IMG/VR virus record: IMGVR_UViG_3300029314_000064
Coordinates: 1 to 64,000 of that record
Direction: 5' to 3' (one strand)
DNA from: a virus
Lineage: Duplodnaviria; Caudoviricetes
DNA length: 64,000 nucleotides
Shown: positions 1-64,000 of the stretch, piece by piece
Numbering within the stretch: the stretch's first letter is position 1
Layout of the letters: every line of letters starts with the position of its first letter
Program-made: the position numbers and the translations under genes
The notes under the pieces: model-generated
Database searches by the model: none
What the model was told of the DNA's origin: nothing
The model's input: only the letters and a program-made list of their open reading frames with translations

Positions 1-800
1 TTTTCAGACTTCTTAGGAGCAGACTCAAGGTGCTTCTCAAAATCCTTGGCCCACTTCTTGACCATCTCAACACCTTCGGCCTGAGACTTCTTGGAAGCAG
101 AAACAAGAAGAATCAAATTACCAGACTTCTTCTCGCTTGAAACCTCCACATGCTCTGCATCCTTAAAGCCCTTGTAGCCAACTGAACGGTTCAAGAACAC
201 GCCAGTGGTTTCTTCGCTACAATTCACCTTAGGAAAACAAAACATAATCTTGCCATTTGACTTATTCTTAAAATTGGTTACAGAGTTCTTCTGCTGAGCT
301 TCACCCAAAGAAGAAACACCGTCGTATAGAGACTTAAAAGCATTGTGAACATGCGTGCCGCTAATGGCATCCTTGTTCTCCTTTGCCTTCTTCTTTGGCT
401 TTTCTTCATCAGACTTCTTCTCAGACTTACTAGAAACCTTAACAATCTTCTTATCATCTCCCTTAACTTCTTCGGAAGACTTCTTCTTCAACTTCTTCTC
501 TTCAGTCTTTTCTTTGGTTTTCATTTCTACAATCTCCGTTTGTTTTGTTAACTCTTTTAACTTCACAACAGCCTGGGAAACATCCGCTCTTCGTGCTAAT
601 AACTTTTTACCAGAAGTAATACTTTCCTTAAAGACAGGATGGATATTTAATGATTCGCTTTTCATTTTTTCTGTCGTTAAGGAACACTCTAACTTTAGTC
701 CACACTTTTGGCAAGTGTTAATTTCATTCTTATCATAATTTCCATAACAGTCTATGTCTTGTTCGTCACCCATTAACTCGACCTTGTATTTTTTATTCAT
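1..800 (-). CDS. Hypothetical protein, partial (runs off the left edge); N-terminal Cys cluster and Lys/Glu-rich middle
   Basis: Not in the ORF track. Hand translation from ATG 800 (GAAGGTGA SD-like upstream) gives MNKKYKVELMGDEQDIDCYGNYDKNEINTCQKCGLKLEC...KKSEK with no stop before the window edge. Confidence 0.8.
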   Translation of the reverse strand, partial: MNKKYKVELMGDEQDIDCYGNYDKNEINTCQKCGLKLECSLTTEKMKSESLNIHPVFKESITSGKKLLARRADVSQAVVKLKELTKQTEIVEMKTKEKTEEKKLKKKSSEEVKGDDKKIVKVSSKSEKKSDEEKPKKKAKENKDAISGTHVHNAFKSLYDGVSSLGEAQQKNSVTNFKNKSNGKIMFCFPKVNCSEETTGVFLNRSVGYKGFKDAEHVEVSSEKKSGNLILLVSASKKSQAEGVEMVKKWAKDFEKHLESAPKKSE

Positions 801-816
801 GCATCACCTTCACTTT

Positions 817-1881
817 TCACCAATTATACCCTATGACTTTGCGCCCTGCATCAAAAATAACGCGTGTTTGAACAAAAAGTTTTCGTTTTGCAAAGGATTT
901 CAAAAATACTGACTCGCTGACATCATCTGGATCAATACCGTCGGGTAGTCTCATGACAGAGATGTCTCCATCGTATACATCTAAAAGTCTTATGGAATTC
1001 TTTAAGGCTGAAATGACCTCTTTTGATCCACCGTCAAGACAAAAGCATATTTCTTCAGCTTTCGTCTTTGATAAGAAGTACGCCTGTGTTTGGCTTAAAT
1101 TTTTCCCAAACAGAGCGACAGGATAAAACCCCCTACTCATAACCCTCAACGAATCAAATATTCCTTCATTCACAATAATCAAATTATTATTTTTAGAATA
1201 TTCATAAAGATATAAAAGACTATGCATAATAGTACCAGGAGGGTTAACAGTCTTCGGATATGGCTCTCCTAATCTGTTCACAGCCCCTGGATTAAATAAA
1301 TACGCTTGCCAGCCCTGCACACCATAGGTTTGCACAGGAAATATAGCTCTATCGTGAAAAATAAAATCTTTTTGCTCTGTTGATTTACAATATCTTACAT
1401 CTAATAAATCCAATAATTCTTCAGGATAAGATCGTACTTTAGTAAACCATTCTATTAGTTTTTTTGGTAATTCTCTTACTGATTTCTTAGGCAATTCAAC
1501 AGACATATTAGAAGAAAAAGAATCTAGTAAATCATCTATAGATATTACAACTTTATCTTTATTCCTTAATATATCAAGTAAATCTTTTGTCTTAAGAGAT
1601 CTATCTCCATTTAAAAAATTTAATGTTTTTATTAGATCATACTTTTTAAAATTCATTATAAATGTCAAAACATTATGTCTTGATTCACATCTGAAGCACT
1701 GCCCTAAGCCTTTGTATTTCTGGAAAGTTTTTTTATGAACCCATTCTTTATTCACATCAAACCAGTAGTTAAATCCAGAATCGTCCCCACAAAAAGGACA
1801 ATTAAAAAGAATATTACTACCAGACCTTCTTGTTTCAAATGATTCATTTAAAAACTTTTCCATATCAAATTCACGGCTCAT
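817..1881 (-). CDS. DnaG-type DNA primase (Zn finger + TOPRIM)
   Basis: CPFC...CFRC Zn finger; TOPRIM motifs IIVNEGIFD, FCLDGG, PDGIDPDD; adjacent to the helicase. Confidence 0.88.
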   Translation of the reverse strand: MSREFDMEKFLNESFETRRSGSNILFNCPFCGDDSGFNYWFDVNKEWVHKKTFQKYKGLGQCFRCESRHNVLTFIMNFKKYDLIKTLNFLNGDRSLKTKDLLDILRNKDKVVISIDDLLDSFSSNMSVELPKKSVRELPKKLIEWFTKVRSYPEELLDLLDVRYCKSTEQKDFIFHDRAIFPVQTYGVQGWQAYLFNPGAVNRLGEPYPKTVNPPGTIMHSLLYLYEYSKNNNLIIVNEGIFDSLRVMSRGFYPVALFGKNLSQTQAYFLSKTKAEEICFCLDGGSKEVISALKNSIRLLDVYDGDISVMRLPDGIDPDDVSESVFLKSFAKRKLFVQTRVIFDAGRKVIGYNW

Positions 1882-3466
1882 TTTTCTTTTTCAATACCTT
1901 TTTCTTGATTTTTTTAGGAACATCATTATTGGCTGCATCTCTTAACTTATTCAGAGGATCGTTCGCGTCTTTTTCTCCGCCCTGTATAACTTTAAGACGT
2001 ACGCCCTTTCCAGTTTTTTTGGTTTCAGCAGTATCAATTGAAGTCGGTTCATCGTCTGGCGGTTTTTCCGTAAACCGCATACGTTCAAAGTTCGTCTGAA
2101 TAGTAATGAAACCCGATGGAACATCACCATCTCGATTCTTTACCACAGCTAGGGTTGCTTCTTTATTTGTCTTCTGAGTCTTGTTCTGAGAGAATACCAA
2201 TATCATATCAAGCATTCTAGACTTATCATATGACTCTGATAAATCTTCTGCTAATGGATTATCATCACTAGACATTCTATTCAATTGTGTTGTAACAACC
2301 CCAATAGCTTTTTTCTCTTCAAGAAGGCATTTAAGTTCCCAATAAATAGATGCCTGCTGTAATCTTTTATCTTTATATGAACTATTGACTGACTGCATTA
2401 AATCTGGAGAATCAACAATGAGGAAGTCTGTTTTGTGGCCTTGCATCTCTAGTAGATTTAGAGTCTGACCTATGGAGGCTGCATTAAATTCATTTGGTGA
2501 AAACTTAACAATCATTATCTTATTCTTATGTTTTTCTTTTATCTGCTTATACTTCTTAAAATACGATATTCTATCTTCCTTAGATAGCTTTGCCAACTGA
2601 ATATCATTGTACTTTAATTCAGTAATATGAGAATCATACCTGCCTGTTGTTTGTGTATTTTCATTTTCAGAAGTCACATGGGTAACATTAAATCCCTGAG
2701 TAATTGCTTCCCAACCGAATGTAATGGTTGCTATAGATTTTCCTCTACCTGTCTTTGCTGCAACCGACAACATCATCGGTGCCATTAATCCACCCGGCAA
2801 ACAATTGTGCAAGCTAGGCAAAAAACTCAACAAATATCTTTTATATAGCTTTGGATTCTTTGAAACTTCATATCTTGTATTTTGTCTCTTTTTGTATTCA
2901 GAAAACAAATCAACTATTTCAAACTTTTTCTGATTTGATAATTTAAAGCTATGATTTACTATACTGTTGATTGCTGTAGTTGGATCTTTAAATTCATCCA
3001 ACTGCTTTATTGAACTTTCCATAATTGCTTTAAACTCATGCCTACGAACTGCCCTATCTATAACTTCTAAACTATATTCCTCATTCTGAATATTACGAGA
3101 AAAAAGGTCTTTGATCTTTAGAAAAAATGGTGCTTTTCTATCTATATCTACTTCTTTATCCTGCTCCAGCATATCTTTAAATACTTTAAGCGAAGGAATT
3201 TTTCCGCCATACTTTGGGGTATCCATATATTTTTTCAGGACACCATAAGACCACTGCAAATACGCTCTAGGAAAATGAGTAGGTTTAAGTTGAGTGTTTA
3301 TAACCTTTAAACAATATTCTCTATCACGTAATGCTGCACTTAATACATCTTTAAAAAATTCAACAGACTCTTCACTTATTTTTTCATTCTTAAATTTTTC
3401 AGGCATAGAGAATGAAGTTTTTATCTTCTTCACAGAACTTACTTCTGTTTTTGTGATTTTGGCCAT
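1871..3466 (-). CDS. Replicative DnaB-like (SF4) DNA helicase
   Basis: Walker A AAKTGRGKS, Walker B FLIVDSPDLM, TTQLNR, AVVKNRDG. Confidence 0.88.
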   Translation of the reverse strand: MAKITKTEVSSVKKIKTSFSMPEKFKNEKISEESVEFFKDVLSAALRDREYCLKVINTQLKPTHFPRAYLQWSYGVLKKYMDTPKYGGKIPSLKVFKDMLEQDKEVDIDRKAPFFLKIKDLFSRNIQNEEYSLEVIDRAVRRHEFKAIMESSIKQLDEFKDPTTAINSIVNHSFKLSNQKKFEIVDLFSEYKKRQNTRYEVSKNPKLYKRYLLSFLPSLHNCLPGGLMAPMMLSVAAKTGRGKSIATITFGWEAITQGFNVTHVTSENENTQTTGRYDSHITELKYNDIQLAKLSKEDRISYFKKYKQIKEKHKNKIMIVKFSPNEFNAASIGQTLNLLEMQGHKTDFLIVDSPDLMQSVNSSYKDKRLQQASIYWELKCLLEEKKAIGVVTTQLNRMSSDDNPLAEDLSESYDKSRMLDMILVFSQNKTQKTNKEATLAVVKNRDGDVPSGFITIQTNFERMRFTEKPPDDEPTSIDTAETKKTGKGVRLKVIQGGEKDANDPLNKLRDAANNDVPKKIKKKVLKKKNEP

Positions 3467-4263
3467 TCAACTCTCGTTTTCGTTCTGAATGAAGAATCTG
3501 GATGAAACAATAGAGCTTTGAAATTTTTATTAAAAGCACTCCTGACATGATTCCCGTACGTATCAACAAAATCTTTATAATCAAGATTTGTGATTAATAA
3601 CGTACATGATAAATTGTCTTGTCTAGTTTTTATAAGTTCTTCTAGCTCGCATGTAGCGTACTCATGCTTACCGTGTTCCTTGCCTAATTCATCAACAATA
3701 AGAAATTTAACTTCTCTTATTTGTCTAAGAACAGTCTTATCTTCTTTATCAGAATAAGAAGAATTCAATAAATTCAAATAGTTTTTAAATCTAATATAGT
3801 GGCCTGAGAATCCATTTTTAATAAAGTCGGCGAGCATATAAAGCGCTCCATAAGTTTTCCCAGTTTCGTTATTCCCAGTAAACAAAGAAGAACATGAATT
3901 ATTAATCATAAACAATTTATTATTCAAAAATGGGTACATAAAGTCTTCATTAAATGAAGTTGGCTTATGTGTCACTTCAGGATTTGAAGTATCTATTTCA
4001 ACAATCTTCCTTTTAAATAATTCATTCTGAAAAATATCAAAATGTTGTGGGGGAAAATTAGATTTCAATAGCTCAAGAATAAACTCAAAACTTTTTTTAC
4101 AACTACATTTAACTTCTTTTTCTTTAACTTTTCTAATCCCAGTCCCACCACATCTATCACATTCTCTAGTTATTTTCTCGTAATATTCTACCTTGTGAGC
4201 TATGAGATTATATCTACAATCATCACTTACGTTTGGTAATATATCTCCATTAGCTTTTCTCAT
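3439..4263 (-). CDS. DnaC/IstB-like ATPase (helicase loader)
   Basis: CDRCGGTG...KCSC Zn motif, Walker A TGNNETGKT, Walker B FLIVDELGKE, LLITNL. Confidence 0.85.
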   Translation of the reverse strand: MRKANGDILPNVSDDCRYNLIAHKVEYYEKITRECDRCGGTGIRKVKEKEVKCSCKKSFEFILELLKSNFPPQHFDIFQNELFKRKIVEIDTSNPEVTHKPTSFNEDFMYPFLNNKLFMINNSCSSLFTGNNETGKTYGALYMLADFIKNGFSGHYIRFKNYLNLLNSSYSDKEDKTVLRQIREVKFLIVDELGKEHGKHEYATCELEELIKTRQDNLSCTLLITNLDYKDFVDTYGNHVRSAFNKNFKALLFHPDSSFRTKTRVEWPKSQKQK

Positions 4264-4922
4264 GATGCAAACAACTTTCTTTGGTTTGCAGAATTTTCAA
4301 CTCTCTTACGCTCAGACAAAACAACCTTTGCGCCATTCAAATTAGAAACCTTTCCATTCTTAAATCTAAATATCATCATCTTTATTTTAGATGTATCTTT
4401 AGATGATTTCTCTAAAAACCCAACAAGATTATCTGGTGTTGCCCTATCCCATTCTGACCACTCATCTATCAAAACAACTAAAGCATTTTTCATAATAGAT
4501 ACATCTTCTGTCTGTTTACTAAATAATCTAAAAATACTTTTCAATCTAGAAATATCACTCTCCACAATAACTGGAACATTAGAACCTGCATAAGAGTCGT
4601 ACCTAAAATATATTCTCTTCTTTTTAAAGTTAAACTCTTCAGCAAACATCTCTTTATATATTTCATTAAAAACAATCAGAAAGTTCTTAAACATAATATT
4701 CTTTATCGCCAACTTATTTAATGTCCTCAATTTTATTTCCATCCGTTCTGCTTCTTTTTCCTGAAGCTCTTTGAGGCTCACGACCTTTTCATCAAAATCA
4801 TTCTTTGAAACATATTTAACTCGGCTATGTATTATACGCTTAACTTTTAAGACTTCATCCAGTTTAATGCTAAATTTTTCTCTAGGTTCAGGTAGGTGAT
4901 CTTTTAGGTCCTTCCTTTTCAT
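4260..4922 (-). CDS. Hypothetical protein (position suggests a replication initiator)
   Basis: ORF 4260..5192; probable true start at ATG 4922 (MKRKDLK), which avoids a 300-nt overlap with the SF2 helicase. Sits directly upstream of the DnaC-like loader; no recognisable motif. Confidence 0.55.
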   Translation of the reverse strand: MKRKDLKDHLPEPREKFSIKLDEVLKVKRIIHSRVKYVSKNDFDEKVVSLKELQEKEAERMEIKLRTLNKLAIKNIMFKNFLIVFNEIYKEMFAEEFNFKKKRIYFRYDSYAGSNVPVIVESDISRLKSIFRLFSKQTEDVSIMKNALVVLIDEWSEWDRATPDNLVGFLEKSSKDTSKIKMMIFRFKNGKVSNLNGAKVVLSERKRVENSANQRKLFAS

Positions 4923-6375
4923 AGAGTCTAAATTCTGACTGCTTTGCATAAATTTGTTTTCTGAATTCTGAATGTTTTTCTGTAATTGCATTTGAGGTAT
5001 TGTATGGGTCCCAATAGTATTTGATTTGTTTTTCTCCTGGATCAACATCAATTGAATTTTTGGATTTCGTCTTCCTAAGAACTCTCCCGATTCTTTGGAC
5101 AGTTTTGATTTCTGAAAATCCTTGTCCAAAATTAGCTCCTGCTCCTGTATGAGGTACATCGATTCCTTCATCATAAATACTAGTCCCACCAAGGATTTGT
5201 ATTCTTCTCTCTTTAAAATCTTTTAATGCTGTTCTTCTTACTTCAGTTGTTTCTTTACCAGTCATAAACTTTATATCTTTATAATGAACACCACAGTCTA
5301 TAAGCATCTTATGAATATTTTCGCCAAATTTTACATCTTCTCCTGTAAAATAAATACAGGACACATTAGAATCATACATTTTCTTAATAAATCTAACTCC
5401 TGATTCATTAACAACCTCATTCTCTCTCATGTAATGTTTGCGAACAGCATGCCAATCACTTCCTATGCGTCGCGGTAAACCGATTCCAGAGTGTTTCAAA
5501 TGAGGCATGTATATTTTGGGCTGAGCCAACCAACCATCTTTAATCAGGAACGAGGGAGAGATATCTGAGATGATCTCCCCGGTATAGGCCACCAAGTATA
5601 TATCTTGACTATCTGGATGAAAGCATGTACCCGAAAAGCCAAATCGCACTGACGCATTCTTACATGCGCGTGCGATGTCTTTCCATGACTTAGCACCAAG
5701 GTGGTGAACTTCATCTCCTATAAACATTCTTATTTTATCTAGGAAATGTAAAAATTTAGCCCTGGTCCCAATGGATGGAGAATTAATTCCTTTATTTAAT
5801 GAATTAACAATAGCAACAGTCCACTTGGATGGATTAAATATACCATCCCCAATCATACCAACTGATCTTCCAGTTATTGAGGAAATTTCTGAAGCTATCT
5901 GCTCCATCAATTCTTTTCTATTAACCAGGATGAGCGTTGGTAAATCATACGCAACAAGTAGAAAAATGAATAATACAGTTTTTCCAGCACCTGTTGACCA
6001 ATTGTATAAACCGTGAGATTGCTCTAAGCCTGCAAGCCCACCCTCTATTTGATAATCACGTAATGCCAAACCAAATTCTTCCATTCTTTTTATAATGGAA
6101 TCTACATCTATGTCTACTTTAGTTCTAATATCTCTTATCTTAACCTTATATTCAAGACCTTTTAAGGTATTACAGACTCTTCTGTGTAATCCTGTAGGAA
6201 ATTCATTATTAAAAGAATTATATAAAGAATGCCATTGTTTTGTTTTTCTTCCACCAGCACCGGCAACTTCTTCCAAAAATGAACATGACATTTTAATTTC
6301 ATCTATTGCTTCATCATGTAATCCGCCTACTATTCTAGACATAACATTACCTATTTCTAGAACTACATTAGTCAT
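4888..6375 (-). CDS. Superfamily 2 DNA helicase (UvsW/ResIII-like)
   Basis: LRDYQ, WSTGAGKT, GDEVHH, FSGT, DEGIDVP, QRIGRVLR. Confidence 0.92.
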   Translation of the reverse strand: MTNVVLEIGNVMSRIVGGLHDEAIDEIKMSCSFLEEVAGAGGRKTKQWHSLYNSFNNEFPTGLHRRVCNTLKGLEYKVKIRDIRTKVDIDVDSIIKRMEEFGLALRDYQIEGGLAGLEQSHGLYNWSTGAGKTVLFIFLLVAYDLPTLILVNRKELMEQIASEISSITGRSVGMIGDGIFNPSKWTVAIVNSLNKGINSPSIGTRAKFLHFLDKIRMFIGDEVHHLGAKSWKDIARACKNASVRFGFSGTCFHPDSQDIYLVAYTGEIISDISPSFLIKDGWLAQPKIYMPHLKHSGIGLPRRIGSDWHAVRKHYMRENEVVNESGVRFIKKMYDSNVSCIYFTGEDVKFGENIHKMLIDCGVHYKDIKFMTGKETTEVRRTALKDFKERRIQILGGTSIYDEGIDVPHTGAGANFGQGFSEIKTVQRIGRVLRKTKSKNSIDVDPGEKQIKYYWDPYNTSNAITEKHSEFRKQIYAKQSEFRLYEKEGPKRSPT

Positions 6376-6426
6376 AATTTTTCCTCTCTAAAACTAATAA
6401 TACCACCATGAGGAATACCGAAGCAC

Positions 6427-7575
6427 TCAAATAAAATTCTTATGCTTAGGAACAACACCACCCAGAACTTCATCAGGGTTACGGTCTCTATCCTTAAGAA
6501 ATTGCTTATTTCTAGTCTCATACAAACACATCACATTACATATACTTCTTGGATCATGTGCTCTTAAAAACATTTCATTTTCTTCAGAAAACCACATCTT
6601 CTTAAATGATTGATCCATTATATCACCCACGAGACCACGTGGATTAAATGCCAAAGAGCAGCATGTATAAACTTTTGAATCTCCACCAACAACACACACA
6701 ACTTCTTTAGACATACAAAAATCATAATCTTGTTTTCCTTCAACCATATTCTGAATTCTCTCATCAAACAAATTGAATACCTTAAAATTATCATCTTGAT
6801 ACAAAGCTATTGCTTCATTTGCCGCATCAGATGCCTTCTTAATAACATCAGAAGTATTATTTCCTACTTTACCTAATCCATAATAATTCAAAAACTTTTC
6901 AGTAAATGCAGCAGAGACTCTAACATTATGAGCACCATTTTCTTTTGCCAAACGAATACCTTCTTTTATTCCCAAATAATTATCCCATGTCACCACATAC
7001 CCAACACCAAGAGTAAACTCAGGATGAGAACCATTCTTTCTTAAATTATAAACAGACTTCCATGCTCTTTCCCAGTGTTTTTCTGTAACATTTCTAACTC
7101 TCATATAATCTTCAACTCTACCTGAATCAATTGAAATTCTAGCCCATAATAAATTTGGTGACATAATTTTCATCCACTCTTCTTTAAAATTAGAACCATT
7201 ACTTACAATTCCGATATCAAATCCATTTTCAACCATCTTCGTAACGCCTTCTTCAAAATAAGGATATATTGTTGGCTCTCCACCGCCAGTTATTTCAATT
7301 GCCTTAACACCAATATCCTTGAAATCACTTAATAATTCTAGCATTTTTTCTCTAGAAATAAATTGCCTATCATTAAACATCTCATTATTCTTATTACCAC
7401 TTCTTCTATACGAACAAAATTCACAATCATGATTACAAAGATTCTGCCACATAAGCTGGATAAGTAAAGGAGAAACAACTTTACCGTCGTTCATTTTCTC
7501 AATAACATCTTTATGAGAAAATATCTTCATAGTTGAATAAACGTTCTTTTTTCCTTCATCATTACTTGTCGTCAT
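6427..7575 (-). CDS. Radical SAM protein with SPASM/twitch-like C-terminal domain
   Basis: CxxxCxxC (CNHDCEFC), ITGGGEP, C-terminal cysteines (DFC...VYTCC...ICNVMC). Confidence 0.92.
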   Translation of the reverse strand: MTTSNDEGKKNVYSTMKIFSHKDVIEKMNDGKVVSPLLIQLMWQNLCNHDCEFCSYRRSGNKNNEMFNDRQFISREKMLELLSDFKDIGVKAIEITGGGEPTIYPYFEEGVTKMVENGFDIGIVSNGSNFKEEWMKIMSPNLLWARISIDSGRVEDYMRVRNVTEKHWERAWKSVYNLRKNGSHPEFTLGVGYVVTWDNYLGIKEGIRLAKENGAHNVRVSAAFTEKFLNYYGLGKVGNNTSDVIKKASDAANEAIALYQDDNFKVFNLFDERIQNMVEGKQDYDFCMSKEVVCVVGGDSKVYTCCSLAFNPRGLVGDIMDQSFKKMWFSEENEMFLRAHDPRSICNVMCLYETRNKQFLKDRDRNPDEVLGGVVPKHKNFI

Positions 7576-8415
7576 TTAATACCGCCACATTTGAGATCTC
7601 TCTATTAAGACCTCGGGGTCGCCTAGTTTTATGTTTTTATTTGCTACTAGATGGTTTTGAATTCCATCTTTTTCCTTACTATTTAGATAATTTAAATTCG
7701 GTTCAATAACAGAATATTCCTGATAAGATCTGTCATGAGTTAAATGAACACCAAAAACATTTTTATCAAAAACTAATTCTAAATCAGGACATTTTTCCAT
7801 TCTTTTACCAAAATCCTCATCATCGTATGCGATCGCGCACATGTATTTCTCATCTATACCACCATACTTGATGAACTTGCTTTTCGCCATGACGCCTATG
7901 AAATAAAGCGTTACAGACTTTAACACCTTTTCCCAGTCGCACAGAACCTGTGGTGAATCCATTGTATTCATAATATCAAAATGATTCACAGTATTAAAAA
8001 ATTCTTTCTCTGATTTTTCAATAACTTTTCCGTAAAGAAATTTATCTTTCAATCCTTCGACCATATCTAAATTTTTTAGATTTCCTTTCCATTGTAAAAT
8101 TTCAGGAGATGTCATAATAATAAACTCTCCATCTGCTTCGACCACAGCAACATTCTGTGCTAAAGCAGGATTACAATTTCCTTTATGAAAACCAACTTTA
8201 TGATAAACATATCTTCTTGGATCAATACATAGATATTTAATATTCAATCTTCCTCTAAATTCATTAATAACTCCCTTTATATTATCTTCAGACATATAGT
8301 CAGCAATAACAACTTCAAAATTATCTTTATCGTAATCCATACAATCATAAGACTGTAAGCCTCTTCTTAATAAATCGGCCCTATTCCTAATTGGAAGAAT
8401 ATAAGAATATTTCAA
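7576..8415 (-). CDS. GT-A fold glycosyltransferase (GT2 with GT7C-like C-terminus)
   Basis: YSYILPIRNR, EVVIADYMSED, GGIDEKY...YDDEDFGKR. Confidence 0.85.
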   Translation of the reverse strand: MKYSYILPIRNRADLLRRGLQSYDCMDYDKDNFEVVIADYMSEDNIKGVINEFRGRLNIKYLCIDPRRYVYHKVGFHKGNCNPALAQNVAVVEADGEFIIMTSPEILQWKGNLKNLDMVEGLKDKFLYGKVIEKSEKEFFNTVNHFDIMNTMDSPQVLCDWEKVLKSVTLYFIGVMAKSKFIKYGGIDEKYMCAIAYDDEDFGKRMEKCPDLELVFDKNVFGVHLTHDRSYQEYSVIEPNLNYLNSKEKDGIQNHLVANKNIKLGDPEVLIERSQMWRY

Positions 8416-9221
8416 TAATCAATAACTCCATTCCTAAACTCAGAAGCCCAATTAGGATCAGCATCTCTTAACCGTATACCTCTCTCATTAGTATCTTGAG
8501 AATATTTTTCTTGAGCTTGACTATAAGAAATACCAGTAAGCTCCATATCTCTTCTCATATATCTTTCAGTCTTTTTAACTCTATGATCCCAATCAGCCCA
8601 ACCATAATGAAGACATTTAACTGGAGCCTCAACCTGTTGGCCTAGAGACATTCCATTACCTAGGGCATATCTAAAATGATAGCTATGTAATGGATCACCA
8701 AACAAAACAAGATTATGTATACTGTAGAGTCTAGCGAACCATGAGTTATGCCACGCATCCACTCTGTATTTTTTTCTACCTCTCCAGATATTAATATAAT
8801 GAAATTTAGCATTCAGGTGGGCGTGAGGATCTTGCTGACAAAATTCATGTATCCATTCTGTTGCTTTATCCTCATAAACTTCATCACCATCAACAACAAG
8901 CATCCACTTCATTCCTCTTTCTTTTGCTTTTTCAAATAAAATTTTTCTATCTCTAACATCATCAAAAGGAAGATCAGGATCATTATAGACTATATATTTT
9001 ATCAAAACATCTTTATATCTATCATACACTTCTCTACTTCCATCAGTAGATCCATTATCAACAATATAGACTTCTTCAACTATTGATTTTAATCTCCTGA
9101 TGACCTGTTCAAGCATTGTATACTGAGGTTTAGAACCATCCTCATTAAGAACATACCTATTTTCATTCTTCAACATAAGAATAGCGCAAATATTTTCTCT
9201 TTTATCTGTCACAGAATCCAT
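8412..9221 (-). CDS. GT2-family glycosyltransferase
   Basis: IVDNGSTDGS, WMLVVDGDE, LHYG. Start moved to ATG 9221 (the track gives 9281) to reduce overlap. Confidence 0.85.
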   Translation of the reverse strand: MDSVTDKRENICAILMLKNENRYVLNEDGSKPQYTMLEQVIRRLKSIVEEVYIVDNGSTDGSREVYDRYKDVLIKYIVYNDPDLPFDDVRDRKILFEKAKERGMKWMLVVDGDEVYEDKATEWIHEFCQQDPHAHLNAKFHYINIWRGRKKYRVDAWHNSWFARLYSIHNLVLFGDPLHSYHFRYALGNGMSLGQQVEAPVKCLHYGWADWDHRVKKTERYMRRDMELTGISYSQAQEKYSQDTNERGIRLRDADPNWASEFRNGVIDY

Positions 9222-9967
9222 CCTTTTTCTTTGGCTTGTAAAATCATTTCTGGAATAAGAATATTGTTTCCGAGGCCGCATTTTCCTTGCTTAGATGCTT
9301 GACCATTATGAATTGTTATATTCGCTGTTGCTTCATTCATATAATGTAATTTCCATTTTGTATTCATTATTGCTTGAAAGTTAAACCACAAATCTTGATT
9401 CCATTCAAATTCTTTTCTTAATGGATATTGACCTATTTCTTTTTTAAATTCACGTCTCATAAGAAAAGTACAAGCATTCATAAAGCAATCATTAATCATC
9501 CTTTTAAACATTTCAACTCTAGACTCATTATTAAAAACATTAGCTTCCCACATTTTAGGGAATGGGTGTTCTGTATAATCACAAAACCAATAATTGCTAT
9601 AGATCATGCCAATTGTTTTATCTTTCATAATTTCAACTTGATTTTCTATCTTCTTGAATTTCCATGTATCATCAGAACTTAACTGACAAATAAATTCCCC
9701 ATCACACAAACTGTATCCCATATTAAGAGTATTAGGTATTCCATGATTAGAATTAAATTGAAAATATTTATAATTCACATCACCTACAGTCTTTTGTTTC
9801 TTTATTGAATCTTTCACAACAGAACGTGTATCGTCTGTTGATCCATCATCAACAATAATTATCTGTATATTTTTATATGTTTGAAGAAATATAGAATTTA
9901 AACACTGAACAATCCAATCTTTCCTATTATATGTTGGAACAACAACAGAAACCATTGGCTCATTCAT
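9209..9967 (-). CDS. GT2-family glycosyltransferase
   Basis: VSVVVPTYNR, IIIVDDGSTDDT, LSSDD: canonical GT2 N-terminal motifs. Confidence 0.93.
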   Translation of the reverse strand: MNEPMVSVVVPTYNRKDWIVQCLNSIFLQTYKNIQIIIVDDGSTDDTRSVVKDSIKKQKTVGDVNYKYFQFNSNHGIPNTLNMGYSLCDGEFICQLSSDDTWKFKKIENQVEIMKDKTIGMIYSNYWFCDYTEHPFPKMWEANVFNNESRVEMFKRMINDCFMNACTFLMRREFKKEIGQYPLRKEFEWNQDLWFNFQAIMNTKWKLHYMNEATANITIHNGQASKQGKCGLGNNILIPEMILQAKEKGWIL

Positions 9968-10595
9968 TTGGGCTCCTTACTATACCGTCATATCTAACAA
10001 TTCCAAATGATCCTCCTTCATGCCAGTGTCTTAATTCTATCTTTTCTTGTTTAACTGCATTCCAGACATTTTCCATTCCAGGACTAAATCTAACATCATC
10101 CCACAAAACAATTCCTTTATAACATCTTTCTAATTTTTTATGAAGCATCATTTCAACTTCACCAGAATGATCTATATCTATAAATATTAAATCAAATTTT
10201 TCAAAATCCAAATTTAAAACATCATAATCTCCAGGAACTTTTCTAAATTCTATTCTTGGATGCCTAAAAACAGAAGGAGCAACATTTCTTAAAGTTAAAT
10301 CGACTGTCGTTACTCTATCAGAATATTCAGCCAATGAAACAGCACCAGCACCCACCTGTGTTCCTAGTTCAAGAATATTTTTTCTTCCATACAACTTAAC
10401 AAGAGCAGCCATATTTCTATAATATGGACTTACAACCATCCAGTTAGGTTCTGTAGTTGTATTCCATATTTCATTATATCTAGACTTAATATTATATTCA
10501 AAAGATAATCTTTCTATTGGAACAACTTTAGAAAACTCTTCACAATTTTTAGAAATTTCAACCAAATCACTTTTTTCTAAATCAAAATCACTCAT
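9960..10595 (-). CDS. Class I SAM-dependent methyltransferase (Methyltransf_24-like, probably a sugar O-methyltransferase)
   Basis: ILELGTQVGAGA motif I, FDLIFIDIDH, GIVLWDD. Confidence 0.85.
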   Translation of the reverse strand: MSDFDLEKSDLVEISKNCEEFSKVVPIERLSFEYNIKSRYNEIWNTTTEPNWMVVSPYYRNMAALVKLYGRKNILELGTQVGAGAVSLAEYSDRVTTVDLTLRNVAPSVFRHPRIEFRKVPGDYDVLNLDFEKFDLIFIDIDHSGEVEMMLHKKLERCYKGIVLWDDVRFSPGMENVWNAVKQEKIELRHWHEGGSFGIVRYDGIVRSPNE

Positions 10596-11536
10596 TCAAT
10601 TTCCTCAAATGAAATAAGTTTACTCTCTTCAGGATACTTTGTTCTACCTAAAGGTAATTGAGTTACCTTTATATCAAAACATTCTTCACACTCATCACTG
10701 AACACATCTGGAGAATGATTAGTGGTGTGGTTCCACTTCTTCCTAAAAAGGACCCAATCATTGTCTATAACCTTCTGATGGTTACCCTTGTAAAAGTTAT
10801 GGGTCCCCTGCTGATGCTCGTGAAACATATATGAGCGAGTTTCAGGCACGATGGCTATTTTACCACCATACATTCTAATGCGCTTATTGTAGTCGGTATC
10901 AGAGCAATGGAAGTGGAAGTACTCATCAAGGTATCCAATCTTCTCAAACAATTTTCTTCTAAAGAAAAAACTACCCATTCCGAAATCTTTTGCTTCACCG
11001 TTTTCTTTTAAATCATCTTTGCTTCCAAAAAAACAATGTTCTGTTGCTACATTATCAAATTTATATTTCTCCAAATGTTCTTTCTCTAGTTGAATCATTC
11101 CTTTTTTCAACATAACCATATCGTCATCTAAAAACATTATATATTCGCTTAATGGATTCATAATCCTTGCCGAATAGAATAAGCCATCATTATAGGGTAC
11201 TGGTGGAGGTCTATTATGTTTTCTGAAAACTGGAAACACAGTATCAGGATAAGTTTGTTTAAGACTATACAGTAAATCTTTTGAACCATGCTCGCCTTGC
11301 GAAACAATAATCATTCTAACTCCACCAATCATCCCATTAGAACTCTGAATGGTGTAGTCTAAATTATCAAGAAGCGAATAGAACAACCTACTTAAAACTT
11401 TTGGTCCAGCCCCATTGGGAATTATCAAATCAATTAATCCCTTCCTTATTTTTCTTTCTTTATTTGAACCAAGGAATGGATGATAGATATTCACATCATT
11501 CAGGTGTCTTGGAATTATAATTTTTTCAGTCATCAA
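10592..11536 (-). CDS. GT2-family glycosyltransferase
   Basis: IDLIIP, EYIMFLDDDM, FFRRKLFEKIGYLDEYF...SDTDYNKR. Confidence 0.85.
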   Translation of the reverse strand: MMTEKIIIPRHLNDVNIYHPFLGSNKERKIRKGLIDLIIPNGAGPKVLSRLFYSLLDNLDYTIQSSNGMIGGVRMIIVSQGEHGSKDLLYSLKQTYPDTVFPVFRKHNRPPPVPYNDGLFYSARIMNPLSEYIMFLDDDMVMLKKGMIQLEKEHLEKYKFDNVATEHCFFGSKDDLKENGEAKDFGMGSFFFRRKLFEKIGYLDEYFHFHCSDTDYNKRIRMYGGKIAIVPETRSYMFHEHQQGTHNFYKGNHQKVIDNDWVLFRKKWNHTTNHSPDVFSDECEECFDIKVTQLPLGRTKYPEESKLISFEEIE

Positions 11537-12104
11537 GTGACATCATCTCGCCAGGGTCATCTTCCAAATTTCTCTTACCAAACAAATCATTAGATCTCTT
11601 AATAATCATTTGGTAAGCATATTCAGTTGTATTCTTATCAATAGATAAATAAGAGCCATCATGACCAAAACTTTCAAAATCAAGAATTTCAATATTAATA
11701 CCACTGATATGTTTCAAACTCAAAATAACTTCATGTGGTGTAGAACCCTTATACGCATCACCAGATGTATAAAATTTATGAAGTCCGTAAATAATAAGAT
11801 GACCATTCGACTTAACATGAGAAAAAGCATCGTGCATTAAATTGATAAATTCATAGTTGTCTTTCTTTTCTTTGTAATCCTCAAACACACAAATGATAAC
11901 AAGATCATATTGAGGGTCTTTATCAATATTCTCAAAACTAGACATAATATCTCTGAAATCAAAAGATGCTGAACCTTCAGGAATACCATAAAACTCACCT
12001 GGATTAATATCATCTTTCTCTCCACCAATAATCAAAATCTTACCTTGGATAAGTGGAGCAAAGCGATTAAAACATTTCTTTATTTCACAAATATCATGCC
12101 TCAT
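11526..12104 (-). CDS. Methyltransferase-like protein (degenerate class I Rossmann fold)
   Basis: GKILIIGG, YDLVIIC, HVKSNGHLII resemble class I MTase motifs. Confidence 0.5.
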   Translation of the reverse strand: MRHDICEIKKCFNRFAPLIQGKILIIGGEKDDINPGEFYGIPEGSASFDFRDIMSSFENIDKDPQYDLVIICVFEDYKEKKDNYEFINLMHDAFSHVKSNGHLIIYGLHKFYTSGDAYKGSTPHEVILSLKHISGINIEILDFESFGHDGSYLSIDKNTTEYAYQMIIKRSNDLFGKRNLEDDPGEMMSLDD

Positions 12105-13311
12105 TAGTTTGCTTCTCCTTGTTTTTTTCTTTATAGAAAGACAAAGCCATCATAACAGACTTCGCAGGCAACAAATTCAAATCAATTTTTTCATTAATGC
12201 ATAAAAGAGTTCCAACCTCACTAATAATATCTTGAGTATCAAAAATCTTCATACAATATGATTCACCTTCAAGATCAGAATTATCACAAGGTTCATTACC
12301 GTGCAGAAAACACGGAGAACATCTTATTTTTGAATCCATACCTATGGCGTTCTGATATGTAGCTAATCTTAACTTAGATTGAAAAGCACCAAACAAACCT
12401 ACCATCGGCTTACCGAAAGCAGCGGCAGTATGAAGGCCAGAACTGTCTCCACCAATAATTAAATTCATCTCAGATATTGCAGCAATAGAATCTCTGAAAT
12501 TACGGGTCAAAGCAAAAAACGGAAGAACTTTTCCAACTGCCTTTTCTCCATAAGAGATCTTATTTCCAACATCAGCATCTTCATGACTACCTAATAAATA
12601 GATACAGACATTAGGCCACATCTCAAACATTTCATTAATCAACTTTGTCCAGATAAAAATAGGAACATTTCTTATCTTAGATGAAGTCTTTAAGTGAATA
12701 CCAATCTTAATTGGCTGTGGATCCTTTATGTACTTTTTCTCAAGTTCTTGAAAATATTTCAAGCTGTCTTCTACAACAGTAAGATTAGGAACCTTTTCAT
12801 GGTCTTCAAGCTGGATACAAAAGTATTCGCCGAATAGGTCGTATGCATTCTTTTTTGTAGCTTCTGAGTTGGCCTCTATGATCCCCTCAAACATGAGGTG
12901 GAAATCAGACCTAGACATAATCTCCGTATCCATGGGAAGATTATGAAACTCATCAATGTACTTATGATCACACATAACTTCTGCGTATTGGGCTCCGCAT
13001 CCAAATATAATCTTAGATGTTGGATAAATTTCTTTGATCTTTTTGAGGTAAGGAGTGATGAAACACAAGTCTCCCATGCCTCCGGTTCTCCAAATGGTAA
13101 TCGTCTTACCATCAAGAGATTCCCCATTATACTTCTTATAAGTTTTTGAATCTAGATCTCTTATCATTCCGAACAGCATTGTTCCTGCTGTTGCCATGAT
13201 GTCTTTCATGAGGAGTTCAGACATCACATAAGAATGATTCTTTTCAAATTTCTTTAAAACATTTCCTCCGACACTAAAGATGTAATCTTTTGTTGCTGTC
13301 GCTATTTTCAT
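12094..13311 (-). CDS. GT9 / heptosyltransferase-like glycosyltransferase (copy 2)
   Basis: IWRTGGMGDL, IIGGDSSGLHTAAAFGKPMVGLFG, four-Cys motif CSPC-x7-C...YCM. Confidence 0.9.
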   Translation of the reverse strand: MKIATATKDYIFSVGGNVLKKFEKNHSYVMSELLMKDIMATAGTMLFGMIRDLDSKTYKKYNGESLDGKTITIWRTGGMGDLCFITPYLKKIKEIYPTSKIIFGCGAQYAEVMCDHKYIDEFHNLPMDTEIMSRSDFHLMFEGIIEANSEATKKNAYDLFGEYFCIQLEDHEKVPNLTVVEDSLKYFQELEKKYIKDPQPIKIGIHLKTSSKIRNVPIFIWTKLINEMFEMWPNVCIYLLGSHEDADVGNKISYGEKAVGKVLPFFALTRNFRDSIAAISEMNLIIGGDSSGLHTAAAFGKPMVGLFGAFQSKLRLATYQNAIGMDSKIRCSPCFLHGNEPCDNSDLEGESYCMKIFDTQDIISEVGTLLCINEKIDLNLLPAKSVMMALSFYKEKNKEKQTNEA

Positions 13312-13748
13312 TGTTTATGTTCCTGTTTTGTTTCAAGTTTTATCTTTAGATCATCAGAGACAGGCTTGATGTTGTATCTTGAAACATCCACCCTTCCTCG
13401 TATCCCCTTCTTTCCGACAATACTCAATTTCTCTCTAATCATATTCTTTGTTTTGTTGAGTGTGTTAATTTCAACAATACCTAGATGACCTAAAGCCATA
13501 CCAAGAGATTGATATTCTAATTCTAAATCCATTATTCTATTCTTTAAAATTTTCTGGTTAATTTTAATATCATGAATGTCTCTCTTAATGCCCATCAAAG
13601 CATCATTCATCATCATATTTACAATTTTCAAAACATAATCTAAAAATTTCTGAGCATCAAGTCCTTTTTTAGGATCTGGAGTAAACGATTCTGTGCGTGG
13701 TTGGTTCTCTATGTTTTCTTCTTTCTTAGTTTTCAGTTTCTTGACCAT
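13308..13748 (-). CDS. Hypothetical coiled-coil protein, paralog of 15621..16085
   Basis: Shares LGI..MI..K...G...V..(S/T)RYN with the 154-aa ORF; overlaps the GT9 start. Confidence 0.7.
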   Translation of the reverse strand: MVKKLKTKKEENIENQPRTESFTPDPKKGLDAQKFLDYVLKIVNMMMNDALMGIKRDIHDIKINQKILKNRIMDLELEYQSLGMALGHLGIVEINTLNKTKNMIREKLSIVGKKGIRGRVDVSRYNIKPVSDDLKIKLETKQEHKQ

Positions 13749-14044
13749 TCCGTTCTCCTTAAAATCATATTCACAACATGATCAGACAGAGCAATATCTT
13801 CATCCATCTGTTTTTGACTCTTTCTCAAATAATGCTTCACAAGAAATCTTTTCTGCATTCTATAATGACATTTGAAACAGAATCCATCATCATACAATTC
13901 CCCAACCCACTTTGAACACCAATTGCATTCATTAATCTTTACTCTCTTTCCTGATTTAGTATTCCTTCGATCTCCTCCATACATAATTCCAATTATTGTT
14001 ATAGCTGAACCAAGGCGTTGAAGCTCTTCACTATTGTTGTCCAT
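13733..14044 (-). CDS. Hypothetical Zn-finger protein
   Basis: CNWC-x12-CFKC; GAGG SD upstream. Confidence 0.65.
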   Translation of the reverse strand: MDNNSEELQRLGSAITIIGIMYGGDRRNTKSGKRVKINECNWCSKWVGELYDDGFCFKCHYRMQKRFLVKHYLRKSQKQMDEDIALSDHVVNMILRRTEWSRN

Positions 14045-14088
14045 AGATAATAACCTCTGTTCGTATTTAAAAAGTTTTCCTTTTTCCT

Positions 14089-14138
14089 CCCCCCTTTTTC
14101 TCCCCCCCTCCTCTACCTCCCCCCCTTATATACCCCCC
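14089..14138 (-). other. Four-run G-tract (G6-N7-G7-N10-G7-N7-G6), G-quadruplex-forming motif
   Basis: Plus-strand C runs at 14089-94, 14102-08, 14119-25 and 14133-38, in AT-rich intergenic DNA. Confidence 0.75.
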
Positions 14139-14207
14139 AACGAAAATTAAAATTTTCTCCTTTTACCTTTTTAAAATACTTTTCTTTTAATTGTTTTTCA
14201 AACCACC

Positions 14208-14240
14208 ACTTTTCAAAGTTACTATAGCACTTTTAAAAGT
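14208..14240 (-). promoter_or_regulatory. Extended -10 promoter (TGcTATAGT) flanked by two ACTTTT(A/C)AAAGT palindromic boxes
   Basis: Plus-strand actatagca at 14221-14229. Perfect palindrome acttttaaaagt at 14229-14240 and one-mismatch copy acttttcaaagt at 14208-14219 (21-bp spacing). Confidence 0.55.
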
Positions 14241-14298
14241 TTTGTTTTCAATTTAGTATCTCTTCAACTTCTTATCTTTCTAACTTCTAAATGAAATA

Positions 14299-14333
14299 AA
14301 CGCTGGAGAAACATCTTCTGCTTCTCCAGCGTT
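14299..14333 (-). terminator. Probable intrinsic terminator after the first GT9 gene
   Basis: 12-bp perfect inverted repeat AACGCTGGAGAA / TTCTCCAGCGTT with an 11-nt loop, followed on the minus strand by a T-rich tract. Confidence 0.65.
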
Positions 14334-14451
14334 CTATGTTGTTTAAAAATATGTAAATCAAATCTAGTCTCCATACTTGGTCCTAGATCAGCCTAAATTG
14401 GTAACCCAAGGCTACCTGTGTTTTTAGCTTTAGGATTAAACTGAACCAAAT

Positions 14452-15624
14452 TCAGGCCATTTGAAGTGGATTATTTTTGGGTTGGTTTGGTGCATTACTC
14501 TTAGCGTTTAGTATGGTAAGCATTTCTTCAACAATAACTTCTGGTCTGTGAGTATACATACAGAAAGGTTCTTTGGTTTGAACATTAGAATAATCACATG
14601 TCTCTATTCCATGAAGGAAACAAGGACCACATGCAATCTTAACATCAAAACCAGAAGCGTTTTTGTAGAAAGGCATTCTTAATTTAGAAGGGAATGCCCC
14701 ATATACTCCTACAACAGGTTTTTCAAATGCTGCTGCGATATGAACGCATGAACTGTCAGGACCAATTACTCCGTCGATCATAGAAATATGTGAGATGGTA
14801 TCTCTGTAATCTTCAGAATATTTATACGCATGAAAAACTCTTTTATCCATTGCTGAAGGTAAAGACTGAACAACCTCATAGTCGTCCTGCCCACCTAACA
14901 GACTCACCGCACATCCATTAGATAATAGAATCTTAATCATATAATCAATAATGCCGGGCGGTATGGTTCTGATGATATGTGATGCCCTTAATCCAATACC
15001 TACGACCAATGGATTCTGTTGGCTTTGCGTTGGGAATTTATTTAAGAAGTCTGCTAATAATACTCTGTGTTTTTTCTCGTGTTCTGCGCTCAAGCCTAAT
15101 ACAGGAATCTTTTTATCTTTTTCAATTTTATTTTGAAATCCAAATGCCTTTTCAAATAAATCATAAGCGTTCATGTGATGCGCTTCTTCATTTGATTCTA
15201 TAATACCTTCAAACATCAAGTAGTAATCTGCAGATAATAAAAGTTCATAATCAATTGGCAGCCCAACCAATTCATCAATGAATGGATGATTCATCATTCC
15301 ATATTTAAATCTCGGACCACAACCGAAAATGATTTTAGAATCTTTAAAAGTTTCCTTAATGTATCTAAGATTTGGAGTAATGAAGCACAGGTCGCCCATA
15401 CCACCTGTTCTCCAAACCAATAGTTTTTTCCCTGTTAAATCCTGTCCATTGTATTTCTTTGATGGATCAACTGGAAAAGGAGTTATGGACTCTATTGATT
15501 CTACAGAAAAATTATCTTTTATTTGTTGTAGAAATCCATCAGATATAATGTATTTTTTGCCTTTTACGCATGGCGGCTGTGATTCGTCTATGTGTATGTC
15601 TGTTTTGAATGATATTAATTTCAT
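14452..15624 (-). CDS. GT9 / heptosyltransferase-like glycosyltransferase (copy 1)
   Basis: VWRTGGMGDLCFITP, VIGPDSSCVHIAAAFEKPVVGVYG, CGPC-x7-C...FCM; clear paralog of 12094..13311. Confidence 0.9.
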   Translation of the reverse strand: MKLISFKTDIHIDESQPPCVKGKKYIISDGFLQQIKDNFSVESIESITPFPVDPSKKYNGQDLTGKKLLVWRTGGMGDLCFITPNLRYIKETFKDSKIIFGCGPRFKYGMMNHPFIDELVGLPIDYELLLSADYYLMFEGIIESNEEAHHMNAYDLFEKAFGFQNKIEKDKKIPVLGLSAEHEKKHRVLLADFLNKFPTQSQQNPLVVGIGLRASHIIRTIPPGIIDYMIKILLSNGCAVSLLGGQDDYEVVQSLPSAMDKRVFHAYKYSEDYRDTISHISMIDGVIGPDSSCVHIAAAFEKPVVGVYGAFPSKLRMPFYKNASGFDVKIACGPCFLHGIETCDYSNVQTKEPFCMYTHRPEVIVEEMLTILNAKSNAPNQPKNNPLQMA

Positions 15625-16085
15625 TGTCCCTCTGCTGCTTTATCAGATCTAGATGGAACCTTCATGCCGGGTAGCGTATTATTGTATCTTGTTAACACAA
15701 CTGCTGATTTAAGATTACCGTCTGACGTGACAGGAAGTGTTTTATTTTCAATCATTGATAAAGTCATCGATAATATATCCTTATCAATAATTCCTAATTC
15801 AACGAATGAGTGCATTAGAACTTGCACTCTGTCTCTTACGACTCTTGTATTCATTTTAGTTAATTGAGTCTGATCCTCTAGTTTTCCTAATCTAAATAAA
15901 GATTGGCCTAGCTTATCAGACATTCTTTTTATTAGAGTCGCTTGGTTATTGATAATATTACCTAATTCCTGTACCATCATTTGTAGTATTGCGATTTTTT
16001 CTTCATTGCTTTTTGCTTGGCCTAGCGGATTTATATTCATATCGCTTTTTAGTTTTGTCTTTTTAATATTTGTCAAAGCCATCAA
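15621..16085 (-). CDS. Hypothetical coiled-coil protein, paralog of 13308..13748
   Basis: Heptad-like helix; overlaps both the tail-tip gene stop and the GT9 start. Confidence 0.7.
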   Translation of the reverse strand: MMALTNIKKTKLKSDMNINPLGQAKSNEEKIAILQMMVQELGNIINNQATLIKRMSDKLGQSLFRLGKLEDQTQLTKMNTRVVRDRVQVLMHSFVELGIIDKDILSMTLSMIENKTLPVTSDGNLKSAVVLTRYNNTLPGMKVPSRSDKAAEGQ

Positions 16086-18448
16086 ATCTCCATGAGTTTA
16101 AGATCTAACTTACTGTAAGAATACCTTGTTTCCAAAACAATACATTTCTGCTCAACCCACCCACCTGGAGCCAATGATGAAGTTACAGAAACACAGTCTC
16201 CAATCTCTAGTGGGTTATCCAGTATTTCATCAACATAAGCAATTTCGCAATTCAAAAATATTCTTCTCTTCGAATGCATGTCTACATAAATATCAGCAAG
16301 TTGATTTGCAGTGTAATCATCTATAACATCTCTAAACTCTATAACACCCTTACTTCTTTCGAATCCATTTTTAGCATAGGATTCTCTACAAACGCTATCA
16401 GTAAGTTTGTTTTTGATAATGACTCGATTAAATTTATTTGTTGGATAATCATAAAAGTATTTGAAAATAAAATCATTATAAACTTCTTCAGTCTTATTGT
16501 ATTCCATTTCTTGTTTTACTATATGCTCGTCTTCTCTTAAATACAACTTTGGATTATTTTTAATCTTAGATGGAATTATTGTTTTCATTTTAAATCTATT
16601 TGCTTCGACAAAAACAATAGAACAGCACTGTTTACACCATCTATCTATAATGTCTTGACCATTTTCTATTTCTGTTAATGCTGTGTCGAATCTCCAATTA
16701 TCCAAAAGCATTCTAGATTTTCTAAATGATTCTATATCTATAATATTTTTGTTTAAGTTAACTGATGTGTAATTCATTAAAAAATGTAAGATTATGTCTG
16801 CAGGATTTTTTATTAATGAAGTATTTTTTACATCTTCTACTTTATCCATTGTTGTAATTACGGTCCCTAAAGTTCCTTGAGCTAAATCTTCTTTAGGACC
16901 AAAACCAGTATAAAATCCATCTATGGTATCCTGCCATCCCTCAACAGAAATATAAAGTTTAGAATTACCGAGACCATATCTTATTGGATATTGGGCTCTC
17001 TGTTCTAGTGGTGTTGTTAAATCATACCAATCAAATTCTCCACCTCTTAATTTAACTCCCTGAATAATCTCTCCCTTAAGAGATGTTAATTTAACAACCT
17101 TATGTAGTGGACTCACTAATCTCACGCGGTGATCTAAATACTGATTAGATCTATTACTTCCGCCTCTAAATCTTTTTGGAAAAGGATTAGGTATCCAATT
17201 TTTATTTAATGGAGCAATCTTTGCATCAACAACTCTTTTATCTTCAAGAGACCAATAAACTTCAGTTCTTAATGCATCCATAATTTCAAATAAATCTTCT
17301 GTGCCTGAACCTGCTGTTGCTAATCCATATGCTGTGTATCCAGTACCGTATGAATCTTTATAATTCCAAACATTATTATCTGCGCCAACAACATTAACTC
17401 CATTCATAATAGTTGGATCAGGAATTTCACCTAACTTACATGGATGGCATGCAAAAAGATAAACATCGTCTCCTACACCGAAAGAATTTGTTCTAGTGGA
17501 CTTTTGCCCAATAGCCCAAATCATTGGAACTCTTTCTGGAGCACCATAAATAATTGGGACTGGTGAGCCAACAGATTCTGCATTCTGTGGTACAGGATTT
17601 TTAATTAATCTCATAGTGATAGAACCATTAAGATTATATGTAAAATCATCTGTTGTAAGAGTATTGTTGATAATACTTAAAGCAGTTTCATCTGCTCTTA
17701 TTAAGTATTTCTCTAAAACAGAATTGAAGTAAATAAGCGGCCCTTCACTTTTCACAACAACAGCAAATTGACCAGATGCATTATTAGTGTGATCTGAAGG
17801 TCTTGTATCCATAATAACATCTAATCTAGAACCCTTCCAAAAATTCTTCGGTCTTCCATTTAATGTTCCAGATCCAATACTATTCACAAGAGTAACAGAT
17901 TTACTTCCTGCTGTTGCTGCTGTTCCACTTCCAACAATAGAATTATCCCCTATTGGTTGAAGTGATGTGTAATAGGTTGCGTCTGTCAATATGAAAGATG
18001 ACTGAAATGTATTTTCATCAAAAATAACAGAAGGAACACTCTTAAAATATAATTTTTGAGAATCTTTAATAGACATATTGAAATTAAGTTTATCCCACTT
18101 AGGAGAAGAAGCAATTCCATTTATTTCTAAAAATTTACATGTCATATCTTCTAATGGACCACCACGAAGATATTTAAGTGTTATTCCTGTAAAACTTTCT
18201 GGATGTAAATTAATATGATCTTGTATTCTGTCTGAGTTTACCATTGAAATATTGCTGGCAACTGAAACAGATGCTTTAAAATCATAAATACTGAATGATT
18301 TAGTAACACCACCTTCACTTCTTAGTTTGCCATCGTATTGTATTATTTGTTCATTTTCTTTTATCTTCATCGCCTGTGAAGAATAAAATAATTTCTTTGT
18401 TCCTAAATCTATTTCTAATAATGGAATTAATTTATTTGTGATACCCAT
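16082..18448 (-). CDS. Tail tip / baseplate hub protein
   Basis: PVPIIYG and KNPADIILHFL motifs and an LEIGDCVSV C-terminus, typical of siphoviral tail-tip hub proteins; downstream of the tape measure. Confidence 0.75.
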   Translation of the reverse strand: MGITNKLIPLLEIDLGTKKLFYSSQAMKIKENEQIIQYDGKLRSEGGVTKSFSIYDFKASVSVASNISMVNSDRIQDHINLHPESFTGITLKYLRGGPLEDMTCKFLEINGIASSPKWDKLNFNMSIKDSQKLYFKSVPSVIFDENTFQSSFILTDATYYTSLQPIGDNSIVGSGTAATAGSKSVTLVNSIGSGTLNGRPKNFWKGSRLDVIMDTRPSDHTNNASGQFAVVVKSEGPLIYFNSVLEKYLIRADETALSIINNTLTTDDFTYNLNGSITMRLIKNPVPQNAESVGSPVPIIYGAPERVPMIWAIGQKSTRTNSFGVGDDVYLFACHPCKLGEIPDPTIMNGVNVVGADNNVWNYKDSYGTGYTAYGLATAGSGTEDLFEIMDALRTEVYWSLEDKRVVDAKIAPLNKNWIPNPFPKRFRGGSNRSNQYLDHRVRLVSPLHKVVKLTSLKGEIIQGVKLRGGEFDWYDLTTPLEQRAQYPIRYGLGNSKLYISVEGWQDTIDGFYTGFGPKEDLAQGTLGTVITTMDKVEDVKNTSLIKNPADIILHFLMNYTSVNLNKNIIDIESFRKSRMLLDNWRFDTALTEIENGQDIIDRWCKQCCSIVFVEANRFKMKTIIPSKIKNNPKLYLREDEHIVKQEMEYNKTEEVYNDFIFKYFYDYPTNKFNRVIIKNKLTDSVCRESYAKNGFERSKGVIEFRDVIDDYTANQLADIYVDMHSKRRIFLNCEIAYVDEILDNPLEIGDCVSVTSSLAPGGWVEQKCIVLETRYSYSKLDLKLMEI

Positions 18449-21400
18449 CAGAGCACCTCTTCAAGATTCAAAGAAACAGATCCAAGAAGACCATCTCTCT
18501 TAAGATTAACATTACTAGAGGATACTCTAACCATATAGAAATCTGTTGTCATTTTTTTAATTCCATAAACATTCAGTAATGACGATTCATTAAATTGTCC
18601 TTTATTATTAGGATCTTTTTTGATATTTAAATCTTGAGGGATAAAATAGAATACATCTTTAGTTAAAGAAATATTCTTTAATAGATTCTGTATTTGTCCA
18701 AATTGTTTTCTGTGTCCTACTTCTGAAGCACTGTATTGAATATTGAAAGACTTAATATCTTTATTATTTGATAGCTGAATAGGTACGCCTCTTCCTGATA
18801 ATTTTTGCTGAAGCACAGTTGGACTTCTTTGCGTATAAGAAAAACCATTTTGTAATGGATTCTCTGCCTCTTCAAAAATACCAAACGAAATACTGCCTAT
18901 TCTAGCAAATCCATCATACGGTGGATCTCTATTTGCAGATGCTATTCCAGCAGGGCTAGAACCTGGAAGTATATCTGCTGAAGTCATATCTATTAATATA
19001 TGTCTTGCGACTATTGTTTTAGGAAGAACAAACAAATGTTTATTCTCTTGGACATATACATTTTCTCCAATTAACATACCTGACTCAAAAAATCTATTTC
19101 CTGTCATAACTCCAAAGTAATCTTTATCAAAAAATTTGAAAGTCATCATAGCTGAAGCATCATCAAACCACTGGCACGCAGTGCATCTCATTGATAAATA
19201 GTAACCATAATTATCAGTATAAATATATAAATCTTTTCCAACTATACCTCTATTACGAACATAACTTAAAAAGTTAGAATCATAAACTAATAATGTATTA
19301 CGATCAACAATTGAAGATAGAAAATCAACAAAAAATCCTTGACTTGTTGTATCTTCAGTAAGTGCCTGATCATATCTATATATCATAAATGCAGTGTAAT
19401 CAGGATACATAGGAGCATTATCTTGGCTTGGTGCATAATGTAACTTCATTCCATTGATATTATGATTATAAAGCGCAACAGAATTAAAAGCTACATTTTG
19501 TCCGAAGTCTATAGTGATAACTTGCGGGGTTGTTGCATCATAACTTTCCCAAGAAATAGAAGGTCTTATATCCATCAGCTTACTTGGACTGTTCTTTTGT
19601 TGTAACGAATTAAACTCAAACACAGTATTGGCTGTAGCATCGTTCCCAGACCACGCGATTCTCGCTCCATTCGGCAAATAGGTATCGGTCGGTAGGCAAG
19701 GCTGGGGCAATACTGCGTCAGTTCTCAGACCCAATAGGCTGTTTGTGATTAGAGTATTCATTCCTAATGAAGACCATCCCTCAGAATGATATTTGAAAAA
19801 CACAGCATTCGTTGCATCACCAGTAATAGATGAAGGCCATCTCCACATATTCCCAATTTTAATTCCTGTATCTGCAATAAATGCAGCAGTTCCAGCAGTA
19901 CAAAGATTATAATATAACATTGTCCAATCTCTATTGTTTTCGTATTTTGCAAACACTCTGTGTGCGTGCGTATTATCTAAAGTACGAAAACGATTTAGAG
20001 TTACTAAAAATTCAATATTTCTTGTTGCATCCCATCCTGCAATAGCTCTATACATATTCTGATCTACAGAACCAGAAGATCTAATACCTATATGATCCTT
20101 ACCTAATAAAATTTGAACTCCTGTTTTATTTGTATTCCCAACAGCAGTCTGAGCCAAGCATGAATAATGAACCATGCTTGTTATATCTCTATAAAAAACA
20201 GAATCTAGAGAGCATATAAAATGTGAGAACATTCCTCTAGTTGAATCTACATCGTGTTGGCATCCACGATTTCCTTTAAATGTGTTTGCAGTATTTCCTT
20301 GATGTTTCAAATCGCATCCAAAACTTCCTAATGCAACACCATCTGCTCTCATAAATTGTATTTCCCAATATTTTTTAGTTGGGAAAATTGTTCTTACTGT
20401 ATTACTTGTTGGCGCTCCCGCATCAGCTTCCCATCCTACATAAGTTGAATCAGGATACCTAGCGGGAGTCAAATAATTTATTTTTCTTGGCTTAATATTA
20501 AGATTAGACCATCCAGGTCTATGAATCAAAACTGGAATATGATAATCAATGCAGTCGTTAATGGTTGATGCGAGAGAAGGAACTATACCTTGGATAATTT
20601 TCATTCCAAGCATAAAGTAAGAATTCTTGTATTCTGTTGCAGCAACAATAAAGAAATTATTTCTTGGATACTGCCAATCTAAGGCAGTTGTATCATTATA
20701 TTGAACTTCGCTGTAATCTCCAATAATAGAATCATAGTGGTGCGAAAGAGAAGATAAATTATATCTTCTTCCTGAAAATGTTCTTTTATGTCCATGTGAA
20801 GGGCCAATTAGTTTTCTAGCTCTCCATGGAGAATTTGCAAATTTAAATTGAGATAAATAAGAATCTGTAACTTTTTTCATCTCAATTGGAATCATAAAAG
20901 GATTTGGTATCCAACTAAATTTTCCTAGTTGGTTGCTAACAGAAAAGTCTGCATATTCATCGAAAGAGTTAGTGCTTAAATCAACATTAGTATTCCTATA
21001 CATCATGCCACCATTCGCAATCAAATAAGTAATATTATTAGAATCTGTAAAAGGAACCAATCTCTGCAGGAAATTTGTTGTTGGATATCCTGTTGCAACT
21101 CTATCAGCTAACGAAAAAGCATAGGTTGGAGTATTGTCTGTTGCTCCATCTCCAATAACATTTGTGGCAGACATGTTCTGCATCAAACAAACATCCCAAT
21201 TTTTTAATTCATTAGATAAATTATTCATTACAATCATTACTGTTGGAGAGTATCTGTTTGATCCAGTTGGAGAAAGCCTGACCATATTGAACACGAAAAA
21301 TTTTGAATTCTTAGGATCATATGTTAAACATGAGTCTTGTATTGTCCATGTATAATTATTCATATGTCTTTGTATTAAAACATTGAAATCTATTTCGCTT

Positions 21401-22491
21401 GTCTTAAATGTTCTTCCTAAGTCTTCAGAATAAAATACAGTTCCTGATCTCGTAGGTGTATTAGATTCTGCTGTGTTTGTTGTAAATCCACAAAAACAAA
21501 CAATCTTATTTTCTGCATAAACCATATTGAAATTTATAGGAAATGTTATAGAACCATGTGTTCTACCAGACACAGGATTACTGTATGAGTTAAATGGAAT
21601 TTTAACTTCAGAATAATCTGACCAAGTAACTCCATTATCTTTAGATAATTTAAAATGAATAAAATAATCAAAAGTCGTATTATTTAAATCATATGCTCCA
21701 ATCTTAACATATCCAATAAGTAATCCTAATTTATCAACATATATCATTTTTGGATTATGTTTAGAATTTCTTAAAGTAGGACCGAATAATGCATTTATAT
21801 TTTCTTCAACCATAACTGGATTACCAAATGTTCCATCTGTATCAACAAATCTGGAATGCCAGAGTGTTGCGGTGAATGTAGTTGCATCAGGTCCATAAAT
21901 AGAATTGAAACACAGACTTAATCCTGTTGGTGTAGCACACAAGTCTCCATGCCCAAAAGTATTTGGAGCACTGGCTGCATTTCTGTCTCCTGAGTACCAA
22001 TTGAATTTTCCACCAAAATCTCTTAATACTTCAGTCATATAATTATCAAATCTATCTCTACCTAAATAACTACCTAATGCTCCTTCTCCAACTTCCTTAT
22101 AAATAAAATGTGGTGTTTGAGGTTGAATATTCTGATGACCAATCTCTTGAGCAGAGTGACTTGAACCAATAGTTAATCTGCCTGCCTCAGGATATTCAAT
22201 ACCTAATAAAGGTTGATAATCGTCTACGCTTGGCTCTATAAATCTAGGACCACCCTGAAACCATGGTGTTGTAGAATCAAGATAAACAATTAATCTAGGA
22301 TTTTCTGAGTCAAGATGATTAATTTCTCTTTGATCTAATATGATCGGCTTTAAACCACTAATGTATGTGGTATTGTCCTGATCCAACGAAAATGTTTTCA
22401 CAACTTTAGAAGTTTTATTAGATCCAATACTCTTTGGATTAATATTAACTGGCCTCATAAATCCGCCATCAAAAAAATTGCATATAGGCAT
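18448..22491 (-). CDS. Large minor tail protein with Asp-box (BNR/sialidase-like) repeats
   Basis: SKDNGVTWS and SEDLGRTF Asp-boxes; C-terminal region homologous to 22491..26930; located in the tail module. Confidence 0.7.
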   Translation of the reverse strand: MPICNFFDGGFMRPVNINPKSIGSNKTSKVVKTFSLDQDNTTYISGLKPIILDQREINHLDSENPRLIVYLDSTTPWFQGGPRFIEPSVDDYQPLLGIEYPEAGRLTIGSSHSAQEIGHQNIQPQTPHFIYKEVGEGALGSYLGRDRFDNYMTEVLRDFGGKFNWYSGDRNAASAPNTFGHGDLCATPTGLSLCFNSIYGPDATTFTATLWHSRFVDTDGTFGNPVMVEENINALFGPTLRNSKHNPKMIYVDKLGLLIGYVKIGAYDLNNTTFDYFIHFKLSKDNGVTWSDYSEVKIPFNSYSNPVSGRTHGSITFPINFNMVYAENKIVCFCGFTTNTAESNTPTRSGTVFYSEDLGRTFKTSEIDFNVLIQRHMNNYTWTIQDSCLTYDPKNSKFFVFNMVRLSPTGSNRYSPTVMIVMNNLSNELKNWDVCLMQNMSATNVIGDGATDNTPTYAFSLADRVATGYPTTNFLQRLVPFTDSNNITYLIANGGMMYRNTNVDLSTNSFDEYADFSVSNQLGKFSWIPNPFMIPIEMKKVTDSYLSQFKFANSPWRARKLIGPSHGHKRTFSGRRYNLSSLSHHYDSIIGDYSEVQYNDTTALDWQYPRNNFFIVAATEYKNSYFMLGMKIIQGIVPSLASTINDCIDYHIPVLIHRPGWSNLNIKPRKINYLTPARYPDSTYVGWEADAGAPTSNTVRTIFPTKKYWEIQFMRADGVALGSFGCDLKHQGNTANTFKGNRGCQHDVDSTRGMFSHFICSLDSVFYRDITSMVHYSCLAQTAVGNTNKTGVQILLGKDHIGIRSSGSVDQNMYRAIAGWDATRNIEFLVTLNRFRTLDNTHAHRVFAKYENNRDWTMLYYNLCTAGTAAFIADTGIKIGNMWRWPSSITGDATNAVFFKYHSEGWSSLGMNTLITNSLLGLRTDAVLPQPCLPTDTYLPNGARIAWSGNDATANTVFEFNSLQQKNSPSKLMDIRPSISWESYDATTPQVITIDFGQNVAFNSVALYNHNINGMKLHYAPSQDNAPMYPDYTAFMIYRYDQALTEDTTSQGFFVDFLSSIVDRNTLLVYDSNFLSYVRNRGIVGKDLYIYTDNYGYYLSMRCTACQWFDDASAMMTFKFFDKDYFGVMTGNRFFESGMLIGENVYVQENKHLFVLPKTIVARHILIDMTSADILPGSSPAGIASANRDPPYDGFARIGSISFGIFEEAENPLQNGFSYTQRSPTVLQQKLSGRGVPIQLSNNKDIKSFNIQYSASEVGHRKQFGQIQNLLKNISLTKDVFYFIPQDLNIKKDPNNKGQFNESSLLNVYGIKKMTTDFYMVRVSSSNVNLKRDGLLGSVSLNLEEVL

Positions 22492-25400
22492 TAGTTAATC
22501 TCCTCAACATCCAAAGAGATAGTATGGATGCCATCGTTTGTTCTTTCAAAATCAGGTTCATTAATTATTCTACATAACATAAATTCTCTAGGATTATCTT
22601 CTTGATCATCAAACATCCAAAGTGTCTTATTTGATCCATATAATTCAACAAACATATTTCTTAATTTCTGAGCCTGTATAGGATTCGTAGTCGTGTACTT
22701 AAATTTCTTGGATTTCCTAACTCTTGACGTCTCAAATGAAATAGAACTTAGGTTCTCAAAATTAACCTTTTGCTGGCTAGATAAAAGAGCAATATCTGAA
22801 TCTGAATCTATATCATCTTCTAGGTGAGTAATCCTTCCTATATCAAACTCACCAATCTCTCTGTACTTTTCATAAAATATTCTACCTTGTGCAGTTTCAT
22901 CTCCAATTAATGGACCATTACCTGATTGCGCTTCAGGAATTCTTATTCTCCAGTATGAATAAGGAGATGTAGGATTTATTCTTACACTCAGGTTACCGTC
23001 ATATATTAAATATCTCATTCCAGCAGTTAAATCTATAAGCCTGTTTCCGATATAGAAAGTTATATTCTTTTCGTCATTGTCTAATATTTTAAAGACAACA
23101 TGCTTATAATTAACTGACTCATATCTGCATTGTTCAAACTGAATAAATTTTCCTGCATGTTCACCAGGACGCCAAGACTTATTTGGATCATTAAATGATA
23201 AAGTTGTTGAATACGTATCAGCTAAATATCCAGTTGTTGAATGTAATTCTGCATCTATAACACCTTCATCATCATCAAAGAATATTTCCTTAGAATATAA
23301 AGCTGGAGTGACAGCATTCGCCATAGACTGATTTGCTGCTTCAACAAAACATCTTCTAAAATTAGCGTTTCTAAAAACAACCATATTGGCTGATAATGTA
23401 TATATTCCATTATCTGTTGCATCCATTACTATAACAGATGTTGTAGAATCAGAAACAGATCTCCAAACTTTAAAAGGTTCTTTTTCTAGAATTGTTGATA
23501 CATGTGTTGCTGAATCGATTTCGAAAGTAAACTTATCATTTTTTTCTCCTTCGAAACCCTTCCATGCACACACAATATTATTATCATGATTATTCGAATC
23601 ATTAGGATGACATGTAAAACCATTATAATATTCTTTGTCTGTTTCTGTAGATCTATTTGTTATTCCTTCACCAGGGTGCAATAATCTAGATCTTCTTGTT
23701 GTCTGTGTTGGAGCAAGAGTTCTTGATGCAAATAAATACTGAACATGGAATGGCGTTACTGCTCCAGTTCCAATCACAATTGTATTCACGATGGCGCCAA
23801 CATCTGTAAATGGACTTACGAAATCTAATTTTTTATCCCAAACAATTTTTTTATTATCTGATAAATCTAAATTCTCAGAATAAATTTGGCCATGGTATGA
23901 ATTATCTGTTGTTCTTTCAACAACATATCTGTACTTTCTTAATTTTTTAGGATCAACAAGTGCTTTTCCTAATCTTGCATTTGTATTTCTATCATAAGCC
24001 CATATAGATGTTATATCCCAACCGACAGCAATTGCTGATTGTTCCCATGAGGCAGCAGCTAATTTCCTTCCTTCTAAATAGAAGCTTATTGCTCCACCGG
24101 CATTGGTTGTATCTGTATAAATAGGTTCATTAAACATTCTCCATTCAGATTTAAACCCACCACGATATACAGCACCTATTCCTACATACACATTATAAGG
24201 TCTATCTAAATATCTTTTCTCTCCATCGCTTTGAATCGCATAATCTGTTGAAACATTAATTAATGCACCAGCGATAGTTGAATCAACAGAAACACTACCA
24301 CCTAAAACATTTAATTCCTGAGGATACAAAAATCCCTCATCAAAATCTAGTTCTGTTGGCTCATTAGAAGAAAGACCATATTTCATTATTGTAAAATAAG
24401 TTTGAATAGAACTTGATCCTTCAGCTGATGTTGTCAGTAATATATTATCATCCGAATCTACTGTTGAATTACCAATATATCTTGCCTTTGAAGAAGCTGC
24501 CTTTCTAGAACACTGAAGAAATCTTCCCATTAATTCAAATTGGGTTTTGTTGAAATTTGTTCTTAATAATCCAAATGATGTTGCATCTAATGTTCCTGGA
24601 AGAACACCAACAATATCTCCAAAATTATCAACAGCGCAATGTATTTTCTTATGGAATGTTCTTGATACTCCAATTGTAATGGGCGCATAGATATAAAAAT
24701 CACTTATCCAACCTGAAGATAAGAAACTTTCAAAATTATCAAGTGATCCATTTGGCATATATGGACCACGCAATATTTCAACATTTCCTGTATTAAGGCC
24801 AACAAGTCCAAGTGTAAATCTCTTTTGAACATTATCAAAGCATGGAGAAATTCTATATATGGTATCATCATTCTTAAGAATTGAATATTTTAGATAATTT
24901 GTAAATGTATCTTTTGTTGAATAATTATCTTTCATTGTATGATAAATCTTTAATTTAGGAGCAAAATGACCAGAAGTTATTTGTGATGTAGAAACGAATG
25001 TGAAAATAGATTTATCATTTCCAGGTATCTTCAAAGATACAACATCTTCTGAATATGTATGAACATCCTGGAATTCTATAAAGCTAAATGAAGAACCAGA
25101 CCTAGCAAGTGACCATGTAGTCCCACTGTCAAAACTTTCATAGAAAACACGACACACAAATCTGTGAGATTGACTGGTATTAAGATAATCGCAATTCATC
25201 GCCAGAACGTGTTTATCTGGAAACACAAGTATATCTGCCTTGGGTGTGGCAAAGTTAAAAGTCAGAGTCCGTGACGCACCGTCAGGCTGATACATTTGAT
25301 TAACAATTGTAAGCGGAGCAGTCGCATTGACTGCAACTCTAGATCCAAGTGTTTTTGTTATGAAATTAAATACTCTAGTATGAACTCTAAAATTTGTGCC

Positions 25401-26930
25401 GTCGGATACAGTTTCAAGAACATAATAACTTGTTGAGTCTCTATCAAATACTTTGTACTCATCACGGATCGGTGTTTCTCCAGCAGTTGCGGTGATGAGC
25501 ATATGTTCAATTACTGAGAATTTAGCTTCTCTTCCATACCAATATGTAGAATCATTGAATAAATATTGCGGTAAATCATTCTGTCCAACAGATGCCTTAC
25601 TGTTAAAGAATGCGCTTGCGCCACCGAATGTATTCAGTAGGTTTGTTGAATCAGTTCCAAACGCATATCTTTCCTGTAATGTTCCATGCTTGCAGATTTG
25701 TAGGGCATATGTCTTATCTAATCTAACTGTCGAATTATTTAAGGAAAGACTTGGATAAGTATTTCCATAATTTGTTGTTTCTCTATAAACATCACCAATA
25801 TACAAATCAGTATTTAGATCTTCTGTTTTTGCCTTATTGAATAAATTATCAAACATAAACTGAGTTGTTCTTCCACTCAACATGTCTGTTTTTTCAAATG
25901 AAGCAATACCGGAAATATTAGTGATTTTATTCACAGCACCAACAATATCCTGAACAGTAAGTATAACACTTGTATCTGAAGTCTGACCTCTTGGTTTCGA
26001 AAATCCTTCAACAGTATCGCCAGTTATTTTATGTATTCTTAAGTCTGTAGGATTTAAATCTCTATTAAAAGTTACAGCAGGTAATGAATCAAATCTATTA
26101 ATCTGGACCATTGGCTCAAATATAGTATCAACTGTTGCTACTCTTATGTGTATGTCAGGACTCATATTTTGTCCATTAGAATTAAAAATAAATTTATTTA
26201 ATGAGCCACCACCAAGAGCGTGCGGGAATGAATTGATAAAAATATCTACTTTATTTTTGAATAATTTACAAAATGTATTCGTATAATCTACATCCCTAGA
26301 GTCTACTCCATAATTCCATTCGCAGATCAATCTATTGCCTGCCCTAGCAAATCTAATCTGACGTATAGGAGTACCACAAATAAGTTCCTTAAATAAAGTC
26401 GTATCTCCAAATTCACCGATCGTTGATTCTGTTTTTGAATACAACTCTATTAATGGATTATTTGCTTTATTATAGAAAATTCTAAATCTTCTCTTAGAAT
26501 CTAAAGGAGAATCTAATTGAGCATAAAAACTTCCTAATACTGTACTGTCTGGTCTGCTGTTTAATCCAAAATTAATTGATGCAGAAGAATCAGTGTATAA
26601 ATTAAGAATATCCATCTTTCCAAATCTAAACTGGAAATTAAAATCGGTCGTACTGTCTCCGCCATAACTACCGAATCTTATATATCCATTTACAGGATAT
26701 GCGGTAATTGTGGCTTTCAGTATTCCGAATCTATTAGAAAATGTTAAATCCCTATCTATATTTGCGTCACTTACTGTCGGATCCAACCATGATGTTGGTT
26801 GTGTCGCAAAGTTAGTTGTTAGAGAAGATATATTAAATACTGTCGAATCTGTTGATAAAATTTTGACGAATCGCTCTTTGTTTGAACTTAATAGAATCGG
26901 ATTCAATCTGTCATAGTTTAGGATGGGCAT
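22491..26930 (-). CDS. Large minor tail protein (distal-tail position) with Asp-box
   Basis: Immediately after the tape measure; SFDSGTTWS Asp-box; paralogous C-terminus to the next gene. Confidence 0.7.
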   Translation of the reverse strand: MPILNYDRLNPILLSSNKERFVKILSTDSTVFNISSLTTNFATQPTSWLDPTVSDANIDRDLTFSNRFGILKATITAYPVNGYIRFGSYGGDSTTDFNFQFRFGKMDILNLYTDSSASINFGLNSRPDSTVLGSFYAQLDSPLDSKRRFRIFYNKANNPLIELYSKTESTIGEFGDTTLFKELICGTPIRQIRFARAGNRLICEWNYGVDSRDVDYTNTFCKLFKNKVDIFINSFPHALGGGSLNKFIFNSNGQNMSPDIHIRVATVDTIFEPMVQINRFDSLPAVTFNRDLNPTDLRIHKITGDTVEGFSKPRGQTSDTSVILTVQDIVGAVNKITNISGIASFEKTDMLSGRTTQFMFDNLFNKAKTEDLNTDLYIGDVYRETTNYGNTYPSLSLNNSTVRLDKTYALQICKHGTLQERYAFGTDSTNLLNTFGGASAFFNSKASVGQNDLPQYLFNDSTYWYGREAKFSVIEHMLITATAGETPIRDEYKVFDRDSTSYYVLETVSDGTNFRVHTRVFNFITKTLGSRVAVNATAPLTIVNQMYQPDGASRTLTFNFATPKADILVFPDKHVLAMNCDYLNTSQSHRFVCRVFYESFDSGTTWSLARSGSSFSFIEFQDVHTYSEDVVSLKIPGNDKSIFTFVSTSQITSGHFAPKLKIYHTMKDNYSTKDTFTNYLKYSILKNDDTIYRISPCFDNVQKRFTLGLVGLNTGNVEILRGPYMPNGSLDNFESFLSSGWISDFYIYAPITIGVSRTFHKKIHCAVDNFGDIVGVLPGTLDATSFGLLRTNFNKTQFELMGRFLQCSRKAASSKARYIGNSTVDSDDNILLTTSAEGSSSIQTYFTIMKYGLSSNEPTELDFDEGFLYPQELNVLGGSVSVDSTIAGALINVSTDYAIQSDGEKRYLDRPYNVYVGIGAVYRGGFKSEWRMFNEPIYTDTTNAGGAISFYLEGRKLAAASWEQSAIAVGWDITSIWAYDRNTNARLGKALVDPKKLRKYRYVVERTTDNSYHGQIYSENLDLSDNKKIVWDKKLDFVSPFTDVGAIVNTIVIGTGAVTPFHVQYLFASRTLAPTQTTRRSRLLHPGEGITNRSTETDKEYYNGFTCHPNDSNNHDNNIVCAWKGFEGEKNDKFTFEIDSATHVSTILEKEPFKVWRSVSDSTTSVIVMDATDNGIYTLSANMVVFRNANFRRCFVEAANQSMANAVTPALYSKEIFFDDDEGVIDAELHSTTGYLADTYSTTLSFNDPNKSWRPGEHAGKFIQFEQCRYESVNYKHVVFKILDNDEKNITFYIGNRLIDLTAGMRYLIYDGNLSVRINPTSPYSYWRIRIPEAQSGNGPLIGDETAQGRIFYEKYREIGEFDIGRITHLEDDIDSDSDIALLSSQQKVNFENLSSISFETSRVRKSKKFKYTTTNPIQAQKLRNMFVELYGSNKTLWMFDDQEDNPREFMLCRIINEPDFERTNDGIHTISLDVEEIN

Positions 26931-29900
26931 TATTTTTTACCTTTTTCAAAGTTCTCACGTAGAATCCGAGCCAACTCGCCTTGATCATTACTAAATTGTT
27001 CAACAATAGTATCTTGGACTTTTTGTGCAGCATCCTCAGAAGAGAAGTTACAATTATTGAAATTCACAATAACTTCAACTTTTTGCGAACCACCACTACC
27101 TAATCCTCCGCTGCTGCTACCACCGCTTACATCATATCCTGTGAGTCCTGATGTATTGATGGCAGAAACAAAAGCACTCTCTAGTGCGACTGTATTGTTG
27201 GCACCAGCACCAGTAGATGGACCAGAACGCTCATCATAAAAATTATCAAGATAAAATTCTCTAGTGTTTTGGTTCAATGAATTTAAATCTGAACCTGACC
27301 CTGGCGAAGGAGAAGGAGGAGTAACTCTACCTCTTTCTACTCCATTATAGACATCAAGGAAATCATTAACCATACTGTCCTTGCTTAGTCTAGAATTATT
27401 CTTAATATTATCAACATTTCTTGGATTGTTCATAAAATCTAGAACACTGACACCAAGTTTATCAGCAGCTTCCTTACTGATAATATACTCGCCTGCTGTT
27501 ACATTCGCCGTGACTGCATCTCTTCCAGATGGACCTTTAACCAGACCACCCTTGGCGAATCCAGGAATATTAAGATTACCTATAGTCTCTCTTGCTCCAG
27601 GAATCAAATCTATAATTCCATTAATAAAATCTGCCAGTTTTTGAATCATTGTATCTTTTGCAGTTGAAAATCTTTCAACCAATGTTTCAAAGCCTGTTAC
27701 AAACCGGTCAATAGATTCTCTAAACAAATCAAATCCTGCACTAATGGTTTCTTGATTATCCTGGAAGAATTTGATCGCCTGAGCGACCGCATACATGATA
27801 ATAATAAAGTTTCCAAATGAAGTAGTTAAACCAAGAAGTATAAGAACCAATGGTTCTATTTTAGTTCTTATTTCTTCAAAATAAGGAGCCAAGAATGCAG
27901 CAACAGCAGCTAATTTTTCTGCAACAAAATTCACAGCTTCAATTGCTAACTTAACAGTGTACAGAATTAATATCAAAGTGCCTAAAACAGTTATCAAGGG
28001 CAATAGACCAATTATTACTAAGGCAGTAAGCAAAGGTACCAGGACTGGCATTAACTCCTTCACAAGTGGAGTCAGAGGCTCTAGAACCTGAAGTAATACT
28101 GTACTGAGTGAAAACAGCAATTCACCTAACTCTGCTAATGTTCCATCAGAAATTAAATCAGAAATAACTTCTTCAAATATTTTTGCAAATTCTTCAAATA
28201 CTTGATTAAGTAAAGAAACGGCTGTAGAAAGAGCTGGAGCCAACAACTGAATGAAAATCTTACCTAATTGAGAGAATAGGCTGAACACAGTTTTAATTGC
28301 TTTCTGTAGGCCACCATCTTTAAACACAGAGAACAGTGATCTAAATATATCTCCGAAAGTATCAAAAATACTAGAGAAGCTTTTCCCTAATTCTTGGAAT
28401 AATCCAATAAACTCATCTCCAAATCCCTTAGCAAACAGAGAGCCAATAAATCCAGTAGCTTGTTCAACTATCTGTGGAAGTATTTCAAGGAAAGCTTCAA
28501 ACAGTGTTCCTGCGACATCAGGAAGATTCGTTATAATTGTTTCAACAACAGCACCAATTAAATCATTAATTTCTGTTAAAAATCCAGCACCACCAAGTAA
28601 GGTTGAAAATACACCTTTTAGAAGTTCAGGAATTTTCTTAATGAATTTAGGTGCTTGTTCAATAATATCCCTAATAAATCCATCAATAATTTTCAAGAAT
28701 GGATTATCTTCGCCTGTTGTAAGACTAGAAATAGATCCTATTGCTGAATCTATAATTCCTGGAATACTTGATGCAAGTGATGTAATCAATTGTGGAGCAG
28801 CTTGAACAAGTCCTGAAACAAATTGAGGACCGGCAGCAGCAAGAGTTCCGCTCAATTTTTCTGAAACCAAAGTAAATGTATCTGCAAATGCATTAAAATT
28901 GCTTGGATCAAAAATACTCTTCAGGCCAAGTATAAAAACATCAATTAAATTCGGAAGATTATCTTTAAAGAAATCAAAAAATTCTGCACCCGCTGCTTGA
29001 ACCAAATTAACGAATGCACTTATTAATCCGCCACCTGATAAAAACACGGAAAGCATTAAAGCAGGTAGTGCATCAAAAACAGAAGAAATAATAGGAACGA
29101 CAGCGCGTAATGCTTCAGGAATTATTTGAACAAATCCTGTTGCTATTTGAGGAAATACAGCAGAAATAGCAGCGCCGAAACTTTCTCCTACTTTTTTAAG
29201 AACATCTCCTCCTACCAATACATCAACGATTCTACCAATTCTTCCTGACATATCACCTATTTGTTTATCAATTTCTTCAGGAACCTTACTTAGTGAATCA
29301 AGGAATGATTCAAATTCCGCCTGTGGCGCAGTAAGAATTTTCGTAATAACTGGAATCAAACCTGCAAACCCTTGAATAACAGCACTAAAGAATTGCGCTG
29401 CTGCTCCTAATGCAAATCCACCTATGGCTCCAGCCGCGCCTGCAAGGCCTCCTATGGTCTCACCAAGTCCAGCCCCTAAACCACCGATTGCTTTACTTAG
29501 ATTATCAATAACAGGATTCAAGAAAGCTGGAATACCAGTTAGAACATCTGCTACAGTTTCTGCTAAATTAGCAATAACCTCTCCAGTAATTCCCGCCACT
29601 GCCGTTAAGTTTCTAGACAATTGTTCTTGAATAGCTAGATTCTTTTCTTTTTCTGCATCAATCTCATCGTCTTTATTTTGCTTCTGTAAATCTTCTAACT
29701 TATCAAAGAAATCAAAGTAGCTTATTTCATTTCTCTTTAATTGTTCTATTAAGTCGGCTCTTTGATTATTATAGGTCTTCGCAATATTCCTGCGTGTTTC
29801 TGCATAATTTTCTAATATTTCTGCATTAGCACCAACAACATCTTCTAAGAAAAATGTTAATAAACCAGGAATAGATTCCTTAAATAATTTTTCAAAAGAC

Positions 29901-32900
29901 TTACCTATATTTTCTATCTTATTTAAGAATCTTTCAGCAGCTTGACCTGATGCTTGCAGGAAGAAATTCTTAGTTGAAACACCTGCTTCTTTTACGCTCT
30001 TAATATATTCAGAAATAATTTTTTGGCCTGTTTCTAAAACGGCAACAAAATTATTTCCACCAACACTACCTGGAGTCGCTGTTTTTGCTTTTGCTTCTAC
30101 TTCTGCAATTTTTTCTTCTGTTTTTCCTGTTTCAGGATTCTTAAATGGAATTTTTGTTTTTTCAGCATTAGCTATTATTTTTTGAAAATTTTCTGTATTT
30201 GTAATAGTTGCTTTTGTATTCAATTCTAAAGAAAGATTATTTGCTTCAAGTGTTGCTGTTAATTGATTCAATGCTTCTTCTGTTTTAGATATTTTTGATA
30301 ATGATGTTTCTTTCCTTGTCTTATCTAGTAATGCAGGCGTGAATTGATCATCTACTGGACCACCACGCTGATAGCCAACAATACCGCCAGTCTTAAAACC
30401 TTGAGATTTTCTTAAATCTTCAAAAAACTGAATACCATACTTATCAACAATCTTTTTAGGAATAACGAATTCTCCAGGCTCAAGCATGGCTGGAACAATA
30501 TCGCCGCTCCCTGATCCAGGTACAAATCCGCCAGTAGCAAATCCACCTTTAGAATAGTTCTCATCTACTGCACCTGCTATAATTTTTAAAAGATTTCTTG
30601 ATTCAAAACTTAAATCATATAATTTTCTAAATCCATTATTTAAAGAATCAAGTGTCGGTCTTTGAATTTGTTCGGATGTGCTATTGACGATATTATATAA
30701 GAATTCTAAATTTCTAACTGTATCTGAGCCTGTGCCGGTAACTTCAGTAGAAATATTTTCAAGTAATTTATTTGATGCTGCTGTTGCTCCAATTAAAATA
30801 GATAACTGACCAACCATTACCTTGTCTTCTGTGCTTGTCGCAAATCCTGCTGTGAATCCACCAGCAGTAACAGACCCACCTTCAGCATATTTCCTTATAG
30901 CTCCACCGAGCGCGAAACGCTGCGCCGGTTGTCCTCCCTCGATCATCTTATTGAAATAATCAACCCCAAGTTTCTGAACGATTGCTTTTGGAATAACAAA
31001 TTCTCCAGGCTCTAATAATGCAGGTACAATGTCTCCGGATCCTGAACCTGGAATAAAACCGCCAGACGCTCTACGCTCTACTTCTAGTGGTGCTCTTTGT
31101 TGATCAAATAAATTTTGAATTCTTTCATTTGTTGATCTAGAACCAGCAGCATTTAATCTATCAATTGCAGCAGCGGCTTGATTAATAACTGCTTCCAATG
31201 CTTTAAATTCATCAGCAGCTAAAGCAGTACCATCAATCAATCCTTGAAGAGGATTGGCTTTTTTCTGTGTATTAATCTCTTCAATTCTCGCTTGCAATGC
31301 CTGAATTACTGCTAGATTCCCCGCAGTTCTTCCTGCATCAATGCCGCCGGTCTGCTCATTAATAATTGTAAAACTTGAAACCAATTGATCTATAATACTT
31401 GTGGCACGATCAAAACCCTCTTGACCACCTCTATCAAGAGCTCTGGCAAATTCTTTTTCTAGAATTGTAAATTTTGTTTGATTTAAATCATTCTGCTGCT
31501 TTCTTAATTCTCTTATTTCTTTATTTGCACCTTCAAACACACCAGCAAGATCTCTTATTGATTTAGGATATTCTTTTAGTTCAACATTGCCGCGACGCAA
31601 TTCTTCTATAAATCTATCAACCTTAGCATTGACATCTCCAGCATAAAAAGCAATCTCTTCATAACCGCCACCAATAGATCTAACAAACGCCTGGGTTGTT
31701 GAGAAATCATTGCTTTGAAAGAAATTCTCTAACAACTTTCTTAATGGAGCTTCCGCCCTAGATGACAATTCGTTTGTCAAATCCTGTTGTGCCTTATTAA
31801 TCTTTAATCTTATATCTAATAATTTTTCTGCATTTGATACTTCTTTTTTCTGTAATTCTGTAATTTCTTTATATGCATTTTGAATATTAAGGAATTCTTT
31901 AACCTGGCTTATTCTTTTATTCAAAATATCTTTTTCTGCATCTCCACCAAGTTTTGTTGCATTCTCAATATCTCTCTGCAGAAATAGAATATTTTTGTAA
32001 CTGTTCTTTACTTTAGATAATACTTTTTGTGTTTCTGAATGCTCTGAATTTACTTCAAGTAATTCGTTCTGTAACTCAAAAGCAGCACCCTGAATCTGTT
32101 GATAAGCGATTAGTTCATTTCTACTAATTTCATTTAATTCTTTTCTTATCTTAAGCTCTTCAGCTAAAAGAATATCTCTATTTATATCATCTGCTCTTCT
32201 TTGTTCTATAATATTTAATTCTTCAAGCAATAATAATCTTCTTTGATTTTCTTGATCAATAGTAGATGCACCAATTCTTTGCTGTACTCTTAATTCTAAA
32301 GTCGCCTTGGTTAAATTATTCTTTATATCAAATAAATCTTTCTTTAACTTTTCTGTTGAATCTCTTACCTTCTTACGAGCAACAATTTCTGTTTGAAGAT
32401 TTTCAAATATTCTTTTCTGTAACTCTGGAGTCAAACCAAGGTCTTTAATTAATTGTTCAACACTTTTATTCTCTTCTTGAACAAGCCTTAATTGCTCTTT
32501 AGAAATTCTAACTTCAAATTTATCCTGCTTGATAATATCTCTTCTTATTGTTGAAGCTTCAGTTAGTGCAGCATTATACAGCTTCACTCTTTCTGTATTG
32601 ATTAAATCTTGTTCTCCTTGTAGAACTGCCGCCTTTAATTGAACATCTCTTTGGCGCGAAGGTATGGCTTCTAATGCAGCGATAACAGTAAGAGCCTTGG
32701 TGCGTCCTGCTTCAGTTAATGCGATTGCTTTTGCATATTGTTCTTCAATAACAATTTTAGATTTTCCAGCTTTAATATTTTCTTGTTTTACCTTTTCTAT
32801 ACCTTTGATTTGATTATTGGCAACTTGTTCAACATATGCAGAAATTGCATCTATCTGTTGTTTGTTTGAATCAGAATCAATTGCCTCATTCAATGCAGAT

Positions 32901-35900
32901 TTAAGACCATCTAGCTTAAATGATCTAAGCCCTGCTTCATTAAATCTTTCTGCAAATTCCTGAGCAAGTCCTTTAAAATTTAGTTCATTAATAAATTTCT
33001 GACCAATTTGTTGTTTCTTTACAATTTCAGGAAGATCTTTAATTTTCTGAGTTAATTCTTCTATTTCTTCAATAGGAACAAATGTTTCATTCTTAAATAA
33101 CAAAGCATTCCTGAAGCCTTCAAGACCTCTGGTTGCGTTTGTTAAGTTATTCTTTAATTGATCAATATCAAATGATAATTTTTTAACATTAAATCCTGAA
33201 ATTTTATCTTCTAGATCTTCAACTATATCTTTTATTTTATTTGCTTCTGTGCCTAATCCTGTAAACTCAGAAGGATCAATTAATCTCTTAAGTCTAGTAG
33301 CAATACCTCTCGCTTGTTCTGATGCGATCTTATCTGTAGTCGTTACAGAATAAGCAACTATATCATTGATTAATTTAACAACTTCATCAAAAGACTTTTT
33401 TCTTTGTTCTGTGACTGCATTTAATTCTTCTTTAAGAGAATCTGCAGAAACATTTGAGATATCTGGAAATTTTATCTGTAATTCAAGTTTTTGTTGTATA
33501 TTATTAATTTCAGAATTTAATTTTCTATAAGTTCCTATTAATTCTTCTGCTTCTAGTGCTTGAGCTTTAAATTTTTCTGTTTGTTGACCTATAAGCTGCT
33601 TTCTTTGTATTTCATTTAATCTTTCTTGAGCATCAGACAATTCTTTAATTTTTTCTGCTGCAACGGAAGCATTTTCTCCAAACCTAAAAATAATTTCTGC
33701 AACTTCAGGACCTAATTGAGAAAAAGCATTTAACTTATTCTTGTATTCTTCTAAAGTAATATTTCCATTTTCATACTCTTTGCTTAATTTTACAATATCA
33801 ACAGATAAGGTCTTATATGATTCGCTTAACTTTTGTGATTGACGAATAACTTCACTTTGCTTTTCTATTTGCTTTTCAATTTCTCTTATCGTTATCTTAT
33901 TATTTCCTGCAAAAAGACCAAAAGCCAAAGAAGCAGCAGTGATGGCTGCTCCAACTAAACCTATAATCGGTAGTGCCTTTCCGAGTACTCCTGAAACAGC
34001 GGTAAAGGCTGTAGACGCAAGTTGAGCACCCTTGGCTAGGCTACCAGTGCCAGTAGCAACAGAAAGGATTGAAGCGCCAATCTGGCGACCACCAATAAAT
34101 TCTAATGCTCCACCTAAAGATTTAATAGCTAATGTCGCAGTTAGTGCTCTTGCTCCAAAAATTGCTAAATCATTATTCGCAAGAAGTGAAATTTTCTCTG
34201 CAACACTATTAATGGTCTTAATTAAAGAAATAAATACTTCTATAAGTGGTTTTAAAATTTCTCTTGATAATCTTGAAACATTCTCAGTGAAAATTGCAAA
34301 TTGTCTTTCTGGAGAGTCAAGTTTAAGAGATGCTGCCAACCCTGCTGACCCGGCAGCATTCTGATTTAAGTCTTCAATTTTCTTATTTAATTTATCTGTG
34401 TTCTGAGCTAACAAAAGGAACACGTCGGCACCACGTAATCCGAATCTCTCGAATACGGTGCCTAATTGTTCAACAGTTAATTCCTGGCCTTTAATCTGTT
34501 CACCATATTGCTGAATAATAGTCAACAAATCAAGAGGCTTACTTAGGTCAATTTCAATATCAAGTGCCTTTGCAATAAGCGGAGCATCCTTTGATAATTG
34601 CTGCAATACCGCTCTCACTGCGCGACCCGCGTTACCACCGCGCAAACCTTGATCTGCCAATTGACCTAAAATCGCAGTTAACTCTTCAAGAGATAAACCA
34701 GCTTCCTTAGAAGCAGGAAGAGAGAACTTTAATGCTTGTACCAATTGATCTAATTCGAGAGAAGACTCAAGAGTCGCTCTAGAAAATACATCGTTGATGC
34801 GAGTAAAGTTTGCAATTTGATTTCCTGTACCTGTAACAGAATCTCCAAGAATATTATAGGTAGATGCAACAAGCCGTGTTGTTTCAACCACGCTTGAGTT
34901 CGTTCCTATAATGTTATTCATTGTTGAATCTAATGCAGCAATAGATTGCTCAGTCGAAAGACCGGCAGATCCTAATTCTTTCAGTACTGTTCCAATTTCT
35001 GCAACAGCAGATCCGGTTCTTCTTGCAGCATCATCCATTGTATCAGCAAGTAATTCTGCTGTTTGTGCTGTAGATAAGAAATTAGAACGAGAAACAGTAA
35101 GAATGGTTTGTACTTGATTCAATGTTTGAAATGCAACCTGAAAACCAGAACGTATTGTTGTTCCGACAGCAGCTAAAATTCCAGCGCCGGTTAAGAATTC
35201 AACTTGTCTCTTAAGGACACCACCAAGTGTTTGAAATTGTTCATTATAAGAATCTCTGAGCTTACGCTCTTGATTCTGTAAAGCTACAGATGCCTTCTCT
35301 GCTTTGCCTAAAGTATCAGAATACTTCTGAGTCTGAGCCCCGGCTGCATTTAATGCTGGAAGCAAAGACTTAGCAAGTTTTTGTGAAGCGGCATCTTGTT
35401 GTGAATTTAAGAGCTTATATTCTTCCTGTAATCTACCGAGTACTCCACCTAGATTATCATAGGCGCCCTTAAAATCTTTAATGTCTTTTGATGTTTGCTT
35501 GCTTGTACCTGCATCAACATTCTTATTTTTTAAATTGTTAAACTTCTCAATAGAAACACTTGTTCTATCAAGAGTAGAAGTGAGTTTATTGTATTGCTGA
35601 ACCAGTGCTCCAATTTCACTTTCTTTGGATTTAAAGACAGGTGTTTTCACTCCAGCAGTTGCTGAAGCTACATTGGAAGATAGGCTCTGCAGTAATTGAA
35701 ATACTTGATTAAGTCCTTTAATACTTGAAATAGATTGTTGAACTTTTGTAGACAATCTACCTATTGCGTTTTCAAAATCTCGCATAGGAGCAATATTCTT
35801 AACTGTAGTATCTGCTAATTTTTCAAATACTTTTGCTAGTTGATCAGCATCTACTTTTATTTGTCCAATGCTAAATTTAGAAAGAACTGTTGATAATTTA

Positions 35901-36211
35901 TTAATCGTATCCTGTAATTGAATTGCTTTAGATGAATCAATACTGTTGATGGCCTTAAGAGAATTAGAAAATTTAGCAATATTGTTCGAAACAGCAGGCA
36001 GGGATTTATTCAGAGAAACAATAGCGTTCTTCAATTCAACGACATCCTTAATGCCGTCTACCCTGACTGTAAACTTAATATTCATATACTTATCTAGGCT
36101 TTCTACAACTTTTCTAAAATTTTCTAAATCTTTTGTGATTTGAGGAATTTCATACTTTGAATTATTTTTAATGAAAGAAAATATAAGTTTAAGTTCTTTT
36201 TCGATAGCCAT
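26930..36211 (-). CDS. Tail tape measure protein (3093 aa)
   Basis: TP901-type core (LGSAGLS..., LADQGLRGGNAGRAVR), long helical Ala/Leu/Gln-rich body, hydrophobic repeats, C-terminal FAKGG...D.V.A...GEYII motif; follows the chaperones. Confidence 0.95.
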   Translation of the reverse strand: MAIEKELKLIFSFIKNNSKYEIPQITKDLENFRKVVESLDKYMNIKFTVRVDGIKDVVELKNAIVSLNKSLPAVSNNIAKFSNSLKAINSIDSSKAIQLQDTINKLSTVLSKFSIGQIKVDADQLAKVFEKLADTTVKNIAPMRDFENAIGRLSTKVQQSISSIKGLNQVFQLLQSLSSNVASATAGVKTPVFKSKESEIGALVQQYNKLTSTLDRTSVSIEKFNNLKNKNVDAGTSKQTSKDIKDFKGAYDNLGGVLGRLQEEYKLLNSQQDAASQKLAKSLLPALNAAGAQTQKYSDTLGKAEKASVALQNQERKLRDSYNEQFQTLGGVLKRQVEFLTGAGILAAVGTTIRSGFQVAFQTLNQVQTILTVSRSNFLSTAQTAELLADTMDDAARRTGSAVAEIGTVLKELGSAGLSTEQSIAALDSTMNNIIGTNSSVVETTRLVASTYNILGDSVTGTGNQIANFTRINDVFSRATLESSLELDQLVQALKFSLPASKEAGLSLEELTAILGQLADQGLRGGNAGRAVRAVLQQLSKDAPLIAKALDIEIDLSKPLDLLTIIQQYGEQIKGQELTVEQLGTVFERFGLRGADVFLLLAQNTDKLNKKIEDLNQNAAGSAGLAASLKLDSPERQFAIFTENVSRLSREILKPLIEVFISLIKTINSVAEKISLLANNDLAIFGARALTATLAIKSLGGALEFIGGRQIGASILSVATGTGSLAKGAQLASTAFTAVSGVLGKALPIIGLVGAAITAASLAFGLFAGNNKITIREIEKQIEKQSEVIRQSQKLSESYKTLSVDIVKLSKEYENGNITLEEYKNKLNAFSQLGPEVAEIIFRFGENASVAAEKIKELSDAQERLNEIQRKQLIGQQTEKFKAQALEAEELIGTYRKLNSEINNIQQKLELQIKFPDISNVSADSLKEELNAVTEQRKKSFDEVVKLINDIVAYSVTTTDKIASEQARGIATRLKRLIDPSEFTGLGTEANKIKDIVEDLEDKISGFNVKKLSFDIDQLKNNLTNATRGLEGFRNALLFKNETFVPIEEIEELTQKIKDLPEIVKKQQIGQKFINELNFKGLAQEFAERFNEAGLRSFKLDGLKSALNEAIDSDSNKQQIDAISAYVEQVANNQIKGIEKVKQENIKAGKSKIVIEEQYAKAIALTEAGRTKALTVIAALEAIPSRQRDVQLKAAVLQGEQDLINTERVKLYNAALTEASTIRRDIIKQDKFEVRISKEQLRLVQEENKSVEQLIKDLGLTPELQKRIFENLQTEIVARKKVRDSTEKLKKDLFDIKNNLTKATLELRVQQRIGASTIDQENQRRLLLLEELNIIEQRRADDINRDILLAEELKIRKELNEISRNELIAYQQIQGAAFELQNELLEVNSEHSETQKVLSKVKNSYKNILFLQRDIENATKLGGDAEKDILNKRISQVKEFLNIQNAYKEITELQKKEVSNAEKLLDIRLKINKAQQDLTNELSSRAEAPLRKLLENFFQSNDFSTTQAFVRSIGGGYEEIAFYAGDVNAKVDRFIEELRRGNVELKEYPKSIRDLAGVFEGANKEIRELRKQQNDLNQTKFTILEKEFARALDRGGQEGFDRATSIIDQLVSSFTIINEQTGGIDAGRTAGNLAVIQALQARIEEINTQKKANPLQGLIDGTALAADEFKALEAVINQAAAAIDRLNAAGSRSTNERIQNLFDQQRAPLEVERRASGGFIPGSGSGDIVPALLEPGEFVIPKAIVQKLGVDYFNKMIEGGQPAQRFALGGAIRKYAEGGSVTAGGFTAGFATSTEDKVMVGQLSILIGATAASNKLLENISTEVTGTGSDTVRNLEFLYNIVNSTSEQIQRPTLDSLNNGFRKLYDLSFESRNLLKIIAGAVDENYSKGGFATGGFVPGSGSGDIVPAMLEPGEFVIPKKIVDKYGIQFFEDLRKSQGFKTGGIVGYQRGGPVDDQFTPALLDKTRKETSLSKISKTEEALNQLTATLEANNLSLELNTKATITNTENFQKIIANAEKTKIPFKNPETGKTEEKIAEVEAKAKTATPGSVGGNNFVAVLETGQKIISEYIKSVKEAGVSTKNFFLQASGQAAERFLNKIENIGKSFEKLFKESIPGLLTFFLEDVVGANAEILENYAETRRNIAKTYNNQRADLIEQLKRNEISYFDFFDKLEDLQKQNKDDEIDAEKEKNLAIQEQLSRNLTAVAGITGEVIANLAETVADVLTGIPAFLNPVIDNLSKAIGGLGAGLGETIGGLAGAAGAIGGFALGAAAQFFSAVIQGFAGLIPVITKILTAPQAEFESFLDSLSKVPEEIDKQIGDMSGRIGRIVDVLVGGDVLKKVGESFGAAISAVFPQIATGFVQIIPEALRAVVPIISSVFDALPALMLSVFLSGGGLISAFVNLVQAAGAEFFDFFKDNLPNLIDVFILGLKSIFDPSNFNAFADTFTLVSEKLSGTLAAAGPQFVSGLVQAAPQLITSLASSIPGIIDSAIGSISSLTTGEDNPFLKIIDGFIRDIIEQAPKFIKKIPELLKGVFSTLLGGAGFLTEINDLIGAVVETIITNLPDVAGTLFEAFLEILPQIVEQATGFIGSLFAKGFGDEFIGLFQELGKSFSSIFDTFGDIFRSLFSVFKDGGLQKAIKTVFSLFSQLGKIFIQLLAPALSTAVSLLNQVFEEFAKIFEEVISDLISDGTLAELGELLFSLSTVLLQVLEPLTPLVKELMPVLVPLLTALVIIGLLPLITVLGTLILILYTVKLAIEAVNFVAEKLAAVAAFLAPYFEEIRTKIEPLVLILLGLTTSFGNFIIIMYAVAQAIKFFQDNQETISAGFDLFRESIDRFVTGFETLVERFSTAKDTMIQKLADFINGIIDLIPGARETIGNLNIPGFAKGGLVKGPSGRDAVTANVTAGEYIISKEAADKLGVSVLDFMNNPRNVDNIKNNSRLSKDSMVNDFLDVYNGVERGRVTPPSPSPGSGSDLNSLNQNTREFYLDNFYDERSGPSTGAGANNTVALESAFVSAINTSGLTGYDVSGGSSSGGLGSGGSQKVEVIVNFNNCNFSSEDAAQKVQDTIVEQFSNDQGELARILRENFEKGKK

Positions 36212-36220
36212 GATACTCCT

Positions 36221-37164
36221 TTATTTTCCTACTCTTGGCTTTCTCTGATTTGTTTTATTTTGATTATTTTTTCTATTTTGTTCTTTATGTTTTTCTGCTT
36301 CTATTTTGTTTTTCTCAGAAAGAATAATCTTTCTACCCATAAAGAAAACATTTGATTGCTCTAAAAGTCCACCATCGACAGGAAGCTGGCCTGTATCTTC
36401 TGACCAATTCACCATATCGAGAAGAAAATTAGCAAACCTATCTTCTTTTGTGGATATTTCCTCATTTATAAACGGAACAGGGCACTCAGTAAATTCAAAA
36501 TCTCCGTGCCGAATAACAAACTTCGGTTTAGGAGCTTCTTGAATAGACTGACTGCTACTCGCAGCATCATTTTTTTGAGGAACGTTGAATGCGTATTTAT
36601 TTCTAGCTGAGGCAGGATTATACTGCGGGGTTTCTTCTTTGGTTAACGTATCTTGGAACGTGTAACCAATGGGGCAGTTCCTGCTGACGTAAAGTTGCTT
36701 CTGAACGCAAACCTGACAATCCCACTTTTCTCTCTCAGGTTCCTCTACGTCAGACAGGAACTGCCTAAACCTTACAACACCCCGCAGTTTAATTATTCCC
36801 CCTCAGTCACCTCAGACTCACCACGGACATGACTGGCAATTTCACTTCTTGCCTCTGGAGGAATCATGTCAATCATGTCGTCAATCTTGCCTAAATCAAA
36901 ATTAACGGGGCTGCCGTTGTCATCCAGGAAGTTAGACCATCCAACCAACCCGTACTTGAGGGTCTGAAGGTCTGCGGTTCCCGTCTGAATGCGCTCCTTG
37001 CGCGCCTTGCCTAGGCCACTCACGTTATAAAGCGTATCGCGAATCTCGGCCTGCTGAGAGGCTGTGAGAAAACGCACCTTAAATGAGGTCTGCTTCTCTG
37101 GTGGAAGCTTCTTCTCGGCCTTGGTCACAAATTCATGCGGGGTCTTAGAATTAATGGCTTTCAT
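36221..37164 (-). CDS. Tail assembly chaperone, -1 frameshift fusion product (gpGT-like)
   Basis: The -1 frame is open from the slippery site at 36802 to the stop at 36221 (hand translation: GIIKLRGVV...WDCQVC...RNCP...TECP...MVNWSEDTGQLPVDGGLLEQ...). Confidence 0.82.
36793..37164 (-). CDS. Tail assembly chaperone (gpG-like)
   Basis: Between tail tube and tape measure; AAAGGA SD before ATG 37164; GLVGWSNF motif. The track ORF extends in-frame to 37455. Confidence 0.82.
   Translation of the reverse strand: MKAINSKTPHEFVTKAEKKLPPEKQTSFKVRFLTASQQAEIRDTLYNVSGLGKARKERIQTGTADLQTLKYGLVGWSNFLDDNGSPVNFDLGKIDDMIDMIPPEARSEIASHVRGESEVTEGE
36796..36802 (-). other. Programmed -1 ribosomal frameshift slippery site GGGGGAA
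   Basis: GAG GGG GAA TAA at the end of the chaperone gene; the -1 frame continues for ~190 codons. Confidence 0.8.
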
Positions 37165-37463
37165 GATATTATCCTTTGTTTGTTTTTCTTCTGGATGGAT
37201 CATCCAATCCAGGAAGCTTTTTGGGAGGTTCTCTGTAACTTCTTTAATGCATATCTTATCTATCTTCAAGATAAACAATATAAATCTATGCGGAACTAAA
37301 TTCCCTGTTTTATCAAAACTAAAATTTCTATAATAGAATGCCTGAATACTAAAGCTAACAATCAATAATATTAAACACAAAATAATCATTGGTGCTTGTA
37401 TGATATACCAAATACACATCATTGAATTGAGGTAAATTTTCTGCAATAAGTCCATTAATTCAC

Positions 37464-37492
37464 ATTATACACGAAAGCCCCACCTCTGACAA
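37464..37492 (-). promoter_or_regulatory. Sigma70-type promoter TTGTCA-N17-TATAAT
   Basis: -35 at 37487-92, -10 at 37464-69, 8 nt before ATG 37455. Confidence 0.65.
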
Positions 37493-37510
37493 TTCATCAG
37501 GGGTGGGGCT
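37476..37510. terminator. GC-rich hairpin after the tail tube gene (terminator-like)
   Basis: AGCCCCACCTCTGA / TCAGGGGTGGGGCT 14-bp stem with one mismatch and a 7-nt loop; short T-tracts on both strands. Confidence 0.7.
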
Positions 37511-37534
37511 CCGTTTTTACATGATTAGATTAAA

Positions 37535-39079
37535 TCAAACTCCGTATGGATCACGCTCAACAGAGTTCACAATAATCATAATCAATTCAGGCTCATCATC
37601 ATCAACATCGTAGATGGCCTGGAAAGGCATATCAAGAGTAATAACTTCAGGGCCACCAACAACAGGAGTGGTTCCTGTGTACTTCACTCTTGGGAAAATC
37701 ATATGCTTCTGACGGTATACGCCAGTTGAACCAATCTGGCCTAGCACACCGTCATCAACAGTACGAATTTCCAATTCAACGCCTTCAGAGTTCACAAACT
37801 TACGATAAAGAACCAGATCATCAAATTCAACACTCATCGTGCCAGTTACTTCACGTCTTTGCTCTGGCAACTGAGCTCTAAACTTATCACCAAGCTGGAA
37901 CTTATCAGTGAACAAGTTGTTGTTCAAAGTATAAGAAGCAGAAAGAACCTCAATGAATACGTTATTGAGATACATACCTGCTTGGAATGAAGTCAGAGAT
38001 TCAGTAGTAGGAGGAGTGAGAGTGCTTTCTGCGGCAGTGCTTTGTGGCGCAACAGGAACGTTTGCAGCGTGAGCTCTAGTGATAGAACCTGTGCTTGAAG
38101 TAGGAATACCAAACAACACAGCACTTCCGTTAGCATTAATAGTGATACCAGTATAAGTAATATCATTTTCACCTTCAATTTGCAGATAGTATGTAAGGCT
38201 TCCAAGCATTGCGCCCGCTGAAGTTCTTTGACGGAAACCAACAATACCTGTACCATCTTGAAGAATGAAAGTTGAAGTTCTAAGAGTCACTGTAGAGTCA
38301 CCGGCGGCAATTGCTGCTTGAGAATCTGCGCCGGAAGCTTCTGCACGACCAATCACACTGAATGTACCACCAAGAATTTCGCCTGCATTAAAATTCTCAG
38401 TCAGCTGATTGATTTTGCATCCAGTGTATGTAAAGAATACAACGTCACGACCAACTTCAAAAGTCAAACCAGTTGGTAATGTACGACCAGCTTCAAAGTA
38501 GTGAGTATAGACACTGGTATAGGTTGTAGAGTCAGTAAGGAATACTCTATCTCCTTCAATAGCAGCGGTGCCAAAACTGGTCACGCCAGTCAATGCAGTG
38601 CCGTCTGTCTTGCCAGTCCAACGGAACACATCAGAAACAAGGTTGTTACCGGAATCACGGGTAACAAGAGTTCCATAACCAGCGGTTGGCCATGAAGGGC
38701 TGACGTTATTAGCTCTTAACGTCAGTGAGGTAGAGTTAGCAGTTGCATCTACGGCAATTTGTGCTCTGACACCGCCGTCAGTTGCTAGAAGAGTAATAAC
38801 ATTACCTAATGCATGCTTATAAAGAGTTCCGAAACCAGTGGAGTTTTGTTCAAAGTTGATATCGCCACCAACGTCTGAAGTTCCACGAACCAAACCCTTG
38901 ACTGCACGGTTCGGTTCAAGAACCTGAGACTGTAATGCTCCAATGGAGTTCGCAATAGATTCGCTAACGAAATCAATTCTCTTAGTAGGAGGAACAGCAA
39001 CACCGTAACATCTTTCTTCACCAAAAGAAACTTGTGCGCGCGAACCAGTGGCAATTCGCGTTGTGCATGTAGTCGTCAT
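37535..39079 (-). CDS. Major tail tube protein with two inserted surface domains
   Basis: SFGEE..YG, VGGDINFE, YTGCKINQL, YTLNNNL, REVTGTMSVEF tube motifs; highly-expressed-type codon bias; upstream of the chaperones. Confidence 0.88.
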   Translation of the reverse strand: MTTTCTTRIATGSRAQVSFGEERCYGVAVPPTKRIDFVSESIANSIGALQSQVLEPNRAVKGLVRGTSDVGGDINFEQNSTGFGTLYKHALGNVITLLATDGGVRAQIAVDATANSTSLTLRANNVSPSWPTAGYGTLVTRDSGNNLVSDVFRWTGKTDGTALTGVTSFGTAAIEGDRVFLTDSTTYTSVYTHYFEAGRTLPTGLTFEVGRDVVFFTYTGCKINQLTENFNAGEILGGTFSVIGRAEASGADSQAAIAAGDSTVTLRTSTFILQDGTGIVGFRQRTSAGAMLGSLTYYLQIEGENDITYTGITINANGSAVLFGIPTSSTGSITRAHAANVPVAPQSTAAESTLTPPTTESLTSFQAGMYLNNVFIEVLSASYTLNNNLFTDKFQLGDKFRAQLPEQRREVTGTMSVEFDDLVLYRKFVNSEGVELEIRTVDDGVLGQIGSTGVYRQKHMIFPRVKYTGTTPVVGGPEVITLDMPFQAIYDVDDDEPELIMIIVNSVERDPYGV

Positions 39080-39136
39080 TTTTAAAACCCCTAGGGTTAT
39101 AAATTTTCATTTGTTTTTTATGAAGTAGTGCTTTGA

Positions 39137-39670
39137 TTATGGTCTGGCGCCAGGACCAGCACTACGATCTCTATACATAATAGGAGCTATGACCGGAATT
39201 ACAGCAGCACGAATAATTTTAGTGCCAAAGACAACATCCGGATAAGTAACAGCCCCTAATCTTAAACCCATCCTGCAATATCCATTTAAATCAGCATTCC
39301 TTGAGATGACAGAACTAATCCGGCTTCCACCCAACCTAACAATACGGGTTGCATTCTTATCATTCACATCAGCACCATAGAATTTAATATCCAATTCTAC
39401 AGTCCTGAGAAATGTTGCTCTTTCTTTTCCTATTGTTCTTTGTTGGGTTTGTGCTGATGTTATTTCAATACATATCGCAGGAAAACTTGGAATGGCTTCT
39501 GTATCTGTATCATAAATTTCTGCAACCTTTTCTAATTTAAAATCTTCATCGTATCTTAATTCTCTTCTAAGTAATTCTTTGAGATTAAGTACAACATCAA
39601 CATCGATATCTCCTGTTAATTTAATTAAATTCTTTAATCTTTCTGTAGAAGCTAATTCTGGATCAGTCAT
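39137..39670 (-). CDS. Tail terminator / completion protein
   Basis: Position before the tube gene; IPSFPAICIE motif. Confidence 0.6.
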   Translation of the reverse strand: MTDPELASTERLKNLIKLTGDIDVDVVLNLKELLRRELRYDEDFKLEKVAEIYDTDTEAIPSFPAICIEITSAQTQQRTIGKERATFLRTVELDIKFYGADVNDKNATRIVRLGGSRISSVISRNADLNGYCRMGLRLGAVTYPDVVFGTKIIRAAVIPVIAPIMYRDRSAGPGARP

Positions 39671-39672
39671 AA

Positions 39673-40224
39673 TTAACTCCTCAAGTAAGCGTCTAAGACA
39701 AATTCAAGTATTTCATCCTGTTGTGACTGTGTAAGCAGAAGAATATCCTGCCCTGTTTCGTTTAAAATTAAATCCCTCATACGTGATCCATAATTTTTGT
39801 ATAAATCACCTATAGAAACAGTATACTCAATAGATTTACCATTTGCTTTTCTAATTGGCCTTTTATTTCTTAATTGAACTTCTCTTAGACGATTACGTAA
39901 AGTACCAGTTCTTAATGCAGGACGAATATATTGAATAGGTGCTTTATCCCCGCTGTTTGTAACTTGAACCTCAAGACCGCGCTCTCGAGCTCTTCTCTTC
40001 CATTCATAATATTCAGGCTTATTTCTTATTCTTACATTATTATAATTCGAAACCAACAATGATGATATTTTTTTTCTTATAAAAGACCAAAATTTCTCAT
40101 CTAGTGAGTTAATCTTTAGTTTCTTTGCCTTACCTGTCGTTTCATCTATATTATATTTAGATATCTCTTCTAGCATGGTTGCGATAACATCTAATAATAT
40201 TTTTACAGATGGATCTCTAGCCAT
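39673..40224 (-). CDS. Neck / tail completion protein
   Basis: Position; LRTGTLRN resembles the gp10/virion-morphogenesis motif. Confidence 0.5.
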   Translation of the reverse strand: MARDPSVKILLDVIATMLEEISKYNIDETTGKAKKLKINSLDEKFWSFIRKKISSLLVSNYNNVRIRNKPEYYEWKRRARERGLEVQVTNSGDKAPIQYIRPALRTGTLRNRLREVQLRNKRPIRKANGKSIEYTVSIGDLYKNYGSRMRDLILNETGQDILLLTQSQQDEILEFVLDAYLRS

Positions 40225-40227
40225 ATT

Positions 40228-41145
40228 TCATTCACATACTAAAGAGATATCAGAGACAACAGAATTAAGATAATCTCTTGAGTTCAAATAATTATATGAC
40301 TTATTCTCAAGCTGATTATCTCCGAAAATAGAGCTCTCATTAATGGGTATATATAGATTAAATGCAGAACCCTTAAATACGAAACTATTGCTGTTATTCA
40401 CATCAAGAACTTCATTGGTTCCCATCATACCAATAACAGGAGCGCTTGTTGATAGTGCATTATTCCATTTATCAACGTAAGAAGAAATATATTCTAATCC
40501 TTCTTTTAACCACGAATACATGTTTCTAGTTTTTGGATCGTCCTTGTCCTGCATTGTCTCTAAATAAATAGACTTATGAATCATGTATGCAGAAATTCTA
40601 GAACAAGCCAAAGCGATTGATTTTGGAATAACAGATGTTGAATCTAAAGGAAACCTTAATTGTGATTCAGAAACAGAATTAAATCTTATGTTCTTTTCTA
40701 GAATCGTATCAACAAAAAATTCTGCATCTTGTATATATCTAGAGGCATCCCATAAAGACATATGTGAATCTGTCATAAACTCTATTGTATCACCACCGAC
40801 AGCCACACCTGACCACGCACTAGGCTGGATAGCAAAGAAACCATTGTTTGACGTAAAGTCATTCTGCTTAATTCCAGTACCGAGCGGTAGATTCGTTTGT
40901 TTTTCATCATCAAATTTATACATTGTAAAAGTCGTTTCATCTGCTGCAAATTGAATGTGATACATAACAATATCTGCATATGCACTATGGATACCGACAG
41001 AATCAAGTGCTATGGTTCCAGTATTGTCTGTATGTCTTTTAAGTGTATTGTATGATTCAGAAAATCTTATTCTGCCTCCAGGAGATGTTGATCTTAAAAC
41101 TCTTCTGACATCATCTAGAGTTGTATAAGTGTTGATTAATGGCAT
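40228..41145 (-). CDS. Head-tail adaptor with inserted beta domain
   Basis: YTTLDDV N-terminus, IQDAEFFVDTIL and IPKSIALACSRISAY, typical of gp36/gp6-type adaptors. Confidence 0.65.
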   Translation of the reverse strand: MPLINTYTTLDDVRRVLRSTSPGGRIRFSESYNTLKRHTDNTGTIALDSVGIHSAYADIVMYHIQFAADETTFTMYKFDDEKQTNLPLGTGIKQNDFTSNNGFFAIQPSAWSGVAVGGDTIEFMTDSHMSLWDASRYIQDAEFFVDTILEKNIRFNSVSESQLRFPLDSTSVIPKSIALACSRISAYMIHKSIYLETMQDKDDPKTRNMYSWLKEGLEYISSYVDKWNNALSTSAPVIGMMGTNEVLDVNNSNSFVFKGSAFNLYIPINESSIFGDNQLENKSYNYLNSRDYLNSVVSDISLVCE

Positions 41146-41339
41146 TACCCATCATCTCCCTCAGAATATTCTAGCTCTTCTTCTGAACCATCATCATTTG
41201 TCAAAACCAACATATTTTTCTTTGCCATTTCTTCAATTTTTCCACCATGTAATATATGAGATATTCGATCCATCTTGCTTTTAAGTATTCCATTATAATC
41301 ATTCATTGATTTTCCCTCTATCTTTGGGGCCGTCGCCAT
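41145..41339 (-). CDS. Hypothetical protein
   Basis: Tightly packed ORF within the operon. Confidence 0.5.
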   Translation of the reverse strand: MATAPKIEGKSMNDYNGILKSKMDRISHILHGGKIEEMAKKNMLVLTNDDGSEEELEYSEGDDG

Positions 41340-41583
41340 GGCTAGTTTGATCTCCTTTGCTTATATCTTCAAGTTGTTTTATATCTGACTTTATGCGAAG
41401 CCTCATGAGGATTTTATTCAGTTGCTCAGCAATTTCATTACCTTGCTTTAAATTCTTTATATATTCGTTGGTTCTAGAAAGATAAAGTTTAAAGAAAAAC
41501 GCATTAGAGCCAATCAATAATATAATAATAGCGATTAAAGGATTCTTTTCAAATTTTTCAAAAAGAGAATCTTCGATCATCAT
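41299..41583 (-). CDS. Single-TM membrane protein (holin/antiholin-like)
   Basis: PLIAIIILLIGSNAFFF followed by a coiled coil; AGGAG SD. Confidence 0.55.
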   Translation of the reverse strand: MMIEDSLFEKFEKNPLIAIIILLIGSNAFFFKLYLSRTNEYIKNLKQGNEIAEQLNKILMRLRIKSDIKQLEDISKGDQTSHGDGPKDRGKINE

Positions 41584-41596
41584 CGCTCCTATGTAT

Positions 41597-41620
41597 CGGC
41601 AATGATGAGGGTCATTGCCG
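41597..41620. promoter_or_regulatory. Intergenic hairpin without a U-tract
   Basis: CGGCAATGA / TCATTGCCG 9-bp perfect stem just upstream of the SD of 41299..41583. Confidence 0.45.
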
Positions 41621-41622
41621 TA

Positions 41623-41931
41623 TTATAATTTTTCGATTCCGCCTTGAAGTGCGGCAGTTAATTGATAAAAACAAGAAGAATCACTGGTCTTTAAATAAAC
41701 TCTATCAGTTAAAATATTTAATCCAAATGCCTCACCAAGCGTTAATCTTGTATAGCTTGTATTATCAAAAGAAAACTGAAGTGTTGAAGCAGAATCACCA
41801 TTCTTAATAGCTACAGAATTTGCTCTAATTCTTTGTTTCCCATCCACAGCTACTTTTGTTGAAGGAGAAAAAATAAATTCTGTTGCGGGATTTGCACCAA
41901 AGACATAACCGGCTCTATTATAAGTAGACAT
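41623..41931 (-). CDS. Small beta-rich hypothetical protein (possibly virion-associated)
   Basis: GAGG SD; located in the late operon. Confidence 0.55.
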   Translation of the reverse strand: MSTYNRAGYVFGANPATEFIFSPSTKVAVDGKQRIRANSVAIKNGDSASTLQFSFDNTSYTRLTLGEAFGLNILTDRVYLKTSDSSCFYQLTAALQGGIEKL

Positions 41932-41938
41932 ATTTACC

Positions 41939-42373
41939 TCAGCTCTTTGGCTTTTCTATTGTGTCTTGTGCCTTCATCTTGATATTAACAAACACTTTAA
42001 TGAAAGGCTTTAACATTGTTTCCCATGAGCCTGAAGCGATTGTTGCTGCTCCAAAAACAGCACCCATAATATCTACAGGATTCATAGTAGGATTAAGAAT
42101 CCAAGTTGCTACGCCTAAAATAATACTGATCGCAAATGTCACAAGAGGAATAAAAGGCTTATATCTTTCTTCTTGTGCTAATCTAGGAAGAATAATTTTC
42201 TTAAAAATAAGAACCACAAACATCAAAGCAATACCAGCAACCACCAACCAATTCTTATTTAATGCTGCCTGAGCTAACATCTTTGCAAATTCTGGAATCT
42301 GATGTTCGCCCGGTTCTGCAATAGAAATTGGAGCTTGAGAAATAATAATGAAAGTTAATAGTTGTGTAATCAT
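41939..42373 (-). CDS. Holin-like multi-TM protein
   Basis: Three hydrophobic helices plus a hydrophobic N-terminus and basic C-terminus; adjacent to the amidase. Confidence 0.65.
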   Translation of the reverse strand: MITQLLTFIIISQAPISIAEPGEHQIPEFAKMLAQAALNKNWLVVAGIALMFVVLIFKKIILPRLAQEERYKPFIPLVTFAISIILGVATWILNPTMNPVDIMGAVFGAATIASGSWETMLKPFIKVFVNIKMKAQDTIEKPKS

Positions 42374-43068
42374 TTGTTCTCCTTTGCTTTTTTGTTAAGA
42401 ATATATTTTTGATACCCCAACCAAATAGATGCACCTAATTGTTCATTAAATCCATCTAGATCTAAATCTATATTCTCTAAGTCGCCTTTATTAGTCATAA
42501 AGCCACCCTCAGTAATGATGGCATTATTCTTTGTCTTCTCTAATAGAAATATTTTTCTTCCTGTGAACTTATTTAAGTCTTCATCGTAGATCGTCGTTAT
42601 AGAGCGTGTTTTTGCTTTAAGCCTAGTTGCTACCGACTCCGTTATTTGTTTTGCAATCAGGAACGATTCTGCGTATCTCGAATAGACCAGTGCCTCAAAC
42701 CCACTTGCTACAAACGGAGCAGCGTTATTATGAAACTCTATAACATCAGCATCTAGAGAATTAACTAAATCGACTCTCTGTTGTAATGTAAATACTTCAG
42801 TATCTACTTCATGAATTTTTATAATTCCATCACCAAACATCTTAAAACCAATATTCTTAGGAACAACAAGCCTTACTTCTAATTCAGAAGAGAGATCACT
42901 TAATCCCCAAGCCAAACAGAAACCGATCGCTTGCTGGAGATTAATCCACCTTTCTTCCTGCATTTTGGTCACAAAAGACGGAGAGCCATTACCATCGCTG
43001 TCAAGCGTGGCAGTGGCTCCCACATCTTTACCAAGGTGACCCGGAATCGCTAATAAAAGCTGCTTCAT
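42370..43068 (-). CDS. Endolysin, N-acetylmuramoyl-L-alanine amidase (Amidase_3)
   Basis: IPGH.G.D.GA, E, EFHNNA, GFE, AIITEGGFMTN Zn-amidase motifs. Confidence 0.88.
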   Translation of the reverse strand: MKQLLLAIPGHLGKDVGATATLDSDGNGSPSFVTKMQEERWINLQQAIGFCLAWGLSDLSSELEVRLVVPKNIGFKMFGDGIIKIHEVDTEVFTLQQRVDLVNSLDADVIEFHNNAAPFVASGFEALVYSRYAESFLIAKQITESVATRLKAKTRSITTIYDEDLNKFTGRKIFLLEKTKNNAIITEGGFMTNKGDLENIDLDLDGFNEQLGASIWLGYQKYILNKKAKENK

Positions 43069-43082
43069 CCGGTTCCTCTCCG

Positions 43083-43448
43083 TTAAAAAGGTGGGTCCGT
43101 AATGATGCTGCGAACATTAAGAATAGAAGAGACAAAGCTGTTTGCATTCACATTTAAATTAACTCTATTACTATTGTGATAGTGTAGAGCTAATCTAGAG
43201 CACTCAGATTTGTTTGGAAAAAGAAAATATATTAAATTGTTCTTTCTATCATAATTCTTTCCTGCTTTGACGGTAGTTTTAGTAGTGATATACTCCTCTA
43301 AACCGGTCCAATTCATTCCTCTAGCCAAGAAAAAAGCCGCTATATAAATGTCTTTTGTTTTATATAGCGACTCATATTCTTGTTTCTGCATTACTTCAAT
43401 ATTTGCTGTACGCCGGTTTAAGGTTTCTCTTACTTCTCCTACACTCAT
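43083..43448 (-). CDS. Hypothetical protein (DUF5659-like)
   Basis: YKTKDIYIAAFFLA...IYFLF pattern. Confidence 0.55.
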   Translation of the reverse strand: MSVGEVRETLNRRTANIEVMQKQEYESLYKTKDIYIAAFFLARGMNWTGLEEYITTKTTVKAGKNYDRKNNLIYFLFPNKSECSRLALHYHNSNRVNLNVNANSFVSSILNVRSIITDPPF

Positions 43449-43957
43449 TACTCAGAGCGCTTAGAGCGCTTCTTCTTTCTTGAGGGTTTAGATTCTTCAG
43501 TCTCTTCTTCAGTTTCTTCTTCCTTCTCTTCTTCAGATTCTTCTGCTGCCTCTTCTACAACTTCTTCTTCCTCGGCAACCTTTTTCTTCTTTTTCTTAAC
43601 AGCAGTTTCCTCAGTCACTTCCTCTTCTGCCTGAGTCTCATCTGCGGTTTCAGAAGACTTACTTCTAGTTTTCTTGGATGACTCATAAACTTCAGCATCA
43701 ATAGGAGGCTTACCAATGCCAAACTTAGGAATATAAGCGTCTTCGATTCCTATCCATGCGCCATGGGGAGTCATAAAAGATACAAGACGGCTTTTCTTCC
43801 CTTGTGGATTTAATGCTATTTCTTTAGCTTGGGCCTTCTTAATTAATGCTTCAGGAATAGAGTCAATTGTCCAAACAGCACCAACATCAAAAGTACCAAC
43901 CTTCTTAATATGTAATCCTCTAATTTCACATCTGGCTAAAGTTACGATTTGAGACAT
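43448..43957 (-). CDS. Hypothetical protein with Glu/Lys low-complexity tail
   Basis: Directly after the major capsid gene; GGAG SD. Confidence 0.65.
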   Translation of the reverse strand: MSQIVTLARCEIRGLHIKKVGTFDVGAVWTIDSIPEALIKKAQAKEIALNPQGKKSRLVSFMTPHGAWIGIEDAYIPKFGIGKPPIDAEVYESSKKTRSKSSETADETQAEEEVTEETAVKKKKKKVAEEEEVVEEAAEESEEEKEEETEEETEESKPSRKKKRSKRSE

Positions 43958-43997
43958 ATTGTTTTATCTCCAGCTTTTTAAGGTTTAACTTCTAAAA

Positions 43998-45272
43998 TCA
44001 CGGAGTGTAGACAGAAGCAATCACGTTCACGTCTCTGTGGTACACAACAGGCAGGCCCTTAATACCAACAATCAATTCCACACGGGGTGGATCGCTGTCT
44101 TCATGAATAACTGGCTTCGCAAAGATACCAGCTTCAGGAGACAGAATACCGCCTGGACCATAAGGATGCAGAGTAGAAATAATTTCTGCCCAATTTGGAC
44201 CACCTTCAATGGATGCAGGAAGCTGACCCTTGATAATAAAGGTACCATCTGGAATGAAATACTTCTTTGTGCGGATGGTAGAACCAGCAGGGAAACCAGC
44301 AGAACGCACCACACCAGGAGCATCAACAGTAATGACGTTGGTGGTGGTGTTGACTGAATCAACAGTCAGACGCTCACGGCCAACCACATCACCATCGCGG
44401 TGGATAATGGTCAATAGATCATTTGCGGCAAACTGACTTGCATCACGTACAGTCAGTGTGGTTGCAGAAGCAGCAACAGGAGAAGCAAGGTCAGTGACCT
44501 CGTAATATCCGCCATCAAATGAAGTATATGGCACACCGGCATAGGCGTTAAAGATCGCCTGTAGATTGCCTGGAGTCAGATTACCAAGGTTTGCTTGGCC
44601 GGTAAACAAAGCATCGCGCAGAGTGCGAATCTTAGAGCTCTGCATAATGATACGTAGAGTTCTGGCATTAAACCAATAACCTGAAGGTGAAGCCATAAGA
44701 TCACGGTACTTCTCATTCCATTCAAGAATATCATCCATAGGATCGGATGTGCTGGCAGTCCAAAGATCTGCACCAGTCAGAGCAGGCTGCATGTCAGCAG
44801 GAATCTTATAATCAACATCAAATTGAATATCCTTACCTGAGGCAGTCAAACGACCGCGAAGTGCCTGCCAACGTGCCCACTCGAGACGAGTGTTCAGGCG
44901 CATCATAAGATCACTTAAATGATTGGTAATAATTTCTTGGGCACTTTGAACTTCTTGCTTGGTGCCTAGCTTGCGCAAATGATAGAGATCCTTTTGGCCA
45001 AGGATCGCCTTTTCACGCCATTCGGCAGGCTCAAATTCATACTGTGACGCACCGTAAAAAGAAACGGTTGGGGACTCAGCACCGGAAGCCGCTGCTTGAG
45101 TCATACCGCCCGCACCCTTACGAACATCTACCGCAATACGGTGTTCTTGAATTTCGCGAACAGGAACTTCACTCCCCAAAATAAAATCAGATTGGGGAAT
45201 TTCAATCTCCTTCACAACCTTAACAATATTAGAAGTCTGAAGTAATGGATGACTTGCTAGGTTAAGCAGCAT
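43998..45272 (-). CDS. Major capsid protein (HK97 fold, lambda gpE-like) with inserted domain
   Basis: RLEWARWQALRG, DVDYKIP, W...SDPMDDI, YFIPDG, GLPVV motifs; follows the decoration gene; higher GC and optimised codons. Confidence 0.92.
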   Translation of the reverse strand: MLLNLASHPLLQTSNIVKVVKEIEIPQSDFILGSEVPVREIQEHRIAVDVRKGAGGMTQAAASGAESPTVSFYGASQYEFEPAEWREKAILGQKDLYHLRKLGTKQEVQSAQEIITNHLSDLMMRLNTRLEWARWQALRGRLTASGKDIQFDVDYKIPADMQPALTGADLWTASTSDPMDDILEWNEKYRDLMASPSGYWFNARTLRIIMQSSKIRTLRDALFTGQANLGNLTPGNLQAIFNAYAGVPYTSFDGGYYEVTDLASPVAASATTLTVRDASQFAANDLLTIIHRDGDVVGRERLTVDSVNTTTNVITVDAPGVVRSAGFPAGSTIRTKKYFIPDGTFIIKGQLPASIEGGPNWAEIISTLHPYGPGGILSPEAGIFAKPVIHEDSDPPRVELIVGIKGLPVVYHRDVNVIASVYTP

Positions 45273-45332
45273 GTTTGTTGAATCCTCTCTATGTTAGGTG
45301 ATCGTCATTATTTGTATTCATAAAAGATTTAA

Positions 45333-45725
45333 TCAGGCATTGTCGCGAATGGTAAGACGCTGCACATCAGCCCAAGTCACTGCGGTCGGCTCAATAATGA
45401 CGCCACTCTTGAAAGTGCCCTTGAGGAAAGCAGTGGCGTTCGCAAAACTAGTCACACTGTCCATATCGCGGAGTTCTTCTGCAAGAATAACCACGGTAGT
45501 GTCAGAATGAAGTGCGCTGTTGAAGGGCTTGTAACGACCAGAAGAAGAATCCCAACCCATCGCCATATAGGGGCGAATGGTGGTGGAGCCATCAGGATTA
45601 CTTACATCTCTGGCAGCAGCATCAACAGAAATTGGAATCATAGTATAATCGTTTGAGGCCAAACCCTCAAAGGATAATTTAGTACCAGAGAAATTCTTAT
45701 AACCTTCACGCTTTTCAGTTGTCAT
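45333..45725 (-). CDS. Head decoration protein (lambda gpD-like position)
   Basis: 130 aa between scaffold and MCP; SGRYKPF...VILAE pattern. Confidence 0.75.
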   Translation of the reverse strand: MTTEKREGYKNFSGTKLSFEGLASNDYTMIPISVDAAARDVSNPDGSTTIRPYMAMGWDSSSGRYKPFNSALHSDTTVVILAEELRDMDSVTSFANATAFLKGTFKSGVIIEPTAVTWADVQRLTIRDNA

Positions 45726-45774
45726 TTCTTGTGTCTCCTTTAGGTTTGATTAACAAAGAATTTATATTTTCAAA

Positions 45775-46494
45775 TCACTTACGAGCAGGAATAGGATCAG
45801 CTGGAGGACTAGACAAATCCAGGGACTTGGCAGCATTCTTGTATCTAGTGGCAGCCTTCTTTTGTCCTGCCTTCAAAGCATCTTCATTGTCTGCCATAAA
45901 TTGCTGCATTTCAGTTTCCTTAGCAGGATCCTGAATTTTTTTAGTGCCAATATTAAATTCAAGAACCTTTGTATCATTGCTAGGAACAGCAACCTTAAAA
46001 TCAGTAGGAATGGTATTAAGTACGGAGCTAATGACATCACGCAGAGATGCGCCAGTCTTTTCACCCTTCTCATTGGAGAACTTAATAACTTCCTTATTAT
46101 CAGTGTCACTTAAAAGAATCTCATTGACCTTATCAATGGTTGGCTTAGGGAAACCCTTAGTAGACAAATCAGTGCAGTATGACTTAATTTCAGACTGACG
46201 GGTACGTTCACGTTGCAGGGAAAGTTCTGCTTCAGTTGCCTGCATCTTGCTTTCAAAAGAAACAACCTTAGTGGACATGTCCTTAACAGTTTCGGACAGT
46301 TTCTTATTTGCTTCACTAAGTTCATTAAAAGTCTTTGCACTATTATCAAGTTCAGAAGATGCCTGAGAGAATTCTGCCTTAGCATCATTCAAAGCCTTCA
46401 GGGCTTCCTTGTAATCATCAGATTCTTTATTTGGAATTGCAGATAATTGAGTCTCCATAAAACTAATTATCTTCTGGCTAGCTGAGAATTTCAT
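45775..46494 (-). CDS. Nested in-frame scaffold protein (Mu gpZ-like internal start)
   Basis: AAGGAG SD at 46501-46506 before in-frame ATG 46494 (MKFSASQK). Confidence 0.6.
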   Translation of the reverse strand: MKFSASQKIISFMETQLSAIPNKESDDYKEALKALNDAKAEFSQASSELDNSAKTFNELSEANKKLSETVKDMSTKVVSFESKMQATEAELSLQRERTRQSEIKSYCTDLSTKGFPKPTIDKVNEILLSDTDNKEVIKFSNEKGEKTGASLRDVISSVLNTIPTDFKVAVPSNDTKVLEFNIGTKKIQDPAKETEMQQFMADNEDALKAGQKKAATRYKNAAKSLDLSSPPADPIPARK

Positions 46495-47310
46495 TTCTTT
46501 CTCCTTTGTTGAGAATAAAGAAAAATCCTTCAAGCTAAATAAATTAATATTCTCTTTTGGATTTTTCTCAGTGATTTTCTTTACAGAAGATACCACTATC
46601 GGTTCTGGTTTGCCAGAGAATTCATGATATTCAAAAATATATCCAGTGTTATTTTTTTCATTTTCATTAAGATTTTCACTAAATTGAGTTGGAATGGAAT
46701 TAAGATTAGGAATGAATGGTCTATTCGTTAAAGCACCACCTAATAATGTTGGACCATAAGTTGTTCTTGATCCAAGAGGTATATCATTACCATAAGAATC
46801 TTTAGTAGTTTCTAAGACTTCATGGTCTGCATAATTATCTCTAAATTCAACACTAAAGAATTTATAAATTTCTTCTTTAATGACTTTCTGTCCTTTTTTA
46901 TTCAAACTCCAATTACCAATCATATATACTTGTTCTTTACCTTTTACTTTTCTTGTTTCTTTACGAATAGATTTAAGCCAACCAAAAGCATCCTCTCTGT
47001 TGTGATTCACATCTAAAGGCACGCCAGTTGGAACAACTTTATCATTAAAATTCTTAATAAAACTATCCATCATTTCTTCTGTTACTTTAATCATATATTC
47101 GCCAAACCAAGAAGACCGCATAAAATTTCCGGTTCTTAGCATGTCGAATTCAATACAACATTCTTCAGGCATTTCTTCTTTATTTTTTTCTTTAGATTCA
47201 TCATCTGCGTATTGAGAAAATTTTAATTCTAATTTTTCAGGTAATTGAAAATCAAAACGTGTCTTATTTTGAATATCAGCTTTATCAAATTTAATTGTTG
47301 CAGTAGTCAT
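45775..47310 (-). CDS. Prohead protease-scaffold (Mu gpI-like)
   Basis: LDVNH...AFGWL, YKFFSVEF, LLGGALTNRPFI; coiled-coil C-terminal half. Confidence 0.88.
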   Translation of the reverse strand: MTTATIKFDKADIQNKTRFDFQLPEKLELKFSQYADDESKEKNKEEMPEECCIEFDMLRTGNFMRSSWFGEYMIKVTEEMMDSFIKNFNDKVVPTGVPLDVNHNREDAFGWLKSIRKETRKVKGKEQVYMIGNWSLNKKGQKVIKEEIYKFFSVEFRDNYADHEVLETTKDSYGNDIPLGSRTTYGPTLLGGALTNRPFIPNLNSIPTQFSENLNENEKNNTGYIFEYHEFSGKPEPIVVSSVKKITEKNPKENINLFSLKDFSLFSTKEKEMKFSASQKIISFMETQLSAIPNKESDDYKEALKALNDAKAEFSQASSELDNSAKTFNELSEANKKLSETVKDMSTKVVSFESKMQATEAELSLQRERTRQSEIKSYCTDLSTKGFPKPTIDKVNEILLSDTDNKEVIKFSNEKGEKTGASLRDVISSVLNTIPTDFKVAVPSNDTKVLEFNIGTKKIQDPAKETEMQQFMADNEDALKAGQKKAATRYKNAAKSLDLSSPPADPIPARK

Positions 47311-47324
47311 ATTATTCTCCTATG

Positions 47325-48944
47325 TTATTGTCTTTTTTCTTTTACTGATCTTTCTTTAGGCATTCTTATTTTTCTCTGAGTACCTCTATTTTGATTATTA
47401 GCATCTTGTGCTTCCTTTTTCTTAACAGCAGTAGGAGGCACACCTACCTTACCAAGTGGAGAAGGAATTGGTATTTTTTCAAACATTTCTTCAAATTCTT
47501 CAATCGGAACATCAAGCATTTCAGACAACTTCTTTAGAGAAGGAATAGTCTTAGGCTTATTGCCGTCCCTTATTGCTCCAGCAGACATCATAATAAGTCT
47601 TAAGAAAATTTCCTTCAAAAGAAGTTTCCTATTGAAATCAAGTTTTTCTATTTTAAGATTTGCATCACGAATTTTATTTTTTGGAAAATTATATATCTGT
47701 ATTGGCTTAATAATCTGTTCATCGAACACGCATTCAATATCATTTATCAATGCTTGTTCCGTCATCATAAATACATCAAGTGTATCACCTGCGGATGCAC
47801 CTGAAGCACTGTGACTCGACCCATCAGAAGCTAATCCCAACTTGTCTGGAACAAATATGGCTCTTAACTTTCTAGTGTCGAAGAAGTTAAGCAAATTGAT
47901 AAAGAAGTCTCCTCTACTTTCATCAGAGACATACTTAAAATCCCAAAGATCATGGCTGCCATCTTTTGAAATTTCTTTTGGTAATACAACAATAGAATTT
48001 GAAATTGCTGCCTGACCAATCTTGAGTGCGTGTGTTATGTTATCTACTTTATTTCCATTATGGTCAGTTCTTGTTCCCGCAGGCGCACGCAACAGCATTA
48101 GAGGTTGGCCTGATCTCTCAACATACTTCAACATAAATTGAGTGATCACCATCGACCAGTACCATGGAGGATAAGCATTATTCAATCTTGCATTACCAAA
48201 ATAATTTCCAAACTCCATGTTATGAGAATATATAACTAAATCTTTTGTCTTAACTTGTGGAACAGTTACATTTTCTTTATGTAAGAAATTCTGAGATACG
48301 CCAATAATATTCTGATCTTTATCTAAATGCATGCGTATCGTTTTGGGATGAACAAATTTTATTTTATCATAAACATAAAAAGATTCATTAACTTTAATAC
48401 TCTTTCCTTTTTTGCTTTTGGTCTTAAGATTTAATTCTTTATAATCCCATACCTTTTGACCAATAGCACATCCGTACCGAACGCCCTTTGCTAGGGAAAT
48501 AATGGTATCTCTATAAATATTTTTAATGATTTTAGTATAAACTAATCTTTGTTTCTCATCATCACATTCAATTCTCCAATTTAATCCAGCGGGAGTATAT
48601 TCAATAACACTTAATCCCAAAGCAATAGTTGGATCCTTAGACATTTTTTCTAAAATATCATAAGGAATATTGTTTGGACTATATACTCCTATATTTTGAA
48701 CAATGGTTTGACCAAAATCATCAAGTTGCCCTCCATAACTTAATCCAACCTTAGTATTAGGAGTATCACTTGAGTTTTCTTTTAATTTTTCATTAGAAAA
48801 TTCATTTATTCCAACAAAAGAATTTTCTATTTCTTTGTATGCATTAGGCTTGACTTTATCTTTAATCATTCCCAGAATCGCCTTAGCTTCTTCTGGGAGT
48901 TTTTTTACTTTCTCCTTATCTGCATAAGGGATCCTGTTGACCAT
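47325..48944 (-). CDS. Portal protein (Mu gp29/DUF935-like)
   Basis: Follows TerL; GNYFGNARL..AY..W, YVERSGQP, EQIIKPIQIYNF. Confidence 0.88.
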   Translation of the reverse strand: MVNRIPYADKEKVKKLPEEAKAILGMIKDKVKPNAYKEIENSFVGINEFSNEKLKENSSDTPNTKVGLSYGGQLDDFGQTIVQNIGVYSPNNIPYDILEKMSKDPTIALGLSVIEYTPAGLNWRIECDDEKQRLVYTKIIKNIYRDTIISLAKGVRYGCAIGQKVWDYKELNLKTKSKKGKSIKVNESFYVYDKIKFVHPKTIRMHLDKDQNIIGVSQNFLHKENVTVPQVKTKDLVIYSHNMEFGNYFGNARLNNAYPPWYWSMVITQFMLKYVERSGQPLMLLRAPAGTRTDHNGNKVDNITHALKIGQAAISNSIVVLPKEISKDGSHDLWDFKYVSDESRGDFFINLLNFFDTRKLRAIFVPDKLGLASDGSSHSASGASAGDTLDVFMMTEQALINDIECVFDEQIIKPIQIYNFPKNKIRDANLKIEKLDFNRKLLLKEIFLRLIMMSAGAIRDGNKPKTIPSLKKLSEMLDVPIEEFEEMFEKIPIPSPLGKVGVPPTAVKKKEAQDANNQNRGTQRKIRMPKERSVKEKRQ

Positions 48945-50842
48945 GAGTCACTCCCACTAATATATCCTCCTGGATCAAGCAGTCCTTGAATAGGAGGAGG
49001 TATAGAAATAAAACTTCCGTTTAAATCAGATATTTTCTGATTATACACGACTCCTTCTGTAGAAACAATTAATTCTTTATTTATAGTTGTCAAAGATTTA
49101 CCAGTTGAATAATTAAGTCTTTTTGCTCCAACATAATCTTCAGACAATGGAATCTTAGAAGTAACATCAACAAGACTCATTGTACTTGCTAAAGCCAAAG
49201 ACCACAGTTTATCACCATGGTGGTCTTTGTTTTTATCTGAGTCGTACCTTACACTTCCAGTATCAGAAACTTTCTTTTTAATACTACCTATCTGTCTTTT
49301 TAAATCTTCTTCATCTGGAATAGCTATTAGCATATTCTCAAATCTTATTCTTAGAATCTGTGCAGCCCTTGCTTTCCAATCTAATGTCATATCTACTTGG
49401 TGAACTCTATCTTTAAATTCTTCATGTAGGTCTTCTGCTAAATTCATACCTAAGCCTGTTGCATCAATAGCTAATCTTCTAACAGGCAGATTTTCAAGAA
49501 TCGCTCTTAAAAAAGTTTTCTGTTCATTGAACTTTACTCTATCAAACTGCTTTACGAATCTAACAATCTGAATGGTCGTGGATTCGTTTATTTCTATTTC
49601 CTCAAGTACAGTTAGCTCAGACTTATCTTTTTTGCGTCCTACATCGAATCCGGCGATAAGATTAGGAGTTATCTCACCTGTTCTAATTTTATAAAAGAAT
49701 TTTTCTAGTGAATCACACACAAAGAAATTTAATTTCGTATGTTTAACTTGTATTTCACTCTTAGACTGATTCTCAATGACCACACTGCTCTTCTTAGCAT
49801 CTTGCATTTCGTCAAAACTAAAATCATCTATGTCAGTTGAGAAAACACATTTGTTAATTAAATCTATAGGGAAATAAGAAACATTCTCATCTATGAAAGC
49901 CAACTCATACTCTTGCTGAAATTCATCAAGAGATAAAGTTTCAAAAATAACCTTTAATTTTTCATTTCCAAATCTATTTACTCTATCTATTGTTGATAAC
50001 TTAGATGCATATTTAAATGCATCAAATATATTTAGACATAAATCAGGACAATGCCACCATGGTATAAATTGTCTACTAAATTGTGGAAATTTCTTAATAT
50101 CTGTAAGTACATCATGGAATTTACCTCTAGCACCAAGAGGAGTAGAAGCTATAGTTATTGATCCTGTACCGCGCGTGATAACTGGAACAGCAGCGGTGAA
50201 GATCTTGTCAGGCCAAGTCCAGAATGCAAATTCATCAAAATAAACATCTGTATTGAAGCCCTTACCACGGGGTGGTCTTTGTGCTGTAGATATAACTCTT
50301 GTTATTTGCCCTTTTTGATTCTTAAATACCTGAGACTGTTTATTATCTGTTATTCTTTTCTTTTGATATTCTAAAGGTAAACTCTCATACAATGCTTGAA
50401 CAACAAGAATTTTTTCACTCGCTTCATCCTTGTTGTATGAAATAATAACAGATGAATTTATATCACATAATTGAGATTTACTAAAAGATTCACCTGCTAT
50501 AGAAAAAGAAAAACCTATCTGTCTTGATTTATTGGCTGCTCTGAATTTAGATGTATTATTCATATGAGCAACTTGATAATCATATAATTTAGTTGGCTTA
50601 TCGTATGTCTTTGTTAAGCCTTCTAAGAATCCTGGAACAGTAGCAAGCCAATTCTTAAATTTTTCTTCTCCAAGTATTTCAGGCCCATCTTTCTTAACAA
50701 TAACCAATGGAGAAGGATTATATATTTTTGTTTTCTTTTTGAATTTATGGTTCTTTTTCTTTTTAGTTTTCTTAGGTGGGATATAATTATTCTTAGATAT
50801 CTTCAATGTTTTTAGCAATTCTTTTGCAAAAACAGAAGTCAT
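48905..50842 (-). CDS. terL: Terminase large subunit
   Basis: NKSRQIGFS Walker A, VYFDEFAF Walker B, IASTPLG, AGFDVGRKKD, IDATGLG, HHGDKLWSLALA. Confidence 0.96.
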   Translation of the reverse strand: MTSVFAKELLKTLKISKNNYIPPKKTKKKKNHKFKKKTKIYNPSPLVIVKKDGPEILGEEKFKNWLATVPGFLEGLTKTYDKPTKLYDYQVAHMNNTSKFRAANKSRQIGFSFSIAGESFSKSQLCDINSSVIISYNKDEASEKILVVQALYESLPLEYQKKRITDNKQSQVFKNQKGQITRVISTAQRPPRGKGFNTDVYFDEFAFWTWPDKIFTAAVPVITRGTGSITIASTPLGARGKFHDVLTDIKKFPQFSRQFIPWWHCPDLCLNIFDAFKYASKLSTIDRVNRFGNEKLKVIFETLSLDEFQQEYELAFIDENVSYFPIDLINKCVFSTDIDDFSFDEMQDAKKSSVVIENQSKSEIQVKHTKLNFFVCDSLEKFFYKIRTGEITPNLIAGFDVGRKKDKSELTVLEEIEINESTTIQIVRFVKQFDRVKFNEQKTFLRAILENLPVRRLAIDATGLGMNLAEDLHEEFKDRVHQVDMTLDWKARAAQILRIRFENMLIAIPDEEDLKRQIGSIKKKVSDTGSVRYDSDKNKDHHGDKLWSLALASTMSLVDVTSKIPLSEDYVGAKRLNYSTGKSLTTINKELIVSTEGVVYNQKISDLNGSFISIPPPIQGLLDPGGYISGSDSWSTGSLMQIRRK

Positions 50843-50850
50843 AAATCTCC

Positions 50851-51192
50851 TTATTTTCTGCCTGACCAGAAATACTTAGAAACTTCTCCCTGCTTATTAT
50901 CCATAAAATGATTATATCTTTGTTGCTGGCCATCATTACCTGATAATCCACCTAAATCACTACCTGATTCTTTTTCTTTTGGTTTTTCAAATATTTTCTT
51001 ATTTGAATTTAAATTTTCTTCTAGTTGTTTGGTTAAAACAACAGGAGCATCTTTTCCTTTATTATCTTCTACAGTATTTAAACTTTTTTCTTCATCAATG
51101 AAATCTTTTGGTTGTTCCTGATCTAATGTATTCTTAGATACAGCATCATCAACCATCGTCGACGCCTGATTCTTCTTCCCTCTGCTTATCAT
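50851..51192 (-). CDS. Hypothetical protein
   Basis: Charged, probably disordered ORF between TerS and TerL. Confidence 0.55.
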   Translation of the reverse strand: MISRGKKNQASTMVDDAVSKNTLDQEQPKDFIDEEKSLNTVEDNKGKDAPVVLTKQLEENLNSNKKIFEKPKEKESGSDLGGLSGNDGQQQRYNHFMDNKQGEVSKYFWSGRK

Positions 51193-51871
51193 TTTCTGGC
51201 TCCTTTAATTCTTTAGGTGGTGCAACCACAGGTGGGATAATATCAATTATTTTTTCTTTTTGATTTTCTATAAAACCAACACTGTTCGCAACCTTATATC
51301 TTTCCGACAATTGAGTAATTATCTCTGCACTGATTTTATGATTATGATTAACATTCTTATTCGCAACTTGTGGAGGAGATTCTTCCCTCATTGTTCTATT
51401 TAAATCTAAAGCCATTCTCATCAGTGACTTAACACTTAATGCCTGAAGTGATCCGTCAGCTAATTTATCAATCATTGCTTCATAAACTTGACTATAAATA
51501 AACTCTATCTTGTTTTTTCTTTTCTTATTATCCATATCAACAAAACTACTAATACACTTTTCCAAGTATTCTTCAACCTGAGGCTTCAAAAGCCATTTTC
51601 TACATCTAGCAACAGAAACACCAAGTTTCTCAGCAACTTCATTTATTGGTGTTCCGGCAGCAATATACTTCGCCATAATTCTTTGCTGATGCTTAATAGG
51701 TTTTCTATCTGATTCAAATTTGTTTTTAAGATTTGTTATTTCTACTCGTGTTAATTCTTTATTTCCAGAAACAGGAACAATTTTATCATTCTTTTTATTT
51801 ATCATTCCTAATTCTTCTTCAGTAAAACCATCTAATTTTTTAACTCTTTTCTTCTTTAGTTTCTTTTTCAA
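51149..51871 (-). CDS. Probable terminase small subunit (HTH)
   Basis: HTH INEVAEKLGVSVARCRKWL; first gene of the late operon; TTG start with AGGAG SD. Confidence 0.65.
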   Translation of the reverse strand: MKKKLKKKRVKKLDGFTEEELGMINKKNDKIVPVSGNKELTRVEITNLKNKFESDRKPIKHQQRIMAKYIAAGTPINEVAEKLGVSVARCRKWLLKPQVEEYLEKCISSFVDMDNKKRKNKIEFIYSQVYEAMIDKLADGSLQALSVKSLMRMALDLNRTMREESPPQVANKNVNHNHKISAEIITQLSERYKVANSVGFIENQKEKIIDIIPPVVAPPKELKEPENDKQREEESGVDDG

Positions 51872-51953
51872 TTTCTTATCTCCTGTACCTAATGATTGTT
51901 TTTAGCTAGTGGCATAAGGTAAGGTAACCCAAACCAAACACTTAAAGGAAACA

Positions 51954-52922
51954 ATGAAGAATCTTCTTCTAATAGAAGGAAACGGATTAGCTTATAGAAA
52001 CTTTTTCTCTCATAAAGATCTTTCTATAAAAGAAAATGATAAAACACATTTTACAGGCATGCAATACGGAGTACTCAATAGTCTAGTCACGATGAATAAA
52101 GAATTTAATCCAGATCGCATCATCATTGTGTGGGATGGATCATCACAACGAAGAAAAAAGTTGTACGCTGGATATAAACGTAAGAGAATGGAGAAAAGAG
52201 AAAAAGAAAGAAAAGAACTAGCTAAATTATTGGAACTCTCACCTGATACGCCAGTTCATAATTTCATAAATGAATTTGAAGAAACAAAAAATCTTATTAA
52301 TCTTATAGGCGTGCAACAAATACAAGATATGAAAGAAGAAGCAGATGATGTAATTGGAAGTATCGTACATTCTCTTCCGGATTACAAGATAATGATTGCT
52401 TCAAACGATCATGATTTTAATCAACTGTTGAAAAAAGATATAGTAGAACAATATATTAATATAACGAACAGAAATTATCATAAATCTAAAATTGTAACAT
52501 ATGAATCTTTTTATGAAGAACATAAAATAAATCCAAAATTTTATCCTAATGTTTTAGCAATCGGAGGAGACTCGACAGACGAATACCCTGGAGTAAAAGG
52601 TATAAGCGAAGAAACAGCATTCAGAATAGTTAAGGAATTTGGGCCTAAATTGAGTTCTATAATTGAAAACGCAAAGAAACAAAGAATAAAACCAGATAGG
52701 TACTCAAGATACATTGTAAGAGATGAAGGTATGATTTATATTTTCAAAAAATTATCTAAAATTATACCTGATTTAAAGATTCCACCTGACATAGAAGATA
52801 AAAATGACCACAAATTACTTGCCTTTAAATTAAAGGAATTAAGATTTCATTCTATGCTATTCAAGGATTCATTCAGTGAACTCATAGCTTTAAAGAAAAA
52901 AAATGTAATTTTCCATAAGTAA
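51954..52922 (+). CDS. 5'-3' exonuclease / flap endonuclease (PolA N-terminal domain-like)
   Basis: LLIEGNGLAYR, VWDG, YKRKR, EADDVIG, SNDHDFNQL, GDSTDEYPGVKGI. Confidence 0.93.
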   Translation: MKNLLLIEGNGLAYRNFFSHKDLSIKENDKTHFTGMQYGVLNSLVTMNKEFNPDRIIIVWDGSSQRRKKLYAGYKRKRMEKREKERKELAKLLELSPDTPVHNFINEFEETKNLINLIGVQQIQDMKEEADDVIGSIVHSLPDYKIMIASNDHDFNQLLKKDIVEQYINITNRNYHKSKIVTYESFYEEHKINPKFYPNVLAIGGDSTDEYPGVKGISEETAFRIVKEFGPKLSSIIENAKKQRIKPDRYSRYIVRDEGMIYIFKKLSKIIPDLKIPPDIEDKNDHKLLAFKLKELRFHSMLFKDSFSELIALKKKNVIFHK

Positions 52923-52937
52923 AACAAAGAGGTAGCC

Positions 52938-53135
52938 ATGTCTAGAAAATCAGTTCAAAATATATTCTCAGCAACATGCACTGTGTGTGTGACGAGAAGT
53001 ATTATTAAAACTTCGCTTAATGAGGTTATTAGAGTATCTAAGATAAATAAATGGCTATCATACGAGGATAAAGTCTGCAGAGTCTTAATATTTATTTGTC
53101 CAAGCTGTAAGAAAAAGGGCTACAAGTTTGGATAG
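52938..53135 (+). CDS. Small Zn-ribbon protein
   Basis: CTVC...CPSC; GAGG SD. Confidence 0.55.
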   Translation: MSRKSVQNIFSATCTVCVTRSIIKTSLNEVIRVSKINKWLSYEDKVCRVLIFICPSCKKKGYKFG

Positions 53136-53673
53136 CCATAGATCGAACTCGATTCGCGCATTAACCTCTAGCAAGACACAACACTGGTGTACGCCTTTAC
53201 ACTTGTCTAAGGCGATCCTGGAGGTCCTTGGTGAGATTGATTTAGACCCATGCTCTAACAAGTATTCCCTTATACCTGCACTCACCTATTGGTTTGAAGA
53301 AAACGGAGAACAAACCTTCTCTTTAAGGTGGTCTTTCGCAAAAACCATTTATTGTAATCCGCCTTTTTCTCCAGCACTATTACAAGATAAATTTGTTATG
53401 AAATGTATTAAAGAAAAAAAAGGAAAAGAAATATTAATACTATTGCCTGTTAGAACTGGAACAGGAAGGTGGCAACAGCAGGTTTTTAAGAAGTATGATG
53501 CGATTTGCTACTTCAAAGGTAGGGTTAATTTTGATCTACAAGGAATTAAAACAAAATCTTCTACAGTTCAAACATGTATGGTTTATCTAGGAAATAGGCC
53601 GAAAAGATTTAAAAAAATATTTTCAAAATTTGGTTATACTGAACTAAAAAACAAAAACAAGCCTATTGTGTAA
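53128..53673 (+). CDS. Phage DNA N6-adenine methyltransferase (Dam-like)
   Basis: WCTP, DLDPCS, YCNPPFS catalytic motif, LLPVRTGT, KGRVNF. Confidence 0.88.
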   Translation: MDSHRSNSIRALTSSKTQHWCTPLHLSKAILEVLGEIDLDPCSNKYSLIPALTYWFEENGEQTFSLRWSFAKTIYCNPPFSPALLQDKFVMKCIKEKKGKEILILLPVRTGTGRWQQQVFKKYDAICYFKGRVNFDLQGIKTKSSTVQTCMVYLGNRPKRFKKIFSKFGYTELKNKNKPIV

Positions 53674-53714
53674 ACAAAAGGGGCATAAATGCCTTATGTC
53701 GTAATTTATTCTGA

Positions 53715-54110
53715 ATGGAGACTACAATGAGCGTCATCTATGTATTTGAAACAAAGAATAGAAATCGAGAAAATATTCTTATGGATTCACGCACTGATCC
53801 AAACAGTGAGTTTTATATTATTGATCCAATTGATAATAATAGGTATGGTCCACTCACTGTTAATTTTCTTAAACATTCTCTTTCTTTTCTCACATACGTA
53901 ACGCATGATTTTGAAAATATTGGATTTGGTATTAGGCCGAATATTTTGAATGATTGTTCTGAAATTTTGTTTTTTGATAATCTAAGTAGAGTTACAAACA
54001 AAAACAGAATTATATCATACATTCTTCTTATCAGTGAAGAATATACAAAAAATAGGAATTACAATAAAGTCAAAAAACAACTTAAAGAACTTATTAGTGA
54101 TCTTGAATAG
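53715..54110 (+). CDS. Hypothetical protein
   Basis: ORF filling the gap between genes; no motif recognised. Confidence 0.55.
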   Translation: METTMSVIYVFETKNRNRENILMDSRTDPNSEFYIIDPIDNNRYGPLTVNFLKHSLSFLTYVTHDFENIGFGIRPNILNDCSEILFFDNLSRVTNKNRIISYILLISEEYTKNRNYNKVKKQLKELISDLE

Positions 54111-54173
54111 TCTTGTTGAATAGATTAAGATAATATATTATTTGGGTTAATTTCTTTAACCCAGGAGCAAGAA

Positions 54174-57100
54174 ATGAAAATTTCAAACATAATTAAAATT
54201 ATTATGTTTTTATTCATTCCGGCAATATCTTTAGCACAGCCTTATGGATATACTGGTCCTTCAGGCGGCGGCGCGGGAAGTGGCGCCAATACTGCATTAT
54301 CAAATCTAATATCTACTTCTGTAAATTCAAGTCTTAATCCTGGAGCAGATAGTACTCTATCTTTAGGAACATCTATTCTAAGATGGAATACCTTAAATGC
54401 AGAACAAATAGTCTTAACATCAGATTTTATGGATACTATGACTATTGATGCTGATTCAATGACTTCTGATGTGTCTTTAACAATTACAGGAGCCGGATTA
54501 AATTTAAATTCAGGAAATACAGATCTGACAATTACGACCACAGGTGGATCAGGTATTATATCTCTAAACACGCAGGCCGGTGGTGAGATTAATATCAATA
54601 GTGACACTTTAGGTTTTATAGATAACACAGCAACACAAGTTGATGTTTATGTCGCAAGAAAAACAGGTGGCGGTGCTGGTATTCCTCTTGTCATCAGCGG
54701 AAGCGGCGCAACCAATGGAGACACAGATGCAAATGGCGGCAATATAACTATTGCATCTGGAAGATCAACTGGTACTGGTACATCAGATATTTTGTTCAAC
54801 ACTCCAACACCGCAAGGTGGAACAAATACAACTGATAATATCCCTAGTACAAAATTCAGAGTTAATGGAACAGGAAAAGCCATATTTGGATCCGGAGCAG
54901 CAACCGCCTTTTGGGATCCAACCAATACTACTTTTCAAGTAGGTGGCACCGATTACAGTTTTGGTCCAGCAACAACAATTCTTCCTGGAAATATTTTATC
55001 TTATGATGTTGCAGGAAATTATGCAACACTAGGATTAACAGGAGAAATTGTTCAAATTCAAGGAAACGGATCACTCACTGGTTATGCTGAAATAACATCA
55101 CTAGATGATTTTAGAGTTAATACCACTGACGGTATGGTTGTCGGTGTCAATGGAACTGTAAGTCTTCCTTCAATAAGAACCAACGACACTAATTCTGGTA
55201 TTTGGACTCCAGCATCTGATCAATTAGCTATTGCAGTCGGCGGGAGCGAGCGTGCTCACTTTCGCCTTGCTAATACGGGGGCCAGCACTGGGCGCGTCGA
55301 GTTTCAGCTTGGGACAATGAGTGCGGTGGTCGGTGAGTACGGGCTCTACACCAAGGCGACAGGCCTCAACAGTGCCACAGATCAATATATGAACTTCTTT
55401 GAGGGTACCGGCGCTGGTGCCAACACAGGTGGTCAGTATGTCCTCGCGGCGTCACTTGCTGCCGGATACACGGGTGCGGGTAGGTCGTCGGCAATGCACG
55501 CCGTCAACGCGTCTGCGACCACCGCCACGGCTGTGAGTGCCTGGGGGGACATCCAAGGAACTCTTGGCGCTTACAGTGAATCCAACGGTGCGTACACGGG
55601 CCATGCATTCGCGGTGGTTGGAAATGCACTTGGTGGTGCGGTAACCAGCACGAACGTCGGGGTGTTTGGGAGGTCATCATCTACATTTGCCAACACCCAT
55701 GTTGGCGTGGCTGGCGTTGCGCTGTCGAGTGTTGGGGGAGGCGTTCAGGTCGGAGGCTTCTTTGGGATTGGTGACTACGGGGTGTCAGCCCCGACGTGGG
55801 CCAGTGGTGCTGTTGTTGCTGACGTTGGAGCAGGAGCCGGGATCCCCATCTTCCGTGGGAGAAATGCAGGGGTTGACCGTTTCCGCGTGATGGAGACTGG
55901 TGTTGTTCAGATATACAGCACCGGGGCTATTGGCGCCCCCGTGCTCACTTTCGGGCCCAACGCGGGTCCGGCAGACTCCACAACTGGTATTTGGCGCCCT
56001 GGTTCAAACGTGCTTTCATTTGTGAACTCAGGCGCGAACTCCCTGCACCTCGCCTCCGACAATAAAGTTGGCATCGGAACAGCCAATTCCCAGAGCCGGT
56101 TGGGTGTCGCGGGCAGCGTGGCAATCGGGGCTACGTACGCGGACACCGTGGGCTCTCCGACGAATGGATTGGCCGTTCAGGGTGACGTCGGCATCGGTGT
56201 GATCACACCAACAGCGCAGTTGCACTTGTCAGGGGTAACTGGATCGTCCGGCTATCACGTATTCTGGACCGGCGCACTAGGCTCCGACAATAACTCCCGA
56301 GCCGGATTGCGGTACACGCTTTCCACGGCAGGCACAGGCGCAAGTGCGCACCGTCTTGGTATACAATCAGCTATGAGCGGTACGTCTACCGACGCTTCAG
56401 CGTTCATCTACGGGATTGTTTCCGATCTTTCGGTCACTGGCGTAGCCAACGATATGCGCCTCGCGACGGGGACTGCCGGACCTCTGGGAAATGTGGGTTC
56501 CATGTCGTACGCCTACGGAACCACGGTGGGCTTGAACGTAGGCAGGGCGTCCGTTGCGGTCAACGGCAACGTCAACGTGGCGGTGCTGGCGAAGTCCACG
56601 ACGGCAAAGAACTCTGCGTCCAACATCGGCGTGTTGTCTGCTGCGCTCAACACAGGCTCAACCCCTGTTCATGTGGCGGGGTATTTCGGGCTTGTCGCCA
56701 CCACACCGACGCTGACGTCGGCAGCCCTGATCGCTGACAACGGCGCCACAACGTCGAAAATTTTTGAAGCACGTGACAACGGAACAGCAGTGTTTTCAAT
56801 TAATGATGCGGGTGTGGTTGTTATGACAGGAGACAATAGTGCTGGCGTAGGCACCTTGCGTATCCGTCCTTCTGATGAAGATACTCAAATTGTTTTATGT
56901 GAAGCCAGCAACAATGCAACAACTGAAGTATGTTCTACCTTACAACATCAAAACATTAGTGCATCAGCATCAACAATGATATTTGCTTCTAATATGTATC
57001 TTGATTCTGCTGGCGCAGTTCAGCGCAATAATACTGCATTTGGATCTGCATATATACAATCACGCGCTTCATCTACTCTAGGATCAAATACGACAGTATT

Positions 57101-57938
57101 AGGTCTGTATAATACCAGCGGAACTTTAGCTACATATTCAGATTATAGCGTTACAGGGACAACAGCCGGAACTTTTACATTTGGAACCTCCGGAACCACC
57201 ACTGTAGATTTCCGTGGTCCTATTCTTAATGGAGGCGCCACAACATGCAATGGTCTGTGGGCAGGAACTTTATGTATTAATGAAGATTTGGTTATGCAAT
57301 ATTCATCAACTGATCTTGTATATAGAATGCAGAGCACTTCGGCGTCAGGAATAGCTTATGTTCAAGTTCTTAACAACAGCGGAACTGCTGCCGGTAGTTT
57401 CGGATATGGAAACACTGGCTATACAGATGCAGATTTCGCAGGGCATTTTTGGTATCTAACCAATGTTGCATCTACCCCTCTACGCCTAGGGAATACACAG
57501 GATGTTGGTGTTACAAGTCCTGTTGTGAAAATTACAGACAACACGACAGTATCAGGAACCCTAGAAGGAACAAATCATGTCGTAGTGTATGGTGGCGGAA
57601 CTGTTGCGTACCCATCAACACAAACCATAACATGTGCTGATAATGCAGGTGGCACTAATCAAACTGCAAACCTCGACCCACAAGCACATACCATCACCAT
57701 CCTGAATAATGACGCCACAGGATGCGACATAACATTACAAGAAACAAGCGCGATTATTGGTGCAGTCATAATTGTATGTATTGATCCTGCATCTACTGCA
57801 ACCAATGTTAATTTCGCAGACGTGGCAAATGTATTTAACGGAAACGCACCTGCTTTATCTCAGGGAGATTGCTTCACTGCTCGCTACTTTGATGCAGCCA
57901 ACGATCTATGGGTACAGACCGGAATCAGTGATAATTGA
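54174..57938 (+). CDS. Signal-peptide-bearing fibre/adhesin-like protein A (1254 aa)
   Basis: Sec-type signal ending AISLA|QPYGY; G/T/A/S-rich beta repeats including KVGIGT...GDVGIG fibre motifs; C-terminal domain shared with the next gene. Confidence 0.75.
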   Translation: MKISNIIKIIMFLFIPAISLAQPYGYTGPSGGGAGSGANTALSNLISTSVNSSLNPGADSTLSLGTSILRWNTLNAEQIVLTSDFMDTMTIDADSMTSDVSLTITGAGLNLNSGNTDLTITTTGGSGIISLNTQAGGEININSDTLGFIDNTATQVDVYVARKTGGGAGIPLVISGSGATNGDTDANGGNITIASGRSTGTGTSDILFNTPTPQGGTNTTDNIPSTKFRVNGTGKAIFGSGAATAFWDPTNTTFQVGGTDYSFGPATTILPGNILSYDVAGNYATLGLTGEIVQIQGNGSLTGYAEITSLDDFRVNTTDGMVVGVNGTVSLPSIRTNDTNSGIWTPASDQLAIAVGGSERAHFRLANTGASTGRVEFQLGTMSAVVGEYGLYTKATGLNSATDQYMNFFEGTGAGANTGGQYVLAASLAAGYTGAGRSSAMHAVNASATTATAVSAWGDIQGTLGAYSESNGAYTGHAFAVVGNALGGAVTSTNVGVFGRSSSTFANTHVGVAGVALSSVGGGVQVGGFFGIGDYGVSAPTWASGAVVADVGAGAGIPIFRGRNAGVDRFRVMETGVVQIYSTGAIGAPVLTFGPNAGPADSTTGIWRPGSNVLSFVNSGANSLHLASDNKVGIGTANSQSRLGVAGSVAIGATYADTVGSPTNGLAVQGDVGIGVITPTAQLHLSGVTGSSGYHVFWTGALGSDNNSRAGLRYTLSTAGTGASAHRLGIQSAMSGTSTDASAFIYGIVSDLSVTGVANDMRLATGTAGPLGNVGSMSYAYGTTVGLNVGRASVAVNGNVNVAVLAKSTTAKNSASNIGVLSAALNTGSTPVHVAGYFGLVATTPTLTSAALIADNGATTSKIFEARDNGTAVFSINDAGVVVMTGDNSAGVGTLRIRPSDEDTQIVLCEASNNATTEVCSTLQHQNISASASTMIFASNMYLDSAGAVQRNNTAFGSAYIQSRASSTLGSNTTVLGLYNTSGTLATYSDYSVTGTTAGTFTFGTSGTTTVDFRGPILNGGATTCNGLWAGTLCINEDLVMQYSSTDLVYRMQSTSASGIAYVQVLNNSGTAAGSFGYGNTGYTDADFAGHFWYLTNVASTPLRLGNTQDVGVTSPVVKITDNTTVSGTLEGTNHVVVYGGGTVAYPSTQTITCADNAGGTNQTANLDPQAHTITILNNDATGCDITLQETSAIIGAVIIVCIDPASTATNVNFADVANVFNGNAPALSQGDCFTARYFDAANDLWVQTGISDN

Positions 57939-57981
57939 GATCTAAGATCTAGAAGTTAATTATTCAACCAAAAGGAGAAGT

Positions 57982-60672
57982 ATGAAAAATATAATTTCGT
58001 TGTTGGTGTTTTTATTGGCTCCTATTATTTCTATCGCACAACCTTATGGTTACACTCCAAGAACAGGATCAGGATCATCTACTTTTACAGGCGGAACTGT
58101 AACATCTACAATTGTATCAACTGATGGTCTTGGTGGTCCAGCGTGTGATTACTCTGCCGGGACAAATGAAAATTTAACATTCTGTATGGCAGGAACAGGT
58201 GCTGTTGATTTTCCTAAATTAGTCAATACAGCAGGAACATCAATTGATATATTTGGAGAAGCTCTAAAAAACACAGATACTCAAATCTGTAATGGTGTTG
58301 CAGGTACAGGTGGAGAATTTTGTATTAATGATGTTATGATGGTTAGTAGTGCAGGAAATACATATTTGAGAATATGGCCATCAGCAACAGGCACAGGGCA
58401 AATTCAGATTAATTATAATGGAACAGCAAGTAATTCAGCTATAAATATTTACGATGTAACAGGAGCAGTAGCATTAAGAGGAAGTTTTGGTTACGGTGGT
58501 TCAACGTTCTCTGATGCTGATTTTCAAAGTAGACTTTATATGGTTTCTTACTCTTCATCTCAAATTGCCTTTATGCATGACGCTGATCTAGGCGTTTCTA
58601 CTATAGGGTGGAACTGGCTAGATAATGCTGCTGCCACAGCAGTTTCTATTATGAATCTAGATGGAGATGGAACACTTTCTGTTTTGAATAATATTGACAC
58701 TTATGGAACAACAGGACCGAACACCTTTAGAGGCCCTGTTGTTATGACCGGAGATAATGCTTCAGGAACAGGAACACTACGTATTCGTCCAACAGATGAA
58801 GATACTCAATTAGTTCTTTGCGAAGCAAGTAATAATTCAGCACCAGAAACATGTAGTTCTGTCCAGCATTATAATGCTAGTTCAGTATTTTCATCATTAA
58901 TTTTTGGAACAAACATTTATCTTAATTCCGCAGGTGCTCCACAACGCAATAATACGTCATTTGGATCTGGATACATCCAAACAGCAGCAAGTACGACTCT
59001 CGGTTCAAATGGTGTATGGTTTGGAGCTTATAATACAACTGGAACAATAGCAGGATATGTCAATTTTTTAGCAACTGGAGCAGCTACAACTACATTTAAA
59101 ATTGGTGATTCTGGTGTGACAACTACTGACATTCGCGGACCTATTATCAATGGTGGAGTTGCTGCGTGTGATGGAAGTTCTACTACAGGTGGCTTATGTT
59201 TTGTTGATGACACTATGATGATTTCAAGTGCGAATGCTGTTTATTATGCTCGAGCCTCTGGAACAACAGGATTAGCAGCTTCAGTTTATGGAGCTACTAC
59301 GCTCGCAAACAATCTACAGGTTGGATGGTTTGGTAGCTCATCTGATGCTGATTATGCTTCATCTCTTGGTATATTAGCGGTTGGGGGTGTCGGTTTACAG
59401 TTTGTTCATATTTCTGATATTGCTGCTGGAGTCGCTGCATGGGCATTTAAAGACAACGCTGTTGCTTCAGGCGTAACACTTCTTGAAATTGAAGGAGATG
59501 GTTCTTTAGATATCAGAGGCAGCATTAAAAATGATGGAAGTTCTACTTGTGATGGCCTTATTGCAGGAAGTTTATGTATTTCTGATTTATTAACAATTCA
59601 TACTGGATCAAGTCCATCAAGCGCAGTTGGAATTATAGTACAAAATACATCAAATACAGGAAGTGCAATATTTCAAGCATACACAGACGGTGACGCTTTT
59701 GCATTTCAGTTAGCATATGGAAATGGTGCAGTCGCTGATGCAGATTTTGCAGTCAAAACATATTTATTATCATCAACTGAACAGCAATTCTCAAGAACAG
59801 ATGATGTTGCAGCGGGAACTATTGGATGGAGATGGGTTGATGGAACTTCAACATCTGCTACGTTAGCAGGTAATACTCTGATGGGTTTGTATGGAGATGG
59901 AACCCTAGGATTACGTAATGCAATACGAAATGATAGCAGTGTGACATGTAATGGAATTGGGGCCGGAAGTTTATGTGTTACAGAAGACAATACAATAATT
60001 TTCGGTACTGGCACAACAGAAACACTGCATGTAGGTTCTACTGCTGCAACATCTAATACTCAAATTTGGGAATATGCCCAAGGGACAAATTCTCAAGCAA
60101 CGACTCTATTTGTCAGTGGTACCATGGCTGCGGGGACAGTTATCGGAGCCGTAGGATTTTACGGTAGCGGTGTAGCAGATGCAGATTATGCAGATAATAT
60201 AACATTGTTTTCTGTTGGAAAAACTATTGGTCTTTTAGAGAATTCACAGAAGACCGCAACACAAAAAGTTCTAAAAGTAATGGATAATATTGTAGGCACA
60301 GGAGAAGAACATCTTGCAGTCTATGGTGCGGGAACTGTTGCATTTCCTCAAACTCAAACCGTAACATGTGCTGATAATGCAGGAGGAACCAACCAAGCCG
60401 CAAACTTAGATCCTCAAGCTGTCAATATTACAATCACAAATAATGACGCCACAGGGTGCGATATCACAATGCAGGAAACCAGTGCAATTATAGGTGCGAT
60501 AATTGTAATATGTGTTGACCCTGCTTCTACAGCTACAAATGTTAATTTTGCAGATGTAGCAAATGTTTTCGATGGTGCTGCCCCCGCTTTATCTCAGGGC
60601 GACTGCATAACAGTACGTTATTTTGATGCAGCAAATGATCTATGGCTTCAAACTGGAATAAGCAACAACTAA
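57982..60672 (+). CDS. Signal-peptide-bearing fibre/adhesin-like protein B (896 aa)
   Basis: Signal ending IISIA|QPYGY; four Cys-loop/DAD(F/Y) repeats; shared C-terminal domain. Confidence 0.75.
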   Translation: MKNIISLLVFLLAPIISIAQPYGYTPRTGSGSSTFTGGTVTSTIVSTDGLGGPACDYSAGTNENLTFCMAGTGAVDFPKLVNTAGTSIDIFGEALKNTDTQICNGVAGTGGEFCINDVMMVSSAGNTYLRIWPSATGTGQIQINYNGTASNSAINIYDVTGAVALRGSFGYGGSTFSDADFQSRLYMVSYSSSQIAFMHDADLGVSTIGWNWLDNAAATAVSIMNLDGDGTLSVLNNIDTYGTTGPNTFRGPVVMTGDNASGTGTLRIRPTDEDTQLVLCEASNNSAPETCSSVQHYNASSVFSSLIFGTNIYLNSAGAPQRNNTSFGSGYIQTAASTTLGSNGVWFGAYNTTGTIAGYVNFLATGAATTTFKIGDSGVTTTDIRGPIINGGVAACDGSSTTGGLCFVDDTMMISSANAVYYARASGTTGLAASVYGATTLANNLQVGWFGSSSDADYASSLGILAVGGVGLQFVHISDIAAGVAAWAFKDNAVASGVTLLEIEGDGSLDIRGSIKNDGSSTCDGLIAGSLCISDLLTIHTGSSPSSAVGIIVQNTSNTGSAIFQAYTDGDAFAFQLAYGNGAVADADFAVKTYLLSSTEQQFSRTDDVAAGTIGWRWVDGTSTSATLAGNTLMGLYGDGTLGLRNAIRNDSSVTCNGIGAGSLCVTEDNTIIFGTGTTETLHVGSTAATSNTQIWEYAQGTNSQATTLFVSGTMAAGTVIGAVGFYGSGVADADYADNITLFSVGKTIGLLENSQKTATQKVLKVMDNIVGTGEEHLAVYGAGTVAFPQTQTVTCADNAGGTNQAANLDPQAVNITITNNDATGCDITMQETSAIIGAIIVICVDPASTATNVNFADVANVFDGAAPALSQGDCITVRYFDAANDLWLQTGISNN

Positions 60673-60686
60673 TCACAGGAGGAATC

Positions 60687-61964
60687 TTGATTAAGATATT
60701 AAAGCTATTTATGATTTCGTTTTTTCTTTCAATAATATCTGATTATCATACAGTCATTAATCAAGCTTCTGCTCAAACAAAAATCATAATTGTAACAGGC
60801 CAGTCATTATCTGCGGGAGCAGCAACAGTCTCTGCAATTACAACAACACAATCCAGAAATCATAAGAAAGTAACAGGATTAGCTTATGATTCCACAGGCG
60901 CTCTTAGTCCTCCATATATTGTAAGAACTCCGACATTTGCAGCATACCCATGGACTTCACTTATAGAAACAACTGAAGAAAGTCCTAGAACATGCATGGC
61001 AAATCAATATTATACAAATTCTGGTTTTGAAGCATATCTTGCAACAGGATCTAAAGGTGGCGGATCATATACAGAAATTAAAAAAGGAACAGAAGCTTTT
61101 CTGTATTTAGATAGGTCTATAGAAAGTTTTACATCAAGAAATAGTTTTGATGGAGTCACAGGAAAACCACAATGTGTTGGCGCTCTATTGATGCATGGAG
61201 AAAGTGATCATCAATTATCAACAACGCGAGAACAGTATACGGCAAATCTAGTTGAATTACAGAATGATATCCAACAAAAATGTCTTAAAACAGGAAGCAT
61301 TACTGAAGGAACAACTGTTCCACTGTTTGTAGGGCAATTTTCTTCTTGGACCGCAAATGTTTTAGCAAATCATTCAACAACAAGCCCTATTCCACTCGCA
61401 GTTCAGGATGCAGCCAGAAATCCTACAAATTTTGGTAAGATTATTATTGTATTCCCTCAATATGGTTTCACGCATGTCGTTGATGGAGTTCACTTAACAA
61501 ATACTTCTTCATGCGCAGCAGGTACAATCGCAGGAAGAGCAATGGCATCAGGAACATCTTATCATCCTCTTCAACCACATCTTACTGAATCTATTACAAG
61601 AGTCAATAATGTTATTACTGTTCCTATGTATGTTCCAACTTGTCCTATGGCTTTAGACACAACAATTATCACAGGTGTTTCTTCAACACATCGCGGTTTT
61701 GAATACACGTGTGGATCATCTCCTCCATCTATTTCCTCTATTGATTGTACTTCTATTGCTTGTTCAAACAATATTGGATATTGTACTATTACTCTTTCAG
61801 GTTCTCCTAATGCCTCATGTCAAACTGATGATTTTATTGGATATGCCATCACAGGTGTGAATGGAAATAGTGGAGGGCCTACAAGTGGTCCTCGTGGAAA
61901 TGTTGTAGACAGTTCAGTTCCAGTCAATAGATTGGTTCACTTTAAACTTTCAGTCCCACAATAA
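60687..61964 (+). CDS. Secreted SGNH-type carbohydrate esterase (sialate O-acetylesterase/CE6-like)
   Basis: TGQSLS, MHGESD, DGVHLT catalytic blocks. TTG start at 60687 after AGGAGG; hydrophobic N-terminus with ASA|Q site. Confidence 0.8.
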   Translation: MIKILKLFMISFFLSIISDYHTVINQASAQTKIIIVTGQSLSAGAATVSAITTTQSRNHKKVTGLAYDSTGALSPPYIVRTPTFAAYPWTSLIETTEESPRTCMANQYYTNSGFEAYLATGSKGGGSYTEIKKGTEAFLYLDRSIESFTSRNSFDGVTGKPQCVGALLMHGESDHQLSTTREQYTANLVELQNDIQQKCLKTGSITEGTTVPLFVGQFSSWTANVLANHSTTSPIPLAVQDAARNPTNFGKIIIVFPQYGFTHVVDGVHLTNTSSCAAGTIAGRAMASGTSYHPLQPHLTESITRVNNVITVPMYVPTCPMALDTTIITGVSSTHRGFEYTCGSSPPSISSIDCTSIACSNNIGYCTITLSGSPNASCQTDDFIGYAITGVNGNSGGPTSGPRGNVVDSSVPVNRLVHFKLSVPQ

Positions 61965-61977
61965 CCCGGAGCTAAAC

Positions 61978-62373
61978 ATGAACAGATCAGTCCTTCTATC
62001 CCTCGTCCTCGGAGCAGCCACAGGAACAGCTTTAACTGTTGGGTCGGGTGTTATTGCCCAAGTTGCCCGTACGGACGTCAGAGAGCCTGTCACGCTTGGT
62101 ACACTTGATGGCTTCTGCGTTGTAGTAAATAAAGAACAGTCCGATGCAGGACAAGGTCTTACATTTAGTGATTTCACTGGTTTAGAATTATCTGAAGTCA
62201 ATATTAGAGTCCAAAGCAGAATTCCTGATGAGGAACCTGCTGTCTGTAGGGTAGGCGGAATTAAATTAAGAGGAACTGCACGTACGGAAATGGCGAAATG
62301 GGCTAGAGATTATATTGTTCCTCTAGCTAGAAATGAATGTAAAATTGGTGCAAGATCTGACGCAGGACTATAA
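61978..62373 (+). CDS. Small exported or membrane-anchored protein
   Basis: Hydrophobic N-terminus (VIA|Q possible cleavage); GGAG SD. Confidence 0.6.
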   Translation: MNRSVLLSLVLGAATGTALTVGSGVIAQVARTDVREPVTLGTLDGFCVVVNKEQSDAGQGLTFSDFTGLELSEVNIRVQSRIPDEEPAVCRVGGIKLRGTARTEMAKWARDYIVPLARNECKIGARSDAGL

Positions 62374-62396
62374 TCGTATTAAATTTATGAAATATC

Positions 62397-62437
62397 AAAA
62401 CCCCTGTGTTCTGTATTTTTTCAGGCACAGGGGTTTT
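62397..62437 (+). terminator. Intrinsic terminator closing the secreted-protein cassette
   Basis: AAAACCCCTGTG / CACAGGGGTTTT inverted repeat followed by GAGTTTTT. Confidence 0.8.
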
Positions 62438-62442
62438 GAGTT

Positions 62443-62471
62443 TTTAGAAACAAAAACCATGCTACTATAAT
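62443..62471 (+). promoter_or_regulatory. Possible sigma70 promoter TTTAGA-N17-TATAAT for the receiver gene
   Basis: TATAAT at 62466-71, 13 nt before ATG 62485; AGGTG SD. Confidence 0.5.
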
Positions 62472-62484
62472 ACACAGGTGAATT

Positions 62485-62859
62485 ATGAATAAAAAATCTG
62501 TTCTAATTATAGAAGATGATCAGAAATTAAGATTTTTATTGAGAGATGTTTTAAGTTTTTCTGGTTATCATGTATTCTTGGCTTCTGATGGATATGAAGC
62601 ACTAGATATTCTTCAAACTGTGAAGCCTGATATTATATTCACTGATTTATCTATGCCTAAAGTTGATGGTGTTGAATTAATTAAAGTCATCAAGCATAGA
62701 TTTAAAAATGACAATATACCTGTCGTTGCTATCTCTGGAGCAAAAGAATCTCTTATGATAGATGCATTACAGGCAGGTGCAGATATGCTTATCAAAAAGC
62801 CATTCAAGTTGTCCATCATCCGTCTTGCTTTAGATTCACTACAAAAAACAAAGGAATAA
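62485..62859 (+). CDS. Stand-alone response regulator receiver (CheY-like)
   Basis: VLIIEDD, FTDLSMPKVDG (phospho-Asp), AISG, KKPF all intact. Confidence 0.92.
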   Translation: MNKKSVLIIEDDQKLRFLLRDVLSFSGYHVFLASDGYEALDILQTVKPDIIFTDLSMPKVDGVELIKVIKHRFKNDNIPVVAISGAKESLMIDALQAGADMLIKKPFKLSIIRLALDSLQKTKE

Positions 62860-62860
62860 A

Positions 62861-63235
62861 ATGGCTGCATCAAAAGGAATCAAATGGGATGAGCAACCTC
62901 TTGGCCAGATGAGCGATAAAGATCTAGCCAAGAGGTTGCAGGTTTCTCCTGAAGCGGTTCGTATGGCTAGGGTATCTAGGGGCATTCAAAGTTGTGTAAA
63001 TAAATCCAAATACATTGATTGGTCAACACAACCACTCGGCCTTATGCCTGACGCAGAAATCGCCAAAAAAATTGGAGTCACTATAAGTTCCGTGCGCTCT
63101 GCGCGCGCTACAAGAAGCATACCTAATTATAGAGAATACTTCCATATTATGTCTGATTTTAGGCTTAAAAAATTAGAAAAAGGAGTTGACGCAATTCTTA
63201 AATATCTAAACATCCATCCAGAAAAGGATGCTTAA
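62861..63235 (+). CDS. Tandem-HTH DNA-binding protein
   Basis: Two repeats of I.W..QPLG...D..A..(L/I).V....VR.AR..R.I. Confidence 0.7.
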   Translation: MAASKGIKWDEQPLGQMSDKDLAKRLQVSPEAVRMARVSRGIQSCVNKSKYIDWSTQPLGLMPDAEIAKKIGVTISSVRSARATRSIPNYREYFHIMSDFRLKKLEKGVDAILKYLNIHPEKDA

Positions 63236-63354
63236 TGATTATCAAACCTTTTGAACCAAAAGAACCTGAAGACAAATTAACTTTAAGACATATTGTATTT
63301 GTTGGTATCATATCAATTGCATTAATCATTATTATTCTTGGAAGTTTAAAATGA
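63235..63354 (+). CDS. 39-aa single-TM protein
   Basis: Not in the track. MIIKPFEPKEPEDKLTLRHIVFVGIISIALIIIILGSLK; start overlaps the previous stop (TAATG). Confidence 0.55.
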   Translation: MIIKPFEPKEPEDKLTLRHIVFVGIISIALIIIILGSLK

Positions 63355-63415
63355 ATAGTTAGAAATTAAATATGCTATGCTTTAAATATGCGCTAAAAAC
63401 AAACCTGGAGAAGTA

Positions 63416-63808
63416 ATGATCCATATAATAAAAGAGAAACAAATAATCATTCTTTCAGTAATTATTTCTGTATTGAGTATTATTATATCAGTGTATTCTG
63501 TAGATAATGTGTTAAAAGAAATCATAAAAATCAAAGATGCTAACCTTCGCATAGATTCTAATAGTCAAATTCAACCAAATATTATCCCATATGGCCCAAC
63601 TAATCCACTAAAAATTGTTCCTTTTTGGCAAGAATATTGTAATGGACTTAAATGCGATAACTCATGTATCCATGGTGTTTGCGCTGAGATCTTAGTAGGA
63701 ACAGCGCGTGGTGGTTTCAGTAACCCTATGGTTGTTTGCGATACAAGGGATGGTTCAGGTCCTGTGAAATGCTGGATACATAAGGATGTAGAGTTGGTTA
63801 GGGATTAA
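63416..63808 (+). CDS. Membrane-anchored Cys-rich protein
   Basis: N-terminal TM helix, six C-terminal Cys; GGAG SD. Confidence 0.6.
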   Translation: MIHIIKEKQIIILSVIISVLSIIISVYSVDNVLKEIIKIKDANLRIDSNSQIQPNIIPYGPTNPLKIVPFWQEYCNGLKCDNSCIHGVCAEILVGTARGGFSNPMVVCDTRDGSGPVKCWIHKDVELVRD

Positions 63809-63828
63809 TTCAAACAAACGAGGAAACA

Positions 63829-64000
63829 ATGGCTAAAGAAAATGATTATTCAAATGTACCGATATTTGGATGCGTTATCAACCCTATCAATAAAACACAA
63901 AGATACAATGTGTATCCTCATAAAAAATATGGTTTTGTATCTATTGATAGACACAATAATAATAAAATCATTTCAACAGGAAAAACAGTTTATAAGTGCG
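63829..64000 (+). CDS. Hypothetical protein, partial (runs off the right edge)
   Basis: GAGGA SD, ATG 63829, MAKENDYSNVPIFG... open to the window end. Confidence 0.55.
   Translation, partial: MAKENDYSNVPIFGCVINPINKTQRYNVYPHKKYGFVSIDRHNNNKIISTGKTVYKC

Follow-up and report, generated by a model that had tools for sequence, protein, structure and literature searches.

A D-x-T tripeptide over-represented in three distal tail proteins of an uncultured phage, a candidate acceptor motif for the tail-operon GT9

INTRODUCTION

Three adjoining tail-tip proteins of an uncultured 147-kb phage, denoted here A, B and C, are rich in a short tripeptide that begins with Asp and ends with Thr, and their genes are followed by a set of glycosyltransferase (GT) genes. 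An earlier note on this DNA had proposed that D-[S/A/T/G/N]-T is enriched in exposed tail proteins and is the acceptor motif of the adjacent phage GTs. Is the tripeptide a modification motif, or does it serve the architecture of the tail tip? The question is addressed below for the window, a stretch of 64,000 nucleotides of this phage, with comparisons to the remainder of its proteome and to related and unrelated phages.

SPECIFICITY OF THE D-X-T EXCESS

The proteins concerned are encoded as follows:

22491..26930, minus strand: distal tail protein B (1479 aa), directly after the tape measure gene; 21 D-x-T, 9.5 expected; about 25 family-conserved D-x-T positions
18448..22491, minus strand: distal tail protein A (1347 aa); 18 D-x-T, 6.4 expected; 18 family-conserved positions
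16082..18448, minus strand: tail-tip protein C (788 aa); 8 D-x-T, 3.4 expected; 5 family-conserved sites
37535..39079, minus strand: tail tube protein (514 aa, Phage_tube_2); 6 D-x-T, 3.4 expected, a marginal difference

D-[SATGN]-T tripeptides occur 14 times in A (5 DAT, 3 DST, 3 DNT, 2 DTT and 1 DGT; 2.3 expected) and 13 times in B (8 DST, 2 DTT, 2 DAT and 1 DGT; 3.5 expected), and neither count was reached in any of 2000 shuffles. The tube has five of them (1.5 expected; shuffle p=0.012), the terminase one and the portal none. These numbers reproduce exactly the hand counts of the earlier note, and shuffling bears out the enrichment that it had asserted; its figure of about three for the tape measure has to be raised to five (3.0 expected). 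The choice of the pattern was no cherry-picking, because D-x-T tops an unbiased scan of the 400 a-x-b residue pairs in A and in B independently. Taken together, the two proteins have 39 D-x-T where 16.0 are expected (joint P=7.7e-7, or about 8e-7), which becomes approximately 1e-3 when 1200 patterns are corrected for.

The motif is specific for both of its outer residues. In A and B combined, D-x-S is found 10 times against 16.4 expected and N-x-T 16 times against 17.9, while N-x-S and E-x-T are at expectation. The middle residue, on the other hand, is unrestricted: S and A are favoured in the studied phage and S, A, G and T across families, but W, Y, I, L, M, K, E and D are also found at conserved sites, where Pro occupies the middle position in 3 of approximately 330 cases. 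The initial description was thus right about the fixed Asp and Thr, and its set of five middle residues was too narrow. Counted from the Asp, aromatic residues are over-represented at positions +4 (10 occurrences) and +7 (13 occurrences), with 4.9 expected. The sites do not differ from the background in codon usage, which places the signal at the protein level.

The excess is confined to the distal tail proteins and is not generic to tail proteins. The remaining proteome of the phage is at baseline (124 D-x-T, 111.7 expected), as are the tape measure (8 against 8.5) and two Thr-rich proteins that start with a signal-like hydrophobic segment (8 against 7.6 and 8 against 6.7). The major capsid protein (43998-45272) shows no enrichment, with one D-[SATGN]-T where 0.6 is expected, and 'distal tail proteins' for this reason describes the distribution better than 'exposed proteins'; the claim of enrichment in exposed tail proteins holds for A and B and has to be extended to C, with the tube a marginal case. 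In tube proteins the D-x-T excess is about twofold, significant in no single protein and still present in distant homologs, and one tube site, D306-I-T, is kept throughout the Phage_tube_2 family. In a comparison set of 128 large ORFs from 64 GT9-less tail loci of other phages, the pooled observed-to-expected ratio (O/E) of D-x-T is 0.91 and the median 0.80; the highest value, 2.25, is not significant, and D-x-T ranks 277th of 400. As is demanded of a sequon, D-x-T is over-represented in the putative substrates relative to non-substrates.

CONSERVATION AND STRUCTURAL CONTEXT OF THE SITES

A search of 1.84 billion proteins yielded ten family representatives, all of which share the D-x-T excess, with P values that reach 1e-8 to 1e-9. 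The whole excess corresponds to approximately 48 anciently fixed sites. With conservation in 60 % or more of the family members as the cut-off, D-x-T yields 48 sites and the runner-up, I-x-N, 15, compared with 3 for D-x-S, 2 for N-x-T, 4 for N-x-S and 2 for D-x-N. At the D-x-T sites, conservation amounts to 92 % for D and 86-87 % for T, and both residues are retained down to 31-36 % sequence identity, whereas the middle residue is invariant at only 2 of 47 sites. The flanks are conserved at or below the family average and are prone to indels, and no extended motif is common to the sites; three of them directly precede strands with conserved R..E, H.H and F-K-Y residues. No enrichment is seen among D-x-T sites that are specific to a lineage (ratio 0.47, rank 334 of 400). 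Because the excess resides only at fixed sites, there is no sequon-like gain or turnover, and this pattern suits a structural motif at least as well as a modification sequon.

Protein A contains Asp-box motifs, a concanavalin A (ConA)/PL7-like jelly roll and a discoidin-like segment, and its conserved sites fall in all three regions. The jelly roll was the single domain for which a structural model was obtained:

19774..20232, minus strand: ConA-like/PL7-lyase-like beta-jelly-roll domain of A (residues ~754-906), predicted structure with pLDDT 60-84

The model matches the solved PL7 lyase 2cws with a Z score of 13.0 in VIA (rmsd 3.7, 180 residues aligned), and its Foldseek matches have E values of 1.6e-5 to 4.4e-5; by fold similarity, the predicted domain is a PL7/concanavalin A-like jelly roll. 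Five D-x-T sites lie inside it and a sixth (D749) just upstream. In the model, all six are placed at a loop-to-strand junction, with the Thr 0-3 residues before the start of the strand.

Homology between A and B is restricted to the last ~400 residues of each protein (hhalign 94.7 %), and the earlier description of the two as paralogs applies to that part; C is not known to be a relative of either. The site that the earlier note had placed at the same position in both proteins (SYDATT/VSDSTT) was found again in this alignment, as the sole common site detected there. A few true Asp-boxes are present in both A and B, apart from the D-x-T sites. The D-x-T sites themselves are not Asp-box/BNR repeats: D and T are spaced by two residues rather than four, and there is no conserved S, G or W/F nearby. 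No N-terminal hydrophobic segment or signal peptide was found in A, B or C.

THE LINKED GT9 MODULES AND GLYCAN CLUSTER

The stop codon of the gene for protein C overlaps the start of the next gene, and these features follow:

15621..16085, minus strand: small protein 1 (154 aa); its gene is translationally coupled on both sides, with that of the 788-aa tail protein and with GT9a
14452..15624, minus strand: GT9a (390 aa), heptosyltransferase-like, final gene of the tail operon
14298..14334, minus strand: terminator-like hairpin with a 16-bp stem after GT9a, closing the tail-linked transcription unit
13308..13748, minus strand: small protein 2 (146 aa), preceding GT9b
12094..13311, minus strand: GT9b (405 aa), a GT9a paralog with 38 % identity
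6427..12104, minus strand: rest of the glycan cluster, with a 192-aa ORF, four GT2-like genes, one methyltransferase-like gene and one radical SAM/SPASM gene

GT9a is thus joined by overlap to the tail genes and precedes the hairpin; the two small proteins are weak paralogs of each other. In all eight genomic contexts available for relatives, the order is B-A-C followed by a small protein and a GT9, with the tape measure gene (TMP) upstream; a second module of small protein and GT9, together with GT2 genes, is found downstream wherever the contigs reach that far. Among these eight contexts, from ten representatives, there is no relative without a GT9, and hence no counterpart to the GT-less control that the earlier note had proposed. 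In G002, a more distant relative, a glycan cluster follows the tail genes and a GT9 homolog with a Cys finger is present, yet neither D-x-T nor any other motif is in excess.

Both phage enzymes score above the curated threshold of the GT9 family model (Pfam PF01075; 38.8 and 45.1 bits, cut-off 22) and are assigned to GT9 on that sequence criterion. Known GT9 acceptors are mostly LPS cores. The profile of the phage enzymes matches WaaF (1psw) with E=2.6e-10, the likeness to LPS heptosyltransferases being limited to the C-terminal, donor-binding half; as equivalogs of LPS heptosyltransferase I, II or III they were rejected (37-46 bits, cut-offs 135-185). A C-x2-C-x2-H-x4-C-x11-C module at residues 332-355 of 390 is invariant in 13 of 13 phage GT9s; on its own, it had no match in the PDB. 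TibC is not among the PDB matches of the full-length GT9 profile at E<=10, and the two may nevertheless be remote homologs, because TibC and the phage GT9s share the heptosyltransferase fold class.

None of the cluster enzymes has a membrane segment, and the cluster contains no flippase or lipid-carrier transferase, so that a glycan would be assembled directly on a cytoplasmic acceptor. A scan of the 6.4-16 kb cluster revealed neither an oligosaccharyltransferase (OST) nor a GT41 enzyme. The genome also carries HldE-I-like and HldE-II-like genes, and a thymidylate-synthase-like gene sits in a separate operon. Heptosylation of DNA has been documented in phages (bioRxiv 10.1101/2023.12.21.572611).

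COMPARISON WITH KNOWN SYSTEMS

Like the N-x-S/T sequon used in N-glycosylation by oligosaccharyltransferases and by the cytoplasmic NGT/HMW1C, D-x-T spans three residues and has a free middle position in which Pro is disfavoured. In both, position i is an Asx residue and position i+2 carries a hydroxyl, Thr being preferred over Ser, and both are capable of forming an Asx-turn. D-x-T differs in that it starts with Asp, that N-x-T is not enriched in the phage proteins, and that its sites are fixed without turnover. As the side chain of Asp, in contrast with that of Asn, is not N-glycosylatable, Thr would have to be the acceptor.

To our knowledge, the bacterial autotransporter heptosyltransferases (BAHT family) act on Ser residues of beta-helix repeats and follow no D-x-T rule. 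These enzymes (TibC, AAH) are soluble and cytoplasmic, and they hyper-O-glycosylate large, beta-rich surface proteins before export or assembly; a Cys4 finger near their C-terminus, an iron finger formed in TibC by the conserved C339, C342, C358 and C370 in a C-lobe insertion, is required for recognition of the protein substrate (PMC4358343). The phage GT9s carry their C-x2-C...C-x11-C module at the same place, a likeness seen at the level of sequence, but have no detectable sequence match to TibC. In mycobacteriophages, phage-encoded glycosyltransferases are described as decorating virion structural proteins, with glycans on the C-termini of capsid and tail-tube subunits (Freeman et al. 2023, PMC10527164, as cited in PMC12619734). 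The candidate sites considered here are, in contrast, internal and conserved D-x-T tripeptides of tail-tip proteins. The capsid shows no enrichment of them, and the candidate enzymes belong to the GT9 family.

ALTERNATIVE EXPLANATIONS

The main rival to modification of Thr, a serious possibility that we nonetheless hold to be doubtful, is a purely structural motif, i.e., an autonomous Asx-turn or 'beta-strand N-cap' that is reused by all-beta tail-tip proteins. The Asp carboxylate would cap the main-chain NH at i+2, and the strand would start with the beta-branched Thr; the recurrence would be akin to that of the Asp-box hairpin in sialidase-type propellers, and the GT cluster would target something else, such as DNA, host LPS or other virion sites. 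This accounts for the location of the entire excess at fixed positions, for the common strand junction of the six sites in the modelled jelly roll, for the aromatics at +4 and +7, which are consistent with a strand after the motif, and for the rarity of Pro in the middle. It also fits the family-wide conservation of the tube site and the GT9 homolog of G002, which comes without an excess, and the true Asp-boxes in A and B are a precedent for short hairpins that contain D and T. A generic turn would, however, be expected in other beta-rich tail proteins, yet the 128 comparison ORFs, with their pooled O/E of 0.91, and the other proteins of the studied phage are at baseline. Equivalent turn-formers are scarce over 48 independent sites, and the sites span different fold types and sequences that are non-homologous between A and B outside their C-termini. 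The Asp-box (BNR; S-x-D-x-G-x-T-W) is likewise a short recurrent Asp/Thr motif, located at a beta-hairpin and purely structural. In it several positions are fixed, five in a single fold, whereas D-x-T has two fixed positions, variable flanks and several folds.

The sites might instead bind a ligand, the Asp carboxylate and the Thr hydroxyl together holding a cation (e.g., Ca2+ stabilising loops) or touching host polysaccharide within the lectin- and lyase-like domains, or they might be tags read by an assembly chaperone, for instance the small proteins adjacent to GT9. The identifiable domains, PL7/ConA-like, discoidin-like and Asp-box, are of carbohydrate-active or carbohydrate-binding types, the strands with conserved R..E, H.H and F-K-Y follow three of the sites, and conserved small proteins accompany the tail genes. 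We regard such roles as improbable: about 48 sites over ~3600 residues are too numerous and too evenly spread for ligand sites, no additional conserved ligand residues are found at them, and we know of no metal-binding motif of this form. Still less credible are targets of general O-glycosylation by the host at the Bacteroidota-type motif D-(S/T)-(A/I/L/V/M/T). That motif is also an Asp-anchored tripeptide, D-S-T and D-T-T satisfy both rules, and D[ST][AILVMT] occurs 15 times in B (6.7 expected). The excess disappears once T is left out of position 3 (D-[ST]-[AILVM] about 5 against 5 in B), which upholds the earlier view that the rule is D-x-T and not the Bacteroidota sequon. In the latter, the acceptor is the middle residue, which any residue with a methyl group may follow at position 3, whereas in the phage position 3 is Thr and the middle is free, being neither S nor T at about two thirds of the conserved sites. 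Bacteroidota O-glycosylation is moreover periplasmic and acts on exported proteins, while the phage proteins and enzymes are predicted to be cytoplasmic; A, B and C lack a signal peptide, and the phage proteins that have signal-like N-termini are not enriched. The sites thus depart from this motif both in the middle residue and in the expected export of substrates. That the excess arose by chance, from composition or as a DNA-level artefact can be set aside for practical purposes: the pattern had been chosen post hoc in the earlier note, but its first rank in two proteins independently, its significance after correction, the family P values, the background codon usage and the retention of D and T in distant homologs all speak against it.

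A POSSIBLE THR MODIFICATION MOTIF

The reading that we favour, with a rough probability of 0.45, is that D-x-T is a minimal, context-free acceptor motif on three distal tail proteins, for Thr modification (most likely O-glycosylation) by the GT9 of the tail operon. The earlier assignment to the adjacent GTs is thereby retained in a tentative form, weakened by the absence of site turnover, the match of the GT9s to LPS heptosyltransferases and the lack of an excess in G002. The specificity of the motif, its occurrence as context-free islands in different sequences and folds, its restriction to A, B and C, and the gene linkage in every relative suggest modification. The 48 conserved sites with few N or S variants count in the same direction, because an ordinary Asx-turn should accept N and S at some of so many independent sites. 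The solubility of the predicted enzymes and, by analogy, the layout of their Cys4-type module, which resembles that of the protein-recognising iron finger of TibC (PMC4358343), also suggest it.

Several observations weigh against modification. An excess at fixed sites only is the classic signature of a structural motif rather than of a sequon selected for density, and the regular strand-junction placement in the single modelled domain suggests the same. Beta-branched Thr is structurally favoured at the start of a strand. The match of the GT9 profile to WaaF and not to TibC, the GT9 homolog in G002 without a motif excess, and the lack of enrichment in the capsid, the most exposed protein, also suggest another role for motif or enzymes, and the HldE-like genes may serve DNA hypermodification instead.

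If D-x-T is nonetheless an acceptor motif, we infer rather than observe the modification itself, Thr as its acceptor, the enzyme that starts the glycan and the sugar, and the following course might be envisaged. Asp (i) and Thr (i+2) would adopt an Asx-turn, as in N-x-T, where a surface loop ends and a beta-strand begins, and this turn would be recognised on the folded or folding tail proteins, prior to assembly, by a soluble cytoplasmic enzyme. That enzyme would be GT9a, perhaps aimed by its small partner protein, and it would transfer a heptose-type sugar, for which the HldE-I-like and HldE-II-like genes could provide an ADP-heptose-type donor, onto the Thr hydroxyl. The glycan on the distal tail proteins would then be extended and decorated by products of the next transcription unit, namely GT9b, the GT2-like enzymes, the radical SAM enzyme and the methyltransferase(s).

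Gene Organization of the Tail and Enzyme Region

The window covers the initial 64 kb of a single viral contig of 146,652 bp with 35.8 % GC. On the minus strand, its head and tail genes (terminase, portal, capsid and a Phage_tube_2 tail tube) are followed by the tape measure gene, three genes for distal tail proteins, here called B, A and C, and a cluster of enzyme genes that includes two glycosyltransferases of family GT9:

37535-39079 (-), tail tube
26930-36211 (-), tape measure, 3093 aa
22491-26930 (-), distal tail protein B, 1479 aa
18448-22491 (-), distal tail protein A, 1347 aa
16082-18448 (-), distal tail protein C, 788 aa
15621-16085 (-), small protein 1, 154 aa, opening the enzyme cluster
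14452-15624 (-), GT9a
14334-14298 (-), terminator-like hairpin with a 16-bp stem, directly after GT9a
13308-13748 (-), small protein 2, 146 aa, paralog of small protein 1
12094-13311 (-), GT9b

The starts and stops of small protein 1 and GT9a overlap with the tail gene. Because the strong terminator-like hairpin directly follows GT9a, these two genes appear to be part of the tail operon, the other eight enzymes probably forming a second unit. Past the hairpin come a 103-aa ORF, small protein 2, GT9b, a 192-aa ORF and the remaining enzyme genes, namely four GT2-like, one methyltransferase-like and one radical SAM/SPASM gene. No membrane segment was detected in any protein of the enzyme cluster, and PHROGs returned no match for A, B, C, the GT9s or the small proteins. 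The latter could be adaptors or chaperones. They are weak paralogs of each other (BLASTP E=6e-5), and in the loci of relatives each GT9 found has a small protein before it.

A Specific Excess of D-x-T in the Distal Tail Proteins

On the basis of hand counts, the earlier note had proposed D-[S/A/T/G/N]-T as a putative sequon of the exposed tail proteins. A recount reproduced those counts, and the enrichment survives shuffling, with none of 2000 shuffles attaining the observed numbers in A or B. To guard against cherry-picking, all 400 a-x-b pairs were scanned, together with pairs at gaps 1 and 3. No other pair scores as high as D-x-T in A (18 observed vs 6.4 expected) or, independently, in B (21 vs 9.5); jointly this makes 39 vs 16.0 (P=7.7e-7, or ~1e-3 when corrected for 1200 patterns); that the excess is an artefact is hardly credible. 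The signal is highly specific. In A and B together, D-x-S occurs 10 times vs 16.4 and N-x-T 16 times vs 17.9, and none of N-x-S, E-x-T and the reversed T-x-D is above expectation. Ser-Gly, Thr-Gly and T-x-S-G likewise stand at expectation. The sites do not differ from the background in codon usage, so that the signal acts at the protein level and a DNA- or codon-level explanation was rejected.

The middle residue is freer than had been proposed: small residues predominate, but W, Y, I, L, M, K, E and D are found at conserved sites too. When scored as D-x-T, protein C is enriched as well (8 vs 3.4). The tail tube, also named in the earlier note, holds up in part, with 6 vs 3.4 and an approximately 2-fold ratio in all close relatives, but it is never significant alone; its ratio is similar in distant homologs, and the contrast between near and distant ones is unclear.

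Elsewhere D-x-T is at baseline. The proteome of the phage outside 16-27 kb contains 124 vs 111.7, and the tape measure 8 vs 8.5. Two Thr-rich (12-13 % Thr), GC-richer fibre-like proteins at 54174-60672 (+), which have N-terminal signal-like hydrophobic segments, show 8 vs 7.6 and 8 vs 6.7; in the second of them G-T is mildly raised (25 vs 13.2). A control set of 128 ORFs of at least 500 aa was drawn from a diverse set of 64 phage tail loci that lack GT9 and were retrieved via a conserved tape-measure motif. The ratio of observed to expected D-x-T has a median of 0.80 there and is 0.91 when pooled (rank 277/400), its maximum of 2.25 (3 vs 1.3) not being significant. Since both the phage's own proteome and these ORFs are at baseline, the ordinary Asx/ST-turn preference of β-rich proteins, set out beforehand as the case against a sequon, fails as a refutation.

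Conservation and Age of the Sites

Homology between proteins A and B is confined to the C-terminal ~400 residues (hhalign 94.7 %, E=6e-8, 17 % identity). The site earlier noticed at the homologous position of both (SYDATT / VSDSTT) was confirmed and is the only D-x-T found in common there; the other sites lie in sequence without detectable relation. Asp-box hairpins are present in each (F-D-S-G-T-T-W-S being one in B, K-D-N-G-V-T-W-S one in A), and the termini are alike, with MPI(C/L)N at the start and S(L)xxEEV/I at the end of both proteins; this suggests that they arose by an ancient duplication, after which the N-terminal two thirds diverged.

Sites were called conserved if D-x-T is present in at least 60 % of family members, which gives 18 in A, 25 in B and 5 in C. 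At these sites the D column is 92 % D, and the T column is 86-87 % T and ~7 % S. Counted in the same way, the 48 conserved D-x-T pairs are followed by I-x-N with 15, N-x-S with 4, D-x-S with 3, and N-x-T and D-x-N with 2 each. Conservation of D and T is far stronger within the motif than elsewhere: in B, T is invariant at 12 of 21 D-x-T sites vs 7 of 111 other T (p=2.5e-7). Only 2 of 47 sites have an invariant middle residue. Conservation of 0.92 for D and 0.86 for T stands against 0.4-0.6 in the flanks, which is at or below the family average. Indels are more frequent near the sites, and no extended motif common to them was found. No enrichment is seen among D-x-T sites that are lineage-specific (ratio 0.47, rank 334/400, under the median of control pairs). 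The entire excess is thus ancient and fixed, and sequon-like gain is absent.

Predicted Structure of Protein A

The family is too small for good structure models. An AlphaFold model of A residues 560-1347 from 5 sequences was unusable (mean pLDDT 37), and one of residues 700-1110 from 11 sequences contained a single confident domain, at residues ~754-906 (window 19774-20232, -; pLDDT 60-84). This domain is predicted to be a ten-stranded β-sandwich; by Foldseek it is similar to PL7 alginate lyases and further jelly rolls of the ConA-like type (E~1e-5), and a fold comparison gave a VIA Z of 13.0 (rmsd 3.7, 180 residues aligned). In the model, all six D-x-T sites placed (D749, 769, 821, 839, 855 and 892) are at the end of an inter-strand loop, where the Thr either opens the following strand or precedes it by 1-3 residues; this placement excludes four further sites in the discoidin-like part, where pLDDT is <50. 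Such predicted positions are compatible both with a structural strand cap and with a turn exposed at the surface for an enzyme to act on. The rest of A carries Asp-box motifs and a weak discoidin-like segment, so that D-x-T, which is not itself an Asp-box, recurs across fold types.

The conserved jelly-roll strands R-N-I-E-F-L, H-A-H-R and F-F-K-Y resemble the PL7 catalytic motifs RxELR, QIH and YFKAG, so that a polysaccharide lyase (depolymerase) may be present at the tail tip. Profile searches of the PDB gave no match for the A family and only a faint Asp-box echo for the B family (E=0.82).

Relatives and Their Genomic Contexts

With ten proteins retrieved by a profile search among 1.84 billion representatives, the A family is tiny. 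Each member has 17-25 D-x-T vs 6-7, and D-x-S, N-x-T and E-x-T are not in excess in the family. B orthologs show 24 vs 7.5, 28 vs 7.7 and 16 vs 5.4. Eight genomic contexts were fetched, and in each of them a small protein and a GT9 come after B, A and C; wherever the contig reaches, TMP is found upstream, and a second module of small protein plus GT9, with GT2 genes, downstream. None of the eight is a relative without GT9s. No match was obtained among deposited phages by tblastn with A and GT9b, scans of IMG/VR with A and with B found no relatives, and the ESM Atlas gave no usable match for A or B.

A distant relative, the viral contig G002 (IMGVR_UViG_3300009128_001633; 95.8 kb), has terminase, portal, capsid, tube and tape measure in common at 27-46 % identity, and after its tail genes a glycan cluster that includes a Cys-finger GT9 homolog. 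Its unrelated distal tail protein of 1381 aa shows no excess of D-x-T (15 vs 10.2) and no other standout motif, a mild negative for a modification. The GT9 domain of G002 is fused into a 634-aa protein adjoining a 627-aa ORF, and its tape measure has a strong G-x-x-P excess (15 vs 3.5).

Candidate Enzymes and Sugar Supply

GT9a and GT9b both score above the Pfam GT9 threshold; they match LPS heptosyltransferases in the donor-binding half only, far under equivalog cut-offs. Outside all of these matches, near the C-terminus, lies a C-x2-C-x2-H-x4-C-x11-C module that is invariant in 13 of 13 phage GT9 sequences. The more distant viral GT9 homologs (L012, L013) come from a scan with two patterns, one being the core CxPCF(L/M)HG. 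The module and its orthologs are at:

14455-14630 (-), Cys module of GT9a
12200-12330 (-), Cys module of GT9b
Loci L001, L002, L005 and L009-L011, orthologs

The layout and position of the module resemble those of the iron finger of TibC, a protein O-heptosyltransferase of E. coli (C339-x2-C342-x15-C358-x11-C370), which is needed for oligomerisation and for binding of the protein substrate (PMC4358343). Neither a full-length GT9 profile nor a Cys-module profile detected TibC, and a plasmid tblastn for the link gave generic GT9 matches only. Since the layout is alike but neither profile reaches TibC, the analogy is only a lead.

Two genes of possible relevance to sugar supply are split and distant from the glycosyltransferase cluster, on the whole contig (G000):

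G000:C1:124457-125443 (-), L007, HldE-I-like, E=1.7e-41, with one in-frame TAG
G000:C1:128733-129077 (-), L008, HldE-II-like, E=1.4e-14

They may serve a separate DNA-hypermodification operon that has a thymidylate-synthase-like gene in it; heptosylated phage DNA has been documented (bioRxiv 10.1101/2023.12.21.572611). A search of the genome for a Tet/JBP dioxygenase gave no match and is uninformative, as control genomes gave none either.

Possible Roles of D-x-T

That D-x-T is a modification motif is given a probability of roughly 0.45. This is argued for by the strict specificity for D and T over 48 sites, their island-like conservation, the spread of the sites over unrelated sequence and folds, the confinement of the motif to three proteins encoded in an operon with a GT9 as its last gene, and the soluble nature of the enzymes, which would work without a carrier. 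A structural strand cap is a serious but less probable alternative: turnover is wholly absent, placement at loop-strand junctions is regular in the model, and G002 has a GT9 homolog and no D-x-T excess. Binding or assembly sites seem improbable, and a host sequon of the Bacteroidota type far more so, because two defining features of that motif were tested and neither was found, which leaves D-x-T outside it. What probability remains goes to other explanations.

As to the modification, a tentative proposal, less probable than the general claim, is that D-x-T might be an undescribed cytoplasmic O-glycosylation sequon. A phage GT9-type heptosyltransferase with a TibC-like Cys finger would recognise it on ~fifty surface turns of the three tail-tip proteins, helped by a small adaptor protein; a cluster of six enzymes would lengthen the sugar afterwards, giving the host-recognition apparatus a coat of methylated glycan. 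D-x-T is alike in form to N-x-T, of which it is proposed as the O-linked counterpart, and perhaps alike in logic to BAHT hyper-heptosylation. A literature search found no D-X-T O-glycosylation motif. In mycobacteriophages, as PMC10527164 is relayed in PMC12619734, virion glycosylation is on the C-termini of capsid and tube, without a defined sequon.

If structural, D-x-T would be an unusually clean, lineage-specific, two-residue β-strand-cap motif and a cautionary case for sequon hunting. As a sequon, it would give phage virion glycosylation its first defined acceptor rule and would represent a new type of O-glycosylation rule, with Asp at -2 of the acceptor Thr and a cytoplasmic GT9-type enzyme as its writer. 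In that case some large environmental phages would be covering their host-recognition machinery with sugar at dozens of fixed positions, with consequences for host range, for resistance to proteases and to recognition by hosts or grazers, and for the engineering of glycosylated phage proteins.

Follow-up and report, generated by a model that had tools for sequence, protein, structure and literature searches.

The four-gene operon and its expression signals

The phage is uncultured and has a 147-kb genome (record G000) with 36% GC. Within the window, meaning the whole 64,000-nt stretch that was analysed, a four-gene operon (genes A-B-C-D) was located at positions 54174-62437 on the + strand, while the terminase-to-tail structural operon runs on the - strand. 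The upstream neighbours of the operon are exonuclease and methyltransferase genes, and it lies apart from the late structural operon. The features are as follows:

54142..54164, + strand: 9-bp hairpin just 5' of the gene A Shine-Dalgarno sequence (dG -10.6 kcal/mol, z -2.8)
54174..57938, + strand: gene A (P0001, 1254 aa), with a signal-like N-terminus, a Cys-free extension and a 375-aa core
55230..56789, + strand: GC-rich in-frame block in A (GC 0.60; GC3 0.62 versus 0.19 in the flanks)
57585-57935, + strand: equivalent in A of the B C-terminal domain, placed by alignment
57982..60672, + strand: gene B (P0002, 896 aa), with a signal-like N-terminus, neck, Cys-loop repeats and beta-sandwich
60319..60669, + strand: C-terminal, all-beta domain of B (~105 aa), ending ...WLQTGISNN (AF2 pLDDT 85.7)
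ATG 60642 or TTG 60687..61964, + strand: gene C (P0003, 440/425 aa), predicted SASA-type esterase
61978..62373, + strand: gene D (P0004, 131 aa), with a hydrophobic N-terminus and 3 Cys, apparent partner of the fibre core
62395..62438, + strand: intrinsic terminator at the operon end (dG -28.6 kcal/mol, z -7.4 versus shuffles)

The A-B, B-C and C-D spacings were 43, 14 and 13 nt (C counted from TTG 60687), and a Shine-Dalgarno sequence (AGGAG/GGAG) was found upstream of A, B, C (at the TTG start) and D. Gene C may start at TTG 60687, which lies behind AGGAGG (425 aa), or at ATG 60642 (440 aa); the 425-aa form is on record as P0175, and the TTG is the more likely start. The hairpin at 62395-62438 is followed by the U-rich tail UUUUGAGUUUUU and was missed by a consensus scan because its loop is long. 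The gene map and the hairpin fold showed that genes A to D form one transcription unit, confirming an earlier reading made from the sequence alone, which had described four consecutive genes closed by one terminator and opposite to the structural operon. The 9-bp hairpin in front of gene A is possibly a regulatory element, or a weak stop that separates the operon from the early-type genes before it.

Over most of the operon, GC3 was 0.17-0.27, which is the phage's own codon usage, with the GC-rich block in A as the one exception; most of the operon thus appears not to be a recent import, and by this measure it would be a long-standing resident rather than a fresh moron. About half of the crude ORF starts carried a Shine-Dalgarno core, compared with a 6% background; Shine-Dalgarno sites are in use in the host.

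Signal-like N-termini and paired cysteines

Signal peptides were called with our own crude heuristic together with conservation across relatives. All four N-termini demonstrated a basic beginning followed by a hydrophobic stretch and a small-x-small motif before Gln, the layout of a Sec signal cut by signal peptidase I, and each read exactly as stated in the sequence-only reading. With a slash marking the predicted cleavage site, these are MKISNIIKIIMFLFIPAISLA/Q in A (residues 1-21, ...PAISLA/QPYGY), MKNIISLLVFLLAPIISIA/Q in B (residues 1-20, ...PIISIA/QPYGY), IKILKLFMISFFLSIISDYHTVINQASA/Q in C from its TTG start (...NQASA/QTKII), and MNRSVLLSLVLGAATGTALTVGSGVIA/Q in D (...SGVIA/QVARTDVRE). 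The N-terminus of D is Gly/Ala-rich and has a long h-region of about 24 aa, compared with the 7-15 residues of the signal-peptidase-I criterion, so it may be a cleaved signal or a signal anchor. Since the heuristic flagged only 24 of 138 ORFs (at least 120 aa) in this genome, and 6 of the 138 when a small/Q site was also required, four adjacent signal-like genes are far above chance, at roughly 1e-3 to 1e-6.

The same design was observed in relatives. Substitutions in the N-termini of P0006, P0016, P0019 and P0164 preserved both hydrophobicity and the cleavage motif, and homologs of the fibre core and of D in an unrelated phage record (G001) both retained signal-like N-termini. By the crude heuristic, 154 of 171 proteins that share the C-terminal domain described below (~90%) had signal-peptide-like N-termini, versus 24/138 control ORFs. 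The homolog survey that the earlier reading had put forward as a check on signal-peptide conservation thus found the signals kept not only among close relatives but also in an unrelated phage and in most of the diverged family.

Protein A contains 8 Cys in four close pairs, all within its last 350 aa, and protein B contains 16 in eight close pairs; C has 10 Cys, with a Cys-rich C-terminal part, and D has 3. In the C-terminal domain, Cys826 was present in 127 of 135 sequences with either Cys796 or Cys820 as its partner, the two being nearly mutually exclusive, while Cys844 and Cys875 occurred together 29 times and singly 3 times. This covariation fits disulfide partners and, with the strict close pairs in A and B, agrees with the suggestion that the paired cysteines form disulfides, which we infer for A to D. 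Together with the N-terminal conservation and the lipobox-bearing homologs of the esterase (below), it also gives good support to the premise of export. Judged from these features, the four products are probably exported from the cytoplasm, and cleavage would fall before Gln. Fibre-type phage proteins do not usually show such a design of export plus disulfides, which suggests a role at the host envelope.

Fibre modules, esterase and partner protein

Proteins A and B share a neck module, Cys-loop repeats and a C-terminal beta-sandwich that is 85% identical; the conserved proximal module reads …TGDN..GTGTLRIRPSDEDTQ.VLCEASNN. In A, a Gly/Thr/Ser/Ala-rich, Cys-free stretch of about 850 aa separates the signal from a 375-aa core, which consists of the neck, one Cys-loop module and the beta-sandwich. 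Over its full length, this core can be aligned with complete mature proteins of ~400 aa, including P0165 and P0007. The GC-rich block within the stretch is 94% identical in a relative (L032), and P0164, on a 148-kb contig, is the same gene with another middle block; the composition and these variants suggest a recent module exchange.

Proteins A, B and D yielded no match in Pfam, PHROGs or PDB sequence searches, and no PHROG or Pfam virion-anchor domain was detected in A or B, which carry signal-like N-termini instead. Models of the core (pLDDT 79) and of the C-terminal domain found matches among phage spikes and fibres only (PDB, E 1e-5 to 1e-3; BFVD, 189 matches at E <= 1e-3), with TM-scores that are low because the proteins are multi-domain. 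The description of the two large proteins as tail-fibre-like therefore holds at the level of fold only, from structure models compared with PDB and BFVD. The best Foldseek matches of the C-terminal domain were N-terminal fragments 1-250 and 1-335 of CBA120 TSP4, the Pa223 capsid spike and T4 gp9/gp10, and its Atlas neighbours were clusters of phage tail-fibre C-terminal domains. The likeness to gp10-like domains of branched tailspikes (CBA120 TSP4, T4 gp9/gp10; 7rfv, E 1.9e-4, TM 0.55; Atlas T4_gp9_10_N, TM 0.66) is moderate, with a sequence identity of 7-16%. Gp10-like domains sit at the N-terminus of cytoplasmic virion proteins and serve for docking, whereas the domain described here is usually C-terminal, has predicted disulfides and sits in signal-peptide proteins.

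A representative search with B returned 136 matches, most of them confined to residues 790-896, and the C-terminal domain appears to be a rare family of its own, lacking a Pfam or PHROGs entry, with B as the founding example here. In some members the domain is N-terminal, internal or in tandem, and an A/Q site was present in 71 of the 171. Its genomic settings vary. In G001 and L073, a member follows tail-tip-sized genes (1267-aa and 1344-aa proteins), i.e. it occupies the tail-fibre slot by gene order; in L072, a member lies between TerL and portal. Members are also present in cellular genomes; in a bacterial MAG, one is flanked by hemB and trpFBA, at a chromosomal site that is not a prophage. 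Other assemblies contained in-frame B::C deletion/fusion variants. Such deletion variants could be assembly artefacts.

Protein C matched the Pfam SASA family (PF03629) with 29.2 bits against a cut-off of 24.8, its residues 46-301 covering profile positions 2-224 of 226. In the 440-aa numbering, the motifs GQS (53-55), HGESD (185-189) and DGVH (281-284) were kept in 112-117 of 120 homologs; we take the GQS, xGExD and DxxH blocks to be catalytic, as in SGNH/SASA enzymes generally. The carbohydrate esterase proposed for the operon was thus upheld, with C predicted to be an active SASA-type enzyme. C also matched phrog_4201 'tail fiber protein' (8.8e-39), over profile positions 261-654 of 676 only, indicating that the N-terminal anchor part (positions 1-260, a third of the profile) is missing; a signal-like sequence stands there instead. 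A lipobox-like N-terminus was observed in 60 of 120 C homologs, and those with an organism name belong to Labilithrix or Myxococcales. The same esterase family is phage-encoded in SGNH/SASA-bearing tail fibres and tailspikes (PHROG 4201) and in NanS-p/gp84 of the Stx phage phi24B. Unlike C, those enzymes carry an N-terminal virion-binding part (phrog_4201 1-260; DUF1737 in phi24B gp84, which decorates the capsid).

Protein D demonstrated no Pfam, PHROG or Atlas relatives. A homolog (43% identical, E 4e-29) with the same N-terminal design (...IFA/QVAKSDVRE) is encoded directly after the fibre-core gene P0165 in G001, an unrelated phage record with 62% GC, and the fibre core and D are the only genes that G000 and G001 have in common. 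D would thus be a conserved partner of the fibre core, and its travelling with the core in an unrelated 62%-GC phage suggests that the two form a mobile cassette. The role of D is probably to assist folding or docking of the fibres, or to anchor them. An own terminator, the core plus D in unrelated phages, varied slots and the B::C deletion variants are all features of a moron or accessory set.

Possible roles of the exported set

We consider it likely that A to D are not a cytoplasmically assembled virion part, and we lean slightly towards a non-virion accessory role. The reading that we prefer, at about even chances, is an accessory cassette exported through Sec and directed at the host envelope, where it would bind and deacetylate a surface glycan. 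Each product would carry a Sec-type signal peptide, cross the inner membrane unfolded, probably lose its signal before Gln and fold in the oxidising periplasm of a host that is probably diderm, where paired Cys would become disulfides. A and B would be built of phage fibre/spike-type beta domains (neck, Cys-loop modules and shared beta-sandwich), and C would be an O-acetyl esterase without the usual virion-attachment part. The phage would express them as a moron-like set with the infected cell's envelope as its target: a glycan, either at the surface or in the periplasm, would be bound by the fibres and stripped of its O-acetyl groups by the esterase. We infer a glycan target and absence from virions. 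If so, the receptor might be masked or destroyed, resulting in superinfection exclusion and fewer progeny lost on debris, but this specific outcome is doubtful. A host-surface remodelling kit had already been offered as one option in the sequence-only reading, and it is the better fit to a set outside the structural module, with varied slots, a chromosomal member and B::C variants; its decoys and its O-deacetylation of the receptor are retained as conjecture.

Against the preferred reading, every fold match is a virion fibre or spike, the homolog in G001 and L073 occupies the usual tail-fibre position, module swapping (the GC block and the variants) is typical of receptor-binding proteins, no outer-membrane route for long periplasmic fibres is evident, the phage-own codon usage speaks for long residence and not for a newly acquired moron, and the structural-operon tail proteins offer no recognisable receptor-binding domain that would point to other fibres in this phage.

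Known systems resemble the set in part. The mosaic adhesive trimer (MAT) fibres of Bdellovibrio bacteriovorus share a ~130-aa beta-rich domain that immediately follows the signal peptide, and an S74 chaperone-protease is present in 13 of 21 (Caulton et al. 2024, PMC10769870). Like A and B, they combine a signal peptide, a conserved proximal module and a phage-fibre-like body, and they present swappable tips outside the cytoplasm of a diderm cell (PMC10769870). Unlike the cell-encoded MATs, A and B are phage-borne and accompanied by an esterase and protein D; the conserved modules differ, sharing no sequence match with the MATs and giving just a weak fold match to Bd2133 (8ond, E 0.31), and no Pfam S74 domain was found in A to D. 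Among phage products, T5 Llp, lambda Lom and lambda Bor are signal-peptide proteins at the host envelope that are dispensable for virion building; Llp reportedly acts in superinfection exclusion at the receptor FhuA. Lambda lom is the next gene behind the tail-tip gene J, a position comparable to that of the family homologs in G001 and L073, which follow tail-tip-sized genes. Unlike these small lipoproteins or outer-membrane proteins, the operon encodes 900-1250-aa fibre-type proteins plus an enzyme.

Alternatively, and in line with the other option of the sequence-only reading, A and B (with C) could be receptor-binding fibres that are Sec-exported, disulfide-bonded and trimerised with the help of D, and that dock on finished particles at lysis. 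The exclusive fibre and spike matches and the tail-fibre slot in G001 and L073 suit such periplasm-matured appendages. In branched spikes, gp10-like domains serve for docking, and those from the N-terminal region of CBA120 TSP4 are similar to the C-terminal domain; the near-identical C-termini might give A and B a docking site in common. D is placed as a fibre chaperone would be, and no other recognisable receptor-binding domain was found in the structural-operon tail proteins examined. We nevertheless regard this route as unlikely: members are found as well in the TerL-portal interval and at a chromosomal locus outside any prophage, the operon sits beside early-type genes away from the late operon, and B::C deletion variants occur in nature. 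No tailed phage is known to us in which virion parts are put together outside the cytoplasm, and a literature search for a precedent found none. If true, it would be an extracytoplasmic virion maturation route, to our knowledge undescribed for tailed phages, which recurs in several unrelated lineages with the signal-peptide fibre family in the tail-fibre slot.

A somewhat less likely role is host-benefit cargo, in which secreted adhesins and a glycan esterase would serve attachment or nutrient access of infected or lysogenic cells rather than phage-phage exclusion. A host-fitness role has been proposed for prophage-encoded SASA esterases (NanS-p, Stx prophages; PMC10462455; bioRxiv 10.64898/2026.04.10.717836), Bdellovibrio uses cell-encoded, phage-like fibres with signal peptides as adhesins (PMC10769870), and family members occur in cellular genomes. 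However, no integrase or lysogeny module was seen within the window, the phi24B esterase is a capsid decoration and not a free enzyme, and an export route across the outer membrane is not evident.

Ordinary tail fibres assembled in the cytoplasm, with hydrophobic N-termini serving, e.g., as assembly or membrane-contact segments and not as working signals, would suit the fibre-like folds and the Gly/Thr/Ser-rich composition typical of fibres. They are improbable given the n/h/c layout with small-x-small/Q in 4/4 adjacent genes, its retention in about 90% of a diverged family that includes cellular members, cysteine pairing and covariation that fit disulfides, bonds not made in the cytoplasm, and the frequent lipoboxes of the esterase homologs.

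A +1 Gln ('Q-rule') is a trait of Bacteroidota, in which the Shine-Dalgarno frequency given above is not expected. Type IX secretion cargo of a Bacteroidota host, with the C-terminal domain as sorting domain, is highly improbable despite the A/Q sites, the conserved domain at the extreme C-terminus and the low phage GC, as the C-termini matched neither TIGR04183 nor TIGR04131 (sole NCBIfam match, E 0.49, B residues 133-192) nor Pfam Por_Secre_tail, the Shine-Dalgarno core is frequent, and the domain also occurs in N-terminal, internal and tandem positions.

Organization and composition of the operon

The phage genome is an IMG/VR virus record of 146,652 bp, rated complete by CheckV, and the window covers its first 64 kb; it has a GC content of 35.8% and five tRNA genes. 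No close relative was found among cultured phages by megablast, its best TerL match was 37% identical, and the sole return of a metagenome scan was a 1.7-kb fragment. The structural genes, which encode the terminase small and large subunits, the portal, the major head protein and a PHROG 'minor tail protein' (phrog_290), were located on the - strand, which also carries a glycosyltransferase cluster and genes for a 3093-aa protein and for three large proteins that have no annotation. The 3093-aa ORF (window 26930-36211) occupies the tape-measure position and is very long by the standard of siphovirus-type tails. The operon was located on the + strand, with an exonuclease gene, a DNA methyltransferase gene and a small ORF upstream and a receiver-domain-like gene downstream. 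Its features were as follows.

54142-54164, +, hairpin with a 9-bp stem (dG -10.6 kcal/mol), immediately 5' of the ribosome-binding site of gene A
54174-57938, +, gene A (fibre paralog), ORF with an AGGAG-type Shine-Dalgarno site
57982-60672, +, gene B (fibre paralog), ORF with an AGGAG-type Shine-Dalgarno site
60642/60687-61964, +, gene C (SASA-type esterase), ORF; the TTG start is preceded by AGGAGG
61978-62373, +, gene D (small partner protein), ORF with GGAG ahead of its start
62395-62438, +, operon terminator hairpin (dG -28.6 kcal/mol, z -7.4), followed by a U-run

The form of C on record is the 425-aa TTG version (P0175). Gaps of 43, 14 and 13 nt separate A from B, B from C and C from D, and these, with the ORFs and the hairpin at 62395-62438, bore out the sequence-only reading of a four-gene unit closed by a single terminator on the strand opposite the structural operon. 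The layout was unchanged in a relative, L032 (95.5% identity over window 47227-56182). A promoter-like TTGTTG-N17-TATTAT was spotted by eye at 54113-54141. Directly 3' of the terminator (window 62485-63235), two proteins of 124 aa each are encoded, the first matching phrog_731 and relatives and the second giving weak HTH-family matches.

The GC3 of the operon was 0.17-0.27, like that of neighbouring genes, save for one in-frame block of gene A (55230-56789; GC 0.60, GC3 0.62 versus 0.19 in the flanks), and the raised regional GC came mostly from amino-acid content (Gly/Ala/Thr-rich coding). Recent import of the whole operon was ruled out by this phage-like GC3 outside the block; the composition argues for an old resident with a single recent module swap. 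The block was 94% identical in L032, and P0164, encoded on a 148-kb contig, is gene A with another middle block in that place. These data indicate that a GC-rich source supplied the module in a recent exchange. The relatives P0006, P0164 and P0174 sit on 85.7-kb and 148-kb contigs.

Export signals in the operon and its relatives

The N-termini of A, B, C and D each showed a basic start, a hydrophobic core and a small-x-small motif ahead of Gln, matching exactly the signal-like sequences first read from the DNA. Signal peptides were called with a crude heuristic of our own, based on sequence pattern. Among control ORFs of at least 120 aa from the same genome, this heuristic called 24 of 138 signal-peptide-like, and only 6 of 138 had a small residue ahead of Gln at the predicted site, so that four adjacent hits are far beyond chance. 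In relatives, the hydrophobic core varied conservatively (LL to FF, L to C and A to I in P0016; I to M in P0006) and the SIA and SLA ahead of Gln were kept. The proposed survey of homologs for signal-peptide conservation covered 171 proteins returned by searches with B and with the alignment of its C-terminal domain; by the same heuristic, 154 were signal-peptide-like and 71 had the small residue ahead of Gln, and many of the remainder appear truncated, as they begin with V or L. The best-supported step is that all four products are exported, which is probable. Outside the window, at about 81.6-86.4 kb of the genome, three ORFs have lipobox-like N-termini (…LNGC, …FGC, …IGC); they are candidate exported proteins, possibly with spanin or exclusion functions.

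Fold, cysteines and modular anatomy

Sequence annotation of A, B and D was not obtained from Pfam, PHROGs, NCBIfam or PDB phmmer. AF2 models were all-beta, with pLDDT 79 for the core (the last 375 aa of A) and 86 for the C-terminal domain of about 105 aa, and their Foldseek matches were phage spikes and fibres only: Acinetobacter phage Solidus gp83 (E 1e-5), N-terminal fragments of CBA120 TSP4 (E 2e-4, TM 0.55 for a single domain), and further the Pa223 capsid spike, K1F endosialidase, the Mu fibre and T4 gp9/gp10. BFVD gave 189 matches at E <= 1e-3, some named tail fibre and gp9/gp10. The Atlas neighbours of the C-terminal domain were all-viral clusters; of the top three entries by features, one was a 'Putative phage tail fibre C-terminal domain-containing protein' and two were 'hypothetical protein'. 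These matches support a fibre-like assignment for the modelled A and B at the level of fold, with modest scores.

An exhaustive search with B against 1.84 billion representatives returned 136 proteins, most of which matched residues 790-896 only. The shared domain, which matches no Pfam entry, has the consensus …TC.DA.GCDITM.ET…VNFADTAGV.ELAGAF..GQ.D…Y..DRWVE..RSNN at the C-terminus, and is sometimes N-terminal, internal or tandem. A few family members bear beta-helix or depolymerase domains, and 185,579 species genomes yielded no member of the close clade. Close cysteine pairs numbered four in A and eight in B. Cys826 was present in 127 of 135 sequences of the domain, with Cys796 (59 sequences) or Cys820 (73 sequences) as its partner and both in only 4; Cys844 and Cys875 occurred together 29 times and singly 3 times. 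By this pattern of co-occurrence, the cysteines of the domain behave like disulfide partners. Disulfides form in the periplasm and not in the cytoplasm, in keeping with the signal peptides.

The core of A aligned over its full length with the entire mature portion of proteins of about 400 aa (P0165, P0007, P0163, P0166, P0168 and P0170), in which the signal peptide is followed directly by a neck (…TGDN..GTGTLRIRPSDEDTQ.VLCEASNN…), a beta region, a Cys-loop module (…RGPI.NGG..TC.G..G.LC…) and the C-terminal domain. In A the core is preceded by a Cys-free extension of about 850 aa rich in Gly, Thr, Ser and Ala; B has about 220 aa ahead of the core, and its Cys-loop module is multiplied. The neck is also combined with other C-terminal tips (P0005, P0009, P0012, P0013 and others), an arrangement of constant proximal part and swappable tips that reads as the usual logic of fibres. 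No second copy of these modules was found in the 147-kb genome, which led us to reject the idea that A and B are decoys copied from tail proteins of the phage itself. In P0016 (206 aa) and P0019 (92 aa), which come from other assemblies, the first 50-60 or so residues of B (signal peptide, QPYGYT…) were fused in frame to the C-terminal part of C; either deletions in nature have taken out most of B together with the catalytic part of C, or the fusions are artefacts of assembly.

An unrelated phage record, G001 (49 kb, 62% GC), encodes P0165, a helicase, Erf, a primase and a tail protein. The gene after P0165 is a homolog of D (43% identical, E 4e-29) with a like N-terminal design, and the core and D are the only genes common to the two genomes, so that they form a cassette mobile between unrelated phages. 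D probably acts as a helper or as a docking partner; other relatives were not detectable, and Atlas gave nothing usable.

Esterase, genomic slots and possible roles

C passed the Pfam SASA threshold, and its GQS, HGESD and DGVH blocks were conserved in 112-117 of 120 homologs. It matched PHROG 4201 'tail fiber protein' (8.8e-39) over profile positions 261-654 of 676 only; the part expected to attach such an enzyme to a virion is missing, with a signal peptide in its place. In contrast, the SASA esterase gp84 of Stx phage phi24B (NanS-p family) has at its N-terminus a DUF1737 domain that binds the capsid (bioRxiv 10.64898/2026.04.10.717836). Half of the 120 homologs have a lipobox-like N-terminus, so most of the subfamily seems to be exported in cells too.

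We favour an accessory cassette acting on the envelope of the infected cell, a function inferred from these features. The fibre-type binders A and B would work together with the O-acetyl esterase C on the cell envelope, with D as helper or anchor, and the cassette would mask or destroy the glycan receptor. T5 Llp is reportedly an envelope-acting phage accessory protein of analogous logic. In protein design, the cassette resembles the Bdellovibrio MAT fibres, which bear signal peptides (PMC10769870). As a counterpoint, fibres of 900-1250 aa would have no evident route across the outer membrane. If the cassette does act on the envelope, recycled receptor-binding parts and a receptor-modifying enzyme would together make up a phage accessory function of a new class.

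The main rival, that the fibres mature in the periplasm and join virions at lysis, is less likely; if correct, it would be far more novel and would change the understanding of tailed-phage assembly. In its favour, a homolog sits in the tail-fibre slot of two phages, G001 and L073, after unannotated genes of tail-tip-like size (243/287/1267 aa and 268/288/1344 aa; from gene order only), which points against accessory cargo. Lambda Lom, an exported protein, nevertheless occupies that same slot. Against it stand the variable slots, the mobility and the deletions, which point to accessory cargo. In the present genome the operon has early-type genes as neighbours and is oriented opposite to the structural operon. 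In another phage locus (L072; IMGVR_UViG_3300037504_000146, 66% GC), P0160 (3815-5110), with signal peptide and C-terminal domain, is inserted between the TerL and portal genes, whose identities tblastn confirmed; the terminase shares 45-48% identity with its counterparts in Limnohabitans, Acidovorax and Bordetella BPP-1 phages. In a Deltaproteobacteria MAG (L004, JAHFST010000001.1, 11615-16213), the 1526-aa P0140 ends in two tandem C-terminal domains and follows a 2486-aa ORF, with hemB/tonB-like genes on one side, trpFBA/leuS on the other and no phage genes in the vicinity; relatives of its middle part occur in several Patescibacteria MAGs. A 2.7-Mb genome of the same phylum (G058) has three dispersed domain genes (loci L025, L027 and L028; ORFs of 363-685 aa), and copies occurred in only 3 of 93 genomes of that phylum. 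Among the structural-operon tail proteins, receptor-binding domains were represented only by sub-threshold galactose-binding-like matches in a 1347-aa protein.

The usual view of tail-fibre-type proteins is that they are virion parts folded in the cytoplasm. That A and B are ordinary fibres of this kind would agree with their fold and is improbable given the conserved signal peptides. For tailed phages, the literature searched described no tail fibre that bears a signal peptide, which is weak evidence of absence. T9SS cargo in Bacteroidota is very improbable, with no CTD match and with Shine-Dalgarno cores at about half of the crude ORF starts versus 6% background, which argues against such a host given the way translation initiates in Bacteroidota. 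The operon and its wider family, spread over several phage lineages and a few bacteria, join fibre and spike folds to signal peptides and cysteines of disulfide type. When receptor-binding proteins are predicted, a signal peptide on a fibre-like gene would become a feature to seek. Under either role, the C-terminal domain, the neck and D, missing from Pfam and PHROGs, could enter annotation resources.

Homologs of C with an organism name were from Labilithrix and Myxococcales, with more relatives in Polyangiaceae MAGs, which hints weakly at a myxobacterial host. A myxobacterial origin of the fibre family was rejected: the C-terminal domain was not found in 301 sampled genomes of the Labilithrix phylum, where only the esterase has relatives. 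The cluster right after the tail genes (window 6427-15624, - strand) contains by Pfam two GT9 heptosyltransferase-family genes, at least two GT2 and one radical SAM/SPASM, with a sub-threshold methyltransferase-domain match (21.4 bits versus a 26.3 cut-off). The two GT9 genes would suit a diderm host that has lipopolysaccharide. Autotransporter adhesins are also heptosylated by GT9-like enzymes, and, as pure speculation, the Ser/Thr-rich exported A and B could be GT9 substrates. The tRNAs of the phage read A-ending codons, which suggests a host richer in GC.
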